From Lepidodermella squamata (lineage: Eukaryota; Animalia; Gastrotricha): a stretch of 64,000 nt of DNA. A program made the position numbers and the translations under genes. The stretch spans positions 1,488,001 to 1,552,000 of the forward strand of contig JBLDXI010000015.1 of NCBI GenBank assembly GCA_047495785.1, written 5' to 3'. The notes under the pieces are model-generated. The model saw only the letters and a program-made list of their open reading frames with translations. It was not told where the DNA came from and did not search any database. Of the stretch, positions 1 to 64,000 are shown in pieces. Position 1 is the stretch's first letter. The number at the start of each line of letters is the position of its first letter.

Positions 1-5
1 TTTAG

Positions 6-209
6 TTTGATTGCCCGCCAAGCGGTGCTGAAGAACATCTAGCTGTGGTGTTGAATGGGAAAATAGAGCGCTTGCCAAAAGCTTGTCCGGATTCCGACAT
101 TTGCCCTCTGACGAAAGTCTTTCAAGGATACCCTGAACTTCAAAAATGCGACTCTGCGGCAATTTGTCAATATAGAGATCATCCTAATCCCTATAGATCA
201 AGGAATTGA
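6..209 (+). CDS. Last exon of a MINPP1-like histidine phosphatase, copy 0 (5' part outside the window)
   Basis: After the tttag acceptor it reads FDCPPSGAEEHLAVVLNGKIERLPKACPDSDICPLTKVFQGYPELQKCDSAAICQ...RN*. This is collinear with the last exons of the two downstream paralogs (FDCP...NGK...ACP). Confidence 0.85.
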   Translation, partial: FDCPPSGAEEHLAVVLNGKIERLPKACPDSDICPLTKVFQGYPELQKCDSAAICQYRDHPNPYRSRN

Positions 210-222
210 AATCCTTAGGTCG

Positions 223-432
223 AGTAGCATGATTCATATTATGGAGATCTCTTTTGATCCAACACATATCGTAGGTGCAGTTGAAAAGGTCGGATTTAGG
301 GGACAAGTATAAATCAGCATAGTTTTACGTAAACGCGAGGGAAAACTTGTTACCTTTTATTTCACATCGTGCAGACGTGAATAAACCTAAATTCGACTTT
401 TTCAACAGCGCTAAGATGTGATTCGTGCTGCT
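223..432. mobile_element. Small degenerate MITE-like inverted repeat
   Basis: 263-300 (cacatatcgtaggtgcagttgaaaaggtcggatttagg) is an imperfect reverse complement of 386-420. Confidence 0.5.
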
Positions 433-694
433 TATGTTTAAGTCCCATAGAAGATAACTGTACCGGTGCCAGAATTTAAAATAAATGTCTTAATTGAAAG
501 GAAAAGCGATTTTTATTTGGAAAAGCGATTGAGTATGTACTCATTTCACCTTCTAGCTGTTTTAAACTTCATATTAGTATAAGGTTATTAGGCTGCTGCT
601 TTTGTTTTCGACTCCTCATAATCAAGTATTTCCTTGTGTACTGCACTGTTAAAGATAAAAACTCGAGCTATTTTAACAATGCTTCATTCATTGT

Positions 695-2394
695 ATGAGC
701 TCTTCATTAAAAATGCTGCTTCGCCTGTTCCTTTTAGAGATATTCATCAACAGCTTAAATTGTCGTTCCTTTTATTCATGGATGACCCCTTACAACACAT
801 CCCAGCCGATGGATTGGGATAACATTCTTCAAAATGTGCCTAAGCAGTGTTCTCTCAAGAACGTTCATTTTGTCGGACGCCATGGAACTAGGAGTCCATC
901 GCTTGGTCAAATCACTGCGGCCCTAAAAGTGGCTGAAAAGCTGAAGAACTATTTGAAAAACACTACCTTAGATAGCTCAAGGCCTGAGTATCAGCGAATT
1001 GATCGTTACTCAAGATGGAATGCCACTTTAAATGGAGGAGAAGTGATTCTAGAGAGGGGAGTGAATGAAATGCGCTATCTGGCTAAAAGTTACCATGCTT
1101 TATTCCAAAAGTATGGTTTGACAGGTATAAAACTTATTATTTGAGCAATCTGGTGATAATTTTTCGGATATAGGAGTCCTATCCTTTCAATCCACCTCAA
1201 CAGATAGAGCACTCAGTAGTTCTTCAGCCTTTCGCGAGCAATGGTATGATTTGCAACAAAAATCTGGCCCGTATGACGAAAATAAAACGCTTGAAGACTC
1301 ATCGAAAAAGTTCACAATACTTCAAAATGTTGCATATGACAATGTTTTATCTTACTTCACTAACTGCGAGCGTTACGTCAGAGAGATCAAGGATAATGCT
1401 ACAAGCAGGCCAGAATTTACAGGAATTTCATCTACGCCACGAGCCTTGGATATTGTGAAGTCTTTCAACAAGCGTTTTCTCGGCCAGGGTGATGAACCTT
1501 TGCTCAATTTCAGTATGTTCAACCTTATCACATCTTCCAGTTTGATAATTTCTCAATTCTAGATGAAATTTTCTCATTGTATTACATGGCGGGATATGAG
1601 CTAGCCTCAAAAGGCTCTTCAATCTTAGCCGACTTATTTCTGGAGTCCGATCTCGAATTTTTTGATTACGCTGATGATCTTGAGGTTAGGAATTATCATA
1701 CATAGGTGTTTAATCGCACCATTTCTCCAATATAGACCTGGTGGAAGTCGGCCTATGGCTATCAGCTGAACTACGACGCTTCATGTGCCCTTACCACCTC
1801 AATTTTTGAAATTTCGAGTTTGACTCGAACGATGCCGCGGGAATTTATTGGCCGTTTCCCCGGCATATTTCAGTTTACTCACTCAGAGGCTATTGTCCCT
1901 CTAATAGCCCGCCTAGGATTATTCAAAGACGAAATTCCACTCAAAGGCGATGCTTCATGGGATTTCATTCGGAACCGGCTGTTCCGATGCTCAGAATTGA
2001 CGCCTTTCGCTGCTAATATTGCTTTCCTTTTCGTAAGTTGATTGGTCGTTTTAAGGCATTAAAATTCATTCTTTTATTCTTTTAGTTTGATTGCCCGAAA
2101 AAAGGCCTAAACAATGGAGAAAACCTAGTCGTTTTAGTTAACGGAAAAGCGCAGCAACTAGCAAAAGCCTGTCCGAATTCTGACATATGCCCAACACTGG
2201 ATGTGTTTTTCAGCTATCCTGAGCTAGCAAACTGTGACTCTGCAGCCATTTGCCGCAACCAAACGAATTTAGCCGGTCCTTCTACACAGAAGAAATCATC
2301 TGGCGTCTCGCATTACGAAAAAATTTCTGCGGCTTTTTCGCTGGCCAGCATTGTTTACATTGTTTACGCCTACATTTTCTTCAAACATTCCTGA
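695..2394 (+). CDS. MINPP1-like: MINPP1/phytase-like histidine phosphatase (clade 2), copy 1, multi-exon
   Basis: N-terminal signal-like segment, RHGTRSP catalytic motif, FTHSE proton-donor motif and PFAAN motif. Short GT-AG introns (e.g. 1125-1173). Hydrophobic C-terminus. Confidence 0.9.
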
Positions 2395-2713
2395 GTTCAC
2401 AAAATTTCAAGTACTGCTTGCGCTGCATTGTTAACCGGTTGAATACCGTTATAAATTGGAAAAAAGTGGTGAAATGACAGCTTACAAGAAAGTCGTGGAG
2501 AAATAAAAGGAATGAAGTGTGAGTTAAGCTATGTATGTATCACGCTTGTGTTTGTTTTCTTCGCACTAGCCAAGATGGAACGCGGGTCACGTTTGGTGTA
2601 ATAGACCCTGCGCGCGAAAGAGTCTTGTTGAAAATGCGCGAGCAAATATTTGAAAAACCGCGCGGCCGATAAGTCGTGCTGTGTTAAGACAGTTAAATCT
2701 TGAACACGCTGAA

Positions 2714-4362
2714 ATGCTTGCGTACGCATTAATCTCATTCGCAGGCCTACTGCCTGCTGTTATCGCGCAGGATGTGCAATATTTGACATGGATGACCCCT
2801 TATAACACCTCCGCCCCAATGAATTGGGGCGCCATACTACGGAACATTCCAAATCAATGTTCCTTAAAGCATGTTCATTACGTTGGAAGACACGGCTCGA
2901 GAACGCCCTCATCAGGTCAAATCAATGATGTCTTCAAAGTTGCTGCAAAATTACGAGATTTCTTGGCTAACAGCTCCCTTCCGAGGACCAGCAGCTTGTA
3001 TCAGAGGATCGAGAATATCTCACGATGGAATACGACCCTTAAGGGAGGAGAAACCCTTCTAGATCGAGGGATGCAAGAAATGAGATATTTATCTTCAAAC
3101 TACTACAGCCTTTTTGAAAGATACAACCTGTCAGGCAAGATTTTACCTTTGCTTTGTCTATGCTTTAAGTTGTTCTTGATATAGGAAGCATCTTATTCGG
3201 TTCGTCAGACACACAGCGAGCGCTTAGCAGCTCAAACACTTTCCGCGACAGATGGTTGAATCTTAGTTCAGCTGACCCGAATGGCAGGAAGAAATATGTG
3301 GTTCTTCCTAACTTCCCGGATGACAATAGGCTCTATTACTTCTCAACATGCTCTCGATACGTCAATCAAATAAAGAACAACGCGTCAAGCCGACCTGAAT
3401 TCGCTAATATTCCAAAGACGCCCTACGCAGTCGATTTGGTTAGCAAGTTCAACCTGCGACTTTTCGATTCTTCACGAATTATCCTCAATTTCGGTGAGGC
3501 TTTGACAACAATGTGGCTTCCAATTTGTTCATGAGATTTTTCAGATGAAATATTCGCCCTTTATTACATGGCTGGCTATGAAAATGTTGCATTTGGCTCA
3601 TCTGATCTTCTGAGACTCTTCACAAGTACTGACATGGAGTTCTTAGATTATGCTGATGATCTTGAGGTTGAGGATCGAGTAGTAAAGAATGGTTGACTCA
3701 GCTTTTTATTTTCAGACGTGGTGGAAACAAGCCTATCCTTACCCTCTCAACTACGAGGCATCATGTGCTTTGACTAAATTCATCTTTGGACTGGCCCCGG
3801 TAGCAAAGTCTCGAGGCGGTGGCTCGAAAGCAGGATTCGCTGGAATCTTTCAATTCACTCATTCAGAAGCTTTAGTGCCAGTATTTACCAGGCTGAATCT
3901 CTTCAAGGATACGACGCCACTTCTGGGAAATGCCACATGGGCTGCTATTCGCAATCGCAAGTTCAAGGGATCAGAAATAACCCCGTTTGCCGCGAATATG
4001 GGTTTTCTATTTGTACGCTCATAATTCATACGCATTATTTATAGTGGTAATTAACATTTTCGGCCTATTTGCAGTTTGATTGCCCAAAAGCAAACAGTAC
4101 AGATCAGGAGCAAAGCTTGGTAGTCGTCGTGAACGGAAAAGTGCAGCGCCTGCCTGCTTGCCCGAACACAGACGCCTGCTCGATGGACCGAATTCGCGCC
4201 GACTACAACGCCACGACACAGTGCAACCCTACGCAGATTTGCGATGACCTTGCAACGAGAATGGCGATGATTGGAATGAATAAGATAAAAGCTGGATCGA
4301 GCATGCTTGTCTCAAATGCAAGCATTATTCTTATAATATTGGCAGGGCTCTTATCGATCTAA
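2714..4362 (+). CDS. MINPP1-like: MINPP1/phytase-like histidine phosphatase, copy 2, multi-exon
   Basis: Signal peptide MLAYALISFAGLLPAVIA, RHGSRTP, FTHSE and PFAAN. Same exon layout as copy 1. GPI-signal-like C-terminus. Confidence 0.9.
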
Positions 4363-4583
4363 ATCTGCCTGGACATTGTAAGGAAAACTTTTATCATACG
4401 TGAAAATTTGAGTTTTGGAATAAAGTTTTGTTGTTTAAGCTAAGTCTTTGACTTCCCAATTTAACTACGAACGGTCTTTATTCAAGAAAAAGCTTTCAAT
4501 TCTCATAGAACTTGAAAATGCAGATAAATCATAGGAAAGTATCACCGAATAGAATAGAAGGCACATTTGGTCAAGGTTCAATC

Positions 4584-5827
4584 TCAATCATCGTCGTCGT
4601 CGTCATCTTTCGGAGGTGCTGGTTTCTTCTTGCCAGCCGATTTCTCGCGGGTCTTAGCAGACAAAACACCAACAGCCTCGTCGTCACTGTCGTCCGGCTT
4701 CTTCGGCGGGGGTTCATCATCTTCGTCCTCGTCATCTGACACATCCTCAGGCAGAACAGCACCGGGCGATGGGACGCGCGCGGGCTTAGCCGAAGCGAGG
4801 CGAGCTGGCGCTGCTGGTGGGGCGACGTCAACTTTAGAAGTAACACCCAAATCCATCATAAACATTCCATCATCATCATCGTCATCTACGGGCAGAGGCG
4901 GCCGAGCTGGGACTTGTTTCGCAACAACCGGAACTACGGGTTTAGGCGGGGGAGATGCTGGTTTGGGCGGGGGTGGCGCAGCAGGCTTCACGACAGGCTC
5001 CGGCTTCTTTACCGGGTCCTCGCCGACCACATTCAAAGCCTTGAAAACAAAAGGCTTAGGCTCTGGCGGAGGAGGTGGTGCGTCGTCGAAAATCTTCGTG
5101 AAAACAGGCTCCTTCTTAACATCAGCCGCCGTGGCCTGAACTGCGGTAACGGCGGGCTCTTCCTCCTCCTCATCTTCTGGGTCATTGAGGAAGTCCCAGC
5201 GATAAGGAACCCGGTAGCCACGCATGTATGGCCACTCTGGTTGGATGTTGCGTTTTATGCCCCTTGGATGGTGTCGCATAGGTCTGTTCAGTCTTCGCAG
5301 CCACCACTCGAGTTTCTCATCTTCCTCAACAGGCTCAGGGTCCTTTTCATCTGCCTCTCGTAGCAAACGTTCAGCTTCCTCCTAAAATGGGAAAATGTTA
5401 TGGGATGCAAGCTAAGTTTTGATTAACTCACGGCTTCCTCCTTAAGACGTTGATCCAATCTCTTTTTCCTCAACTTATCACAAAAATCGCGCTGACGCCT
5501 CGCAGCTCGGTAGAACAGAATCGAGCGACCTACAATGAAGGCAATTAGCGACCCTCCGTATACCAGGGCGAAAAGCGGCCATAGAACAGTTTCGCCGAGT
5601 AAGAACATGTTCTTGAAGTAGTAATCGAATTGGTCATAAAGGTAGTTCTTTTGACCAGCCAAGGTTGTAGTTATGACTTTTTCGGGATCTTGCGTGAGGA
5701 ATGTAACTCCTGTCGCGCTGTTTGGGGTTAAGGCAGCCGCTAGGGTAGTGCTAAGCGTTGTAGCAGTTGATGCGGTTGTTGTGTTAGCCGCTGTGGTCGT
5801 AATCGCGGCCGTTGTAGTGGCCGCCAT
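4584..5827 (-). CDS. Orphan single-pass membrane protein: Thr/Ala-rich N-terminus, TM helix, Pro/Asp/Lys-rich tail; exons 5827-5432 and 5381-4584
   Basis: Two ORFs are joined in frame by a 50-nt GTGAG...TTTTAG intron (5431-5382). TM segment VLWPLFALVYGGSLIAFIV. Confidence 0.75.
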
Positions 5828-6549
5828 TGCTTCACGTGCTAAACGTCAAATGGATGTAAAATAAGTCGCTCTTTTCTAGCTTGCTCGACTAATCGAATAG
5901 AGAATGAGCAAAGAACGTTTGCGAATAATAAACAAGCAGATGCGAACGGAAAATACGCGTTTCTGATATTGATTTTAGATACAGCAGCCCTGCCGCGGGT
6001 ATTGACGCGATGTTTTGGCAATGAGGTAGCCAGTTGCCAAGACTGAGTTCGGTCGATAACGCTGCGCTACCGCTACCGCTGTCTTTAGGTTGAAATCCGT
6101 CTTTTGTCTTTCGTTCGTTCAAATGTATGGATGGCGTCACAATTGAAATTGAGAAATTGAAAAATGCGATTTGTCAATCAATTATTTTTCTGCACCGGCC
6201 TGGTTTAAAAGGCTCTCATCTCTCACTCAATTAATTCAGATTGTAATGTTAATTCAGTCGAATTTAAAGGGAGAAAGCACTCGTTTTGCTTTACAAACTG
6301 GATGTTTGGCCGCTGATTAGGCAGAATCATGAGAAATAAAAATAACCTCATGGGTATTTATCCTTAACCAGCACGGGAAATGAAATCATTCAGTCATGCT
6401 TATCGATGATTCAAATTGGCTCAAAATCAAGATCTTGATTTATCAAGGCAGACATCAGCATCGAGCCATAATTGCTTTCACTCAAATTATGGAAGCGATT
6501 TGTTGAGGAGATTCAGTTAATTTTTTATTCCATTAAAAGAGAAAACAAT

Positions 6550-8494
6550 ATGGATACATTCCTTACTGTTGGCGAGCTTTACAGCTTGAATGAGACTGTT
6601 TATGGCCTTGCGCCTACTGTGATTATGGCAGACAACACATCCAACAGCACATATCGGGATAAGCTTGTCCAAACGGCACTCTTTTTCCAGATATTTCATC
6701 ACATTCAGGAAAAAGGGCGAGACAACGTGTGCTGGCTACGCAGTCCTTTCAATTCAACAAGATTCTCGAAGGGCTACTCACCCCCACATAGCATCCAAAG
6801 AAATTTGTGGACTGATAATGTCCCAGATGGCTGCTATTCCATTCTTGAAGTGGTTTATAATTGCTTTTGCACAACGTATGACAAACTTGGGTGTGAGATG
6901 AACGATACAATGGACAGGTGTCCATACTGGTTTCTGCAAGTTCCGAAAGGCCTGGTGAATCCATGGCCAATGGCCTGGCAAATGAAGGCTGCCGCTGGTT
7001 TATACATCATCACAACGCCATGTTCTTTCTTTCGTAAGTTGTCGCAAGAATTATTACCTAAATATCAGTTTTTCTATAGTCAGTGGCATTGCTATCCTGA
7101 CATGGCTGCGCAATCCTCAGCTTCAAACTGTGACAAATATATTTGTAATAAATTTGATCTCAGCAAACCTAGGAGTGGCTGTAATAAGGTTGCCGGTTGA
7201 AGTAGGAAATTCAATGCGATTACTGGCCAAAATAGTCATTTGCACTTTTTCAGGCATATAAAATTCTTGCCGAATTGGGCGATGCTATCCCATGGACCAT
7301 ATACGAGCCGATATGGCTGTCTGACATTATCTGTAAGCTGTTCTCAGTCGCCCCAACTCTTGTGATGGTAGTCTCCGTTAACATGCTGGCTCTCATCGGC
7401 TACGAGCGATATCAGGCTATCTGCAATCCTTTGAGAAGTCAACGCCAGCTTTCTCGCAAGCGGGCTTACAAGCTGATTGCAATCGTATGGATTTGGTCCC
7501 TGATTGCCTGCATCCCAACAATGCTGTTTTACGTAAAATTTATTTACATATTAGGGGTGAAAAAGGGGGCTCGCGTGGCCTTTAAAAGGGTCACCTTTAG
7601 CTCTCAAAGCCTGTATTTTCTCAGAATCGAAAGTTCAGGTCGGAATGAGGCTTAGGCTATGCTCTCCGTAGAATACGTGTTCGACGGGACTCAATGTTAT
7701 TCGATCTAATGTCTGTGTTTATTCCCAGTCGCTTCGTTTAGGAGCTCCGGTGCAGACGTATCAACTGTTCTGTGGGGAGGTTTACGATCCTCTTCTCAGT
7801 GAAATGAGTACGCAAAGCATTATTACCGCAAGAACGGCTAATAAGGTCACGTTTGGCCTGACTCAATTCTTCCTGCCTGCATTTGCTCTTTGCGTCGTTT
7901 ACGGCAAAATTCTCATCACGCTGAGACAACGGTTGAACCAATACAAAACTATGGCTGGCGCAATGCGAACCGATGAACAATCGGACAATAACACGTAAGG
8001 ATTCAATATCTTTAGAAAAGCCTTTTCATCCTGGTAAAGTTTCTAGGATTAACGCTTCCGCTCTTCAGCGAGAAGCTAAAATGAGGGAGAAAGCGGTTCG
8101 GCAAACTAGGCGAGCGACTTTAACCTGTTTTTATTGCCTCGCAGCGTTCGTATTGTTATGGCTACCGTATGAAGGTGCCGAGATACTCTTCGCCCTTCAG
8201 TTTTACTCCCCTGGGCTGATGCAGTTTCTCTACTACTCGCAACTGGACGATTCGACAGCTCTTTACAATGCCATCGCAATGACATTTTCGTTCTTCTCCC
8301 CGCTGATTTACTGCGGTAATAATCGCCAATGGATGGCTTCTATTAGGCGGATGTTCTGCTGCTGTGAACGCTTTGGTTATTGTGAGCGCCCGATTCAGGA
8401 TTCGACTGAGACTCGGGAAACTTCTACGAACTCGGCATCGGGCAATCAACCGGGCAATGCCACGAACTTGGCGGAATTTTCTCTCGGTGAATAA
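6550..8494 (+). CDS. Rhodopsin-family (peptide receptor-like) GPCR with a Cys-rich N-terminal extension; true start uncertain
   Basis: Spliced exons give TM2 TVTNIFVINL, TM3 YERYQAICNPL, TM4 VWIWSLIACIP, TM5 FFLPAFALCVVYGKI, TM6 FVLLWLPY and TM7 FSPLIYC. Confidence 0.85.
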
Positions 8495-8628
8495 CAGGAT
8501 GAAAAACCATTTTTATTCCATTGTTGTCTTCGCCAATATTTGCTTCACGTATATTAGGTATATATTGTCAATACGCCATACATCCAGCTAGCGTTTTGCT
8601 AAGCTTGTTGCCAAGTTCTAATAAAATA

Positions 8629-9114
8629 CAGTGCACCTTCTTTATAACGAACCACTACGGTGCCACCTAAAAAAGTTCGCTATAAGCGAAGTTCGTTACA
8701 AACGAAGTAGAGAAATTTAAAAAGTTTTTGGAACATCCCAATTTTCAGGATGGCTCGGCTTAAGAAGGGTCAGAAATAGAGTCTAAATGCTCATACAAGA
8801 GCTCGTCGAGTTCTTTCTTCTTCAGTAGCATGATTAAATCGTAATGGATCATAAAATTGAATCCCCAAAATAGATGAAATACGTGAAATTTGCGAGTATA
8901 AGCGCGCGCGAGACCCAAGTTCGCTATAAAACAATGTAAATATCATGCGTAAAGCTGCCGCCGAGCCACTCAGAATCGTTCGTTATAGCCAAAAGTTCGC
9001 TATAAACGAGGTTGGCAACATGTAAAAGTGCGCCGTTTGGCTCGTGCCACTCATTTTTGTTCGTTATAGTCGAAGTTTGCTATAAGACCGGTTCGTTATA
9101 ACAAAGGTGCACTG
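8629..9114. mobile_element. Tc1/mariner (pogo/Tigger-like) MITE
   Basis: 25-bp TIRs CAGTGCACCTT..TTATAACGAACC flanked by a TA duplication, with subterminal repeats of gttcgytata. Confidence 0.85.
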
Positions 9115-9295
9115 TATGCGTAATGTTTTTTGCATTGCATTTTTTCAACAACTTCATAATCATGAGCATTTTCTGATCCGATACGGCTTTTTAAATTTGT
9201 TAGTGATCTGTGTCAACTTTATGAAGCCTCACGTTTCGGATAGTCGTAGAATGTTTTTCCATACCCTAGACTTTGATAAATAAAAATTACACTTT

Positions 9296-9447
9296 GATAA
9301 AACTAGCTTTAAAAGGGGCACCTCAGCTCCCTTGGGGAAAACTCAGCTGGCAGCTTTTCGAAGACCTTGTGAAAGGCCTCCCAAAAAGCTACCAGCCAGC
9401 TTTCCCCGCAGGGGGCCGAGGTGCCCCTCCAAAAAGCTAGCTTCATC
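9296..9447 (-). ncRNA. ~150-nt imperfect long hairpin, candidate structured RNA
   Basis: Arms 9296-9368 and 9373-9447 pair around a 4-nt loop. Most mismatches are A-C on the + strand, which become G-U on the - strand. Confidence 0.45.
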
Positions 9448-9699
9448 GCGGTAAACAGAGCAGCTAAATTAGCGCTAAGAGATCGGTCCAACATCGGCTA
9501 TTACTACTGCATCGACTTCCAGCTCGCAAGCCAGGTCAGGTTCCATCTCAGGTTCTCAGGTTCAGGTTCATCTCAGGAACATCAGCTTCAGCTGCTTCTA
9601 ACTCGCCGGGTGAGGCCTCCTTGCTTCCGATGGACAACAGAAAGACACCAGCCGCCAATCTCGTCGCCCAAAGATGATGCAGTTGATGAAGCTGGCCCT

Positions 9700-9960
9700 T
9701 CAAAGCGTCGTTGCAACACCGAACCCGACGCTGGAAATTTGACGCTGGGCCGTTCTAGTTACAACTGCGACAAACCTACGCTTTATGGCGCTAAACACCA
9801 TACTGCGAAGCCTGCACCGATATCGTCGTTGCCGATCTTTGCGAAAAGTTGTGGGTGAAACTCCCTGTCTCAAGCATTCGGCCGGGTGGGTACGACAACA
9901 AAAAATTCAAAATTACAAATAACAATTAACAAAAAACAAATAATAACAAATAACAAATAA
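9700..9960 (+). mobile_element. Possible 3' end of a non-LTR retroelement with an A-rich tail
   Basis: The ORF ends GRSSY...SLPIFAKSCG*, weakly like LINE ORF2 C-termini, and is followed by an (A/C)AAATAAC-rich tail at 9897-9960. Confidence 0.3.
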
Positions 9961-11366
9961 TAGTATCACAGTATCACAGATATCACAGAAATTGGATTCA
10001 GTTTTCGAATGATTTCAAAGACAAATATTTTAAATAAATATCTTACATGGGTATGAGCTTTGTTACTTGACTGAATCCATCAGGGCGACACGGCTGGCAT
10101 GGTAATTTTTGGCAAAAATCCCGAAAACAAGAGGCACCGCCACGCCGTCCTTGTTAATTCCGGTCACGGTATTGACGAACCAGGCAGAAGAATGGGCAAG
10201 AAATAAGAAATAACTAACATCGTGACGTTAGCAATCGGAAATTGTATCCGTGACCTGAAGACATCTGGTACATCCGTCGGGCAATTTGGGCAAAGATGTC
10301 TTTGTGAGAAGTTTTATTTGGTTTTGTGCAAATTTTTAGACGACTTTTACTGTATTGGCTTTGCACTTATCACCAGCTGAACATCTAAAAGAAAGAATCT
10401 ACATCGGGAATAGTAATCTAAACTGTAGAACGTACGAGACTAGTACGTATTCACCATTTTACTGCTTTTTACAGATGAAAAATTGTCAATTTGCGGGTGA
10501 TCATCGACATAATTTTGGGCGAAATCTCCAAGTGATGCACCAATAGGGAAAGATGCAATATCGTCAAACTGAATAGCACGTCCGCCTTTCGCCTGCAGCA
10601 ATGCTGTCGAAAATTGATTGCTCGTCGACAATATAGATGACACTAGGAAGGACTGTCAACACGCTTCAATAGCACACGCTTCAGGTAAATGTAATGGCAT
10701 GCAACGACTACTCTCACATAAATGAAGTTTTCAAGTAGAAGAACTGCCTCGCACCAAGCTACTTTCAGTGTCCACACAGGTAATAATAGAGAAAAACATT
10801 AAAACTCTGTATAGATCCCAAAAGCGCATGGGGTTGTGTGGCTGTATGACACCTTGCATTCTCAACCCTAAGAAGAGCGTGATTAAATAACCAGATGGCT
10901 CAATGCTGTGGTTTCATGGAGTACGCGAGTAATGGATGGATGGATTTGATCTGGTGATTTAACAGGGCCTGGGATGAAGAGTTTGAGACCTGTCACCGAT
11001 AATTCAGCGTTAGGCGCGGAGTGACACAAAGGGATACGAAAATAAATTATAAAGACAGATCTATGATATATTTGGTCCGGATTCAGACACCTGCTCGATG
11101 AATGGAGACTCGGTAGTTGCTATGGACGCAAATATATATACACTTAGCAAAAAAAGTCCGGTCCCTCCGCCTCCCATAAAAATTCCTGCTGTGAAAAACT
11201 GTTAAAAATAAATTATTTAACTAAAATAATATAATTTTTGTGATAAATTTTAATTTTTATTATCAATTCTCCAATTTATTTTTTATTTTATTGCAAAGTT
11301 TTGCCGCAGGCGATTTGAGGGAAAATTGATTTCAAGTTGCGGGTTAACGCGCGCTCCGGGGGCTCT

Positions 11367-13292
11367 CATTGTCTTACGCGCACTTGCTTCGCAGTGCGAC
11401 GTAATGGGCAGGTCCCAATTATTTTTCCTCCTGGAAATGGGATCCTGAACTGGCGATCATTTGAACATATCATTTCGTCCGAACCTGGACCAAGCGCATC
11501 GATTTTACGTTTCGAAACGAAATCAAGAATTTTCCTAAGCAGTCTTCTTCCTAAGGTCTGTCGTAAGGTCTGGGACTCAAAGTCTCTGGGAACGGCTTTG
11601 ATAGGATATTACTTTCAAAAATTTGGTGGTAAATGGCTCAACGTTACGAATAACAGAATACGTCAAAATGTGACCAAATTTTAGTAAGTGCATGGTAGAA
11701 TTGAGGCTGATAAATGTTTCATCATTGTAATGCATTGGACAAGTTCGCACATGTTTCGTAATAATTAATATGTAGTATTGTATATTGTATTGGCAATCCC
11801 CCAATTGCCGATAGAGATGTCTCAATGAGCAATCCGAAAGTTGCTTTTTGCCTATTGTTTATCAGCCTTCAGGTTATTGAATGAGCAATGTATCACATCA
11901 TATTAAAGAGCATGAAGAGCCCTATCGATTGGTCTGCAAATTGATTAATAAAGAGTTTAAATGGACCTAGAAGGCCAGAAGACTGTTACAGTGAAAATAT
12001 GCTAGCTTTTTAATAACTCATAGAACACGCAGTTACGGAACAAGTTATTAGGGAAAATGGGCTCTGCTAGATAGGCGAAGGGCTATTCTGCAATCTTGCT
12101 TGGTTTCCGAATTAAAAAAAAACTGTATAAAATAGCTGAAAATGACGTTGGGAACAATTCGGATTGCACATTGGGATATCTCAATCGGCTATTGGGAGAA
12201 ATTGCGTTATACGATACTACAAATATACAGAACTCTCAAAAAGTAATGTTTCAACAATGTTTCTATTTTATTGATCGATTTTCCGTCGGCTAACATTCAA
12301 ATTCTCCAGTTAGAAAGGCAACAGGTGACACTATATTATTTTCTATAGCGAGTTGTAAGGTGTAAGACGTAAATGGTTGTGGAATAATTATTGTTTACCC
12401 AATGTTACTATCATCGGCAGGGTGGTTGATTCTGTTAGAAAGTCAAGCAATGTTTTACTGCTCAGATGGCACAATCACTATTTTATCGGGAATTCTCTGC
12501 AAGACCAACTTTAACTTCAAGCTAAACTCAATCTGTTGACTGGAGGCTTGTATCAAAAAATCAATGCTAATATAATGCGAAGATTAAGGAAATTGTGTTA
12601 TTTTCATTCTTCATGCAGATTCGTTCAAACGAGTCGGTAAGAAACATTGCAATCTGTACTTGGGATTTACATTGGTGTATGAAGGGAATGGAAGGGGTAG
12701 TCAGTCTATCTTAAATTATGTCTATGCGGGAATAGCGGAGCTATACGAGCTCATGCCCTTTCAAATGACTTACTGCCCATGTAAACGTTTGTATATCGTC
12801 GCATATTATTTTAAAACAAAATGAAGAGCAAAAAATAGTTAAGGCACGATATGGGATATGGCCATCGTTTATATCTACGGTTGGTAAGGAATTTTGCGTT
12901 ATTCTGAGGTATCTCGACTCGGCTGTGGCTAAGCCGATTTTCTTTAACTCTTGAAAAACTATCATTATTACTTTTGTTAGGAAAACAGGGGATATAAAAG
13001 ATGGAAACGATCATACGATAAACGATAAACGACTATGAAGATTATAGGCGACACTGCTAATGCGAGTGGAGACAGAAGAAAGTGGATGGTAAAAATGACA
13101 GAAAATAAGACTGATAAATGTTCATCATATGGAGAAGCTTTGGGACTGTTTACATATGCGAGCGAAAGCGAGCATGTTAACAGTCCCACTGTTCAAATGA
13201 TCACAAGTTCAGGATCCCAGATACCAGGAGGGAAAATAATTGGGACCTGCCCATTACGTCACACTGCGAAGCAAGTGCGCGTAAGGCAAATG
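11367..13292. mobile_element. Nested element with ~100-bp terminal inverted repeats
   Basis: 11369-11467 (ttacgcgcacttgcttcgcagtg...gatcatttgaaca) is a near reverse complement of 13190-13289. Confidence 0.75.
11770..12225. repeat. Older degenerate inverted repeat (MITE relic) inside the nested element
   Basis: caattgccgatagagatgtctcaatgagcaatccgaa pairs imperfectly with ttcggattgcacattgggatatctcaatcggctattg. Confidence 0.6.
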
Positions 13293-13313
13293 TGTTTTTC
13301 TTAAACATGACTA

Positions 13314-13762
13314 TGTTGCATTGAGAGTGTCGAATCGTTGAGAGTTAACTCTCAATGGGCCTTTTTTCATTGAAAGTGAGAAAAAGTGAACTTTCAATAT
13401 TGAAAGTACACTTTCCCCCATGGAGAGTATACTTTCAATAAAAAGACGCTCATTGAGAGTTTACTTTCCACGATATCACTTAATGAATGTGAACTTTCCA
13501 TGCTAAAGAAACTCGATCATTTCATGGAGAGTATACTTTCCACGCAAAAGATGTTCCATCCTTTTATCGAGAGTACTCTTTTGGCTGCTCAAGACGGGAG
13601 AAACAATGGACATTTGTTAGCGTCTACTCTCAATGCATATCTTTTTATTGAGAGTATACTTTCCATGGGGGATAGTATACTTTCAATATTGAAAGTTCAC
13701 TTTCAATGGAAATTCGTGCGTGGAAAGTGCACTTTCAACGATTCGACACTCTCAATGTAACA
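13314..13762. mobile_element. MITE with 28-bp TIRs and internal palindromic subrepeats
   Basis: tgttgcattgagagtgtcgaatcgttga / tcaacgattcgacactctcaatgtaaca, with repeated gagagtatactttc and ttgaaagt..actttc units inside. Confidence 0.75.
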
Positions 13763-14512
13763 ACCATAAACCATCAACAACCAATGTTTCAATCAATGTA
13801 CTAATGTTTATCGATTTTCTGCTAATATTTAAACTCTCCAATTGGAAGGCAACAGCTGACTGATTTTTCCAGCGAGGTGTCAGGCTTATGGTTGCGGAAT
13901 AATTCTGTTCACCCAATGTCGCGGTCATTGGCAGCGAAGAATAACGTCTGACTAAAATTGTCCATCAATCAATCCTACACACTTCTTACTTACGCACTTC
14001 CATTTGCCACACGATCATTACGACCATTCTGCGTGTGCGTCTAATGGTCTGCTAATTATCGCGCAAGTGCGCGCAATACACCGATACCGATATTTTGGCG
14101 CACTTCCGAAATTAGGCAGATATTTGTACGCGGCCGGGTTGCTCCGCAAAGCAAAATAGTATCAACTTAATAATGCAACTGTTCCATCCCTGAGTGCAAA
14201 AGCGTGATATTTTTTCGATACTCACTAATCCTGAATCATCAACTGAATCCTGACAAATTTTCGCGCATTAATTCGACAGGTCGGTATCGCCAGACGGGAA
14301 ACCTGAAGTCACGCGCCAAAAAATTGAAAATAAAATGTTCAAGGTCATTTTAAATTTTTATTTAATTTTTATATTACTCAAGTAACGTTTAACAAATTTT
14401 GAAGAATGTAAATGACACGAACGGCATTTGCCGCGGGCGTCAAGGACAAACGGAGAAAAACGGGGAGGGGGTCTGCCGACTAACAGCAGTCCCCGGTAAC
14501 CCGGGACCTGCC

Positions 14513-15550
14513 CACTGCATACTTTTTGTGGATTTTACCACGCACTTTTCAGCTAAAATGATAGAAAATAGTTGAAAGTATCATAAAACGAATAGAAATG
14601 CATAGGCAACCATGGATTTTTCACCGCTAGGCGTCCTGAAAGTGCAAAAACCTAGAAAAAATGCATCCTCTAGCGTCTTTGAAGGCGCTGATTCAAGAAA
14701 CAGAACAGGTTCAACCACAGTTCTTTCACATTTTCTAGTAGAGCACATTAAGAGCTTACTAGAAAAATAAGAAATAGCCAGTTAATGTGGTGGTTATCCA
14801 CGGCTTTTCAGTCTTTTTCCTCTCGGCTTGCAAATCAAGGAAAAAGTGAAAATTTGGTGTTTTTAGTCGCACTTATCTCGAAAAAACACATGGCTGCACC
14901 ATAGCTTTTTATAGTCAAATAGGAGAAGGCGTTCGGTGGAAGGTTTCAACAGGGAAAACAGCAAGATCCACCCCAACTTATCCACGACTTTTTCGTCCTG
15001 AATAGCACTCACTACGGCAGACACAACACCTCGAAAATGCACGACCTGGAGTCATTTGGGGCTTTGCTGCAAGACACTGAACAGGTTCAACCACAGTTTT
15101 TTCACGTTTTCTAGTAGAGCACAACAAGATCTTACTTAGGAAGTAAGAAATCGCCTGCAAATGTGGTGTTTATCCACGGCTTTTCAGTCCTTTCTCTACA
15201 CTTCCGAATCAAGTCCGAATCGAAGAATAAGTGAGGATTTTGCATCTTTTCTCGCACTTTTCTCGAAAAAAACCCATGGTTGCACCACAGGTTTTTGTAT
15301 TCAAATAGAAGAGTAGATTGAGAAGAATGTTTTACAAGAGAAAACAGCAAGAACCACCACAACTTATCCACGGCTATTTCCTCCCGATTAGCCGTCACAA
15401 TTCAAGCTCAAAATCGATTTTGGGAGCCGTGGTATTCTGAGATCTTACACCGCAGACCCCTAATGCCACGTATAACAAGTCGAATCAAGTGCCTACTTCT
15501 ATAAAAATAACAAATATACGGGTGCTACCATGATTCGCGACATCCATCCG
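14513..15550. repeat. Left arm of a 1038-bp apparently perfect inverted repeat, containing ~377-bp internal tandem units
   Basis: Reverse complement of 17432-18469. The mirrored identical ORFs 15132..15398(-)/17584..17850(+) and 14978..15160(-)/17822..18004(+) give a constant coordinate sum of 32982. Confidence 0.95.
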
Positions 15551-16185
15551 TTCCTGTCCTTTATCCTTACGGCGCCAACAAGCCGGCTGAGATATGGAGC
15601 CATTCCATTTCAATCCCTGGTATCTGTGAACCGGCGTAGTAAACATGCATTTCCCATCATCATCAGTGACTCTCATACTTGCTAGCATCCAAGTCAAGAA
15701 CTTACCGACATGAAATAAGTAAGTTTTGCTCATTGCTCATACGGAATGCTCTTTGTGATGTTAACAGAAGTGGCGAACAGAGTTGGCTTCTTTATTTAGA
15801 TTTGGTAGGAGTGGTAAAGGGTACCATTTTGACACTAGGGTATCCACCCGCTGTATCATGAAGAACGCTAAAAGTCTTGCTAAAATGACCCACAATGGTA
15901 ATTTGATTAATTGCCGCGGCAGCGGTTGGCGGTTGGCGGCTGGTCTTGGCGTTGATCTTGCAGCTGCATGACTGCCTACAACATGCGCGGCCGCACCATC
16001 AACCACCGGCCAATTTGCTCTCTTTCGAGTTGTAGCTATTGTTTGCTTGTAAGATATAGTTCCATTCCTTAGGATCAACTTCCCTCTGCTTATGTTGTAT
16101 ACTCTTTTTGAGATTTTAACAGCAAAATTGCTAAAATGAGTAAGCTACTTGCATTGGTCACAAACTCTGGTACCCTTGGATCTTG
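15551..16185 (-). pseudogene. Degenerate unidentified coding sequence, paralog L (inner diverged arm)
   Basis: TISYKQ, IKLPLWVILARLLAFF and ASMR..GK.MFTTPVHRY blocks are shared with the opposite arm and differ largely by synonymous substitutions. Confidence 0.5.
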
Positions 16186-16774
16186 ACGCCACCCATTCAT
16201 CTGTGTATTGTATGAAAAACTGTCATTTCAGTGAACATTTTCGGAGGGATCTAAAACAAGTATTCAAGGCGGATTAGTGGTTGTTATGGAGGATTTTGCC
16301 TTCGGCGAAACGGTAAATAGTCGAGTTAGTTTTATCGCACACTAGATGCCGTAGATGGGCAGATACGACAGTGGACAGAGTTGTCCTCCGGGACAGCGGG
16401 TGAGAGCTAAAAGGGCCTTCCCTTGCCTTCCCTTGTTGTAAACGGGCGATAAACATTGGCAAAATCCTTAACATTGACTGCTAAGGAGCAAGAATTAATG
16501 CCGAGAGAAAAGTAATAGATTCGAGTGGTGCTGTCTCTTTTCGCGTTCTTTCCGCGCTCTTTCCGCTTAACTCTTTCCGCGTTCGCGATACAACGTGATG
16601 GGGTGTCAGTTGATATGGTTAATATCCACGGCTATTCACTCCACACTGCACTTTACAAATCGAAGGAAAAGACTATGAATAGGTATCTTTAAATGCTTCT
16701 ATCATGTTCATTATTCGTGGCGCTGCCATATCGAATTGAAAGAGTAAGCTAGCAAGCAAGCCTCTTCAGAATAG

Positions 16775-17431
16775 GAAGAATCCAGGGGTAGCAGAAGTAG
16801 TAGTGACCAATGCATGTTGGGTACTCATTTGAGTAACTTTGTTAACATCTCATAAAGAGTATGCACTATGAGCAGGGTGGACGTTAAGCTCACGATATGA
16901 AACGTTCACAGCTAACTATATCGTATAAGCAAATGATGGCTTTAACTCAAAAGAAAGATCATCGGCCGGGGGCTGGTGGTGCGGCCGCGACTGTTAGCTT
17001 TCTTGCCACTGCAAGATCAAGATCAAGCCCAAGGACGAGGCGAGGCCGCTGCGATGAATCAAAGTGCCTTTGTGGGACATTGTAGCAAAACTTTTTCGCG
17101 TTCTTCATAAAGCGTGATGGAATAAACCAGTATCGGTGATTATGGTATCCTATTCTACCACTCCTATTACTCCTTGCAGATCGAAAAGAAACTAACTCAG
17201 AACGCTACGTCTGTTATCATCTCACTAAGAGCCTTGTTTCGTAAAACAACTCGGCAAATTTTCTGGTTTACCGCGGTAACCTCTTGGATTTGATGCAAGC
17301 AAGTATGAGAGCCGTTAAGGATGCTGGGAAAGGAATCTTTACTACGCCAGTCCACAGATATCATGACTTCATCCACAGATTGACATGGTATGGCCCCATA
17401 TCTCAACCGTCATATTACCACGGTCCAATAC
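16775..17431 (+). pseudogene. Degenerate unidentified coding sequence, paralog R (inner diverged arm)
   Basis: TISYKQ, IKVPLWDIVAKL and ASMR..GKGIFTTPVHRY, with frameshifts and stops. Confidence 0.5.
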
Positions 17432-18469
17432 CGGATGGATGTCGCGAATCATGGTAGCACCCGTATATTTGTTATTTTTATAGAAGTAGGCACTTGATTC
17501 GACTTGTTATACGTGGCATTAGGGGTCTGCGGTGTAAGATCTCAGAATACCACGGCTCCCAAAATCGATTTTGAGCTTGAATTGTGACGGCTAATCGGGA
17601 GGAAATAGCCGTGGATAAGTTGTGGTGGTTCTTGCTGTTTTCTCTTGTAAAACATTCTTCTCAATCTACTCTTCTATTTGAATACAAAAACCTGTGGTGC
17701 AACCATGGGTTTTTTTCGAGAAAAGTGCGAGAAAAGATGCAAAATCCTCACTTATTCTTCGATTCGGACTTGATTCGGAAGTGTAGAGAAAGGACTGAAA
17801 AGCCGTGGATAAACACCACATTTGCAGGCGATTTCTTACTTCCTAAGTAAGATCTTGTTGTGCTCTACTAGAAAACGTGAAAAAACTGTGGTTGAACCTG
17901 TTCAGTGTCTTGCAGCAAAGCCCCAAATGACTCCAGGTCGTGCATTTTCGAGGTGTTGTGTCTGCCGTAGTGAGTGCTATTCAGGACGAAAAAGTCGTGG
18001 ATAAGTTGGGGTGGATCTTGCTGTTTTCCCTGTTGAAACCTTCCACCGAACGCCTTCTCCTATTTGACTATAAAAAGCTATGGTGCAGCCATGTGTTTTT
18101 TCGAGATAAGTGCGACTAAAAACACCAAATTTTCACTTTTTCCTTGATTTGCAAGCCGAGAGGAAAAAGACTGAAAAGCCGTGGATAACCACCACATTAA
18201 CTGGCTATTTCTTATTTTTCTAGTAAGCTCTTAATGTGCTCTACTAGAAAATGTGAAAGAACTGTGGTTGAACCTGTTCTGTTTCTTGAATCAGCGCCTT
18301 CAAAGACGCTAGAGGATGCATTTTTTCTAGGTTTTTGCACTTTCAGGACGCCTAGCGGTGAAAAATCCATGGTTGCCTATGCATTTCTATTCGTTTTATG
18401 ATACTTTCAACTATTTTCTATCATTTTAGCTGAAAAGTGCGTGGTAAAATCCACAAAAAGTATGCAGTG
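17432..18469. repeat. Right arm of the 1038-bp inverted repeat
   Basis: Reverse complement of 14513-15550; abuts the outer TIR directly. Confidence 0.95.
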
Positions 18470-18849
18470 AGAGCCCCCGGAGCGCGCGTTAACCCGCAAC
18501 TTGAAATCAATTTTCCCTCAAATCGCCTGCGGCAAAACTTTGCAATAAAATAAAAAATAAATTGGAGAATTAATATTAAATATAAAAATATATTTCAAAA
18601 ATTATATTAATTTAGTTAAATAATTTATTTTTATCAGTTTTCAGAGGGATGGACCGGACTTTTTTTGCTAAGTGTATTCCTTCATATTCCTTTATATCAA
18701 TACATCATAGTTAACAAAAAAAAAGGTAAAGAAAAATGATGCCATTCACATAATTTTTATTTCTAAAACTATTTTAAAAATATGGTTTCCGAACATCGAA
18801 TCTCGCGCGTCGGCTGCGACATCCTCCTCAAAAAGCTGGTTTCGAGTTC

Positions 18850-19657
18850 CAAGTGAAGACGCCCACCGAGATCTCGGACATCACGCCTAGTGCATTGCTC
18901 GCGTTTCGCGTTGATTCGTACGGCATCCCTCAAGGCTCGATCCTCGGCCCACTGCTTTTCATCATTTCATCAACGAATTGCCAGTTCAATGCAAAAACAG
19001 CATCGCATCGCTGTTCCAGTGGCGTAGATAATCTCAATTTTTAGCGTGCCACGTGCCAGGGGTTACACGGTGTCGCCAAAGGCATCATTTAGGGTAGTTC
19101 CATCCAGTTCATATGTCAATTTGAACCGGATCAATTTTATTATCAATTTTATTTTGGACCTCCGCTGGATTTCGTTAGCAGGAAGAAGAAAAAAGAAAAG
19201 TTCACACCATGAAACTGGTGTGGCAGATTTTGCATGGCAAAGCACCTGACCTTCGCTGATTTCTCAAAGAGAGAAACCGCGAGGGGGCATGTCAAAAAGC
19301 CCAAGGATGTCTCCATGTTGACAACAGCAACACAACTAGTCACCGTTCTATATCGTGGCACGACAGCGTGGAACAGCGCAACCGACTTCATCCGGCAAAT
19401 AAACTCGTTAAAAAGCACGCTTCAAGCTGCCTACGTTGTCGAATTCGCTAAAGAACATCTCGAAGATATTAATTTATTAGATCCGTAATCTAGTTTCCTA
19501 ATTTATTTTTCTACTCCTTTGTGCCACGTGCCACTTAGCCCGTGTAAAACATCGCTACAGCGGCGACTCGGGTTCCAACTCTCTAACTGAAGCACAAGCA
19601 TATCGTCGGGCAACTGGCGATTGGGCTTATGGCATATAAATCCATCCATCCATCCAT
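18850..19657 (+). mobile_element. Internally deleted CR1/L2-like LINE relic
   Basis: RT motif GIPQGSILGPLLFII, ORF2 C-terminal-like YRGTTAWNS...INSLKS, and an (ATCC)n 3' tail at 19640-19657. Confidence 0.75.
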
Positions 19658-20400
19658 ATTTGTAATTATTTTATCTCATTTTTCTCCCCCGATTCACCAA
19701 ACGGCTATTACAGACGGCCGAAAGCTTGCCCATTTTGGCGAGTTTTCAAAAAAGTTAACTTATTTGCGTCGATTTTATCACTGTTTTAGACGTGTCCAAT
19801 CGCCTGGAAACTGGTACCAATCAAGTGGCAAGACCTTGAGCTAGTTAACCATCTAAAGATTCGAAAATGTCACAATCCTAGTGTTGAAAACTTGCTCGAA
19901 GTTAGGCAGTTTTTCAGCCATCATCCAGAGAAAGGCAGTCCCTATCTTGTGAGGGCGCGGCAGTTATCAGTTTCAGTCCTTTCGTCTTTCGTCTGACTCG
20001 ATTCCGTTCACGTTTTTCATGTTTTGCATTTTATGGGCATTTAATTTGTTGACATTATTTACCCTATTCACGTTAGAACGTTAACATTATTTGTTATTTG
20101 TCTGTATCATATTCTCTTCAACCTTCAACTATAACAGTATTTCAAAATTCACCGTCTGCTTCAATGGTTTACTTCTTTTCGTCGTCGATGCATTATTGCG
20201 TCGCATATCGCTGCAAATAGCGTTATTTTTCCATGCAAGAAGGAAGCATGCAAGCCTAGACAGCCAATCGTTGTTGTACATACTCTCTACCGCAGCATAA
20301 TTTCATGGTAACTTTTGAAGCGCAATGCTTGCCGATACAAGTTTAATTTTACAAATGATCTATTTTTTATCTAGAACAATTTCTGTTGTTGTATGATACC

Positions 20401-21681
20401 ATGGTCTTCCAGGATATTGTTGAGCTGGTTAAACTCAACATGGACATGAAAACTATCGGAATTGGTAGCGCAGGCTTGGGTGTTCTTGTCGCCAGACGCG
20501 CTGGTGCTTTTCGTGCAGTCATGATGATACTTGGTTCTAGATTTAGGAAGCATTCCCCAGTGTCTGTTAGAGAAAAAGAGCTTCAAATTCTACGAAATAT
20601 GAACTGGATCGAACAACGTTATGTTGTAATCACTGGTCCAAAACTAGTTGGGAAATCGTGCCTGGTCGACACATATACTTCCAATAGATACGGCGTTATA
20701 GAGTGCCAGGTACGTTCACTTCAAATCAATATATCCTGTCTATTCTTAGCTAATGTTACTTCCCATTTCTAGATTCCAGCAGGCATCAGGCAGAACGATG
20801 TCATGATGAAAGCTTTCTCTGCAGTTACAAAAGATTACTCGAAATTTTTCAAAACGGAAGTAAAAGATTACTCGACATTTTTCAAAACGGAAGAAAAAGA
20901 TTACTCGACATTTTTCAAAGCAAGAGTAAGTGCTCGGCGTGTACTTTTCTTCTTCAAGCTCCTTACAGCTTGCAGGATGTCGCCATTGCTTGTGATTCGT
21001 GCAAGCGAAAGGCGACAAGGAGGTGATTACGCCGAGTTAACTGGCGCAGTTCGAAGTCTGACGGAGACTTACGGATTGCGTGTCCTTATCGACGGTTGTC
21101 CAAATTCACTCGATCCGGGACTCCTGCAAACTGGACGCGCATATGTGTTAAACATTGAGCCACTGACAGAAGATCAGCTGTGGAAAATTCACGAATTCCG
21201 AGATTTGGAAGCAGACCTAGAGGAAATAGAATTGAAAACAGCCGTGTGGTCAGTATTAGGAGGTTATCCACGCAAATACGTGGAAATCGCAGAGGATTTC
21301 CGAGCGGTGGTGTTTGGTAATGCGTCTCTAAGGGACAATGAGGGCAAGCTGACATTAGCTGGCAAAGATGCGCTGCGGGCGATCGTTTGGAAGACTTTGG
21401 GTGATCAAATTAAGGGGGCAATCAAAACTGTGGACAATGCCAAACGAACGTATCCTCAGACAAAGGAAATTCTGAAGCTGCTGGATGGAAGCACGTTGAA
21501 AGTATCGTATATGTCCCTGCCAAAACACATTATGCTCCCCGATCCGGATGAGGTCTTGCGCGAGGTATCTCAGAATGGACAACGTTTTCTTCTTCCTGCT
21601 ACTCCGGCAATCGGTCTAGTAATTCGACACAACCTAACGAAAGTACCACCACGAGAAACTTTGATAGAACTTTTGAAATAA
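20401..21681 (+). CDS. Two-exon P-loop NTPase of unknown family (exons 20401-20709 and 20773-21681, ~405 aa)
   Basis: Walker A VVITGPKLVGKS after a hydrophobic N-terminal segment and an R-E-x-E motif. A 63-nt GTACG...TTCTAG intron joins the two ORFs in frame. Confidence 0.8.
20830..20919 (+). repeat. In-frame 33-bp tandem repeat (KDYS[K/T]FFKTE[V/E], about 2.7 copies)
   Basis: aaagattactcga(a/c)atttttcaaaacggaag recurs every 33 bp. Confidence 0.9.
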
Positions 21682-23039
21682 TAATTAGTTTCTTTGTTTT
21701 GTCACCTTGAGCTCGTCGACGTCGACGTATTTTAAAGCAACGCTGCAAATAAAACATATTTGAAACCTTTTGAAAACGGGTAATGTTTTGAACTTGAACG
21801 ATATGTTCTCGGAAATGAAATATTTTTAGAGATACAAATGTTTCTGATCGTTTTGCAAAGTTCTCACAAAAGTCTCCTATCTGTTACCAAAGTTGCTGTA
21901 AAGACTACAGGTTTTCTGAGAAATTATAAAAAAAATTATGTAAATAGGGTGATATTTTTTCGCTTGGATGCAGATTTTCGAAATTCCAAGCATCTTTTCC
22001 CACACTGAAAAACGATAAAAAATAAAAAAATTCGTCAGGGATCGCAACCTACTGGTGAGAATTTTGTTTAACCCCAAGTGTCAGGTCTGAGTTGTCCACG
22101 CGTCTAAAAATCGAGGCCCTGTTCGAGTTCGGAAATTTTGGAATTTTCCAATGGCCTAAAATCACTTTTGGGATATTTCCTGCGGATCAAGGTTGACCTC
22201 AATAATTCTAAAAAAAAATCACCAGTAAATTTAGCGCAATATTTTCTATAAGACAGAGTGTTCAATTCAGAACTCATGCTTCGCCTAAAAGTCGTAGAAT
22301 TATTCGAAAAATGACTCGAATATTTCGACTTAGCTTCCGCTACAGTACAGGGTGTTCAAGAAATAATAGCCAGGCTATTTTTAGCGTTGGACTTTCGCCA
22401 GACGACACGCGAACTTTACTAACACTTAAGACGTGAGTCGTAACGGCGTGTTTTTTTGTATAAGCGGGAACTTATGTTTTTACCTTGATTTTTTATTCCC
22501 GCATCAAAACCAAAAATTTAGCAGGGCACCCGGTTCCCTAATTCCGGCCAAGAGTCTAGGTGACTACAAAATTAGCCATAAATCAAGGTAAAATCGTCCG
22601 GACGTGCGGAAACCGGCATTCGGTAGCCCGAGAACTCCTCTACAATTCTGTATTCGCCGATTCTTTTCTAAAAATACACCTGGCTTGCAAAGTAGGAAAA
22701 ACCGGAAAAGTGGCCGAATTTAGCGCGGAATGCTCTAGATGAAAAAGATTAACCAATACATTCAACACTGGAAAATTACCATGAGGGCTCAGGATTTGAA
22801 AATCACCTGAGTTATGATTTGTAAAATGTGGCACGTTTTCACACTTTTTTAATATATTAGACGACAACCCAGTTCAAACGATTTTTTTTATTTTGTAAAA
22901 CCGGTATTTTTCATATTTTTGATTAATTTTACAGTTTTTCTGATTTACAAATGAGATCTCCTAACAGTTGACAGTAAAAACGTAATTACAAAGATTACAA
23001 ATGATTAAAACTGGAAGCTGATATTAACCTTGATAAAAG

Positions 23040-23980
23040 TTATTCGAATCGCACTCTCTTGGTTGGCTTTGATTTCTCCACATTTCGGCTGATTCTTGCG
23101 AATTCCGGCAATTCGAAATTTTTCACTGGATGATAAACCGCCGGGTTGAATCGTTGGTTAAGAAGCGGGGCATAGTCCCGGCCGACAGCCAGGTGTTTGG
23201 CGCGATGATGATTGTCGTGCAACTCGCAATTCGATGCTCGCCATGGGTTTTCAACTAAAATGAGGGCAAATGAAATTTTACTGAATTATTTTATAAGCTC
23301 ACAAATTTTTTTAAATTTCAAACTAATTGTTAGAAAATTTTCTCTCAATTTTGGAATTTTAAATAAAGCAAAATATGTTTACCATAATTATTCCGCGAAT
23401 CTTCTGGCAATTTTCGCTTGAGCGGTTTCATTTCTGTCTCGAGCTCCGGCCACGATATCGCCTTTTCGGGCTTGATTAGGAAGTTATTCCCACGGTAGAT
23501 AGCCGCGTGTTTTGGCGATCGAAATTTGTCGGCTTTTTCACGCTCTTCGTTGTTTAGGCTCGGCAACTCCTCCTTTACAGCAACCTGAGGATCGAAAATC
23601 GGATCGAAAAATGTTTCATCGATATATTTCGAACTTTCTTGATAAGAAAAGTCGCGCAGTGAGCGCTCAAGGTCGTAAATCGATGGCTTAACATCTTCAA
23701 TGATTGCGGTTTGTTGCCGTAAATTCTTCAGCTCGAGTAGCAGCGTCTCGATTTCGACCTGCAATTCGACAATAAACTTCGCTTGGCCAGCTTTTTCTTT
23801 CTTCAAAGAGCAGATTTCCTCCCCGCGGCGGCTGAAACACTCGTTAAGCCCGCGATGCACCTGAAGATCCGGAATTTCAAGCAGGCGCTGGACTAAATCT
23901 CCAGGCAAGCCGCATTTATCGTAACGGCCTTGAAAAAACGCCGATTCGGTAGTTGTTAAAACGTTTTTCCTCCATGCCAT
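23040..23980 (-). CDS. Orphan coiled-coil protein; exons 23980-23383 and 23254-23040
   Basis: The 218-aa ORF and the 60-aa ORF are joined in frame by a GTAAAC...TTTTAG intron. Heptad region ELQVEIETLLLELKNLRQQ; basic C-terminus KPTKRVRF. Confidence 0.65.
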
Positions 23981-24900
23981 GATGCCAAACAACAACAACA
24001 AAACCGCAAAAGAACGCAGGTTTTATTTTATACAAAAAATGTTACTCTATCACAGCAAAGTCGAAAATTTAGCGAAATTATAAAAAATTTCGAAATAAGG
24101 TAGATGAATGGCACAATTGATGTCTCCCGTAAAGCACGCCAAAATATTTGCATGAAACGATAAAACGCAACTTGATAACTTTTAAATACGGAGATTACAC
24201 TTTGAATAAATAAATTGGACAAAATTCCATGAGTAAAATAGCTCAAATGATTGAATTCCACCTTAATATTCGGCTTTTATTGTCACTTTGTCTCAGAGGC
24301 GCCGCGCCATGAAACCGCCACAATTAACACTCGAGCTGTTTTATTGCCTTGACAATAGTCAAATCACGGCGATGATTAATGCGCCGCGATTATTGCCGCG
24401 CGCCGACCCAGCTAGAACACCTGCGCGCAAATGTGCGTGCAAAAATCGAATCGCGTGCGGCGCGGCTTGGAGCAGGAATGAAACAAGAAGGTGCGGCGCA
24501 TGCGCGCAACAGAGAATATAATATATTATTTTCAATATCAGTTATAAATGTTCCGTTGAGACGGTTTGCGCAATCGCCTCAGCCTTTTCTCTGTTCAGCC
24601 GCTCATGAGCCGATTCGATCGACGGTACTTGAAATAAAAGCCACACCTGCTCGAAATATATGGTGAGACAATGTCTGGTTTGCGGCATTGTTTCACAAAC
24701 GACAGGAGGACTCGCGACTTATGATAGCCTCACTTTTAGCGGCGCTTATAGCCGATGAAAAGCTTCGTTATTTGTAGCACGGGAAATGATGTAATCAATT
24801 ACCGTGAAACTCTTCAGTTCTTTTACTACTTAATTATTCCTGCGAAATATTAAGATAAAAGTTTGAAAAATTTCACGAAAATGAAACTAAATTTTATTAG

Positions 24901-25258
24901 CCACGACGACGACTTCACATTCTTGAGCTAGACTCGAATAATTGGTCTGGCGAGGTTAAATTCAGCAAATCTAAGCCCAGCCGCAGTGTTGCCCTGCCGA
25001 ATAATGGTCATTTTCGGCGGGTTAGGCCGCGATAACGTTGTCTCAAATGATTTGTGGCTATTCGATGTCGCCGATAAATCGTGGCGGGAAATCAAGGCGG
25101 AAGGCGCATTGCCGCCTGCCCGGCTCGATTCTGCGGCTTGTATAATCACACGGCTAAATAACTCGAAATTTGGCGATTATCTGCTGATAACAGTTGGCAT
25201 GAATACGGAGGGCGATGTTTTCAGCGATTGTTTCTTATTCAGGCTCGACACGGCTTGA
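24901..25258 (+). pseudogene. Kelch-repeat protein fragment (C-terminal blades), probably truncated or frameshifted
   Basis: MVIFGGLG...NDLWLFDVADKSWREI...PPARLDSA is a Kelch blade. The upstream HILELDSNNW blade end is in another frame. Confidence 0.6.
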
Positions 25259-25840
25259 TTTTCCGGCTCAGTTTTTTTTCTATCGTTTAGTCATCTTGCC
25301 AATACTTATTAATTGTGATAAAAACACGTGGTTTTTCTGCGCACAGTTTTGTGATAAAATCAAGAGAAAATATTTCGGCTAATTATGATGTTGATCAGCT
25401 AAAAATATCGGCTCTTTAAGCCGTGATATAACTAATTAGCTCTTTTTTGCGTTTTTCGTTTATGATTGCTATGGGCACTTGTATAACCCTTGAATACATT
25501 TTTTGGCTGAAACAAGTTGAATAAAAGCGCGTTTTGTGTTTTCCTGATTTTTTTCGTATGCAAATTCTTGCTCTGATTTTTAGCTATGACTATTTTTTAC
25601 TGCGTTGCTGGTACCTGATGTCACGTGAGTTTTTTTCACCGAATCAATTCAAGAGCGTAATTAAGAATTCTTTACCAAACCTCTTGAGACTCGGCGAAGA
25701 AAAAATCATGCAGTTTTGAGGAATTTGGTAGTAAGTATAAGAAAATAGTTGAGTGGTGAGAGACATACATCAGATCAGATTTCAGCTACAATTTATTGGC
25801 TCAGAAAAATTATTAGCCCCATTATAGGAATATCTCCTTA

Positions 25841-26440
25841 TCTCTCCGTTGAGCACGCATTAAGCACCGGTTTGGTGGAATGCTTGATTCCGTTGAGCAT
25901 TGTTAAGCATTTCGTTGAGCGCGATTAAGCACCTCATTCAGCAACGTTGAGCACGTTGAGCGCGAATTGAGCATTCTCATTGAGCACATTGAGCTTCTTC
26001 AAGCAGCCATCAAGCACTCGTTGGGCACTCGTTGGGCACTCGTTAAGCACCTGTTGAGCACCCCATTGAGCACCCAATGGTAATTTACAAACTGGAAATT
26101 GTTTTCAGCTCATCGAAAATTTGATTTTTTTACCCTATCCACAGCGTCTAAATTTTTAGCTTGGCTTCTCACTCAAAATTCGCAATAAAAATGCATTTTA
26201 ATAAAGATCAAACTTTATGACAAATTAAAATTAAATGTTGCCGCAGTTTTTTACAATGTTTGGGTGCTTTATGCTGGTCAGACATAATGTTGTGCAGGTC
26301 GTTGAGCAGTTGGAATCTCGTTGAGCATCCTTTAAGCACAGATTGTGCACAGATTGAGCACAGATTGAGCACGGATTGAGCACGGATTGAGCACTTTAAG
26401 CACAAGTTGTGCAATTGAGCAAAAATGCTCAACGGAGAGA
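25841..26440. mobile_element. MITE with short TIRs and arrays of TTGAGCAC-like subterminal repeats
   Basis: TA|TCTCTCCGTTGAGCA ... TGCTCAACGGAGAGA|TA, with many tt(g/a)agcac motifs at 25849-26075 and 26300-26420. Confidence 0.75.
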
Positions 26441-26663
26441 TATTATTATTTTATTCGAATTTAGCTAGTATTTTAGCGAACCGATGTGCTACACCCGTTT
26501 TCATATACGTACAACATGCCAAAGTTACACGTGAGATCAGCTGCTTAGTTATTATATAATATTACTACGATACCCAACTGCCTATTATATAGTAGGGAGT
26601 AATGAATCATTGTGTGTGCGCGCATTAATATAAAAGCAAGCGGGGCGGTGTGTTATAGCATCT

Positions 26664-26735
26664 GGGGACATAGCTCAGTGGTAGAGCGTCTCATTCGCAT
26701 TGTGAAGGTCTCGGGTTCAATCCCCGATGTCTCCA
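26664..26735 (+). tRNA. tRNA-Ala(CGC)
   Basis: Full cloverleaf with GGGGACA/TGTCTCC acceptor stem and the G3:U70 Ala identity pair. A box, TTCAATC T-loop, anticodon loop TT-CGC-AT, and a downstream oligo-T Pol III terminator. Confidence 0.95.
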
Positions 26736-29700
26736 TGAAATCGTTTTTATTTTTGTTTTTTTTTTTATATTTTTTTCTTACAAAGTTTGCGACTCAATAA
26801 TTTTTTAATGCTGACATGCTGCGCTAGAATATCTAATTTTTTTCGCATCTTGTTTAAAAATACCCATATATCGGTATCTTACGATTATTGCTACCTTGAA
26901 AATTAGGAGGCGTCCCATCACGTAGATAATCGATGACCGTTCTATTTTTATCAGCTGTCTTTCATTAGTTTCGTTCGATCGTTACCCGGTATTTTTGTCT
27001 GCCTGTGTTGGCACGAGGCAAACAATAATAAAAAGGCAAAATGCATACAATCGAATTTTTCATTCATAGCGTTACATTTTGGCTCGTTTTTCTGAATTTT
27101 TGATTATTTTTCGCTTAATTAAAAGAAAATGGTTCGTTTCCCGGTATTTAGCAAAGTAATTTAGAACGTGACACTCTTTGTTCATTCAAGCGAGACGAGT
27201 AGTCGCAAACAGGAAATTTTCATTGCGAAGGTTGGCCATGTATACTATATACCATGCATTTTTAGCGATTTCCGCTCGGCCAACATCGATTTATCAGTCG
27301 CGTTTTTCGTCATTCATTATTTGGCAGTGACGTAATGCCGCGTCGGAGAACCGGATTTATTTCGTTATAAAAGTTTTCTTAAAAAAATCGTAAACACAAA
27401 ACATTTTTCTGGTGAAATGAATGCGCGTTATATTATTTTTATTGTTGTTATTTCGAGCCGATTTTACGACTCGTTACACAATTGCACAAAAACTTATCCC
27501 GGTACATTTTTTATGCGCGTTGGCTTTCACGCTTCACTGCGAACGCGCACATCAAGTGCGCACATCTGGTTGCAATTTTTTTCGCCCCATTTTTCCGGGC
27601 CAAAAATATGATGATGCATGAGACCGGATTTGAAATTCATCATTTTCCCCCGAATTTTTCATCATCATATCTGCGCTCAGTGACCGTGACTATGTTTTTT
27701 TTACGATTTTATATTGCATTATTATTGCATTATCTTATTTTTGTTTTCTCAATCATATACTATGGTAAAGTACAGCGCACCGAAATAAAGATAATAAAAT
27801 AATGAAAAAGCTGCGTAGATTTTTTTGTATATATGTGTGACGTCGAAAATTGATGACAAATCGCGTTTTTTTTCTCAGCATAAAATCTCATTCGGCTGCG
27901 ATAGCAGATTGGCTGCGCGCGCGCTACTCACGTATTTCTACTCATCGTGGGTTCATATTTTTGACTGATTGGCGATGATAGCCAACGCTCAATTTTCAGC
28001 CAGCCGGCGAGTAATCCGCTGAAAATTGATTATTTATGTACTCTCATTAAGTATGGATAGGCAAAATTTTCAATTTTTTTTTCGCTTTCGGACATGACCT
28101 GGGCAGACAGCGAGGCATATGATGCGCATCAAAAGGCGTCACACTTTTAAAATTGGCCCAATGGCTCACGAAAATAGATTGGCCCATCTAAATTTCAAAA
28201 TAAAGTTGTTTTTCGAATTTTCGGATTGAAAAATTTAGTGCATATAGTCGAATCAGGTTATATTTTTGCGACAGTAATAGATAGTGTCATAATCAGGATA
28301 AGTTTAACGAAAAAGTTACAATTCAATCATTAAAAAATATGATGTGATTGAATTATAACGTCTCTGAGAAAATATCCTGATTTTCGACAAAAGATCCGAA
28401 AATTTCGAATAAAATTGCACTTGATTTTTAGTAAAAAAAATTCAACTTGTTATACGAGCGTTTTATTTCTGAGTCATCTCTATAATTTAGCGTGGGCCAT
28501 AATTATTAACAGCCTAATTTGGTCTCAAATTTCCACGCAATTTTTCATGCGAATAAACAATTGAGAGCCATGCCTAGACATTTTCCACATTCAGTCAACA
28601 AATAAAGATTATCCTCTCTATATATTATGGAAGGCGCCTATCGATTCTCTATTGCAGCCATTAGTCATCAGTAAATGTTGGGCGATGATCGCTTTTGTAA
28701 TTTTTTAAAGCAACGGCCCTCTAGGGCGGCTGAGGTCGTGAACTTGTACTCAAGCGGATCTAACCTCGACAATTTAAGAAATATATTGTTCTTATTTTAA
28801 TTTGATTTCTTTTAAATTTGGCAAAAATAAACGCGATATCAGATAACCTGCGTTATATAAATTTAATAAAGCCTCTCATGCATTCTGGCGCGGCGAGACG
28901 ACTGCGTTATTTTTTTTCTTAACTTCCTTAGAAATCGGATACATTTTTGGCTGCAGACGAATACCCGAGGCGCTTTCATTCACATTTTTTTTAAATAGAA
29001 TGCATAGCAACGTCAGTTTTTTGTGTTATTTTTTCGCTGATTCTGTTTTTTTGCGAATCTCATGGGAGTTTCTTTTGTGTTTTTTTCTCAACCCGCCTTC
29101 ATGTTGATAGACGCATTATTTTCAGAAATTCTAGTAAAAAAATATACGCAGGAATATGTATAATTCGATTGTGGTTATACCCGGCCTATTGTTCAGTTCT
29201 GCGACCTCAAAATAAACTTTTTTCGGTTTATTTTATTGTCCATTTTCATTAAAATATTCAATTTCTCTTCTCATTATAACGATTTCTCAAGGTTTGATTG
29301 ATTATCATTTTTAGTGACTGTTTTTTAAGTATTTTTTTCGTTAAGTCCCTGAAGGATCTATGTGATGGCATTTTTTGGCGCCATAAATCTAGCATTTTAT
29401 CGGCTATTTTTCATCACTGTTTTCGTTATTCTAATCAATGCACGAATTTTGTTCAGTAATCGAATGAACGACGCCTCTTGTCCATAAGTAGTTTTTATTT
29501 TTCATGATAACAAAACTGATCAAAACGTAGTTTTCCCCTCATTTTTCCTGTAATTATTTCCTAAAAATCGGGTTAAAGAATTAAAATGACGACAAAGCCT
29601 GCGATCTATATCGATTTTCTTTCAAGTGAAATTGTTTAATAAAATCATCCTATTCTCGATGTTATGAATTTCAAGAAAAATAGGAAGCCATTTCCGTTGG

Positions 29701-29925
29701 GTATTCAATGCGAAGGAAATTTGCTATAGAATAGTGATATAATATCCCAATTTTTTCTTTGTTAAATCGTCGGAAAAATTCGTAACAAATTTTCATTTTA
29801 GCCCTAGATAAGGCTAATTGAATTATTTCTTTATTGTAATTTACGATGTCTTATTTTTTAGATATTTTTAGAAAAAATGCTAAAAAAATCGAATCTGGTT
29901 AAATTTTTTCGATTTTGATTAAACA

Positions 29926-32494
29926 ATGGGCGTCGGTGTTATTTTATCGAATCGAAACTCTTCGACCTTGATCGCGTCATCGGTCGCAACAACGCCGACC
30001 TCAACTCGGGCGTCAATGACGCAGCCGCATATTGAATTTCTACCCTCGTGGATGGACCCGGTCGACACCGGGGAAGTTGTGGCCTCGTTAAAGGACAACG
30101 ACCCGCCCGAACTAGCCACCCTCATCGCCGACTACAAAGAACCAATGTTTCTTACATATTTTTTAACTGCATTATACGGGGTCGTGCTAGCAACTGTTAT
30201 CGTAGCTAATGTCGTCACAATTTCCTATTATTTAATCCATCGAAATACCGGTATGGTGACTAACGCCTATGTCGTCTCGCTGGCAGTCGCCGATTTCGCG
30301 TGGCCGCTCGTTAATATACCTTACGGCGTCGCGCAGTTGTGGACACCCGGCTGGGTGTTAGGTTCGGTGATGTGTCGCCTCATGCCGGTTGTTCAAATGG
30401 TGTTTCCTGAGGTGATTTCGCTAACGCTGTGCGTTATAGCCATCGAGCGCTACTTCACCGTACTGCATCCGTTTGATGTTAATCCGTTGCTGCAGCGCCG
30501 CGTTGCGGCTGGCCTCATCGCCTTGACGTGGGCTATGCCTGTAGTCGTCAATTTCTGGCTGGCGTTTAGTTTTGATTTGACGGAGTACGAAGGGAGCGAT
30601 GGTTCAATCACCCTGTGCGCGCCAGCTCTCGGCTTGCCGGGTAAGAAAAAATGATTATAATTTGCCTTTATAATGAGTTTTCAGGTGGGTGCGAATTTTT
30701 CGATGAATTTTTGATTTTTCGAGGTTTTTCCGGGACCATTTCCAAGCTTCTTGGGTTGAAGGTTCATGAAATTTACGCTTGGTTACCATTTGCTTCAATT
30801 TGGGAAATTAATAAAACGATATTTAGGAGTGGGAAAGGACCCTCTATTTACAATGCCAATTTCGGGACACTACCTATTATCGCATAAATTATCGCATATT
30901 TCCAGTTGAATTGATCGATCGATTGGTGAGGGTATCAGAAATTGCATCTTGCAATCCGAAAAATTTAAAAAGTTCCCGGATTTAGCGGGAATATTACCGA
31001 CATTTTCTAAAATTTGGAGTGTTCGGTTTTTTCAGTATTATTCCGTAGAAATTACTCGCATGAGCCATAAAGCTAAAGATAACTTCACATTTTTCAAGTT
31101 TCATTGTGGATTTTGTTTTCGGAAATTTTTGGGCAATTTGTGTAGTACTCGGTTTTCACGGTTTTGTTTGGGGCTAAAAAATGCTTGGATTCTCTCAATT
31201 TTAGGTTTGAACCAGGTTTCGACACTGAATTTCCCCAATTTTAAAGTTTTCCATTTTTCTTTACAAATGGGCCACCCTGTGAAACGTGGACCTTTATTTT
31301 CGCTAGTTGATAACCTCTAGTAAGTGTTAAAAAATGTCTATGCTGCCGCCCAACTCTAAATTTTATTGCTAAACGTCGCGAGACAAATTGCAAAAAAGAT
31401 CAGTGCATCAGTGTATCGGTGTATCAGTGTAAAAAGTTCGGAAAAATTACTGATCATTTAAAATCTATTGTACATTGTCTATTGGGTTACACTATACTGA
31501 AAATCGATATCGATAACTGACCTCTCATAGCGCGTAAAGTAGGCGTAATAATGAGATCTATCCACTAGTCTCGAAAATCATAGTTTGACCCGAAATTTAG
31601 GGTACTCACACCCGTTTTACAAGACCGTTTCAAAAGTTTTACTGAGCTAGGATTCAATTGGTTAGACAGGATAGAGATGAGAATTATGAATTATCTTAAA
31701 CTTTGTTTATGTTATAGGTGAAAGTATATCGCCCAAATCGATCAAAACCTTCAAAGCCATCCAGTCTTGCTTAATCGTCGTCCTGTTACCCGGCGTTCTG
31801 TTCCCAATATGCTACGGCCGCATCATAATCTCAGTCTTCCGCGGCTCGTCTGTCAACGCAGGCAATACGCTAGACTTCAACCGCCGGCTGGCGTCCGAGC
31901 ACCGTAAACGCGTCGTAACTTTTGTATCACTCCTAGTTCAGGCCATCCACCTTACTTGCTGGCTGCCTATCGTATCTTTTCAACTGCTGCACGCTGTCGC
32001 CGATTATCCACATTTAGGTATGTATCATAGCCGATTTTTCAAGTTTTTTCACTAATTCTTACTTTCCAGGCCCCGGTGACATGATTTGTTACAAAATTTT
32101 TACGTTAATGGCCTCAGCAAACGCGGCGTTTAATTCGCTCGTCTACACAGCAGTGTTGCGTAACGACGCTTCGGCAGGCGTTCGAGCTGGCTATCGAACA
32201 GCCTCGAACGCGTCCACTTTCGCCTTGATCGCCGTTCTCGCGAGCCGAACACGCGCCGTAGCCGTGCAAATCGCCAAGTACCACGACGATACCGAACCGG
32301 TTCGGAAAAGGTCCCTTAGCGCGTCCAAGTACAGCAGGCGCATGACCATAGCTGGTACTATGAATCCCATGGCGGGAAGTAACAGTAGCGAAATAACCCA
32401 CAGTAGCGTAAACGACCCAGCTTCTTCGCTGGAAGCGCTAACCGTCGACCATTTGGCGGCTATGCCTCGAAAAGTCAGCTGGAGCCCGAGTTAA
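29926..32494 (+). CDS. Rhodopsin-family neuropeptide receptor-like GPCR; exons 29926-30640, 31718-32017 and 32070-32494
   Basis: TM1 AN, TM2 VTNAYVVSLAVAD, TM3 IERYFTVLHPF, TM6 CWLP and TM7 FNSLVY; in-frame GT-AG junctions. Confidence 0.9.
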
Positions 32495-32694
32495 AGAAGA
32501 TCTGTTTTCCCCACACTATCTCCTTATTCCGTTGTTGTCACCTATACGTCACGTTTTGACATCGAGCTACTAGTTCAGACTAGCCGAATCTCGTTTTATT
32601 TTTGTACGACTGTATTCTATTCGGAATAAGGCAACTCATTTTTCGTACATGTTGTGCACAATCTCCGAATATTGGTGAAGAAAAATAAATAATT

Positions 32695-33986
32695 TTATCC
32701 GGTTGCATTATTTGACGCATTACGCAGGATGTCGAAAAGTGTTACCAGATGGCAATATAAGCATTGCCTGTCGATGGAAGAGTTGTCAATTTTTGCCATT
32801 TTGAACGGGTGGTAAAACGCAGCCTCTGCGTCGTAAGTTTCGTGCACAGGTTTCAAACGGTTGGCGCCGTAAATTTGACCAGGATTGCGGCTTAACCACT
32901 GCAGTCGGTTAGGTTGGTCAAGCGTAACGGCTCTAATGATGCTGCCAACTGTCAACTCCATGTAAGCGCCGTGTTTCCGGAATAGCCGAAATAGCTCCGA
33001 TACCAGCAGAATGTCGGCACTAGTCACGTAAAACAAGTCCACCCACATGTTATAAATTCGTCTTTCGCCTGGTTGAGAAGAGGAAATCTTCAATGGATTC
33101 CTACTACAGTGCATTATTTCACCTTACCTTTTGTAACATTTCTCAAATTTGCATAGAATCTCGGATATTTCTGCTTAGCTTCCTCCAGGGCTGCGATGCT
33201 TTGCTTTTGATAGTCGCTCAAAAAGCTCCAGTTCTCCTTAAATCTACAGTCTATCACGTTATTTTGCGACAAACCATCGCATTTTGTCTTTTGATCAATG
33301 TCGTACAAATATTGGGCCGGCCATAGGAGCCAGTTCTTACTAAGACTGTACTGTGACTTACTGGTTAACGTCCAAAGATTCAGGATGAAATCATCTGTTA
33401 TGTGAAGAAAGCCGTCGAGTTGCCGGGATTTAACTTGTTTGGCGAGATTAGGCCTGGTCTCCAGAATGATTGGAATGCAGTCGTAGAAGAATTCACCCGT
33501 AGCATTAGGATTCGGATGACGAATCCACTCCACAAAGGTTGTGTTCACCAAATGAGAGTATCGACCGTTTTGAAATTCTTGCAGCTTATCAATCGATGCA
33601 ACACAGAAAATAATGTCGTAAAACAGGCCATGGTACAATCTGTAGGATTTAGCGATAGATTCGTAATGGGCGAGGTTCATTGAGACTATAAGTAAGACTC
33701 TACGGAAGTCTATCGTCGTTTTTGCCAAGCTATTGTCGAACCATATTGCCGGGTAATTTGTCGACAATAGAATACCTGGGCAGTGCTGTCGGAGGTTGAT
33801 AGTGCTCTCGTCTTGGAATTTATCGCAATCGGCGTCGTCCGATAGGAAAACATTTCCCGGTATTTCTCGAAAGTTTACAGTATCATTAGGAAGTTTGAAT
33901 GGCGCGAGAAAAAACGTAACTAATGCTGAGCACAAAATTAAAGCAATAAAGCGCTGCCGCAGCGTCCCAAATATTAGGCGAACCAT
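32695..33986 (-). CDS. STELLO/DUF288-like type II membrane putative glycosyltransferase, copy A; intron 33127-33069
   Basis: N-terminal TM, GFLHITDDFILNLW (DxD-like), WVDLFYV, YMELTVGSI and HPFK. These resemble motifs I recall from the STELLO C-terminal domain. Confidence 0.65.
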
Positions 33987-34240
33987 CTAAATCATACCTG
34001 TTTATGTTATTGTACCAATGCCTAAACTGAATAAGCGCACTTTTACAAAAATCAGGTGCGGCTTACATTATCCCCTTGTGCTATAAATCATCGATATTTA
34101 TCGACTCCACCGGCTTCAATATAGCCAACAGAAAATACCGTGCACTCGAATTGTTGTGAGTATTTAATCATTCATGCGCATTGACTAGGAAATATCACGG
34201 CCCGTATAAAAGTAAACGAGATTCTTTCACGGCTCCAAGG

Positions 34241-35629
34241 CTAATGAGAAGCATCACTTGCGGAATGATTTCGTAAAACATCAAACATATCAGTTAAATG
34301 GCAGTACAAGCATTGCTTGTCTATAGTTGTATCTGGCCGCTCGATATAGGCCATTTTGAAAGGATGGTAGAAAAAAGCGTCGTTAGCGTCGTAGGTCTCT
34401 TGCACCGGTTTCAATCTGTCGTTGCCATAAATTTGACCCATTCGGCCGATTTGTAATAGACTGGAGGGCGATTCTAATGTCACCGCGCGAATAATAGTAC
34501 CAACGCATAGCTCCATATAGGACCCATGCCTCGCGAATATCCTGAATAGTTCGGATACCAGTGGAACATCCCTGCTGGTTAAATAGAACAGATCCACCCA
34601 CATGTTGAAGATACGCCGTTCACCTATAAGGAAGTTGAAATGGTAACCTGGTCATCAAACCGAATTTTTTTTACCATTAGTGACGTTTGAGAGATTTCTA
34701 ATGAACTGCGGGTACTTTTCTCCAGCCTCTTCAAGAGCCTGAATGGTTGCATTTTGATAACGATGCAAGAAAGGCCACGGTTCTGGATCTGTGCAGTCTT
34801 GAGAATTGTTTCTAGATCGGCCCGTACACTTGGTCATTTGATCAATGTCGTACAAATGCTGAGCCGGGAAGAGGAGCCAGTCTTTTTGAAGACTAACTTC
34901 ATTTTTTCGTAATTTCCAGATGTTGAGTATGAAATCGTCGGTTAAATGAAGAATACCGTCGAGTTCCTGAGAATATATTTTCCTCTTGATTGCCGGAAAC
35001 TTGTCTAATACCAATGGAACGCATTTGTAGAAAAATTCACCAGTTGCATCGTCCTTGTTCGGTTCCGAGGCCCATTCGATGAAAGTATAATCGACCAATT
35101 TGAGATATCTGTACTTTTCAAACTGTCGTAGCTTATCGATAGCCGTAACGCAGAACACGATTTTGTAAAACAATCGGTAGTACATTCGATATGATTTAGC
35201 GATCGACTCGTAATGAGCTTTGTTCATAGAGATGATGAGCACAACTTTCCGGAAATCCAACACGTCTTTGAGCAGCGCTTGGTCTGTGGTGAAATGAGGG
35301 TAATTTTTGGTGATTAAAACACTCTTGCAGTTCTTCTCCAACGAATCGCGTGACGAGAATTCTTCGCAGATCGCGTCTCGAGATAGTAAAGTGGCTTCCT
35401 CGATTGGGGTGATCGAATAATCATCCGAGATCAATTTCAGCCCAGGCTCAGTAATGTTTGCCTGAGCTGAGACAGAAAACTTGTGTCCATTTGAATCGAT
35501 AATTACGGACCATTGAACTTTTTGAGTGCTGAGAACATCATAGGTGAGGGACATCATGAATAACATGAAGGTAGATAGAATGCATAGGACAAAAAAGGAA
35601 TTTCGGGTGAGTCTGTTTACGGAAGCCAT
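34241..35629 (-). CDS. STELLO/DUF288-like putative glycosyltransferase, copy B; intron 34674-34624
   Basis: Paralog with GILHLTDDFILNIW, WVDLFYL and HPFK; identical intron position. Confidence 0.65.
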
Positions 35630-35685
35630 AAATTACATGATATTAAAGGCCTAAAAATATAGAATTTATTTTTAAAATATAGCTA

Positions 35686-37115
35686 TCACCTTGTCTTTAG
35701 TTCGCGCCGAATAGTGTCGAAAGCATCAACCAAATGGCAATAAATACATTGCTTATCTATCGAAGCAACTTCAGGTTTTTCGATAAGCGCCATTTTGAAA
35801 GGATGTAAAAATACAGCACCATCTGCATCGTACATTTCGTGGAGAGGCTTTAATCGATCTCCACCAGCCAACTGACCGGATCGGCCCATCCATTGCAGGC
35901 GGGAAGAGTTATCAAGCGTGACGGCTCGAATTATTGTTCCCACTGCCAGTTCCATGTATGTCCGATGCTTCGCGAATATTGCGAACAACTCTGAAACCAG
36001 TGGTACGTCCTGGCTTGGTACATAAAACATATCGACCCACATGTTGAAAATGCGCCTCTCGCCTGAAAGTACAAAAACTCTCTTAAACGCATGGCTGAAC
36101 CGAGGTAAATAATGCCCTCACCATGCGTCACGACAGAGAGATTCTTCAAAAAATCTGGAAATTTTTTCCCGGACTCTTCGAGGCTTGAAATCATAGATTG
36201 TTGATAGCTGTGCAAGTAACTCCACGGTTCTGGTTCTTTGCAGTCTATCGCGTTGTCGGAATTTTCGCCTTTGCATTTCGTCTTTCTATCGATATCATAA
36301 ATATATTGAGCCGGCCAAAAGAGCCAGTTGGCAGATAAGCTGAACTTGTCCCTTTTCATGTTCCACATATTGAAAATAAAATCGTCTGAAATATGAAGAA
36401 AGCCGTCGAGTTCTCGAGTAGCCACCATCTTTGAAATGTTTGGGAAAGTTTTCAAAACTATTGGAAAGCAATTGTAGAAGGTTTCGCCGGTCTTATCGTC
36501 CTGATTGGGCACCGAATCCCACTCAACAAAGGAAACATTTTCCAAATGAGCGTAGCGGCCGTTGTCGAAGTTTCGCAGCCGGTCCATTGCTGTTACGCAA
36601 TAAATAATTTTGTAGAACAATTTGTGGTACAACCGGAAGGATTTCGATATCGATTCGTAATGCGGTTTGTTCATAGAAATAATCAGTAAGACTTTGCTGA
36701 AGTTGAGCATTTCTTTCACCCGTGAGCAGTCGCGCATGAAATACGGAATGTTTCTCGATATCACAATGTTTTTGCAGTGCTTTTTGATTACTTCTTGATT
36801 ACTTTCGGTCCAGGTGCTGCAATCGGAATCCGGTGAAAGGAAAGCATCTTCTCCAGAGTAAACTCTGCTTCGATTCGCTATAAAGCCATACTGACTGGCC
36901 CAAGGCGTCGAGGGCGATTGAAGTAGGCTAGTTTTTAATGGATTGCAGAGATCAACCCTCGAAGTGAAGTAGTAGTAGGACGAAATCATAGCTGCGCAAA
37001 AAACGCATAGCGCAAAAAAGAGCAGCTTTGACGGCTGAATTAGCGAGGTGGTTGCGAAGCATTTACATCTCTCCACGAGTGCATCAATTAGAGACCGAAC
37101 ATTGGTTTGAGTCAT
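35686..37115 (-). CDS. STELLO/DUF288-like putative glycosyltransferase, copy C; intron 36121-36063
   Basis: Paralog with GFLHISDDFIFNMW, WVDMFYVP, MELAVGTI and HPFK; identical intron position. Confidence 0.65.
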
Positions 37116-38248
37116 GACTTATTCAATACAGGTGGGATTTTGATCGCAATTCCCGAATTTTGGGTGCGGCAGTTTACTGAAATTTCTCCAGTATCACAGG
37201 ATTTTATCGCTTTGTGGCCACCTTATCGCTACGATGCTAATTGTATAGGTCTTGTACAAGCGCGAGGAGTGATTTAGATAAAAGTGAGCTCCATATCAAA
37301 GCTGCGCTCCGGAAAACAACACAATTTTCCCCACAAGTGGGCGCTTTACAATGGCTATTGAGTAAACTGGGTGTGGTTGACTGCTTGGTGCAGTATAGGA
37401 GAAGGGAGTGTTTTTATTTACTTTTAATCTGTTAGCGCATTCTTTATTCTGCTATGACACTCCGTGCGGTAGTTCGGCAAACGTCAGCGTTCGAGACCGG
37501 ATCTACCGAAATGGGCAAATATTGAAAGAACGATTTTGTAGCTATTGATTTCGGATTATTTCACATTTTCAATGCACTCAGGCTCCAATGATCTGATCAA
37601 CCGTACTCTCCTATTAAAGTGCCTGAATGCCGAAAGCCCACAAGATCATTTGATTATCCGGACACAGGGTTATTTTAGGATGGGCAATTTTATTAGCTTG
37701 CCAAAGTTTTGCAGGGCTGTTGTATCAGCGCTTCACCACGTCAATTGTTCTCCTCAAAGCTGTGAGACCTGCAAATTCAAGAGCTCCGACTGCTGAGTTT
37801 CCGGCCCGCGCTTCCACGCCGTCATGAATATCCGGGCTAAGCATTTCCGTTGTATAAGTGTTGACAGATCACGCTACGCCCTCCTCCCTCTCCAAAACAC
37901 TTTCGCTATTTCTTCACTTTTATTCATATTCAAACTTTCATGACAAGTTATGCATTTCTGGTTGCTCGAAATTCAAATAAAAAATTGCTGTGGCAACAAC
38001 ATCAAGATATTTACAAATGAAGATGAACACATTTCGCCCAAAGCCGAGTATTGGCCTCAGATTAGAAGCAAACGTAAGGACTTGTTGGTTATTACTGATG
38101 AGTTCCGAATGTTTGAGATCATGATGAATGTGAGAAAATAAGTATCACAGAAAAAAAATCGACTTTAATAATATTATAACTCGTTATACAGCAACTTAAA
38201 AGTAAAAGAGCAAAAATTTTTGAAATCAGCTATCGATCAACAACTATA

Positions 38249-40498
38249 TCAGCGCCTAGGGTTGAGAATTCCACGCGAAGTTGGAAAAGCAGCCGAGTCG
38301 TTGCTTTGAGCGCTGCCACGCGATGATTTCGCCGATTTTTTCGCCGAAGTCAAGTTCTGCCGCTGGCCACGACCACCCCGGCCTGGCGCGTCGATGTCAA
38401 GATCGCCTTCTTCATCGGCCAACGCTGCTTCAAGAGCAGCCTGCACCTGAGGAGCTATAACCGGGGCGTCGTAGTCGGACGTTGTTCTAGCTGGCATATC
38501 CAACTCCAACATCAAAATATTCTCGCGACGATATCGCGGGTTGGTCGAAACTGAAGCTGCAATGCGCGCGAATTCAGTAACTGGGAGTCGCTTGTTCGAA
38601 TCGGAAAAACGAGAAACGGCGGGTTTACCTCCCTCTGAGCCAGCGGGTTGAAGAACCCAGCTGTCCTCTTCCTCATTGAAAGTCGCCCGCTGTTTCAAAC
38701 GATCAATTTCCGTCGGCGGGATGAAGCTCTCCATCATCAACTGCTTCAGACGAAGTTCCCTGAGCAGCGCCTGTTGAGTTTGCTCCAACTCCTGCCGCTG
38801 TCTAGCATGTTCGCTGGCTAGATCTTGAAGTTCCTGTTTCGCAGCTTGGTGCTTCGCGAAGAGTTTTCGCAGTTTCTTGGTTTTCGACTCAACTTCTTGA
38901 GCGAGACTGGTGTAGGTTTCCTGCAGTTCTAATGCACTTTCCTCCTTTTGAAGGAGGGCTTGCTCTAACTCTCGCTCGCGTTGCTTCTGCTCTGCGATTT
39001 GGCGCTGCCTTTCGTTTAGCTCCCGCTCTTGTTGCGCAGTATGGTCGACTATATCCCGCCCTTCCCCGGCTGCTGTCCCTATCAACAATTTCGATTCCAT
39101 CGCTTTGATTTTCGCTGCTAGCTGGTTCGAGGCTTCTTGTTCCTCCTTCAATTTCCGTTTACGCTCATCAACTGCACCGAGTAACCGCTCTCGTTCACTA
39201 GCGATTAAAGAAGCGTCATTCATGATTGCAGCTTTCTCTTTCTCCAATTTAGCCTGTTGCTCTTTGGCGAATTCCTCCACGGCAGCTTCGTCATCTCCAG
39301 CCGGTCCATCATCTTCGTCGACATCTTCCATTTCACCAGTTTGAGGGTTCAACTTACGCCGTGGACCGCCGCCACCTTTCTCGGTGAGATGAGCCTTCAA
39401 ACGGGCGATCTCTTCCTGAAATTCACGCAATAAAGCGTCTTTTGGATCTTCGTTGATTTTCGGCGCGTTTTTGATCTGTTTCGCTCGACTTGCGTAACGA
39501 AGTGTTGAAAGCGTTTCTTCGTAATTGTAATTCGCAGGGCCGATATTAGCGACCATTACGGTTTTTGAGTTGCCACCGAGTGAGTCTTGAAGCAATCGGG
39601 TTAGTTTAGAATCTCGATACGGGATGTGGGTAGATTTCGCGTCAACCAAAGCACTGATAACGTTACCCAGAGCAGATAACGATAAATTGATTTTAGTAGC
39701 TTCTTTCAGACGCTCACCGGTTGCGCCGGTTTTAGCCTGGCGCTCGCTACCGGCTAAGTCGACAAGATTCAGCTTTCCAACTCTGATATGCTGCTTTCCA
39801 TCAGGTCCTTCTTCGCTGCATTCGACTGTAAGGATGAAGATGGCATGCGATCGGGAGGATTGCTCGTTCATGTTAGTTGCGCCAACTGCGCGATTCGAAT
39901 TGCCGATATTCATAACTTGGTCGAGCTCTTTTACACCTTTGGCAACAAAAGAGGATAAATCTTTTACATAGGTGCCCGTGTCTGGACGTTCCCTCAACTC
40001 CAATCGACGAGTTTGATCTCGAGCAAGTAAGTCTCGAACCTCTTCCTGGTAGATCTCCAGGTAGCTTGCCCGGACTAGATATTGCTGATTTCGAGAACCT
40101 GAAATGTGGTTGAAAATTTGTTCGAAAGAATTCGGAATGACACCTCGCTCCTCTGGCTTGTCCTTCACACCTTGCATAGTGTGGGTTTTACCGGTGCCAG
40201 TTTGACCGTAAGCGAATATGGTAGCGTTAAATCCATCAAGGCAACTTTGAACCAGGGAGCTGAATGTTTCGTCGTATAAATCGCGCTGCTTAGAGTTCCA
40301 ATCGTAAACAGCATCATATGTAAAAGTCTTCGGCATTTCGCCAGCACCAACAGCCGGATTCCTCAACTCGACCAGGCCTTTACGGGCGTCCATTTCGACA
40401 ATTCGCTCGTGACCAGCTTCGATTTCGCCTTTTGATAGTGGCCGGCATCTTACAATGACTCGCACGCACTCCGTTTTACTTGAAGCCGGCAGAGCCAT
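38249..40498 (-). CDS. KIF3B: Kinesin-2 motor subunit KIF3B-like, intronless CDS
   Basis: N-terminal motor domain ([19 protein letters not shown]), [17 protein letters not shown] neck, coiled-coil stalk, and KIF3B-type tail ([11 protein letters not shown]..., FPTSRG). Confidence 0.92.
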
Positions 40499-40606
40499 GA
40501 TTTAATAAAAACTCCCCTACAAAACAGCAAGGCATAGTTATATCAAATAGATTCAGTCCATCGCCGATAGTATGCAAAGAAATAATTGTCGCCTCAAACC
40601 TCAACA

Positions 40607-40902
40607 GGCACGGTGGCTCAGTTGGGTCGTTGAGCTGCTGTGTATCCGAGGGGATATCGCTCGGGACTGGGTTCAAGTCCTAGTGACGGAACCAGGATCG
40701 AGTCCCCCTAGGCCCCGCGGTGGTTTTACCAATCCATCGCGTTACAAAATAGAAAATTGGGAGACTGGGAGTGTCAGCTAGACTGCACCAGTCAAATCCC
40801 GTCATACGGAAATCTTACTCACTTACGATAAGACCTAGGGCTAGAGTAAGTGGCATGCTTCTAGCCCTCAAAGCTCGCTTTGAAACATAAATTATTATTA
40901 TA
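40607..40902 (+). mobile_element. tRNA-derived SINE candidate
   Basis: A box TGGCTCAGTTGG, B box GGTTCAAGTCC, 3' stem-loop agggctaga...tctagccct, and an (ATT)n tail. Confidence 0.65.
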
Positions 40903-41049
40903 AACTGTTCAGTTAAAATGAGCGATTACAAGCAATTGGGAATGTAAGAAAAGATTTCTGCTGTAGAGTGAGAAAAGAACTGACTTAGAGAAGATCTGAG
41001 TAAATATTCTCGAAAGAGCATATCAATATTCAAGCACATTGAACATTTG

Positions 41050-41345
41050 TCTCAGATTAACTTCTTTCCGTCAGGGCTACTCTAATTAGTGATTGCTTCC
41101 ATTTTCTCAGCCTGTAGCTTGTCGCAAGTGCTCCTTGTAAGTAGCGCTAAAATTAAGCAATTTGAGATTTGAGATGATGATATCACAAACGAGCTGCTGT
41201 ATTTATGATTTAGCTATTGCATAATCTCAATTCTATCAAGCCTTTTCGAGCATCCATTTCGACAATTCGCTCGCGCCCGGTTTCGATCTCGCCTTTTGAT
41301 AACGCTCGACATCTAACAACGACTCACACTCACTCTGTTACTCTA
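41050..41345 (-). pseudogene. Fragmented KIF3B duplicate
   Basis: 41336-41226 translates [35 protein letters not shown] versus [37 protein letters not shown] in KIF3B. A PDGKKLI piece near 41085-41055 resembles PDGKQHI. Confidence 0.8.
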
Positions 41346-41965
41346 ATAGCGGGTGGCGCAACGATGAAAAGACTTTATGGCTACGCTAAAATGTGAGTTT
41401 TACCAGGAACCCGATGTCTCAGACGCCAGACGAATGTGTGTGAAGCGTAAAGCTACCCCTATTTGCAGGTATTTTCGATTTTCATGGGTTGAGCGTCCGT
41501 AGCAATATCAAGGCATATGAATTTTAGAAATTCACACGATTTGTGTTATTTTGGTTGATACAGTTTCAATAAAATAATCAATGGGAATAATGGTATATGA
41601 ATTTTGAGATTTTGAAAATTCTTTTGGCGCCCAATGTTGTCCGAGCTTGATAGCGTCGTCAGCTCGCTTTAGCGTAGCAGGTGCAGGTGTGGCACCAGCA
41701 TTTGCGAATTGCATGCGTGCTTCTTCAAGACCTCGATACTCAGACGGACAACTGATTGCAGCATATGGCGTTCTGCTTTAATTGACTTGATTCGAGACAA
41801 TTTTTTAGGGTAAATATCCATCAGTGCTATCTTTACCTGGTTCCTGCGCATCCTTCATTTGATCCGTAATCATGTCTTCTCATTACCCATTACTAAGTTA
41901 TCCTCTAGTTCATCTCGTTGTCATAGTTCATATTTTTATTTAGTTGCTTTTGTGTAAGCTTTGCT

Positions 41966-43588
41966 ATGTCGGGTGGATTCGGCCTATTCGACGCCGAGTG
42001 CGCCGATGAAAGTGCCGGAACACGCCTTGGTGCGAGGTTTGGCTTGAATAGAGACCAAGCCCTGCACGAACATGAAAGATCAGGCAGAGCTGGTCACCTT
42101 CAACCTGCGACTTTTAACATGGCTCAACTGCTGAATCAGATTAATGGTGTTGAGCCAACTCAGCAAATGCATCCTCAACCGCCGTTACCTCATCGACCAC
42201 CGCAGAATGAAGCATCAAACATCGACCCGTCATCTTTGATGATGGAAGCTGCCGCTTACCCAGCTCCAACACAATTCATGCCAATGCCACATTTCATGCC
42301 ATTTGGGCAGGCTATTGATTTCCACTATGCAAATACAATGATGCCCCCCATGCCGCTGGGACCTGCTGAAGACCGGCAAGTAGCTGACGCTTGGGATGAT
42401 AGGTTAATGAGTTTGAGCTGGCACGAAGCGATAGCTAATCGAGGAGGAGATGTACCACCCCCTTCGGATTTAGCTGAAATGCCGTGGGAGGAAGTCAGAA
42501 GCGAACTCGAGAGTCATGATGCTATATCATCCGAGTTCTGGTCTGAACAGCTGAGATTTGGTGTTCAACGGCGCCAGCAACTTGAATACGAGTTCGAATT
42601 CCCAGCGCATGAAGACGAAACTATGCACGACGCCGCGTGGGCATTGGCGGAGGGCCTGAAAGCGCTAGCCGCCGGTGACGTTCCTACCGCTGTTTTTCTG
42701 CTGGAAACGTCGGTACGGGCTGATCCAACCAACGCAGAAGCCTGGTATCAACTCGGAACTGCACAGCAGCTGAATGAAAATGACAAGGCTGCTATTTCGG
42801 CTCTACAAAAATGCCTCACTCTGGACGCCAAGCACCCATTAGCTCGCATAGCCTTAGCAGCATCATTCACCAACGAACTTCGTAGAGCTGACGCGTTAAT
42901 TTCTTTGGCTGAGTGGACTGATCTGTATATTAATGATGACGATGGAGACGCTGTTCAACGAAGGCAAAGATGGGAGGCGATGGGTGATTATGGTGGTTAT
43001 ACATTCCAACAACAACTCTTCGCCGAGGCTGAGTCGCGATTACTCAAAATTCTCGAATCTAACCCTGCAGAAGATGTTGTAGCCAATGTCGAGTCAGCTC
43101 TCGGAATTCTGTATAATATTAGCGAAGATTACGAAAAGGCAGCTTCTCACTTCGAGCGTGCAATAATATGCCGGCCTGAAGATGCTGTGTTATACAATCG
43201 CTTAGGTGCAAGTTTGGCGAATGGTGATCGAAACGCAGAGGCGATCGCCGCTTATTGCCGAGCCCTTGAACTATCACCTGGGCTTCTTCGAACCCGGTAT
43301 AATCTCGGAATCGCCTCAAGCAATATGCATGCTTACAAGGAGGCTGTTCAGCACTTCCTGTCTGTTTTGAACAAGCAAAGTGACACAAGATCGGCGTTTG
43401 TTCCGATACCACCTCCAAGTAGCACTGCCTCGGGCGGTTTAACTCGATCAGGGGCATCCACTTCCGTCTGGGCGAGTCTTCGCATGGCCTTCCTAGCGAT
43501 GGATCGACGCGATTTATATGATTTAGCCCTCGATCAAAAGCTAGAAGAGTTGAATCAAGCGCTTTCTTCCATTCCGAAAGATGATTGA
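41966..43588 (+). CDS. PEX5: Peroxisomal PTS1 receptor PEX5, intronless CDS
   Basis: N-terminal Cys (DAEC) ubiquitination site, TPR domain with NENDKAAISAL, ASFTNE, LYNRLGASLANG and RYNLGI. Confidence 0.92.
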   Translation: MSGGFGLFDAECADESAGTRLGARFGLNRDQALHEHERSGRAGHLQPATFNMAQLLNQINGVEPTQQMHPQPPLPHRPPQNEASNIDPSSLMMEAAAYPAPTQFMPMPHFMPFGQAIDFHYANTMMPPMPLGPAEDRQVADAWDDRLMSLSWHEAIANRGGDVPPPSDLAEMPWEEVRSELESHDAISSEFWSEQLRFGVQRRQQLEYEFEFPAHEDETMHDAAWALAEGLKALAAGDVPTAVFLLETSVRADPTNAEAWYQLGTAQQLNENDKAAISALQKCLTLDAKHPLARIALAASFTNELRRADALISLAEWTDLYINDDDGDAVQRRQRWEAMGDYGGYTFQQQLFAEAESRLLKILESNPAEDVVANVESALGILYNISEDYEKAASHFERAIICRPEDAVLYNRLGASLANGDRNAEAIAAYCRALELSPGLLRTRYNLGIASSNMHAYKEAVQHFLSVLNKQSDTRSAFVPIPPPSSTASGGLTRSGASTSVWASLRMAFLAMDRRDLYDLALDQKLEELNQALSSIPKDD

Positions 43589-43668
43589 AAAAATATAGAT
43601 TTCTTGTTATTGATTAAATAATTTATTGATTATTTCTCTGCGTTTCTCGATAGGCTTGTTGATTTTTA

Positions 43669-46600
43669 ATGATGATGGCTACTCCAACAGCGCCGACTTG
43701 GTCCGTTTGTTACAAATTGGTGAAAGAGTCGCGAGTATTACAACAACAAGCGACTAAACGTCTACCCCATGACTTCATTTTTACTCAAAAAGATGAACAA
43801 TTAATGAGGTTTGTTTTCGAAATTTCTTGAATATTTAAATCATTTTGCTTGGTTTAGGATGTATTTTCTTGCCGAAGTTCCTGGCCGTACCGATGATACA
43901 ATTTATTGGTGTGATGTACCGTTATCATCTCTACCGAGTATGATCATCGACCCAGCCCAGGCGCTGTCTGGAGTTTTGCGGAATATCGAAGCTTACCGGT
44001 TAATCGAGGCAAAAGACGCTAAATTACTTCTCGGCCAACCGACCCGTGAAGAGCAGCTACTCCGAGAACGGCAGAGAATCGTCGCGTACGGCATAACTTC
44101 GTATGAACACGACGCGAATTCTGGTCGAATCGTATTCCCAGCCGCCGGTCAGCTCTACTCAATTATCGACCATCGCGATTTTCAAGACGGCGTTCTCTCC
44201 AGCCCGGTTTTACCCGAAGAAGTTGCATTGCCGAGGGGTGACCATCTAGCAGGTTCAGCGGCCATGTGCCCGGCCATCTGCCCCGCTGATGGCAATTTTG
44301 TTGCGTTTGTGCAAAATAAAAACGTCTACGTATCCTCTCGATACAACAACACGGTTCATCAACTCACCTTTGAAAGTAAGTTGAAAACTTGAAATTTCAG
44401 GAATTTGTTTCTTGAAAAATTCTTGAAACTTGCCTAATTTATTGATTAATTAGAGATTAAAATTCATTATAATAAAATAATTTTTTCAGATGGCGCTGCT
44501 GACCGCTCTGCTGGTACTCCGTCTTACATAATTCAGGAAGAATTCGACCGATACTGCGGCATGTGGTGGAACCCGGCGAAACACGGCGAGTCGTTGTACC
44601 TGATGTACGAAGTGGTTGATGAAAGTACGGTGGAACTCGTCAACCTACCGTCGCACAGCGCCGATTTCGTGCCACGCTCTGAGCCATTCCGTTTCGCGCG
44701 AGCCGGAACGCCAAACGCTGTTAGCGAACTTCGCCTGTGCCAAATTAGCGGCGATATTTCGCTAGCATGCGCTGAAAACGTCAACCAAAGCCAACATTTC
44801 GCTATTCGGCATTTCAAACTCGCGCGGCCGCTTCAAGAAATCTACCCGGAATTTGAATATTTAATTCGCGCTGGTTGGGCTAATGAAAAATTGTAAGTCT
44901 TGTTAAAATTAAGGCGGAATTTTTGAAATGATGATTTGCTAGCATTATTTCAAGGCCTTGATACTCCCGATTCTTATGAATCGGTGAAATCATTTAATAG
45001 GCCTTGGGAATTGATGAAAAATCTTCTCGCTGATTGATTTATATCCACATTGAATTTTCCAATTTTTATCTGAATTTTTTTAAATATTTTAATTTTTAAT
45101 TCCAGCGCATATTGCGTGGTTATGAACCGTTTGCAGACTGAAATGAAGATTTTCCTCTTGCCACTCGATTATTTCGTGCCATTTGACGAGAAAAATGGTC
45201 GACCGTGTAACAACGGGAATGGCCATCACGCTCAATGCAATGCTATTCAATTGTACTCGGAAACGTCTGCGTTTTGGGTGAAAAGCACTGACGCGTACAA
45301 ATTTTTGTCGATTTCGCCTTGTGGCGGTAACCCACAGCAATTTACGGCTAAATTCATTTGGTCGAGCGAGCGCTTCACCGGTTTTAATCACTTGTACTTC
45401 AACGAGGTGATTTTCGACCTGGCCGGTAATATTTTCAGCACATGGGAGTGCGATATCAGCGATGGCCAGAGTTGTTTGGGCGATTTTGAAATTCGAGTCT
45501 CGCCCCCGATGCCGATAAATCCGAACGAGCCGAATGGTCGGAAACACCGTGTCGTTTGCTTCTGTGCCACTGGACCTAGCCCGATTGAATCGCATCTATT
45601 CGCTGTTGGCATCGACGATAACGCGAATAGCACGGGAACTTCGTTGATGACGACTCGTTGCTATCGCTTGACTCAATCCGGTTACTATCATTCCGTTGAA
45701 GTTGCTGATGTAAGTTGATTTTCGTCAAATTTCAAAATTATTTTTCGTTTTCTTGGAATTTTTAATGTCAATTTACAGACGTTTTTCGCAGAAATTAACT
45801 ATCCCAAATTTGTTAAAGGCAATAAAAAAACTATTTTCCCACCCAGGATCGTGCAATTTCTTCGTTTATTTAGCGTCTAAGTCAATACGTTGTTATAATA
45901 TTCACTCGGAATTTTTATGATAGCATTTTAATGTTCTCGGCGAGCTGTCTAGGCGGTGAGTTCGCGCTCATGCGTCCTGAATTTCGAGCAAATTAGGAGA
46001 ATATTTGACGCCTAGAAGTGTTACAGCGGCTGTCTGTTAAATTTTAATTGACCCTAATTTCACTCGAGTAAGTGCTAAAATGAATAAAATAGCAATAAAT
46101 AAACTTTTTGTCAAAGGATTCTCCCGTGAATTTTATGGATCGGAGATTATAGGAAAATTTTATTGATTTATTGAAAGGTTCTTTTCATAGAGAAATCTGA
46201 GACTCATTTTGTTGCGCCTTACGATTTTAACTGAAGTTATTCGAGTACTAGGCAGCAATTTTTTCGAGATGATTTCGACCGTTCACAAAGGAAGAGCAGG
46301 GTTCTCAAAATTTTCGAGAAAAGGAGATTTTTATGCTGCTATGAAGTAGATGTCAAACGATATCAATAAATTGATCGGATTTTTTGTTACTAACGTGACT
46401 TCGAAGTTTTTTAGCGGAAAATTTGAATCTCAAATATTGGTCAACAAATTCAAATTTCTCGCACGTCTTATTACATCTTTGAAAGCGATGTTCATTTTCG
46501 CTGTAAACAAAGAAACTTTTATATACCTACGTTATATAAATGAAGAAAGGCCTGAGAAGTGATAGTCCTGAGTAAAAAGTGGGAAATATATGGATCTCAT

Positions 46601-49600
46601 GTAGCATTGTATGATTTTGAATGAAATTGAATTTTGAATTATAATTGCTATTTTTTTATTTTCAGAATTGCGCGCTGTTCATAGACCGTTTTTCGAATCT
46701 TGACGAGCAGCTTCAGTTAGTTGTTTCAGCCATCGTAGTTCAGCCATGCGAGCCGAACCCAATAATTGCGTCGCAACCCATGGCGAGAATCGTCCTCCAC
46801 TCGCCGCAACCCTCGCCACTCACCCCGAGCCACGGTATGCCCGGCGAGTACCCGCAACAATCGCCGCAACACAACACGACGCCAACTCGGGGCGGCAATG
46901 TCCTATCGCAGTCGCCTTCTGTCTGCACGGCAAATGCGACAATAATTCGAAACCCGGACTCGGTCGCGTCACTTCGGCCGCCGAAGCTTTTCTCGTTCCA
47001 GAGCCAAATTTCAGGCGATGTCGTGTACGGACTGGTTTTCCCGCCGCCTGAACACCTCGAAAAAACGAAACGGCCATCTATGCTGTACGTGTACGGCGGG
47101 CCGGGCATTCAACTGGTTAACCTCGAGTACAAAACTGGGCGGTACTTTCGGCTGGCGCTGGCGGCTTACTACGGCATTCCGGCGATTATTGTCGACTGCC
47201 GAGGCTCGGCGCGGCGGGGCCGGGTCTGGGAGAACCATATTGCGCAGAATATGGGCCAAGTTGAAGTCGCCGAGCATGTTGAAGGTAGGAATGCAACAAT
47301 TTTTTACCGTATCTTTCTGACATAGTTCAAAGCTTGATTGTAAGTGTACACGGTGTTCTTTATATTCGTGTTGGGGCCCGAGCCAGATTTCGGCCCGTAC
47401 GCGTTCGGGCCGGCCCGTACGCAGACGGGTAACAATGATTTGCCACTCCGCGCTCCGGCCGGTCTATAATGTGCCCGTATGCGACGTTCCCTGTAAATTT
47501 AACAAATTCGATAAAATCACGCTTCACCGCACACGGGCCGGGCAAGGTGTTAGCCCGAGCACGGCGGAGAACAATGGGATAACAATGAGAGAACAATATT
47601 ATTAAGAAAATTGGATTGATTAATTTCAAGTTTCCAATTCAGCAGTGTCCGCAGTGATATTTCTGAAATTCAAGTCTCTTAAAAGTTATGCGTACAAGAA
47701 ATGGATGAAAAATTAAGTATAACAGTTCACTTCAATTTTAATTGGTATCGGAAATTAATAATTCAGATCATGATTAATTAGAAAATATCACGTTGAATTA
47801 GAACAGACCATGAAGTTTAAAGTCAGCACGATTCAGCTGCGACATTAAGCGGATAGTTTTTCATTAACTAAAATTTGTTGGGCTTTGCAAATGATGGAAG
47901 AGCCATCCCGACCAGGAAGTCGTTTGAGAAACCTAGGATCCCCGCCTTAGTAGGTAGCGTTTTACGGATAGGCGAGTTAAACTTTTTCTGCAGTTTTGCA
48001 AGCGTTACGTTGACTTTCGAGATACATAATGACTATTTTACCCCGAATATTTAACACGCGGCATTGAATGTCAGAGTTCGAGTTTAATTATTGGGCAAGG
48101 TCGATATTCAACGTCCACGATAGCCAGATTGTCTACGTCAACCACGTGTCGTCTGGTTAAGTCCAAGACGAAAATAGCTCATCCATTATTTTTTCTTTGA
48201 CCTTGGACACCCGGTATTTTTGCAATTTCCACATCAGGCGAACGTAGATGATGAAATCGGCTATTAAATACTTGAAAGAAGACTGTAATTTGTGGCGAAC
48301 CGTGATTGGGCGAATGTCGAGGGGCTTATATTTCGTTAACTACGGCATTTTACACTTCTTTCTTGATGAAATGCGGAAAAGATGTAAAACATTTGAATTC
48401 GAAGCCTTCATTTGCAATCGCAATGAGATTTTTGAAATACGTGCAAGAAGCATACCTGGGCAACAACTCCGGCGAAAAATGTGAGCAATAAATTTATCTG
48501 CTTTCGGTCCTTGTTAAAAAGAAATACCTCATGGCTGTGTAGCTCTCTGAACTTCTCGAAGCCGAAACGGACGAGTTTATCGGTTTCTCTCCGATAAGAA
48601 AAGAGCACTCTCGGCCGTATTGCCGTTTTCGGCTATGTTAAAGCAAAATATCCAGGCCCATTTGAGCCGAACGTAGAATCATCAGCTTGGGCTTTTCATT
48701 TTTTATTCAATATTACAGTGAAAGTTGTTTAATAGTTAAATAGTTGTTTTATAATTTTATTGTGTAAACCGGACTCTCTAAACCGGACTGGTGTATAAAC
48801 CGGACGGATTTGGGGCTCGAAGTCCGGTTTATGCAATAAAAAGTCCAATTTTCTATATAATTTTGAAGAAAGTGCCAGGCCCTGCCTGACAAGAGTAGCC
48901 TCAAAATTTCGAAAAAAAATTCAACTTCCAAATTATTGCGAATATAGCTGAATATAGCTGAATATGTTTATTATTTATATTAAAATTGTCGATTCCGTAA
49001 TAAAAAACTATTACTTAGCTTCTAAAACTTGAAAATTCCATGAATTTCACGTGGTATGTCCTATACCGGACTCAGTCCGGTTTAAAATAATTCGGACTTT
49101 CTCTAAACCGGACGATTTTGCCTGGCACGACCTTAGTCCGGTTTAGACAACTTTCACTGTATATGATTTGCTCGTTATCTACGAATAGTAGAAGAAATGA
49201 ACATAATTAATTCATGCACGAACTTCGTGGGTCAAGGTGTAAAATAACAAAAAATATTGAACATGTTAACCATTTTTCAGGACTCGACGCCGCAGCTGAG
49301 CGATTCCCATTTATCGACCGCGAACGAGTCGCAATCCACGGCTGGTCCTACGGCGGTTATTTGTCGCTAATGGCCCTCGCCCAGCGGCCTGACCGCTTCA
49401 AAATGGCCATTTCCGGCGCCCCAGCCACCGACTGGCGCCTGTATGACACAGCCTGGACCGAACGCTACATGGGCATGCCGCCCAACGGCGCCCACTCGCC
49501 GCCCAGCGCCATTTCAGCGTACCACGTCGGCTCAGTGCTATCACTGGCGCACCGCTTCCCGGACGACCCGGACCGGCTGTGGCTGGTTCACGGGCTGCTC

Positions 49601-49771
49601 GATGAAAACGTGCATTTCGCGCACACCGCCGCCCTCCTCGACGCGTTGAACCGAGCCGGCAAGCCGTATCGGCTGTACGCGTACCCTAATGAACTGCACG
49701 GGCTGCGGCAGCCGGAAAACTACGCCCACTGCTGTGCCCTGCTGCTCTACGCCCTTCTCAACTACTTGTGA
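43669..49771 (+). CDS. DPP9: Dipeptidyl peptidase 8/9 (S9B); exons ~43669-43808, 43858-44375, 44490-44892, 45105-45709, 46666-47284, 49281-49771
   Basis: REEQLLRERQRI, SYIIQEEFDRY, YVYGGPGIQLV, catalytic GWSYGG, LDENVHF and HGLR; no signal peptide or TM. Confidence 0.92.
48716..49159. mobile_element. Tc1/mariner (pogo-like) MITE in a DPP9 intron
   Basis: TA|CAGTGAAAGTTGT...ACAACTTTCACTG|TA with subterminal taaaccggac repeats. Confidence 0.8.
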
Positions 49772-50229
49772 TCAAATGCAACATTTGTTCGATAGACGAA
49801 GCCAATTAAATGAATAGTGACAATTTTAGTTATTATTATTATTATTATTGAAAATTATTGATTAATAACTGTGTATTATACATACTTAGCTCAAGTTTGC
49901 GTTTATTGTAATCGGCGTTTTTTGTTTCATCTTTCTTTCGTTTTTACTGTTGCTGATAGGCTGATAATAAGTTAAACTGGACAAGTTTTAGCCGCTGTTT
50001 TCTTGCTGCAATGATGACCAGTATTCTCGCTGCAATTATTATTGTTTCATTTTTCTTCCTGTTTATCGTTCCGTATATATAAAATAATGGTAATGTTGCG
50101 TTGTTAAGGTGCAATTGAATTTCTGATAGAAAAAATTACATGCAATCAATTAAAAAATCAAAAAATTCGGCTTGCGATTTTACGTCATGGCTTTTGTTTA
50201 TTCTGAATTTTAGGCAGTTGGGCTTGATT

Positions 50230-53200
50230 ATGTTGAATTTGTTTCGAAGAATCCCGAGAGCGACGCGGTTGGTGGCCTTGAGTACTCAGGCGAATGCGGC
50301 TCCAGCTGCTGCTGCAGCGCAACCTGCCCAGCAGCCGCCTATTGCCTTCAGAACATCTCTGTCGAATCCGGTATATATGATTTTTCAAGTTTGGAAAAGG
50401 AAAAGTACCAGTAAAATGCTGGGGTAGCTCATCATTCTCATTAATACCTCAAAGATCGAAGAAGAGGATTATATCGATTTCAAAAACCCATGGCTATCGA
50501 GAAATTCGATCTGAGCAAATTCGGAAAAATCTAAAATTATTAGTTCGATTAAAAGCATGGAATTAAGTAAAAATTCCTCATGGATTCGAGGGGGGCGGGT
50601 TTTTTACTTAGAAAAATTGAAAAATGAGTTCAAAATTTGAGCTGGAAATTTAGTTCTTAAGAGCGTTTCAACAGTTAACAGGAATCGAAATTTTGACATT
50701 GATTGGAAATAAGCGAGAGTATTTCTTGATTCGTATTATTTTACAGAGTGATCACAATTTGGAACACGAAGGCCTGTACTATTCGATACCAGACGCTCAC
50801 CTCGGCGCTTTGTTCAGCATGCCAACTGGCAAAGAAAGCGGCATTGCGGCTGCGGTTCGTGAGCAGTGGAAAACCTTCGGCGAGGCGTGTCTTATGGTTC
50901 GCCGGCCGGCGCTTCAAGTTGTCGATTACCTCAAAACCACCGACTGGACCCAGCCGCCTAATTGCTTCATGTTCTGTAAGTTTTATGCGATCCGCGCGGC
51001 TAAATTCATTTGCCAAGCGAAAAATAGCATTCATTTTACAAAAATTGTGAAAATATAAAGTTTGATTTTTAACTTGGTTTTCGAGAGTTCAAGCGAAAAA
51101 TTGACGCGTATAAGCAAATTCGACAACGTTTTAACACTCGCGGGTGTCATCTTCAAGTTTCATATCAAGTATAAATTATTTGAGTCGAGAATGAAGAAAG
51201 TTGATGGTCCAGTTGTTCGGAAAACCTTCCGACAATTAAGGCCAATTTTTGGCAAAAAGTCGGTAAAATGTTTACAAAAACACGTCATTTTATTTATTTA
51301 ACAACAGAGAAATGTTTCAAGCTATTTATAGTGTAGAATAATGTCATAAATTCCATGGAAACTGCGGGGGCTAATACTAGCGCGCCACACGCCAGTACTC
51401 GTCGTAGCGAGACTTTAACTTTCGCTTCAGGACCAATCCAATTTGACGAGGCTGATCGCCGGTCTATGCCGGTCACAAAGATATCAGACTTTGATGCCAT
51501 CCATCAAAATCGAAATTAAACAGGAATAATCAGAAAATCAAAATCACGGTGTAAAAAAATTTCGGATTAGACATGATTAGACAAGATCTGACATGACGAG
51601 GCTGATCGCCGGTCTATGCCGGTCACAAAGATATCAGACTTAGATGCCATCCATCAAAATCGAATTGGATCGCCCGAGGCAGGTCGATTGTTGATGATGC
51701 GCACGTGGTCATGAAGAAGTTGAGCGGTTTGCAAAAGCCGGCGGCGACCTTGTCGGCGGTAGCCAGCGCAGTGCCGCGGCAGTCGACGATAGGCCGGATC
51801 TTCAACAGGCCGTCGGTGTCGTTGGGCGTGTGGACCTTGGGGAGGAAATAGATGTGGCGCACTCGGGTTGGCACTAGGTCGAGGTCGCGTAGCAGCTTGC
51901 GTTGCGCTGCCGTGCCGGACTTCTTGACCAGTTCGACCAGCGCTGTCATCGCGTCCAGTCCGGCCGCTTCTTCCTGTTCTTCGGCGACGACGTAGTTGGC
52001 GGTTGAGAGGTGCTTCAGCGCCATCTTTCGATAGTCTGGCTTCGGCATGAACACGAGGGCTGCGCCTTTGTCCGGATAGTCCAGTTGTTCGGAAAATCTC
52101 AAGGTTCGGAAAACCTTCCGACAATTGAGGCCAATTTTCGGCAAAAAGTTGGAAGATGAAATTTATTCATAAAAACACGTCATTTTATTTATTTAACAAC
52201 AGAGAAATGTTTCAAGCTATTTATAATGTATAATAATGTCATAAATTTCATGGAAACTGCGGGGGGCTAATACTAGCGCGCCACACGCCAGTACTCGTCG
52301 AGACTTTAACTCAAGCCGTAATAGTAGTGGTCAGCGCCTGCGCGCAGGGCAATAAATCCGATTTTGCGGCATTTAGTATCCCCCGGGCACCCCCACCAGC
52401 CGTCAGGTTGCAGGATATAAATCACCTTGTACTTGTTCATCATGGCGAAATCCTGACAGTCTCGCCACCGACCCAATTTTTGTCTGCCCGATTTCTTTAG
52501 CTGTTAATACTTTCTTTTATCAATCATAAAGTTGAATGGTAGCTATACTTACCATATTCCAGTTGTTGCATGCCTGTCCGAATGCGCTGTCTCTATATTA
52601 GGCAGCAAATTGGCTGAAATATATAGAGTTTTCCAGGACTTGGAAAAGCGAGAAGCTCCAAGCTGTGGATGTTTTTATAGTTGTCGAAAGCACTAGCTGC
52701 GCCTTATGGACATTTGAAAACAACGTGTTTGCCATCGATAGCTCCAACGCAATTCGGAAAATTTCACTGTTCCCAGAACACGCCTACGATGTGACGCCAG
52801 GTGCAGTGGTTCATTAGCTTAAATGAACCCTAGCATTACCTGATGAATTTTTTGCTCTGGCCTGCAGGCTTGGAGGCAAAATTTTCAGTTGGGCCTTCCC
52901 GAACAACACTTCGGCGGAGTCTTCCTCGTCGTACATGTTTATTAATTTCGATGTAAATGGCGACAATTCGGCGTTTCCGTGACTGGTCGTTCGTATACTA
53001 GAGATTGACGGCCGATTCCCAGTCACTCGGCTTTAGCTACTTGGTTGGGTTTTGCGGGCGTTAGGCTAGGTGTAGTTTTGACGTTTTCAGCAGTGGGTGA
53101 AAAGACATCATCTTCAAATTCAGCCTGAGTTGAATCAGTTTCGAACCCTTCGGCAGAATATGAAACCTGTGGCTCGTCGAAGTTGACTTGAACCTCAGTC

Positions 53201-56200
53201 TTGTCCTGATTTTCCTCAAGAATCGCATTTCGCCTGCATGAACTCGAGCGCAGTTGTAGCCCGAGCCCAATTGGGCTTTTTTCCTACAATTTTCGCTGTA
53301 GTATTTGCGCTTTTTGCCTCAACGATTTTTCACAACCGCTTCCAGGCAACCGAGTAAAGCACCTATTTCGACCCCGGTCTCACTTTGCAAATCAGTTGAA
53401 GCTGTGGAGATCGGTACTGCGGCGACGGGCGGCTCACCTATATTTATATTGCCTTTCTTCGCTTTACTGGTTTTACGCTTGACTGGTCTAGAAGATGCCT
53501 TGACATGCTTATCGGCGACAGCATGTTCGATAGTAGCGTGGGGAAGACGATTAGAATCGATTAATTTTTCAGTTCGTCCTCGTTCACTTGAGTTGATTTC
53601 GGCCGGTTTATTAGTAACATAAACTTGAAAAAATGAGTAAATTTAAAATACTCATCCCCGAACAAAAAAAGAAATATTAAGTGATAGCATCCGTATGAAC
53701 CTAGAATAAGAAATTACGATTTCCAAAACGTTGAATTATCCAATATCACCAATGTCATATCAATTTAATCTTTCTTAGATGGCCCAGAAGGCTCTGGAAA
53801 GCAGATGTCAATGGCCCACGTGCTACACCACGGTTTGATCCAGAAAATGCTCATCGTCCACATTCCTTTCGGTAATTTCAATAAATCCACCTTGAATTTT
53901 TTTGCATTGCAATTTTTCTCTCAAGTTCGAGCTTGGATTAGCCCGTTGTACACTGGCGTGAAAATGCATTCTTCATGGAAAGAACACCGAGTCGACCTAG
54001 CCTCTGAGGGCGTCAACGTGCTAACGCGATTTAAGCAGCAAAACGCGGGATTCCTCGCTGAACACAAGCCGAAAATTGAAAATACATACAAATGGACGCA
54101 GCGTGAAGACGCGCCGGCCGGCACAACCTTCACCGACCTCATCGATTTCGGCATTCGCCGGTCGAAATTTTCGTGCGATGTAGTCGGCGCGTTGCTCAAA
54201 GAAATCAAACTTCAAAGCGCGAAAAATAACTGGAAAGTTCTAGTCCTAGCCGGTGCTGTCAACTCAGCCTGGGAACAGCCTGGTTTTTTGATGGACCGGA
54301 AACCAGTTCAGGCTGAAAATATCAGTTTAATTCATCATTTGAAGAAGTTACTGCGGCGAGATTGGACGAATGCGGTTTTCGTGACGTCTGTCTGCCCGCG
54401 GGGTACGGTTGATGTGACAAAGCGCGTGTCTCACATGCCGAAATATTTGCTGTCCGATGCGGGTTTCGAGCACATGGACCCGTTTGTTCCGGTTCTTGTG
54501 CCGAATTATTCTGAGAAGGAGGCGATTTCAGCTGTCAATTACTACATCGATCAGCGATGGATTCTTCGACCCAACGGTAATTAGAAAATTTCAGAAAACC
54601 CGTGGTTGCTATCTGAGTAATCTAATTCAGGGAAAAAGGATCGAAATTTACAAAAATTTTAGCAAACAATGTCAAGAAATCTTATTTTTGGCGATGTGAA
54701 ATTTTTTGGGTCGTTATATTGGTACATCAATTCTCCTACAGCGTCTGAGAGATGTTAATCTCTATAGTGTTACGGCATGAGTAATATCCTCATCGCGTCA
54801 TCATCCCAACCACCCGACCCTATGGGGTCCAATCTCCATTTCGTGTCGACTTGACTGCGACAATGTTTCAATTAGAGTCAACCTATCGCTCTGCTGAGAT
54901 GCCATCAGTTTTAGATCGCTCGTCAAATCTGTTGCACCTACAGTGCCAATAAAAAGTCTTGTCAAGCCGAAACATTTTAAGCAACCGGGCTTAAAGCAAT
55001 TTGAAATTGTTGCCCTTTTTCATTCTCGCGAGTAAAAATAAGATTTACGCCATTCAAAATTATTAGCAAAAAAACAATGGTGGGTTCAGCGTGTTAGGGT
55101 AAGGTAACCTAATTCTGCATAAAAAATTTCCACTTTTTTCAAACGCCTGGCATTCCATAACCATGAGGTTCTCCGGGCTCAAATTTTGACCATAAATAGT
55201 CAGAACCCATTCCAGTGAGCTCACAAAATTTCAAAGTCAATTCCTCACCGTTAGGGATTAGGGAGCCACCGTTGCTGAAAGTCAAAAAAGGCAAAAATTT
55301 AAATTCGCCCGAGGGTGCCAAAAATCTGCATAAAAGCTTCACTTCTGAACTGCTGCTGTTTATATATGTAAAAATCGGCGCGATTTTTACATTTGTGTAT
55401 AACCCTGGTCTCTTCAGGGTACTTCGTATCGTTTAAACTGTTTGGGGGTTTCCTTGAATTGTCACCTTGAATTGACGAAGAATTGTCGCTAGTTTTGGAA
55501 CGATATGAAGTTTTATTAAGCAATCAGGAATGTAAAATGTAACTCGAAAAGAATTGTAAGTCGAGTTTAATCGCTTTTCCGAAGAAGATGAGGGTTGTTG
55601 ATGATTTGAGAGGCTTCGTCTCGAAGGCGATTTACTCATCCCTGGCGAGTACTTCGTGAATAGTAAGCAGTGGCTCAGTCGTGAATTCACCTCTGCAATA
55701 AGTTGATTAAAAGGAAAAGCCGGAATTGCCGCCTCCTCGAACATGGTTAAACCGAAGCCGTCATCAAGAATCGCTTCTGTATCAATAAGACGAACAGGGG
55801 CTATCGGATTTTCAGTCACTGAAGTCATCTCAGGAGTGACAATGACCACCGGCATTGCCGTTTAGTGGAGGTCTCGGATAACTTGAGACCCCTGAGTAGT
55901 TGCGATCTTGGAGACGACGATTTTTTGGAAGTTTGCGCCAGCATTTTGAGCCTTAAGTATTGCAAGTTGAGATCAATGGCAAATTTACGAGGATACGAGG
56001 ATCATTATAAATGGATGACCAGAATACATATCAAAATATTGAGTGCGAGAATGTTGGCTCAAATTTTTACTTTTACTCCGGTTTCCCGGTTATTTTGCTG
56101 ATTATTTACTTATGTTCTGTTTATTTTTGTAGCTCGGACTGATAACGGGAAACGAGAGCTGATCAGCCTTAGCTGTCACAATCCAGCCGAGCTGAACCGC

Positions 56201-56218
56201 CTAGCGTCGGTGCTGTGA
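50230..56218 (+). CDS. DAP3: Mitochondrial small ribosomal protein mS29/DAP3; exons 50230-50370, 50746-50975, 53779-53871, 53926-54577, 56133-56218
   Basis: Mitochondrial-transit-like N-terminus, FRTS..NP.DH..EHEGLYY, TFGEACLMVRRPAL, P-loop GPEGSGK, GFEHMDPFVPV.VPNYSEKE and ELISLSCHNP. Confidence 0.92.
51208..52311 (-). mobile_element. Penelope-like RT fragment (51665-52080) flanked by ~210-bp direct repeats, in DAP3 intron 2
   Basis: DKG...YFLPKVH...IRPIV motifs typical of the Penelope RT N-terminus. Direct repeats 51208-51421/52080-52311 and 51446-51514/51595-51664. Confidence 0.75.
52560..53345 (-). mobile_element. Decayed PIF/Harbinger transposon (MADF-BESS ORF plus DDE transposase pieces)
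   Basis: FWEQ*NFPNCVGAIDGKHV (Harbinger transposase) at ~52785-52725; VKNR*GKKRKYY...GSG...EMRFL (MADF end); DEEDSAEVLFGK..LK.LP..LQARAK (BESS-like). Confidence 0.75.
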
Positions 56219-56234
56219 AAATGCCGAACTCCGG

Positions 56235-56645
56235 CTGCTCAATAGCCTGTAATATGGTGCCAAAATATGAATCGTACGAGGCTGTGGGCGAAATTTCTCT
56301 AGCAAAATGAGGCAATGTTTTGCGAAGTCTGGCAATGAATTCTGCGAATATTTGGTCATTTTACAACCCGTGAAATTTCGCCCATTAATGCCCTAGTTGT
56401 GATTTTTAAATAAAATACACCGATATGCGTTGATTCGCTTCCCTTTTTATTGTTGTGATTGAAACTGCATTAATTGAAAGTTACTGCAGTATTGGCCGCC
56501 GATAAAAACGGAACGGCGTAAACCGGCGTCTGTGCTCAATAGGATAGTAAAAAATGGTGCCAAAATGTTGATAGAATCAATCAGAGTGTGAGCACAATTT
56601 CACATGGGAAATTAGAAGAAAGCGATCCGGTCATTTTACATTTTA
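56235..56645. repeat. Old degenerate tandem duplication (~295-bp period) in the DAP3 3' region
   Basis: tgctcaatag...atggtgccaaaat...ggtcattttaca occurs twice. Confidence 0.45.
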
Positions 56646-58372
56646 TTGGCGGAGTTCCTTACAATTTTAGTTGCAATTGTGAGAGTCAGCGTTCTTATGA
56701 ACCATCCTAGTCGTGTTTAAATTTTGCCTTGCGGGCGAGATAGATCACGCTTGGCTACAAATAACTGCCAGATGAATCGTTAAGGTGCTCACCAAAAATA
56801 TCGACCCCCTGTTTTTTAAGGGAATCTTGTTTAGCACCTTCGAAAACTCCTAGATGTCAATCTCTCGGAGTTTCTAACCCTTTATTTACCTGCTGACACG
56901 GCTTTGAAAGAATTATACTACAAAATGCCATGCTTTGGACGAATACCTTTTTCTTTTTTCCGATTGATGAATTTCTGCCCGTTTTCTTCCAGAGACGATC
57001 TGCTGGGCCTTAACGACGAGTAATTTCATTCTACCCCATTGATTCAGTAGACTTTAGCCCAAGTTACGCATTTTCAATTTTCGATAATTTAGTACCATCG
57101 CATAGCCCATGAAATTCTGAGTATACCATCTCATTTTTATTATGGCTGTTTGGATACTTCCTGGGTAAGCTATGAGTAAATGCGACGATATTTGTAGTGT
57201 AAAAGTGGCTATTATAACGCAACAGAAAAAGTGAAGCATCCACGTCAACACTCAAACAATCATCGGTATTCGGTATGGCGTCAAATAAATTCTTCAAGTT
57301 TCTGCGAAGCCAGCATCACCGCGCCCCTCAAGCATAGCAAGCATTGACTGTAAACGTTGTGCGCGCCCCGCCGAGGTTCTGTAGCGCATATTTAGTCGCG
57401 GAGGCTGTATTGCAACATTGCTGGAGAAGATCTCTCTCCGGAGAAGGCTATCGAAAGAAGAACACCATTTAAGATTTTCAATCAAGCTAGAAAGATATAA
57501 TTACCGATCGTGTAGCCGTTGACGAGGTCTTTGCATTCGGAAACTCAACACAATGGTTTTGCGCTGACCATGGGAGAATTTGGCCGCCGGCATAGCAGAG
57601 TGACACAGGGGAGGAGAAAGCTAACAGGCTTGAATAGACGATAGTAGAAGTAGGCGACGCTTTTAGCGAAGCACAACATAGATCGAAGCTCGCATATTCA
57701 CCAGTCGTCGTAGCCTGAAATTATTCGGTCTCATGTTAAACGTTCTTAGGTTGACGTCTGAAACTCCACTTTAAGGAATATGTAATTTTTCTTCTATTTC
57801 TCATTTCTAAATTATATGTAACTCAATTGCAATATAACAATTAGTATAACACATGGGCCTCGGTGAATTATTCGCGACATGGCAGATGGCAGACCATGGG
57901 TTAATTGATATAGACCACCGATGCCGCCAGACAGGGTTGACAGGTGCGCAATACATAGAATTCCAAATTTTGAATTATATTAGGGTGCAATAAATTCTGC
58001 TTGTTCGCAGAAAAGTTTACGAATTTTGGAAATTTTGGGAAAGTTTTGCACGAGAACCCCTACTGAATTTTATTCTGGTACTTATGCCGCCTAGTTATTC
58101 TAAAGTAGCCCTTTGACATCAGCGTGCGCGGTCCAACATTTGTAAAAAAAAGACTTTGCCAGTGCGCGCGCGATGACGGCAATAAATGATGAGCGCGCAT
58201 TTTCGTTACCTGCCGTTTCGTCTGTTTGCTGCGTACAATTTAATGATGGGTCCTCGCATAAGTCGGATCTTAGTAATTATAATGCATTTGTCATGATTAT
58301 CTCCACATCATCGGTGGTTTATAAAGCTATAAAGCTATAAAGCAAATACATGATTATCGCTGGATTATCATT

Positions 58373-58827
58373 TTAAGTGCTTACCCCCGTACTAAAAAGC
58401 GAACAGGTGCCCGAACTGAGGCACAGAGTTGTGTCTGCGTAAAGCCAGGGAGCATTATTGGTATTCGAAATGGGGAGAAAACATTTTTTGAACTGAAAAT
58501 ACACAGAATCATCAGTAAGCTTAGATACCAAATGAGCAGCTATTATAATACCGAGCCAATGGTTTGACATGTCTTGGTGGAGTCGGTTGTTCCATCTGGG
58601 CTCGACTTGGGGCAGTATTCTGCCGATTTGGCGCCGCAAAAGTTGGTCGTCGTGTCACAGGCTGTGCCGCTTTGACAGCTTTTCCCGTCGGGACACGTAG
58701 CTGTGGATGATGAGCATGGGGCACACGTGGTAGTCGCTGCTGCAGTGGACGTTGTCGAAGGTGGGCAGCATCTTGCAAGAGAGGCAGTCAGTGCAACGAA
58801 AACAAAGATGCTATGAAAGTTGGTCAT
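58373..58827 (-). CDS. Small secreted Cys/Thr-rich protein; exons 58827-58551 and 58492-58373 (may splice further)
   Basis: Signal peptide MTNFHSIFVFVALTASLARC, about 14 Cys, phase-0 GT...TTTCAG intron, upstream TATAAAA. Confidence 0.65.
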
Positions 58828-58890
58828 TTTTGGTTTGTCGAAGGGAAAGTGAAAAAGACAAGTACAAAATTCATTACTGATAATCAGTCA

Positions 58891-58897
58891 TTTTATA
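58891..58897 (-). promoter_or_regulatory. TATA box (GGCTATAAAA) upstream of the Cys-rich gene
   Basis: TATAAAA lies ~65 nt upstream of the ATG; the lectin gene has the same GGCTATAAA context. Confidence 0.45.
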
Positions 58898-59499
58898 GCC
58901 GAAAACCTAATTACATGCTCGACGCTAATTACATGCTCGACGTAGGTGGGGGACAATGCATCACGCGCATCAGACTAGTGTCGACCTAAACTTCGGTAGA
59001 TACCTCAGATATATGACCGATATCAACGCTTACGATCAATGCTGTCCCATATATGAGCAGCAGCACCTCATTAAGATAAAAACTTGAAAATAGCGGCGAT
59101 TTTCATGGTAATAGCAACCAGCCTGTGACTGGAGGAGCTTCTCGGTTGATACGGCATCAGCAAAGAATTTTCCACCTAGGTTCATTAAAAAGAAAAAAAT
59201 CCCTTATCACGCACTTGATCAAGGTGCAATTAACAAACTCTTGCTGTAGCCTCTTTTGTCTCTTAAAAACACGTGTAAACCTGAAACAAAAGCAATCTCT
59301 AGCCCCTGGGCTATTAAACAAATTATCATGATAAAGTAATTATCACGAACATCAACGCGGCAACCCACTCGTCGGGTTAAGCCTCATTTTCTTGAAGGTT
59401 GTTAATGCATAATGATGTTATGTCGAGCACGGCATAAGAAAGATTTCTCTGTATTAAACAACTTGTACCCTTCTTTTACCCACTCGAAAAAAATCAAAC

Positions 59500-60320
59500 C
59501 GAGAAATAACGACTATATTGCCGCCACCGGATGCCAAAATTCTCGGCATCTCCTCTCGAACAACCCGTACGCCTTTCGTGAGCACAGGTCATCAGCCGAC
59601 GTTCCAGTTCGAATCGCCTAGGCCCGGGCGGACAAGCCGACGAAGATTATCGTTATTGGTCTCGATGTGAAGGCCGCCTATGATTCGGTTTGGCACGCTG
59701 GCTTGGTCCATAAGCTCCTCATTAGGTGGCGATTGGATTACTTGTGCTATCCAGGCTCTTGTTGCCAGTTTCCTTACAGTCGGCAGGTCCGGTTGAATTG
59801 GAGTTTTCCGCAAGGGGCCCTGCAGTTTCCCCTCACCATCTATACCAGCGACCTGTCCTCCTCACACCGAGTGCACCTGAGACTTCCCTGGGCGCCTATG
59901 CTGACGACGATCCGCGGGCGCTACCTTATAGTCGAGTCTAAGACGGACGCCAAGAACGCGGTCGATCGCCTGGATCAGCCTTTGGCGCTAGCAATTCAAT
60001 TCCTTTAAATCGAGGTCATCGCTTTCTCTCGCCAGCCCCTGGTCATTCGACTCGAACTAGGCGACACCACCATTCCACTGTTGACTGCGCTGCGCATCCG
60101 TGGTCTCATTTTCGATGACAAACTCACTTGGAAGCCTCACATTGGCCACATATACTTCAACGGTTTGGGCGAAATTTGTCGTGGTTTCACACGTGGTCAT
60201 GCGCCGTCCGGAGCCACACCTTCTATTAACTATTAAAGATTGTCGGGCCCCGAGTCCCAAACGCGACCGTTCGCGATCGATCATGCCAGAATAATACTCC
60301 GAATAAACTTGATTTAAGCA
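59500..60320 (+). mobile_element. Degenerate non-LTR retrotransposon (Jockey/I-like RT) 3' fragment
   Basis: AFREHRS, LDVKAAYDSVWH, PQG and YADD motifs across frameshifts; aataaacttgattt 3' end. Confidence 0.8.
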
Positions 60321-60620
60321 AATTGATTAAGTATTGATTCTCGAAACGTCATTTTGGAACCCTTTGATTTCCAGTCAACCGGAATTACTCTAAAATTGTT
60401 ACCCCCAATAGCGCCTTGAAAAACTATTAAAATGATAAAAATTAACCTGGTCGCTCAACAAGTTAGATTTTCTCTTTTTCTCAATTTAAGATTCTTTTTC
60501 TGCAGGTTTTCACGCTTTAGATTTTTTCGAAAAAATAACATTTATTTCAGAATAATTTTGAAAACCTAATCCCTAATCCGATATGGTTAATTGTTGATAT
60601 TATACTAATTTTTAAGTAGG

Positions 60621-60686
60621 TGACAGTTTCTACTGCAGTAGGAGCGGGCGGTAAAAACGCAACGGCGTGAACCGGGGTCTGCGCGG
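60621..60686 (-). pseudogene. Short duplicate of the C-terminal tail of the GPCR at 62987-63451
   Basis: AQTPVHAVAFLPPAPTAVETV versus AQTPVHAVPFLPPAPTAVETV (63016-63081); shared tatactaattttta flank. Confidence 0.8.
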
Positions 60687-60886
60687 TCCGAAGTCTACTG
60701 TTCTCGCACTTCCCAGGACCAAAACGCAAAGCGAAAATGTATGCCGGTCAATAAACTTTATTTCACAAATACTAATATCGTCAATTTTTACCCTATTCGT
60801 AGTAACATTTCCTAATAATCATAATTTTAATGTTTTTGATGTCATCAAAGAAAGTCATCATTTAGAAGAGAAGGTCATCGCTTGAT

Positions 60887-62205
60887 TCACGGGCCGTAGC
60901 AAAGGGCACCTTGAGCCAGAGCTGAACACGGAGCATCGTTCAAGTAAAGCCGATCAGGATACTCACTCGAAACGCCGTAGGGTATGTAAGCGCCACACTG
61001 CCCGTCTTGGCTAGGCTCATCTGGGCCCCATTGATATGGGAAGTCTTCGAAAGGTTGGCCATCAATCCATGCCCAAGTGTTCGCCGCATTTTGCCGCAAG
61101 CCAATCCACACTGTTTCGAGGGTCTGGTTGATCATCGCAGCTCGCGTAACGTCCTGTTCGAAAGCGGAGCGCACTTTCGCAAGCATAGCGTTGTTGCCCC
61201 GGCAAACGCTGCTAGCCGCGTCCCAAGTCAGCAACCCTGGTACCGGTACTGCGTAGATCCTCAGTGTCAAGCTTTCGCACTCCTGCTGCGTTTTGAAAAA
61301 GCTGCTTAGCGGGAATTGGTACTCGGTCGAAATGCAGCCTGACGCCGCTTTGCGGCACGCAGCAGGGCCGGTGTAATTAACGCAGCGAATGTACGAGTCC
61401 TGCCGAAAAACAATGGCGAAAATAAATGTTCTTTAATTGAAAGCCGGTAAAAGATCATTTTGCACTAGAAATTGGACCAATCTAAAACCTTTTTACACCT
61501 TTAAATTTCCGAGATTTTCTATTGCTACGCTAGAACTGTTTCGCACACAAAAAGAACGTAGTGTCGTTTAGCGATTATTTCGGGAGATGTATCATCGAGA
61601 GGGGCAGACTTACAGGTATCGGCGACGGGGGATCAATGAAGGATTCGCAAATGGCACCATCGGCTGAATATTCACATGGCGCGTCGTTCAACTTGAGATT
61701 GTTTGGGTAGTCACCGGTGTAAGGAATGAGAGCACCGCACGTTCCATCGCCACTTGGCACTTGGCTCACCAGGGCCCCAAATTGGATCCCCGGTTAAAAG
61801 CTGCACGCCGTCAATCCAACTCCAAGTTGACATTGATATGTATCTGACGCCGACCCATGCCGTATTGAGCTGGTTGCTGCTCATCAGCGCTTGAACAGCA
61901 GCTAGCTCGGAGTCGTTTTTCATCGTTGCAAGTTCACCCAACGCCTGCTGGCATAGAAATGCGGCGCCCGGCTTCGTTAGCTGCTGCGGGTTTTTAATCA
62001 CAGTGAAACGTTTCCTCGCCGTCGTGCACAGGTTTTTCGTAGCGAAAGTGTAGGCGGCTGGAAATTGAACCCAACCAGAGGGACAACTTGTCGACAGGCA
62101 ATTAACAGTGCCATTAGTTGTCATCGCAACACAGCGACGCCAGGCGCCATTCGCAGATCCGTAAAAAATGGTAGCGATGAAAATGTAAGTGGAAATGAAA
62201 TTCAT
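60887..62205 (-). pseudogene. Secreted two-domain C-type lectin, frameshifted by a 7-bp duplication; exons 62205-61614 and 61399-60887
   Basis: Signal peptide and two CTLDs (AWVG/VWIG, WSWIDG/WAWIDG, WGP.EPS, LNDAPC). cacttgg is duplicated at 61751-61764. Confidence 0.8.
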
Positions 62206-62271
62206 TTTAATCGTCAGGATAATTAATGTTGAGAAAAGCTTGGAATGAATAATAACCTGTACAACGCAGAA

Positions 62272-62277
62272 TTTATA
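62272..62277 (-). promoter_or_regulatory. TATA box upstream of the lectin gene
   Basis: GGCTATAAA with a TCATT initiator-like motif ~30 nt downstream. Confidence 0.5.
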
Positions 62278-62986
62278 GCCAACCGAAGCATTTAGAGCTG
62301 CTGGTGAAAAAACAGCTCCTCGTTTGTTACGTAATATCGAAAAATTAATTAGAACTAAATAACTTCATTAATTAATGTTTTGCACGTGCCGGGTATTATA
62401 CCTTCTGCACCACGCGATCGTTAGAATCCACGATTATTTTTCGTAACAGCATATGTCTAAGAATTTTTTGACCTGGTGCATTCGTTTTAGCGAATTATTC
62501 AATGAACCTCCTTTGGGGTTATCGGAAGATAAGGTGCTAGTCAGTAAAATGTATGTTCAAGCTGTAGAATGAGGCATACTCAAAAATTGAGAAACCGAAT
62601 TCGATAAAATGTTTCAGGGAGTTAACTTGTTAACTAAACGATGAGGTCCAATAAGAGTTAACGGTTCTGAACCACTGTGGGCTCACAGTTCAGGTTTAAG
62701 TTTAACCACCGTTCTGCGTCGATTTACCTGGGCCCGGATAGTCCTTTGGATTTCTTCCTAATCTACAGACGCTTAGGAACCCTGCAAACTGTAAAAGAAC
62801 GAAAATCGAATGATTCTGTTGGGGGGAAAGACTGCTTTTCGGCTAGATTATACGTAACCATCACATACATTTTTTAATTTAAGGAAAAATCATGAATTTT
62901 GAGTATTTGGACGTGAGAAATTCGAACGCCCAATCTGAGATCGGCTGAAATACTCTGATAGCCTAAGACTGATAATATACTAATTT

Positions 62987-63451
62987 TTATTGTTGTGATT
63001 CAGCTGTGATATAATTGACAGTTTCTACTGCAGTAGGAGCCGGCGGTAAAAACGGCACGGCGTGAACCGGGGTCTGCGCGGCGCTCGGCGGTTCTTGGCG
63101 CTGTTTCGAGCGCGCAACCAGTTCAAGTGCGCGCTCGGCGTAGCGCGGCCAGCACCGGCTGAGGGTCTGATAGAACAGCACCTTGATTTCGAGGCGGAGT
63201 TTGTCGCTGGCGAGCGCGAATATAACGAGGTTATCGGCGTAGCTGAGGCACGTCAGCACGCTGAATGCGTTGAGGACGCTGCAGATCTGGTCGAAGAGCA
63301 GAAGCGCGTTGTCTGCGCCGTTGATGGCCTCGTACAGGCGCAGCGTGGCGCCGAGGGCGAGTTGCGGCAGCACGCACGTGAAGAAGTTGAGCGTGACGGC
63401 GGTGAGCAGGAACACGGTCGAGCGCATGCGCTTATCGACAAAAGCCGATAC
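62987..63451 (-). CDS. Last exon (TM6-TM7-tail) of a rhodopsin-like GPCR; upstream exons not identified, probably beyond the window
   Basis: RSTVFLLTAVTLNFFTCVLP (TM6), DNLVIFALASDKLR (TM7/helix 8), TAG acceptor at 63453-63452, GC3-rich codons. Confidence 0.75.
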   Translation of the reverse strand, partial: VSAFVDKRMRSTVFLLTAVTLNFFTCVLPQLALGATLRLYEAINGADNALLLFDQICSVLNAFSVLTCLSYADNLVIFALASDKLRLEIKVLFYQTLSRCWPRYAERALELVARSKQRQEPPSAAQTPVHAVPFLPPAPTAVETVNYITAESQQ

Positions 63452-64000
63452 CTATTAGCCAAATTTGACAGATTTAAAGCATGAATATTTAGTAGCTGAA
63501 AGCTTCAACCCAATTTCGGACACAAGTAGAAATAAAATTTCACAATCAATTTTTGAAATCGATTGCGATATTTCAAGCCGAATAAGATAATTATTTACTC
63601 GCAGTAGATACCTATAGTTAAAGGGTCGGTATATTCGCGTTAGAATTTTTGAATATTGACAGGGCGATTTTGACTTGAGGTACTTTTAAAAGGACTTAAA
63701 GTTGTGGATAATTAAACATTTCCTGCTTGGAAACTGGAAATGTTCAAAATTTGAAACTGAGTAAGACTCAGGCTTCGATGTCGGCTTGGACTTAACTGCT
63801 GAACATGTCCTTGTGCGCTTGTAGGATCTGAATCCTAAGTTTCTGAACCTTTCTTAAAGGTTCCGCTTACATCATGAGCCGAAAGGTCTGCTATGTGTTG
63901 AATTCATTCAACGTATTTTTCCATAATGAATCCAAAACGGATTCACTGCATTTCTTTGCAAGCTTGGATTTAAGCTTCAGAATGATCAAATTAATACGTA

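Follow-up and report, generated by a model that had tools for sequence, protein, structure and literature searches.

The locus studied here raises the question of how a gene whose start codon lies only a few tens of nucleotides behind the stop codon of its same-strand neighbour comes to be expressed. In the window, by which we mean the whole 64,000-nucleotide stretch of DNA that was analysed, this situation occurs twice, as 80 nt separate the stop codon of PEX5 from the ATG of DPP9 and 56 nt separate the stop codon of a STELLO-like copy (C) from the ATG of the next (B). Each of these gaps holds a poly(A) hexamer and then an AG, the layout to be expected of an operon resolved by spliced-leader (SL) trans-splicing, and neither DPP9 nor STELLO-like B has room for an intergenic promoter of its own. 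We tentatively propose, with confidence that stops somewhat short of even, that PEX5-DPP9 and C-B are operon pairs that leave scarcely any spacer between their cistrons, as the operons of tunicates and chaetognaths do. The downstream gene (DPP9 or B) would be co-transcribed with its upstream neighbour (PEX5 or C), the upstream mRNA would be cut and polyadenylated in the gap after ATTAAA (PEX5) or AATAAA (C), and a spliced leader joined at the AG 15–21 nt before the downstream ATG would supply the new 5′ end. That the genes are co-transcribed, that splicing takes place at these AGs and that a spliced leader exists at all are points that we infer from sequence alone.

The first-pass annotation had described the region as two divergent operon-like clusters, PEX5-DPP9-DAP3 and KIF3B followed by three STELLO genes. 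On rechecking, its open reading frame ends, hexamers, AGs and gaps were all correctly placed, and Pfam and homology searches bore out the identities of KIF3B, PEX5, the DPP8/9-type peptidase and DAP3 (Table 1). The kinesin gene is, judged by its motor domain (Pfam Kinesin PF00225, E = 1e-122) and by best full-length orthologue matches to KIF3B or the kinesin-II 95 kDa subunit (59–64% identity over 98–99% of the length), a KIF3B-subunit gene. PEX5 carries TPR domains in Pfam and its named matches are peroxisomal targeting signal 1 receptors, DPP9 carries the DPPIV_N and Peptidase_S9 domains, and DAP3 matches the Pfam family of that name (E = 1.5e-25). The STELLO assignment fared less well, as copies C and A match PF03385 with 20.3 and 21.2 bits (E of about 1e-4 for both; 1.4e-4 for A), below the gathering score of 27.8 bits, and the exon-1 reading frame of copy B had no PF03385 match in the Pfam search. 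Membership of the family was therefore not borne out, and "STELLO-like" is used here as a lead. The region is compact, with housekeeping genes packed closely together, and belongs to a fast-evolving bilaterian that has no annotated relative; the branch length of KIF3B is about four times the median. Most animal lineages with SL trans-splicing likewise pair fast evolution with a compact genome.

Table 1. Genes and intergenic regions of the locus, in window coordinates (minus-strand exons are listed in the direction of transcription).
Feature	Position	Strand	Details
STELLO-like glycosyltransferase copy A	32695..33986	-	exons 33986-33128, 33068-32695; 410 aa; intact spliced CDS
STELLO-like copy B	34241..35629	-	exons 35629-34675, 34623-34241; 445 aa; intact CDS
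C-B intergenic gap	35630..35685	-	56 nt; between C stop and B ATG
STELLO-like copy C	35686..37115	-	exons 37115-36122, 36062-35686; 456 aa
KIF3B-type kinesin-II motor subunit	38249..40498	-	single exon, 749 aa
Divergent KIF3B/PEX5 intergenic region	40499..41965	.	1467 nt
PEX5 (PTS1 receptor)	41966..43588	+	single exon, 540 aa; TGA 43586-43588
PEX5-DPP9 gap	43589..43668	+	80 nt; ATTAAA 43613-43618
DPP8/9-type dipeptidyl peptidase (DPP9)	43669..49771	+	6 exons, 924 aa
DPP9 exons	43669-43808, 43858-44375, 44490-44892, 45106-45709, 46666-47284, 49281-49771	+	without internal stops; all introns GT-AG
DPP9-DAP3 intergenic region	49772..50229	+	458 nt; ATTAAA about 37 nt past DPP9 stop
DAP3 (mitoribosomal protein mS29)	50230..56218	+	5 exons, 399 aa
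DAP3 exons	50230-50370, 50747-50975, 53779-53871, 53926-54576, 56133-56218	+	without internal stops

Where operonic spacing is taken as tens of nucleotides to about 250 nt, the PEX5-DPP9 and C-B gaps fall within the range and the 254 nt between B and A are borderline, while the distances from DPP9 to DAP3 (458 nt) and from KIF3B to C (1133 nt) lie outside it. The cluster reading thus holds for the two short gaps and not for the clusters as a whole; a three- or four-gene operon is unsupported because of the spacing, and the plausible operon candidate is limited to two gene pairs. KIF3B is probably transcribed separately from C, and DPP9 separately from DAP3; any linkage within either pair would be loose. 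The divergent region between KIF3B and PEX5 is presumed to house the promoters of both genes. The same region contains a degenerate copy of the 5′ coding end of KIF3B (41226–41339) and tRNA-type A- and B-box-like motifs at approximately 40590–40720.

The scoring matrix for acceptor-like sites was derived from 19 local introns, whose own scores run from 1.8 to 14.8. At the C-B junction, the C stop (35688–35686) is followed by AATAAA (35670–35665), a TTTTTAG ending at 35651 and the B ATG at 35629; the site, TATATTTTTAG/GC (the slash follows the AG, here 35652–35651), lies 21 nt before the ATG and scores 10.3, among the higher values seen in real introns. An N-terminal hydrophobic anchor in copy B, the downstream member of this pair, supports its ATG. 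At the PEX5-DPP9 junction the corresponding sequence is TTTCTCGATAG/GC, with its AG at 43652–43653, 15 nt before the DPP9 ATG at 43669, and its score of −1.2, at the site that matters most for the conserved pair, is lower than that of all 19 real local acceptors. The hexamer precedes the AG by 13 nt in the C-B gap and by 34 nt in the PEX5-DPP9 gap; in this non-coding DNA a canonical poly(A) hexamer arises by chance with a probability of about 0.07 per 35-nt stretch (AATAAA, C-B) and 0.12 per 60-nt stretch (ATTAAA, PEX5-DPP9). The AGs reported before PEX5 (TTTTTATTTAG/T, 41942–41943), DAP3 (GAATTTTAG/GC, 50212–50213) and KIF3B (CTGTTTTGTAG/G, 40518–40517) are present 22, 16 and 18 nt before the respective ATGs, with scores of 11.7, 9.5 and 5.9, and they may be outron acceptors, acceptors of 5′UTR introns or chance occurrences. 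In copy A, a TTTAG/GC precedes the ATG by 35 nt, with another TTTAG abutting it, and no good acceptor-like site precedes the ATG of copy C (score −0.8).

The one known relative, a species represented solely by metagenome contigs, has the same genes in the same order and on the same strands, KIF3B(−)/PEX5(+)-DPP9(+)-DAP3(+), with protein identity to the window of about 65% for PEX5 and of 78% for the DAP3 exon compared; its DPP9 also matches Dpp_8_9_N, and the N-termini of the two DPP9 proteins align. Both the order PEX5-DPP9-DAP3 and the tight spacing of its first pair are conserved, the PEX5-DPP9 gap being 85 nt in the relative against 80 nt in the window. In the window, introns and other spacers have grown several-fold, and the size of this one gap was kept; between KIF3B and PEX5 there are 1467 nt against 659 nt in the relative, and between DPP9 and DAP3 458 nt against 311 nt. 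Apart from composition, the sequence of the PEX5-DPP9 gap shows no conservation (z = −0.3). The gap of the relative contains CTCATATAG/G (ATAG/G) 28 nt before the DPP9 ATG, with an acceptor score of 3.2, and no canonical poly(A) hexamer. Microsynteny with the relative extends to a gene beyond DAP3 and thereby exceeds the putative operon, so the conserved order is not specific evidence for an operon; the STELLO-like cluster is absent at the locus of the relative. That PEX5-DPP9 is a conserved operon served by a novel spliced leader, in a lineage without an annotated genome or described operons, is a stronger proposition to which we give a low probability.

Among the other explanations, the one that survives best, though we regard it as rather unlikely, holds that these are independent monocistronic genes with core promoters of their own, either in the gap or within the 3′ end of the preceding gene, and with very short 5′UTRs, in which case the T-rich stretches ending in TAG(GC) 15–35 nt before the ATGs would be promoter or initiator elements or mere chance. 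Acceptor-like sites within 45 nt before 11 tested ATGs were enriched relative to random non-coding windows (P about 0.004–0.006), and against dinucleotide-shuffled versions of these upstream regions, which are rich in T, the combined P was 0.039 (0.41 for the relative alone), in a test that is biased towards a positive outcome because the genes were picked after the motifs had been noticed. Unselected ORF starts elsewhere gave mixed results, and splice-site-like signals before ATGs exceed chance only weakly. The 60-nt upstream regions consist of 42–53% T, and their shuffles often yield equally good "acceptors", which is consistent with independent genes, as is the sub-threshold score of the DPP9 site in window and relative alike (P = 0.63 in the former and 0.58 in the latter against shuffles). 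All candidate sites are TAG and four of six read TAG/GC, whereas four of 12 real acceptors in the window are TAG and two of 12 are followed by GC, suggesting that the candidates are a different kind of signal; compaction without operons is moreover documented in Dimorphilus (PMC7854359). Against independent promoters stands the arithmetic of the gaps, since a 3′UTR, a poly(A) site, a promoter and a 5′UTR within 56–80 nt would be extreme for an animal, as well as the very good match of the STELLO-like B site to the acceptor matrix and the retention of an 80–85 nt gap in two species despite turnover of its sequence.

It is more doubtful still that the AGs serve cis-splicing of 5′UTR introns, or that the pairs are read as dicistronic mRNAs with re-initiation, in either case without a spliced leader; with cis-splicing, non-coding first exons would lie upstream, and DPP9 and B would share theirs with the upstream gene or have it inside that gene. 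Dicistronic genes are known in insects. The donors that such splicing would use can be found upstream of some sites: a strong one at 50090 (score 8.6) could pair with the DAP3 AG as a 124-nt 5′UTR intron, and donors at 41393, 41469 and 41810 (6.0–8.4, like real donors) precede the PEX5 AG. Three of the five acceptors that the first-pass annotation had called unpaired could pair with upstream cis donors. Since good donors precede the PEX5 and DAP3 sites, the description can be upheld for DPP9 and STELLO-like B alone. Those donors prove nothing in turn, as donors of real-like quality are expected by chance about once per 480 nt. Within the tight gaps, GT...AG intervals as long as typical introns (48 and 50 nt) fit between PEX5 and DPP9 in the two species, but their donors are weak (1.2 for the window, where the sole donor-like GT lies at 43606, and 1.8 for the relative); the 56-nt C-B gap contains no GT anywhere, and if the exon-1 donor of C were spliced to the B acceptor, translation would end at a stop two codons on. 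That the tightness of C-B is a leftover of duplication breakpoints, with copy B silent or decaying, is very improbable: C, B and A are tandem paralogues whose duplication boundaries would have set the initial spacing, but B retains an intact 445-aa frame with its conserved motifs across two exons, shares its intron position with C and A, is 51–57% identical to them in amino acid sequence with saturated synonymous sites, and in a silent copy this old stops would have built up.

Because so old a paralogue has kept its frame intact, copy B must be expressed despite its 56-nt spacer, which speaks for the operon reading. The Rfam search of the 64-kb window returned no SL RNA gene, whether the gathering threshold or E <= 5 was the cut-off; as such genes are usually sited in other parts of a genome, this result is uninformative.

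Among animals, the distribution of SL trans-splicing and operons is patchy, and it is unsettled whether they had one origin or many. If the operon reading is true, an operon conserved in two species of an unsampled, fast-evolving lineage would be a data point on these origins and a further case of SL trans-splicing with operons in Metazoa, either independent or very old; if the lineage turned out to be nematode, flatworm, tunicate or chaetognath, the finding would be routine. Once confirmed, the operons would offer two short, well-defined junctions for experimental work. Either way, DPP9 and STELLO-like B may be fused or mis-started by automatic annotation unless the tight junctions are recognised.

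Compared with known systems, the locus resembles the compact genome of Dimorphilus gyrociliatus in its short introns, short intergenic regions and head-to-head and head-to-tail housekeeping genes. Unlike in that compact genome, which has neither SL trans-splicing nor operons and uses canonical promoters according to ATAC-seq and 5′UTR analysis (PMC7854359), the stop-to-ATG distances of 56–80 nt leave no room for a canonical promoter. Rotifers, copepods, amphipods, ctenophores and some sponges possess SL trans-splicing without described operons (PMC7986045); plain SL addition of this kind would fit the AGs near the ATGs of the solitary KIF3B, PEX5 and DAP3 genes, whereas two very tight pairs would exceed what is described for those groups, and no close match was found among annotated rotifer, copepod and ctenophore proteins.

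The nematode operons of the C. elegans type, resolved by SL2, likewise show the order of AAUAAA, U-rich spacer and 3′ splice site, along with introns of about 50 nt and U-rich acceptors as seen here. Nematode operons are enriched in housekeeping and mitochondrial genes. The spacers of the present locus are shorter than the nematode distance of about 100 nt between poly(A) site and acceptor, its candidate acceptors are UAG rather than UUUCAG, the Rfam SL1 and SL2 models have no match in the window, and named nematode PEX5 proteins are 33–36% identical to that of the window against 39–42% for those of arthropods. Operons resolved by SL2-type leaders are widespread in nematodes (PMC7668243).

In layout, the pairs come close to the operons of tunicates (Ciona, Oikopleura) and chaetognaths (Spadella, Paraspadella), which are resolved by a single spliced leader; no tunicate sequence is among the best KIF3B or PEX5 matches. 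In those operons the upstream poly(A) signal lies almost on the downstream acceptor, with 3 nt from poly(A) site to acceptor in Spadella (PMC2481426), and here the hexamer and the AG are 13 nt (C-B) and 34 nt (PEX5-DPP9) apart. Published operons have comparable spacing: the cut-off applied was 60 bp in Oikopleura, 84 bp in Ciona (PMC7986045) and less than 250 bp in the chaetognath P. gotoi, whose operons take in 18% of its genes and whose genome shows rampant tandem duplication (PMC12460157). As in these animals, the pairs described here consist of same-strand housekeeping genes that lie tens of nucleotides apart.

The window is eukaryotic, with a G+C content of ~43%, large open exons and introns that are often near 50 nt in length. 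The names given to KIF3B, PEX5, DPP9 and DAP3 in the first-pass annotation are supported by domain and homology evidence, the best named matches of KIF3B being KIF3B or kinesin-II 95 kDa proteins at 59–64% identity, and the DPP9 and DAP3 models are intact, with introns that are GT-AG throughout. The name STELLO holds less firmly, as the three tandem copies display a weak family resemblance and the PF03385 matches found in two of them fall below the gathering score.

Genes and other sequence elements of the window
Feature	Position	Strand	Description
Inverted repeat	14513-16181 / 16780-18469		1.7-kb arms, 87% identity, ~600 nt between arms; internal sub-repeats of 365 nt
tRNA-Ala(CGC) gene	26663-26736	+	Sole Rfam match in the window reaching the family gathering score
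STELLO-like C, B, A	downstream of KIF3B	-	Tandem two-exon paralogues of 456, 445 and 410 aa
KIF3B	38249-40498	-	Single-exon ORF, 749 aa; kinesin motor domain, E = 1e-122
Stretch with tRNA-type promoter motifs	about 40590-40720		KIF3B-PEX5 spacer; TGGCTCAGTTGG ... GGTTCAAGTCC
Degenerate KIF3B 5' copy	41226-41339, reaching ~41365	-	First ~38 codons; 81% DNA identity to 40362-40475
PEX5	41966-43588	+	540-aa ORF, PEX5-type TPR receptor
DPP9	after PEX5	+	DPP8/9-type peptidase; DPPIV_N and Peptidase_S9 domains; 6 exons, 924 aa
Box C/D snoRNA-like element	44928-45033	+	106 nt, DPP9 intron 3
DAP3/mS29	after DPP9	+	5 exons, 399 aa
Direct repeats	51215-51420 and 52104-52311		~206 nt, 90% identity, DAP3 intron 2
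Repeat-flanked ORF	51623-52144	-	173 aa, DAP3 intron 2

Renewed inspection of stops, start codons, hexamers and AGs returned every position in the first-pass annotation unchanged. From the end of the PEX5 TGA (43588) to the DPP9 ATG (43669) there are 80 nt, which hold ATTAAA at 43613 and an AG at 43652–43653; the 56 nt between the TGA of copy C (35688–35686) and the ATG of copy B (35629) hold AATAAA at 35670–35665 and TTTTTAG ending at 35651. A canonical poly(A) hexamer is expected by chance in ~7% of non-coding stretches of 35 nt and ~12% of those of 60 nt, and its presence in both tight gaps is mildly informative. The AG precedes the ATG by 22 nt in PEX5, 16 nt in DAP3 and 18 nt in KIF3B. 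The wider spacings (1133 nt from KIF3B to C, 458 nt from DPP9 to DAP3 and 254 nt from B to A) lend no support to the broader proposal of two operon-like clusters, one of three genes and one of four, all resolved through a spliced leader.

For the PEX5-DPP9 and C-B pairs, junctions of operons resolved by a spliced leader (SL) would be the most economical reading of the sequence, and we advance it tentatively. Both genes of a pair would be transcribed together, the upstream mRNA undergoing 3'-end processing and the downstream mRNA trans-splicing. Rfam detected no SL RNA in the window, whether the gathering score or an E-value cut-off was applied.

The candidate trans-splice acceptors were scored with acceptor and donor weight matrices derived from 19 homology-supported introns, 12 from the window and seven from a second species, the sole close relative found, which was recovered through PEX5, KIF3B and DAP3-exon homology searches as four ENA metagenome contigs (L001–L004). 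Real acceptors score 1.8 to 14.8 (leave-one-out), and the best sites within 45 nt before the ATG reach 11.7 for PEX5, 10.3 for STELLO-like B, 9.5 for DAP3, 6.0 for A, 5.9 for KIF3B, −0.8 for C and −1.2 for DPP9, with 2.8 to 7.5 for the four orthologous genes of the relative. Such sites are enriched before ATGs versus random non-coding 45-nt windows (binomial P ~0.004–0.006 at several thresholds), in a test that is biased because its genes had been picked after the motifs were noticed. The 60 nt before the tested ATGs contain 42–53% T, and against dinucleotide shuffles of the same upstream stretches the combined P is 0.039 (window 0.021, relative 0.41), the DPP9 site not exceeding its own shuffles. 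Elsewhere, in both the window and the relative, the scores of ORF starts were mixed.

An alternative, which we consider unlikely but the most serious of those weighed, is that each downstream gene is driven by an independent promoter within the upstream gene and has a very short 5'UTR; in that case the T-rich ...TAG(GC) motif would be promoter-related or a chance occurrence. TTAGGC coincides with the candidate acceptors of STELLO-like A (34020–34025, minus strand), B (35649–35654, minus strand) and DAP3 (50210–50215, plus strand), DPP9 having ATAGGC; ~0.06 copies are expected in the 7 × 45 nt before the ATGs, for a pattern that was spotted post hoc. It could represent splice-site context or a promoter element. 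TTAGGC shows no general enrichment across the window, with 26 copies versus 28 expected.

The relative exhibits the same arrangement, KIF3B(−)|PEX5(+)-DPP9(+)-DAP3(+), at identities to the window of ~61–65% for PEX5, 78% for the DAP3 exon and ~87–91% for the KIF3B motor. Since synteny reaches one gene past DAP3, this conserved order is not operon-specific. The PEX5-DPP9 gap of the relative is 85 nt long and carries CTCATATAG|G at a distance of 28 nt ahead of the ATG; a canonical poly(A) hexamer was not found in it, and an anchored alignment of the two gaps revealed no conservation beyond composition (z = −0.3). Introns at the locus measure up to 956–2803 nt in the window versus tens to ~230 nt in the relative; the divergent spacer between KIF3B and PEX5 is 1467 nt long in the former and 659 nt in the latter. 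That the 80-nt gap was not expanded while the window grew elsewhere fits constraint on the gap, but so short a gap is also a small target for insertion.

The STELLO-like cluster is not present at the corresponding locus of the relative, where an intronless Glyco_transf_15 gene (PF01793; L001 3919–5010, plus strand) lies beside animal genes. This family is best known from fungi, and horizontal transfer is possible. KIF3B, intronless in the window, is interrupted in the relative by a ~56-nt intron (L001 about 8720–8775), DPP9 intron 1 (43809–43857) is confined to the window, and several donors in the KIF3B and DPP9 comparison are of an unusual GTT type (GTTTGT, GTTGTA, GTTGGT). The contigs with the next-best PEX5 matches (L005 and L006) have no synteny with the window locus, and no further relatives were found in JGI metagenome contigs.

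Several other elements lie near these genes. The snoRNA-like element (ATGATGA at the 5' end, internal TGATGA and 3' CTGA) is conserved in both species (L001 about 12770–12885) amid an otherwise unalignable intron, including an identical block of 18 nt, AAAAATCTTCTCGCTGAT, that runs up to and across the D box, and has no Rfam family match; its clear conservation indicates that functional non-coding sequence is detectable at this divergence. The degenerate KIF3B copy, on the same strand and ~740–870 nt upstream of the real gene, carries ATC in place of ATG and two in-frame stops, and is thus a pseudo-exon that a local duplication left in the divergent promoter region. A tRNA-derived SINE may underlie the tRNA-type internal promoter motifs between KIF3B and PEX5; the stretch was not called by ARAGORN or Rfam and has no second copy in the window. 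The repeat-flanked ORF, with no Pfam match, may belong to a small mobile element that helped to expand DAP3 intron 2 to 2803 nt.

Cis-spliced 5'UTR introns or true dicistronic mRNAs would account for the same junctions, and we judge this improbable. The acceptors had been described as unpaired, which stands for the C-B gap, where the donor scan found no GT dinucleotide, and for the PEX5-DPP9 gap, with one weak donor only. It does not stand for DAP3 and PEX5, for which ordinary 5'UTR introns are possible given donors that match real ones in quality upstream of their AGs (50090 for DAP3; 41393, 41469 and 41810 for PEX5); as such donors arise by chance at ~1 per 480 nt, their presence is no proof either way.

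That copy B is a silent or dead duplicate is highly improbable, its intact reading frame counting against it. The three STELLO-like copies display 51–57% protein identity, saturated synonymous sites, one common intron position and an N-terminal hydrophobic anchor in each, and from the intact frame and this old divergence it would follow that copy B must be expressed. With only 56 nt between it and the C stop, it must be transcribed from a start site within or upstream of C, and no other single argument speaks as strongly for co-transcription or an embedded promoter. The acceptor-like site of copy B also ranks among the closest matches to real introns.

The KIF3B and PEX5 proteins of the window have no exact match on record. 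After the relative, the next matches reach at most 44% for PEX5 and 64% for KIF3B and span many phyla (word-indexed searches, and exhaustive HMMER for PEX5). The top KIF3B matches are molluscs, annelids, hemichordates and sharks (~60–64%), and the window branch in the KIF3B tree, ~4× the median length, falls without resolution near lophotrochozoans. The four top named matches in the exhaustive PEX5 search are all arthropods (mite, copepod, ostracod and tick, ~40% each), and DAP3 matches birds and oyster at 32–38%. Annotated nematode, rotifer, tardigrade, flatworm, tunicate or ctenophore proteins do not stand out among the matches. Judged by these comparisons, the lineage evolves fast and is almost without representation in annotated databases; it may belong to a group for which no genome annotation has been deposited, such as chaetognaths, early-branching nematodes, gastrotrichs or many of the flatworms. 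Literature searches brought up no relevant work on SL in tardigrades or gastrotrichs.

Nematodes, flatworms, tunicates and chaetognaths are well known to have operons resolved by SL trans-splicing. An operon at this locus, if real, would be a further case of this known type, and would stand out only in a lineage for which no operons have been described. SL trans-splicing without described operons occurs in rotifers, copepods, amphipods, ctenophores and sponges (PMC7986045). In tunicate and chaetognath operons the poly(A) site and the acceptor almost coincide (PMC7986045, PMC12460157, PMC2481426), and it is this type that the proposed junctions would resemble.
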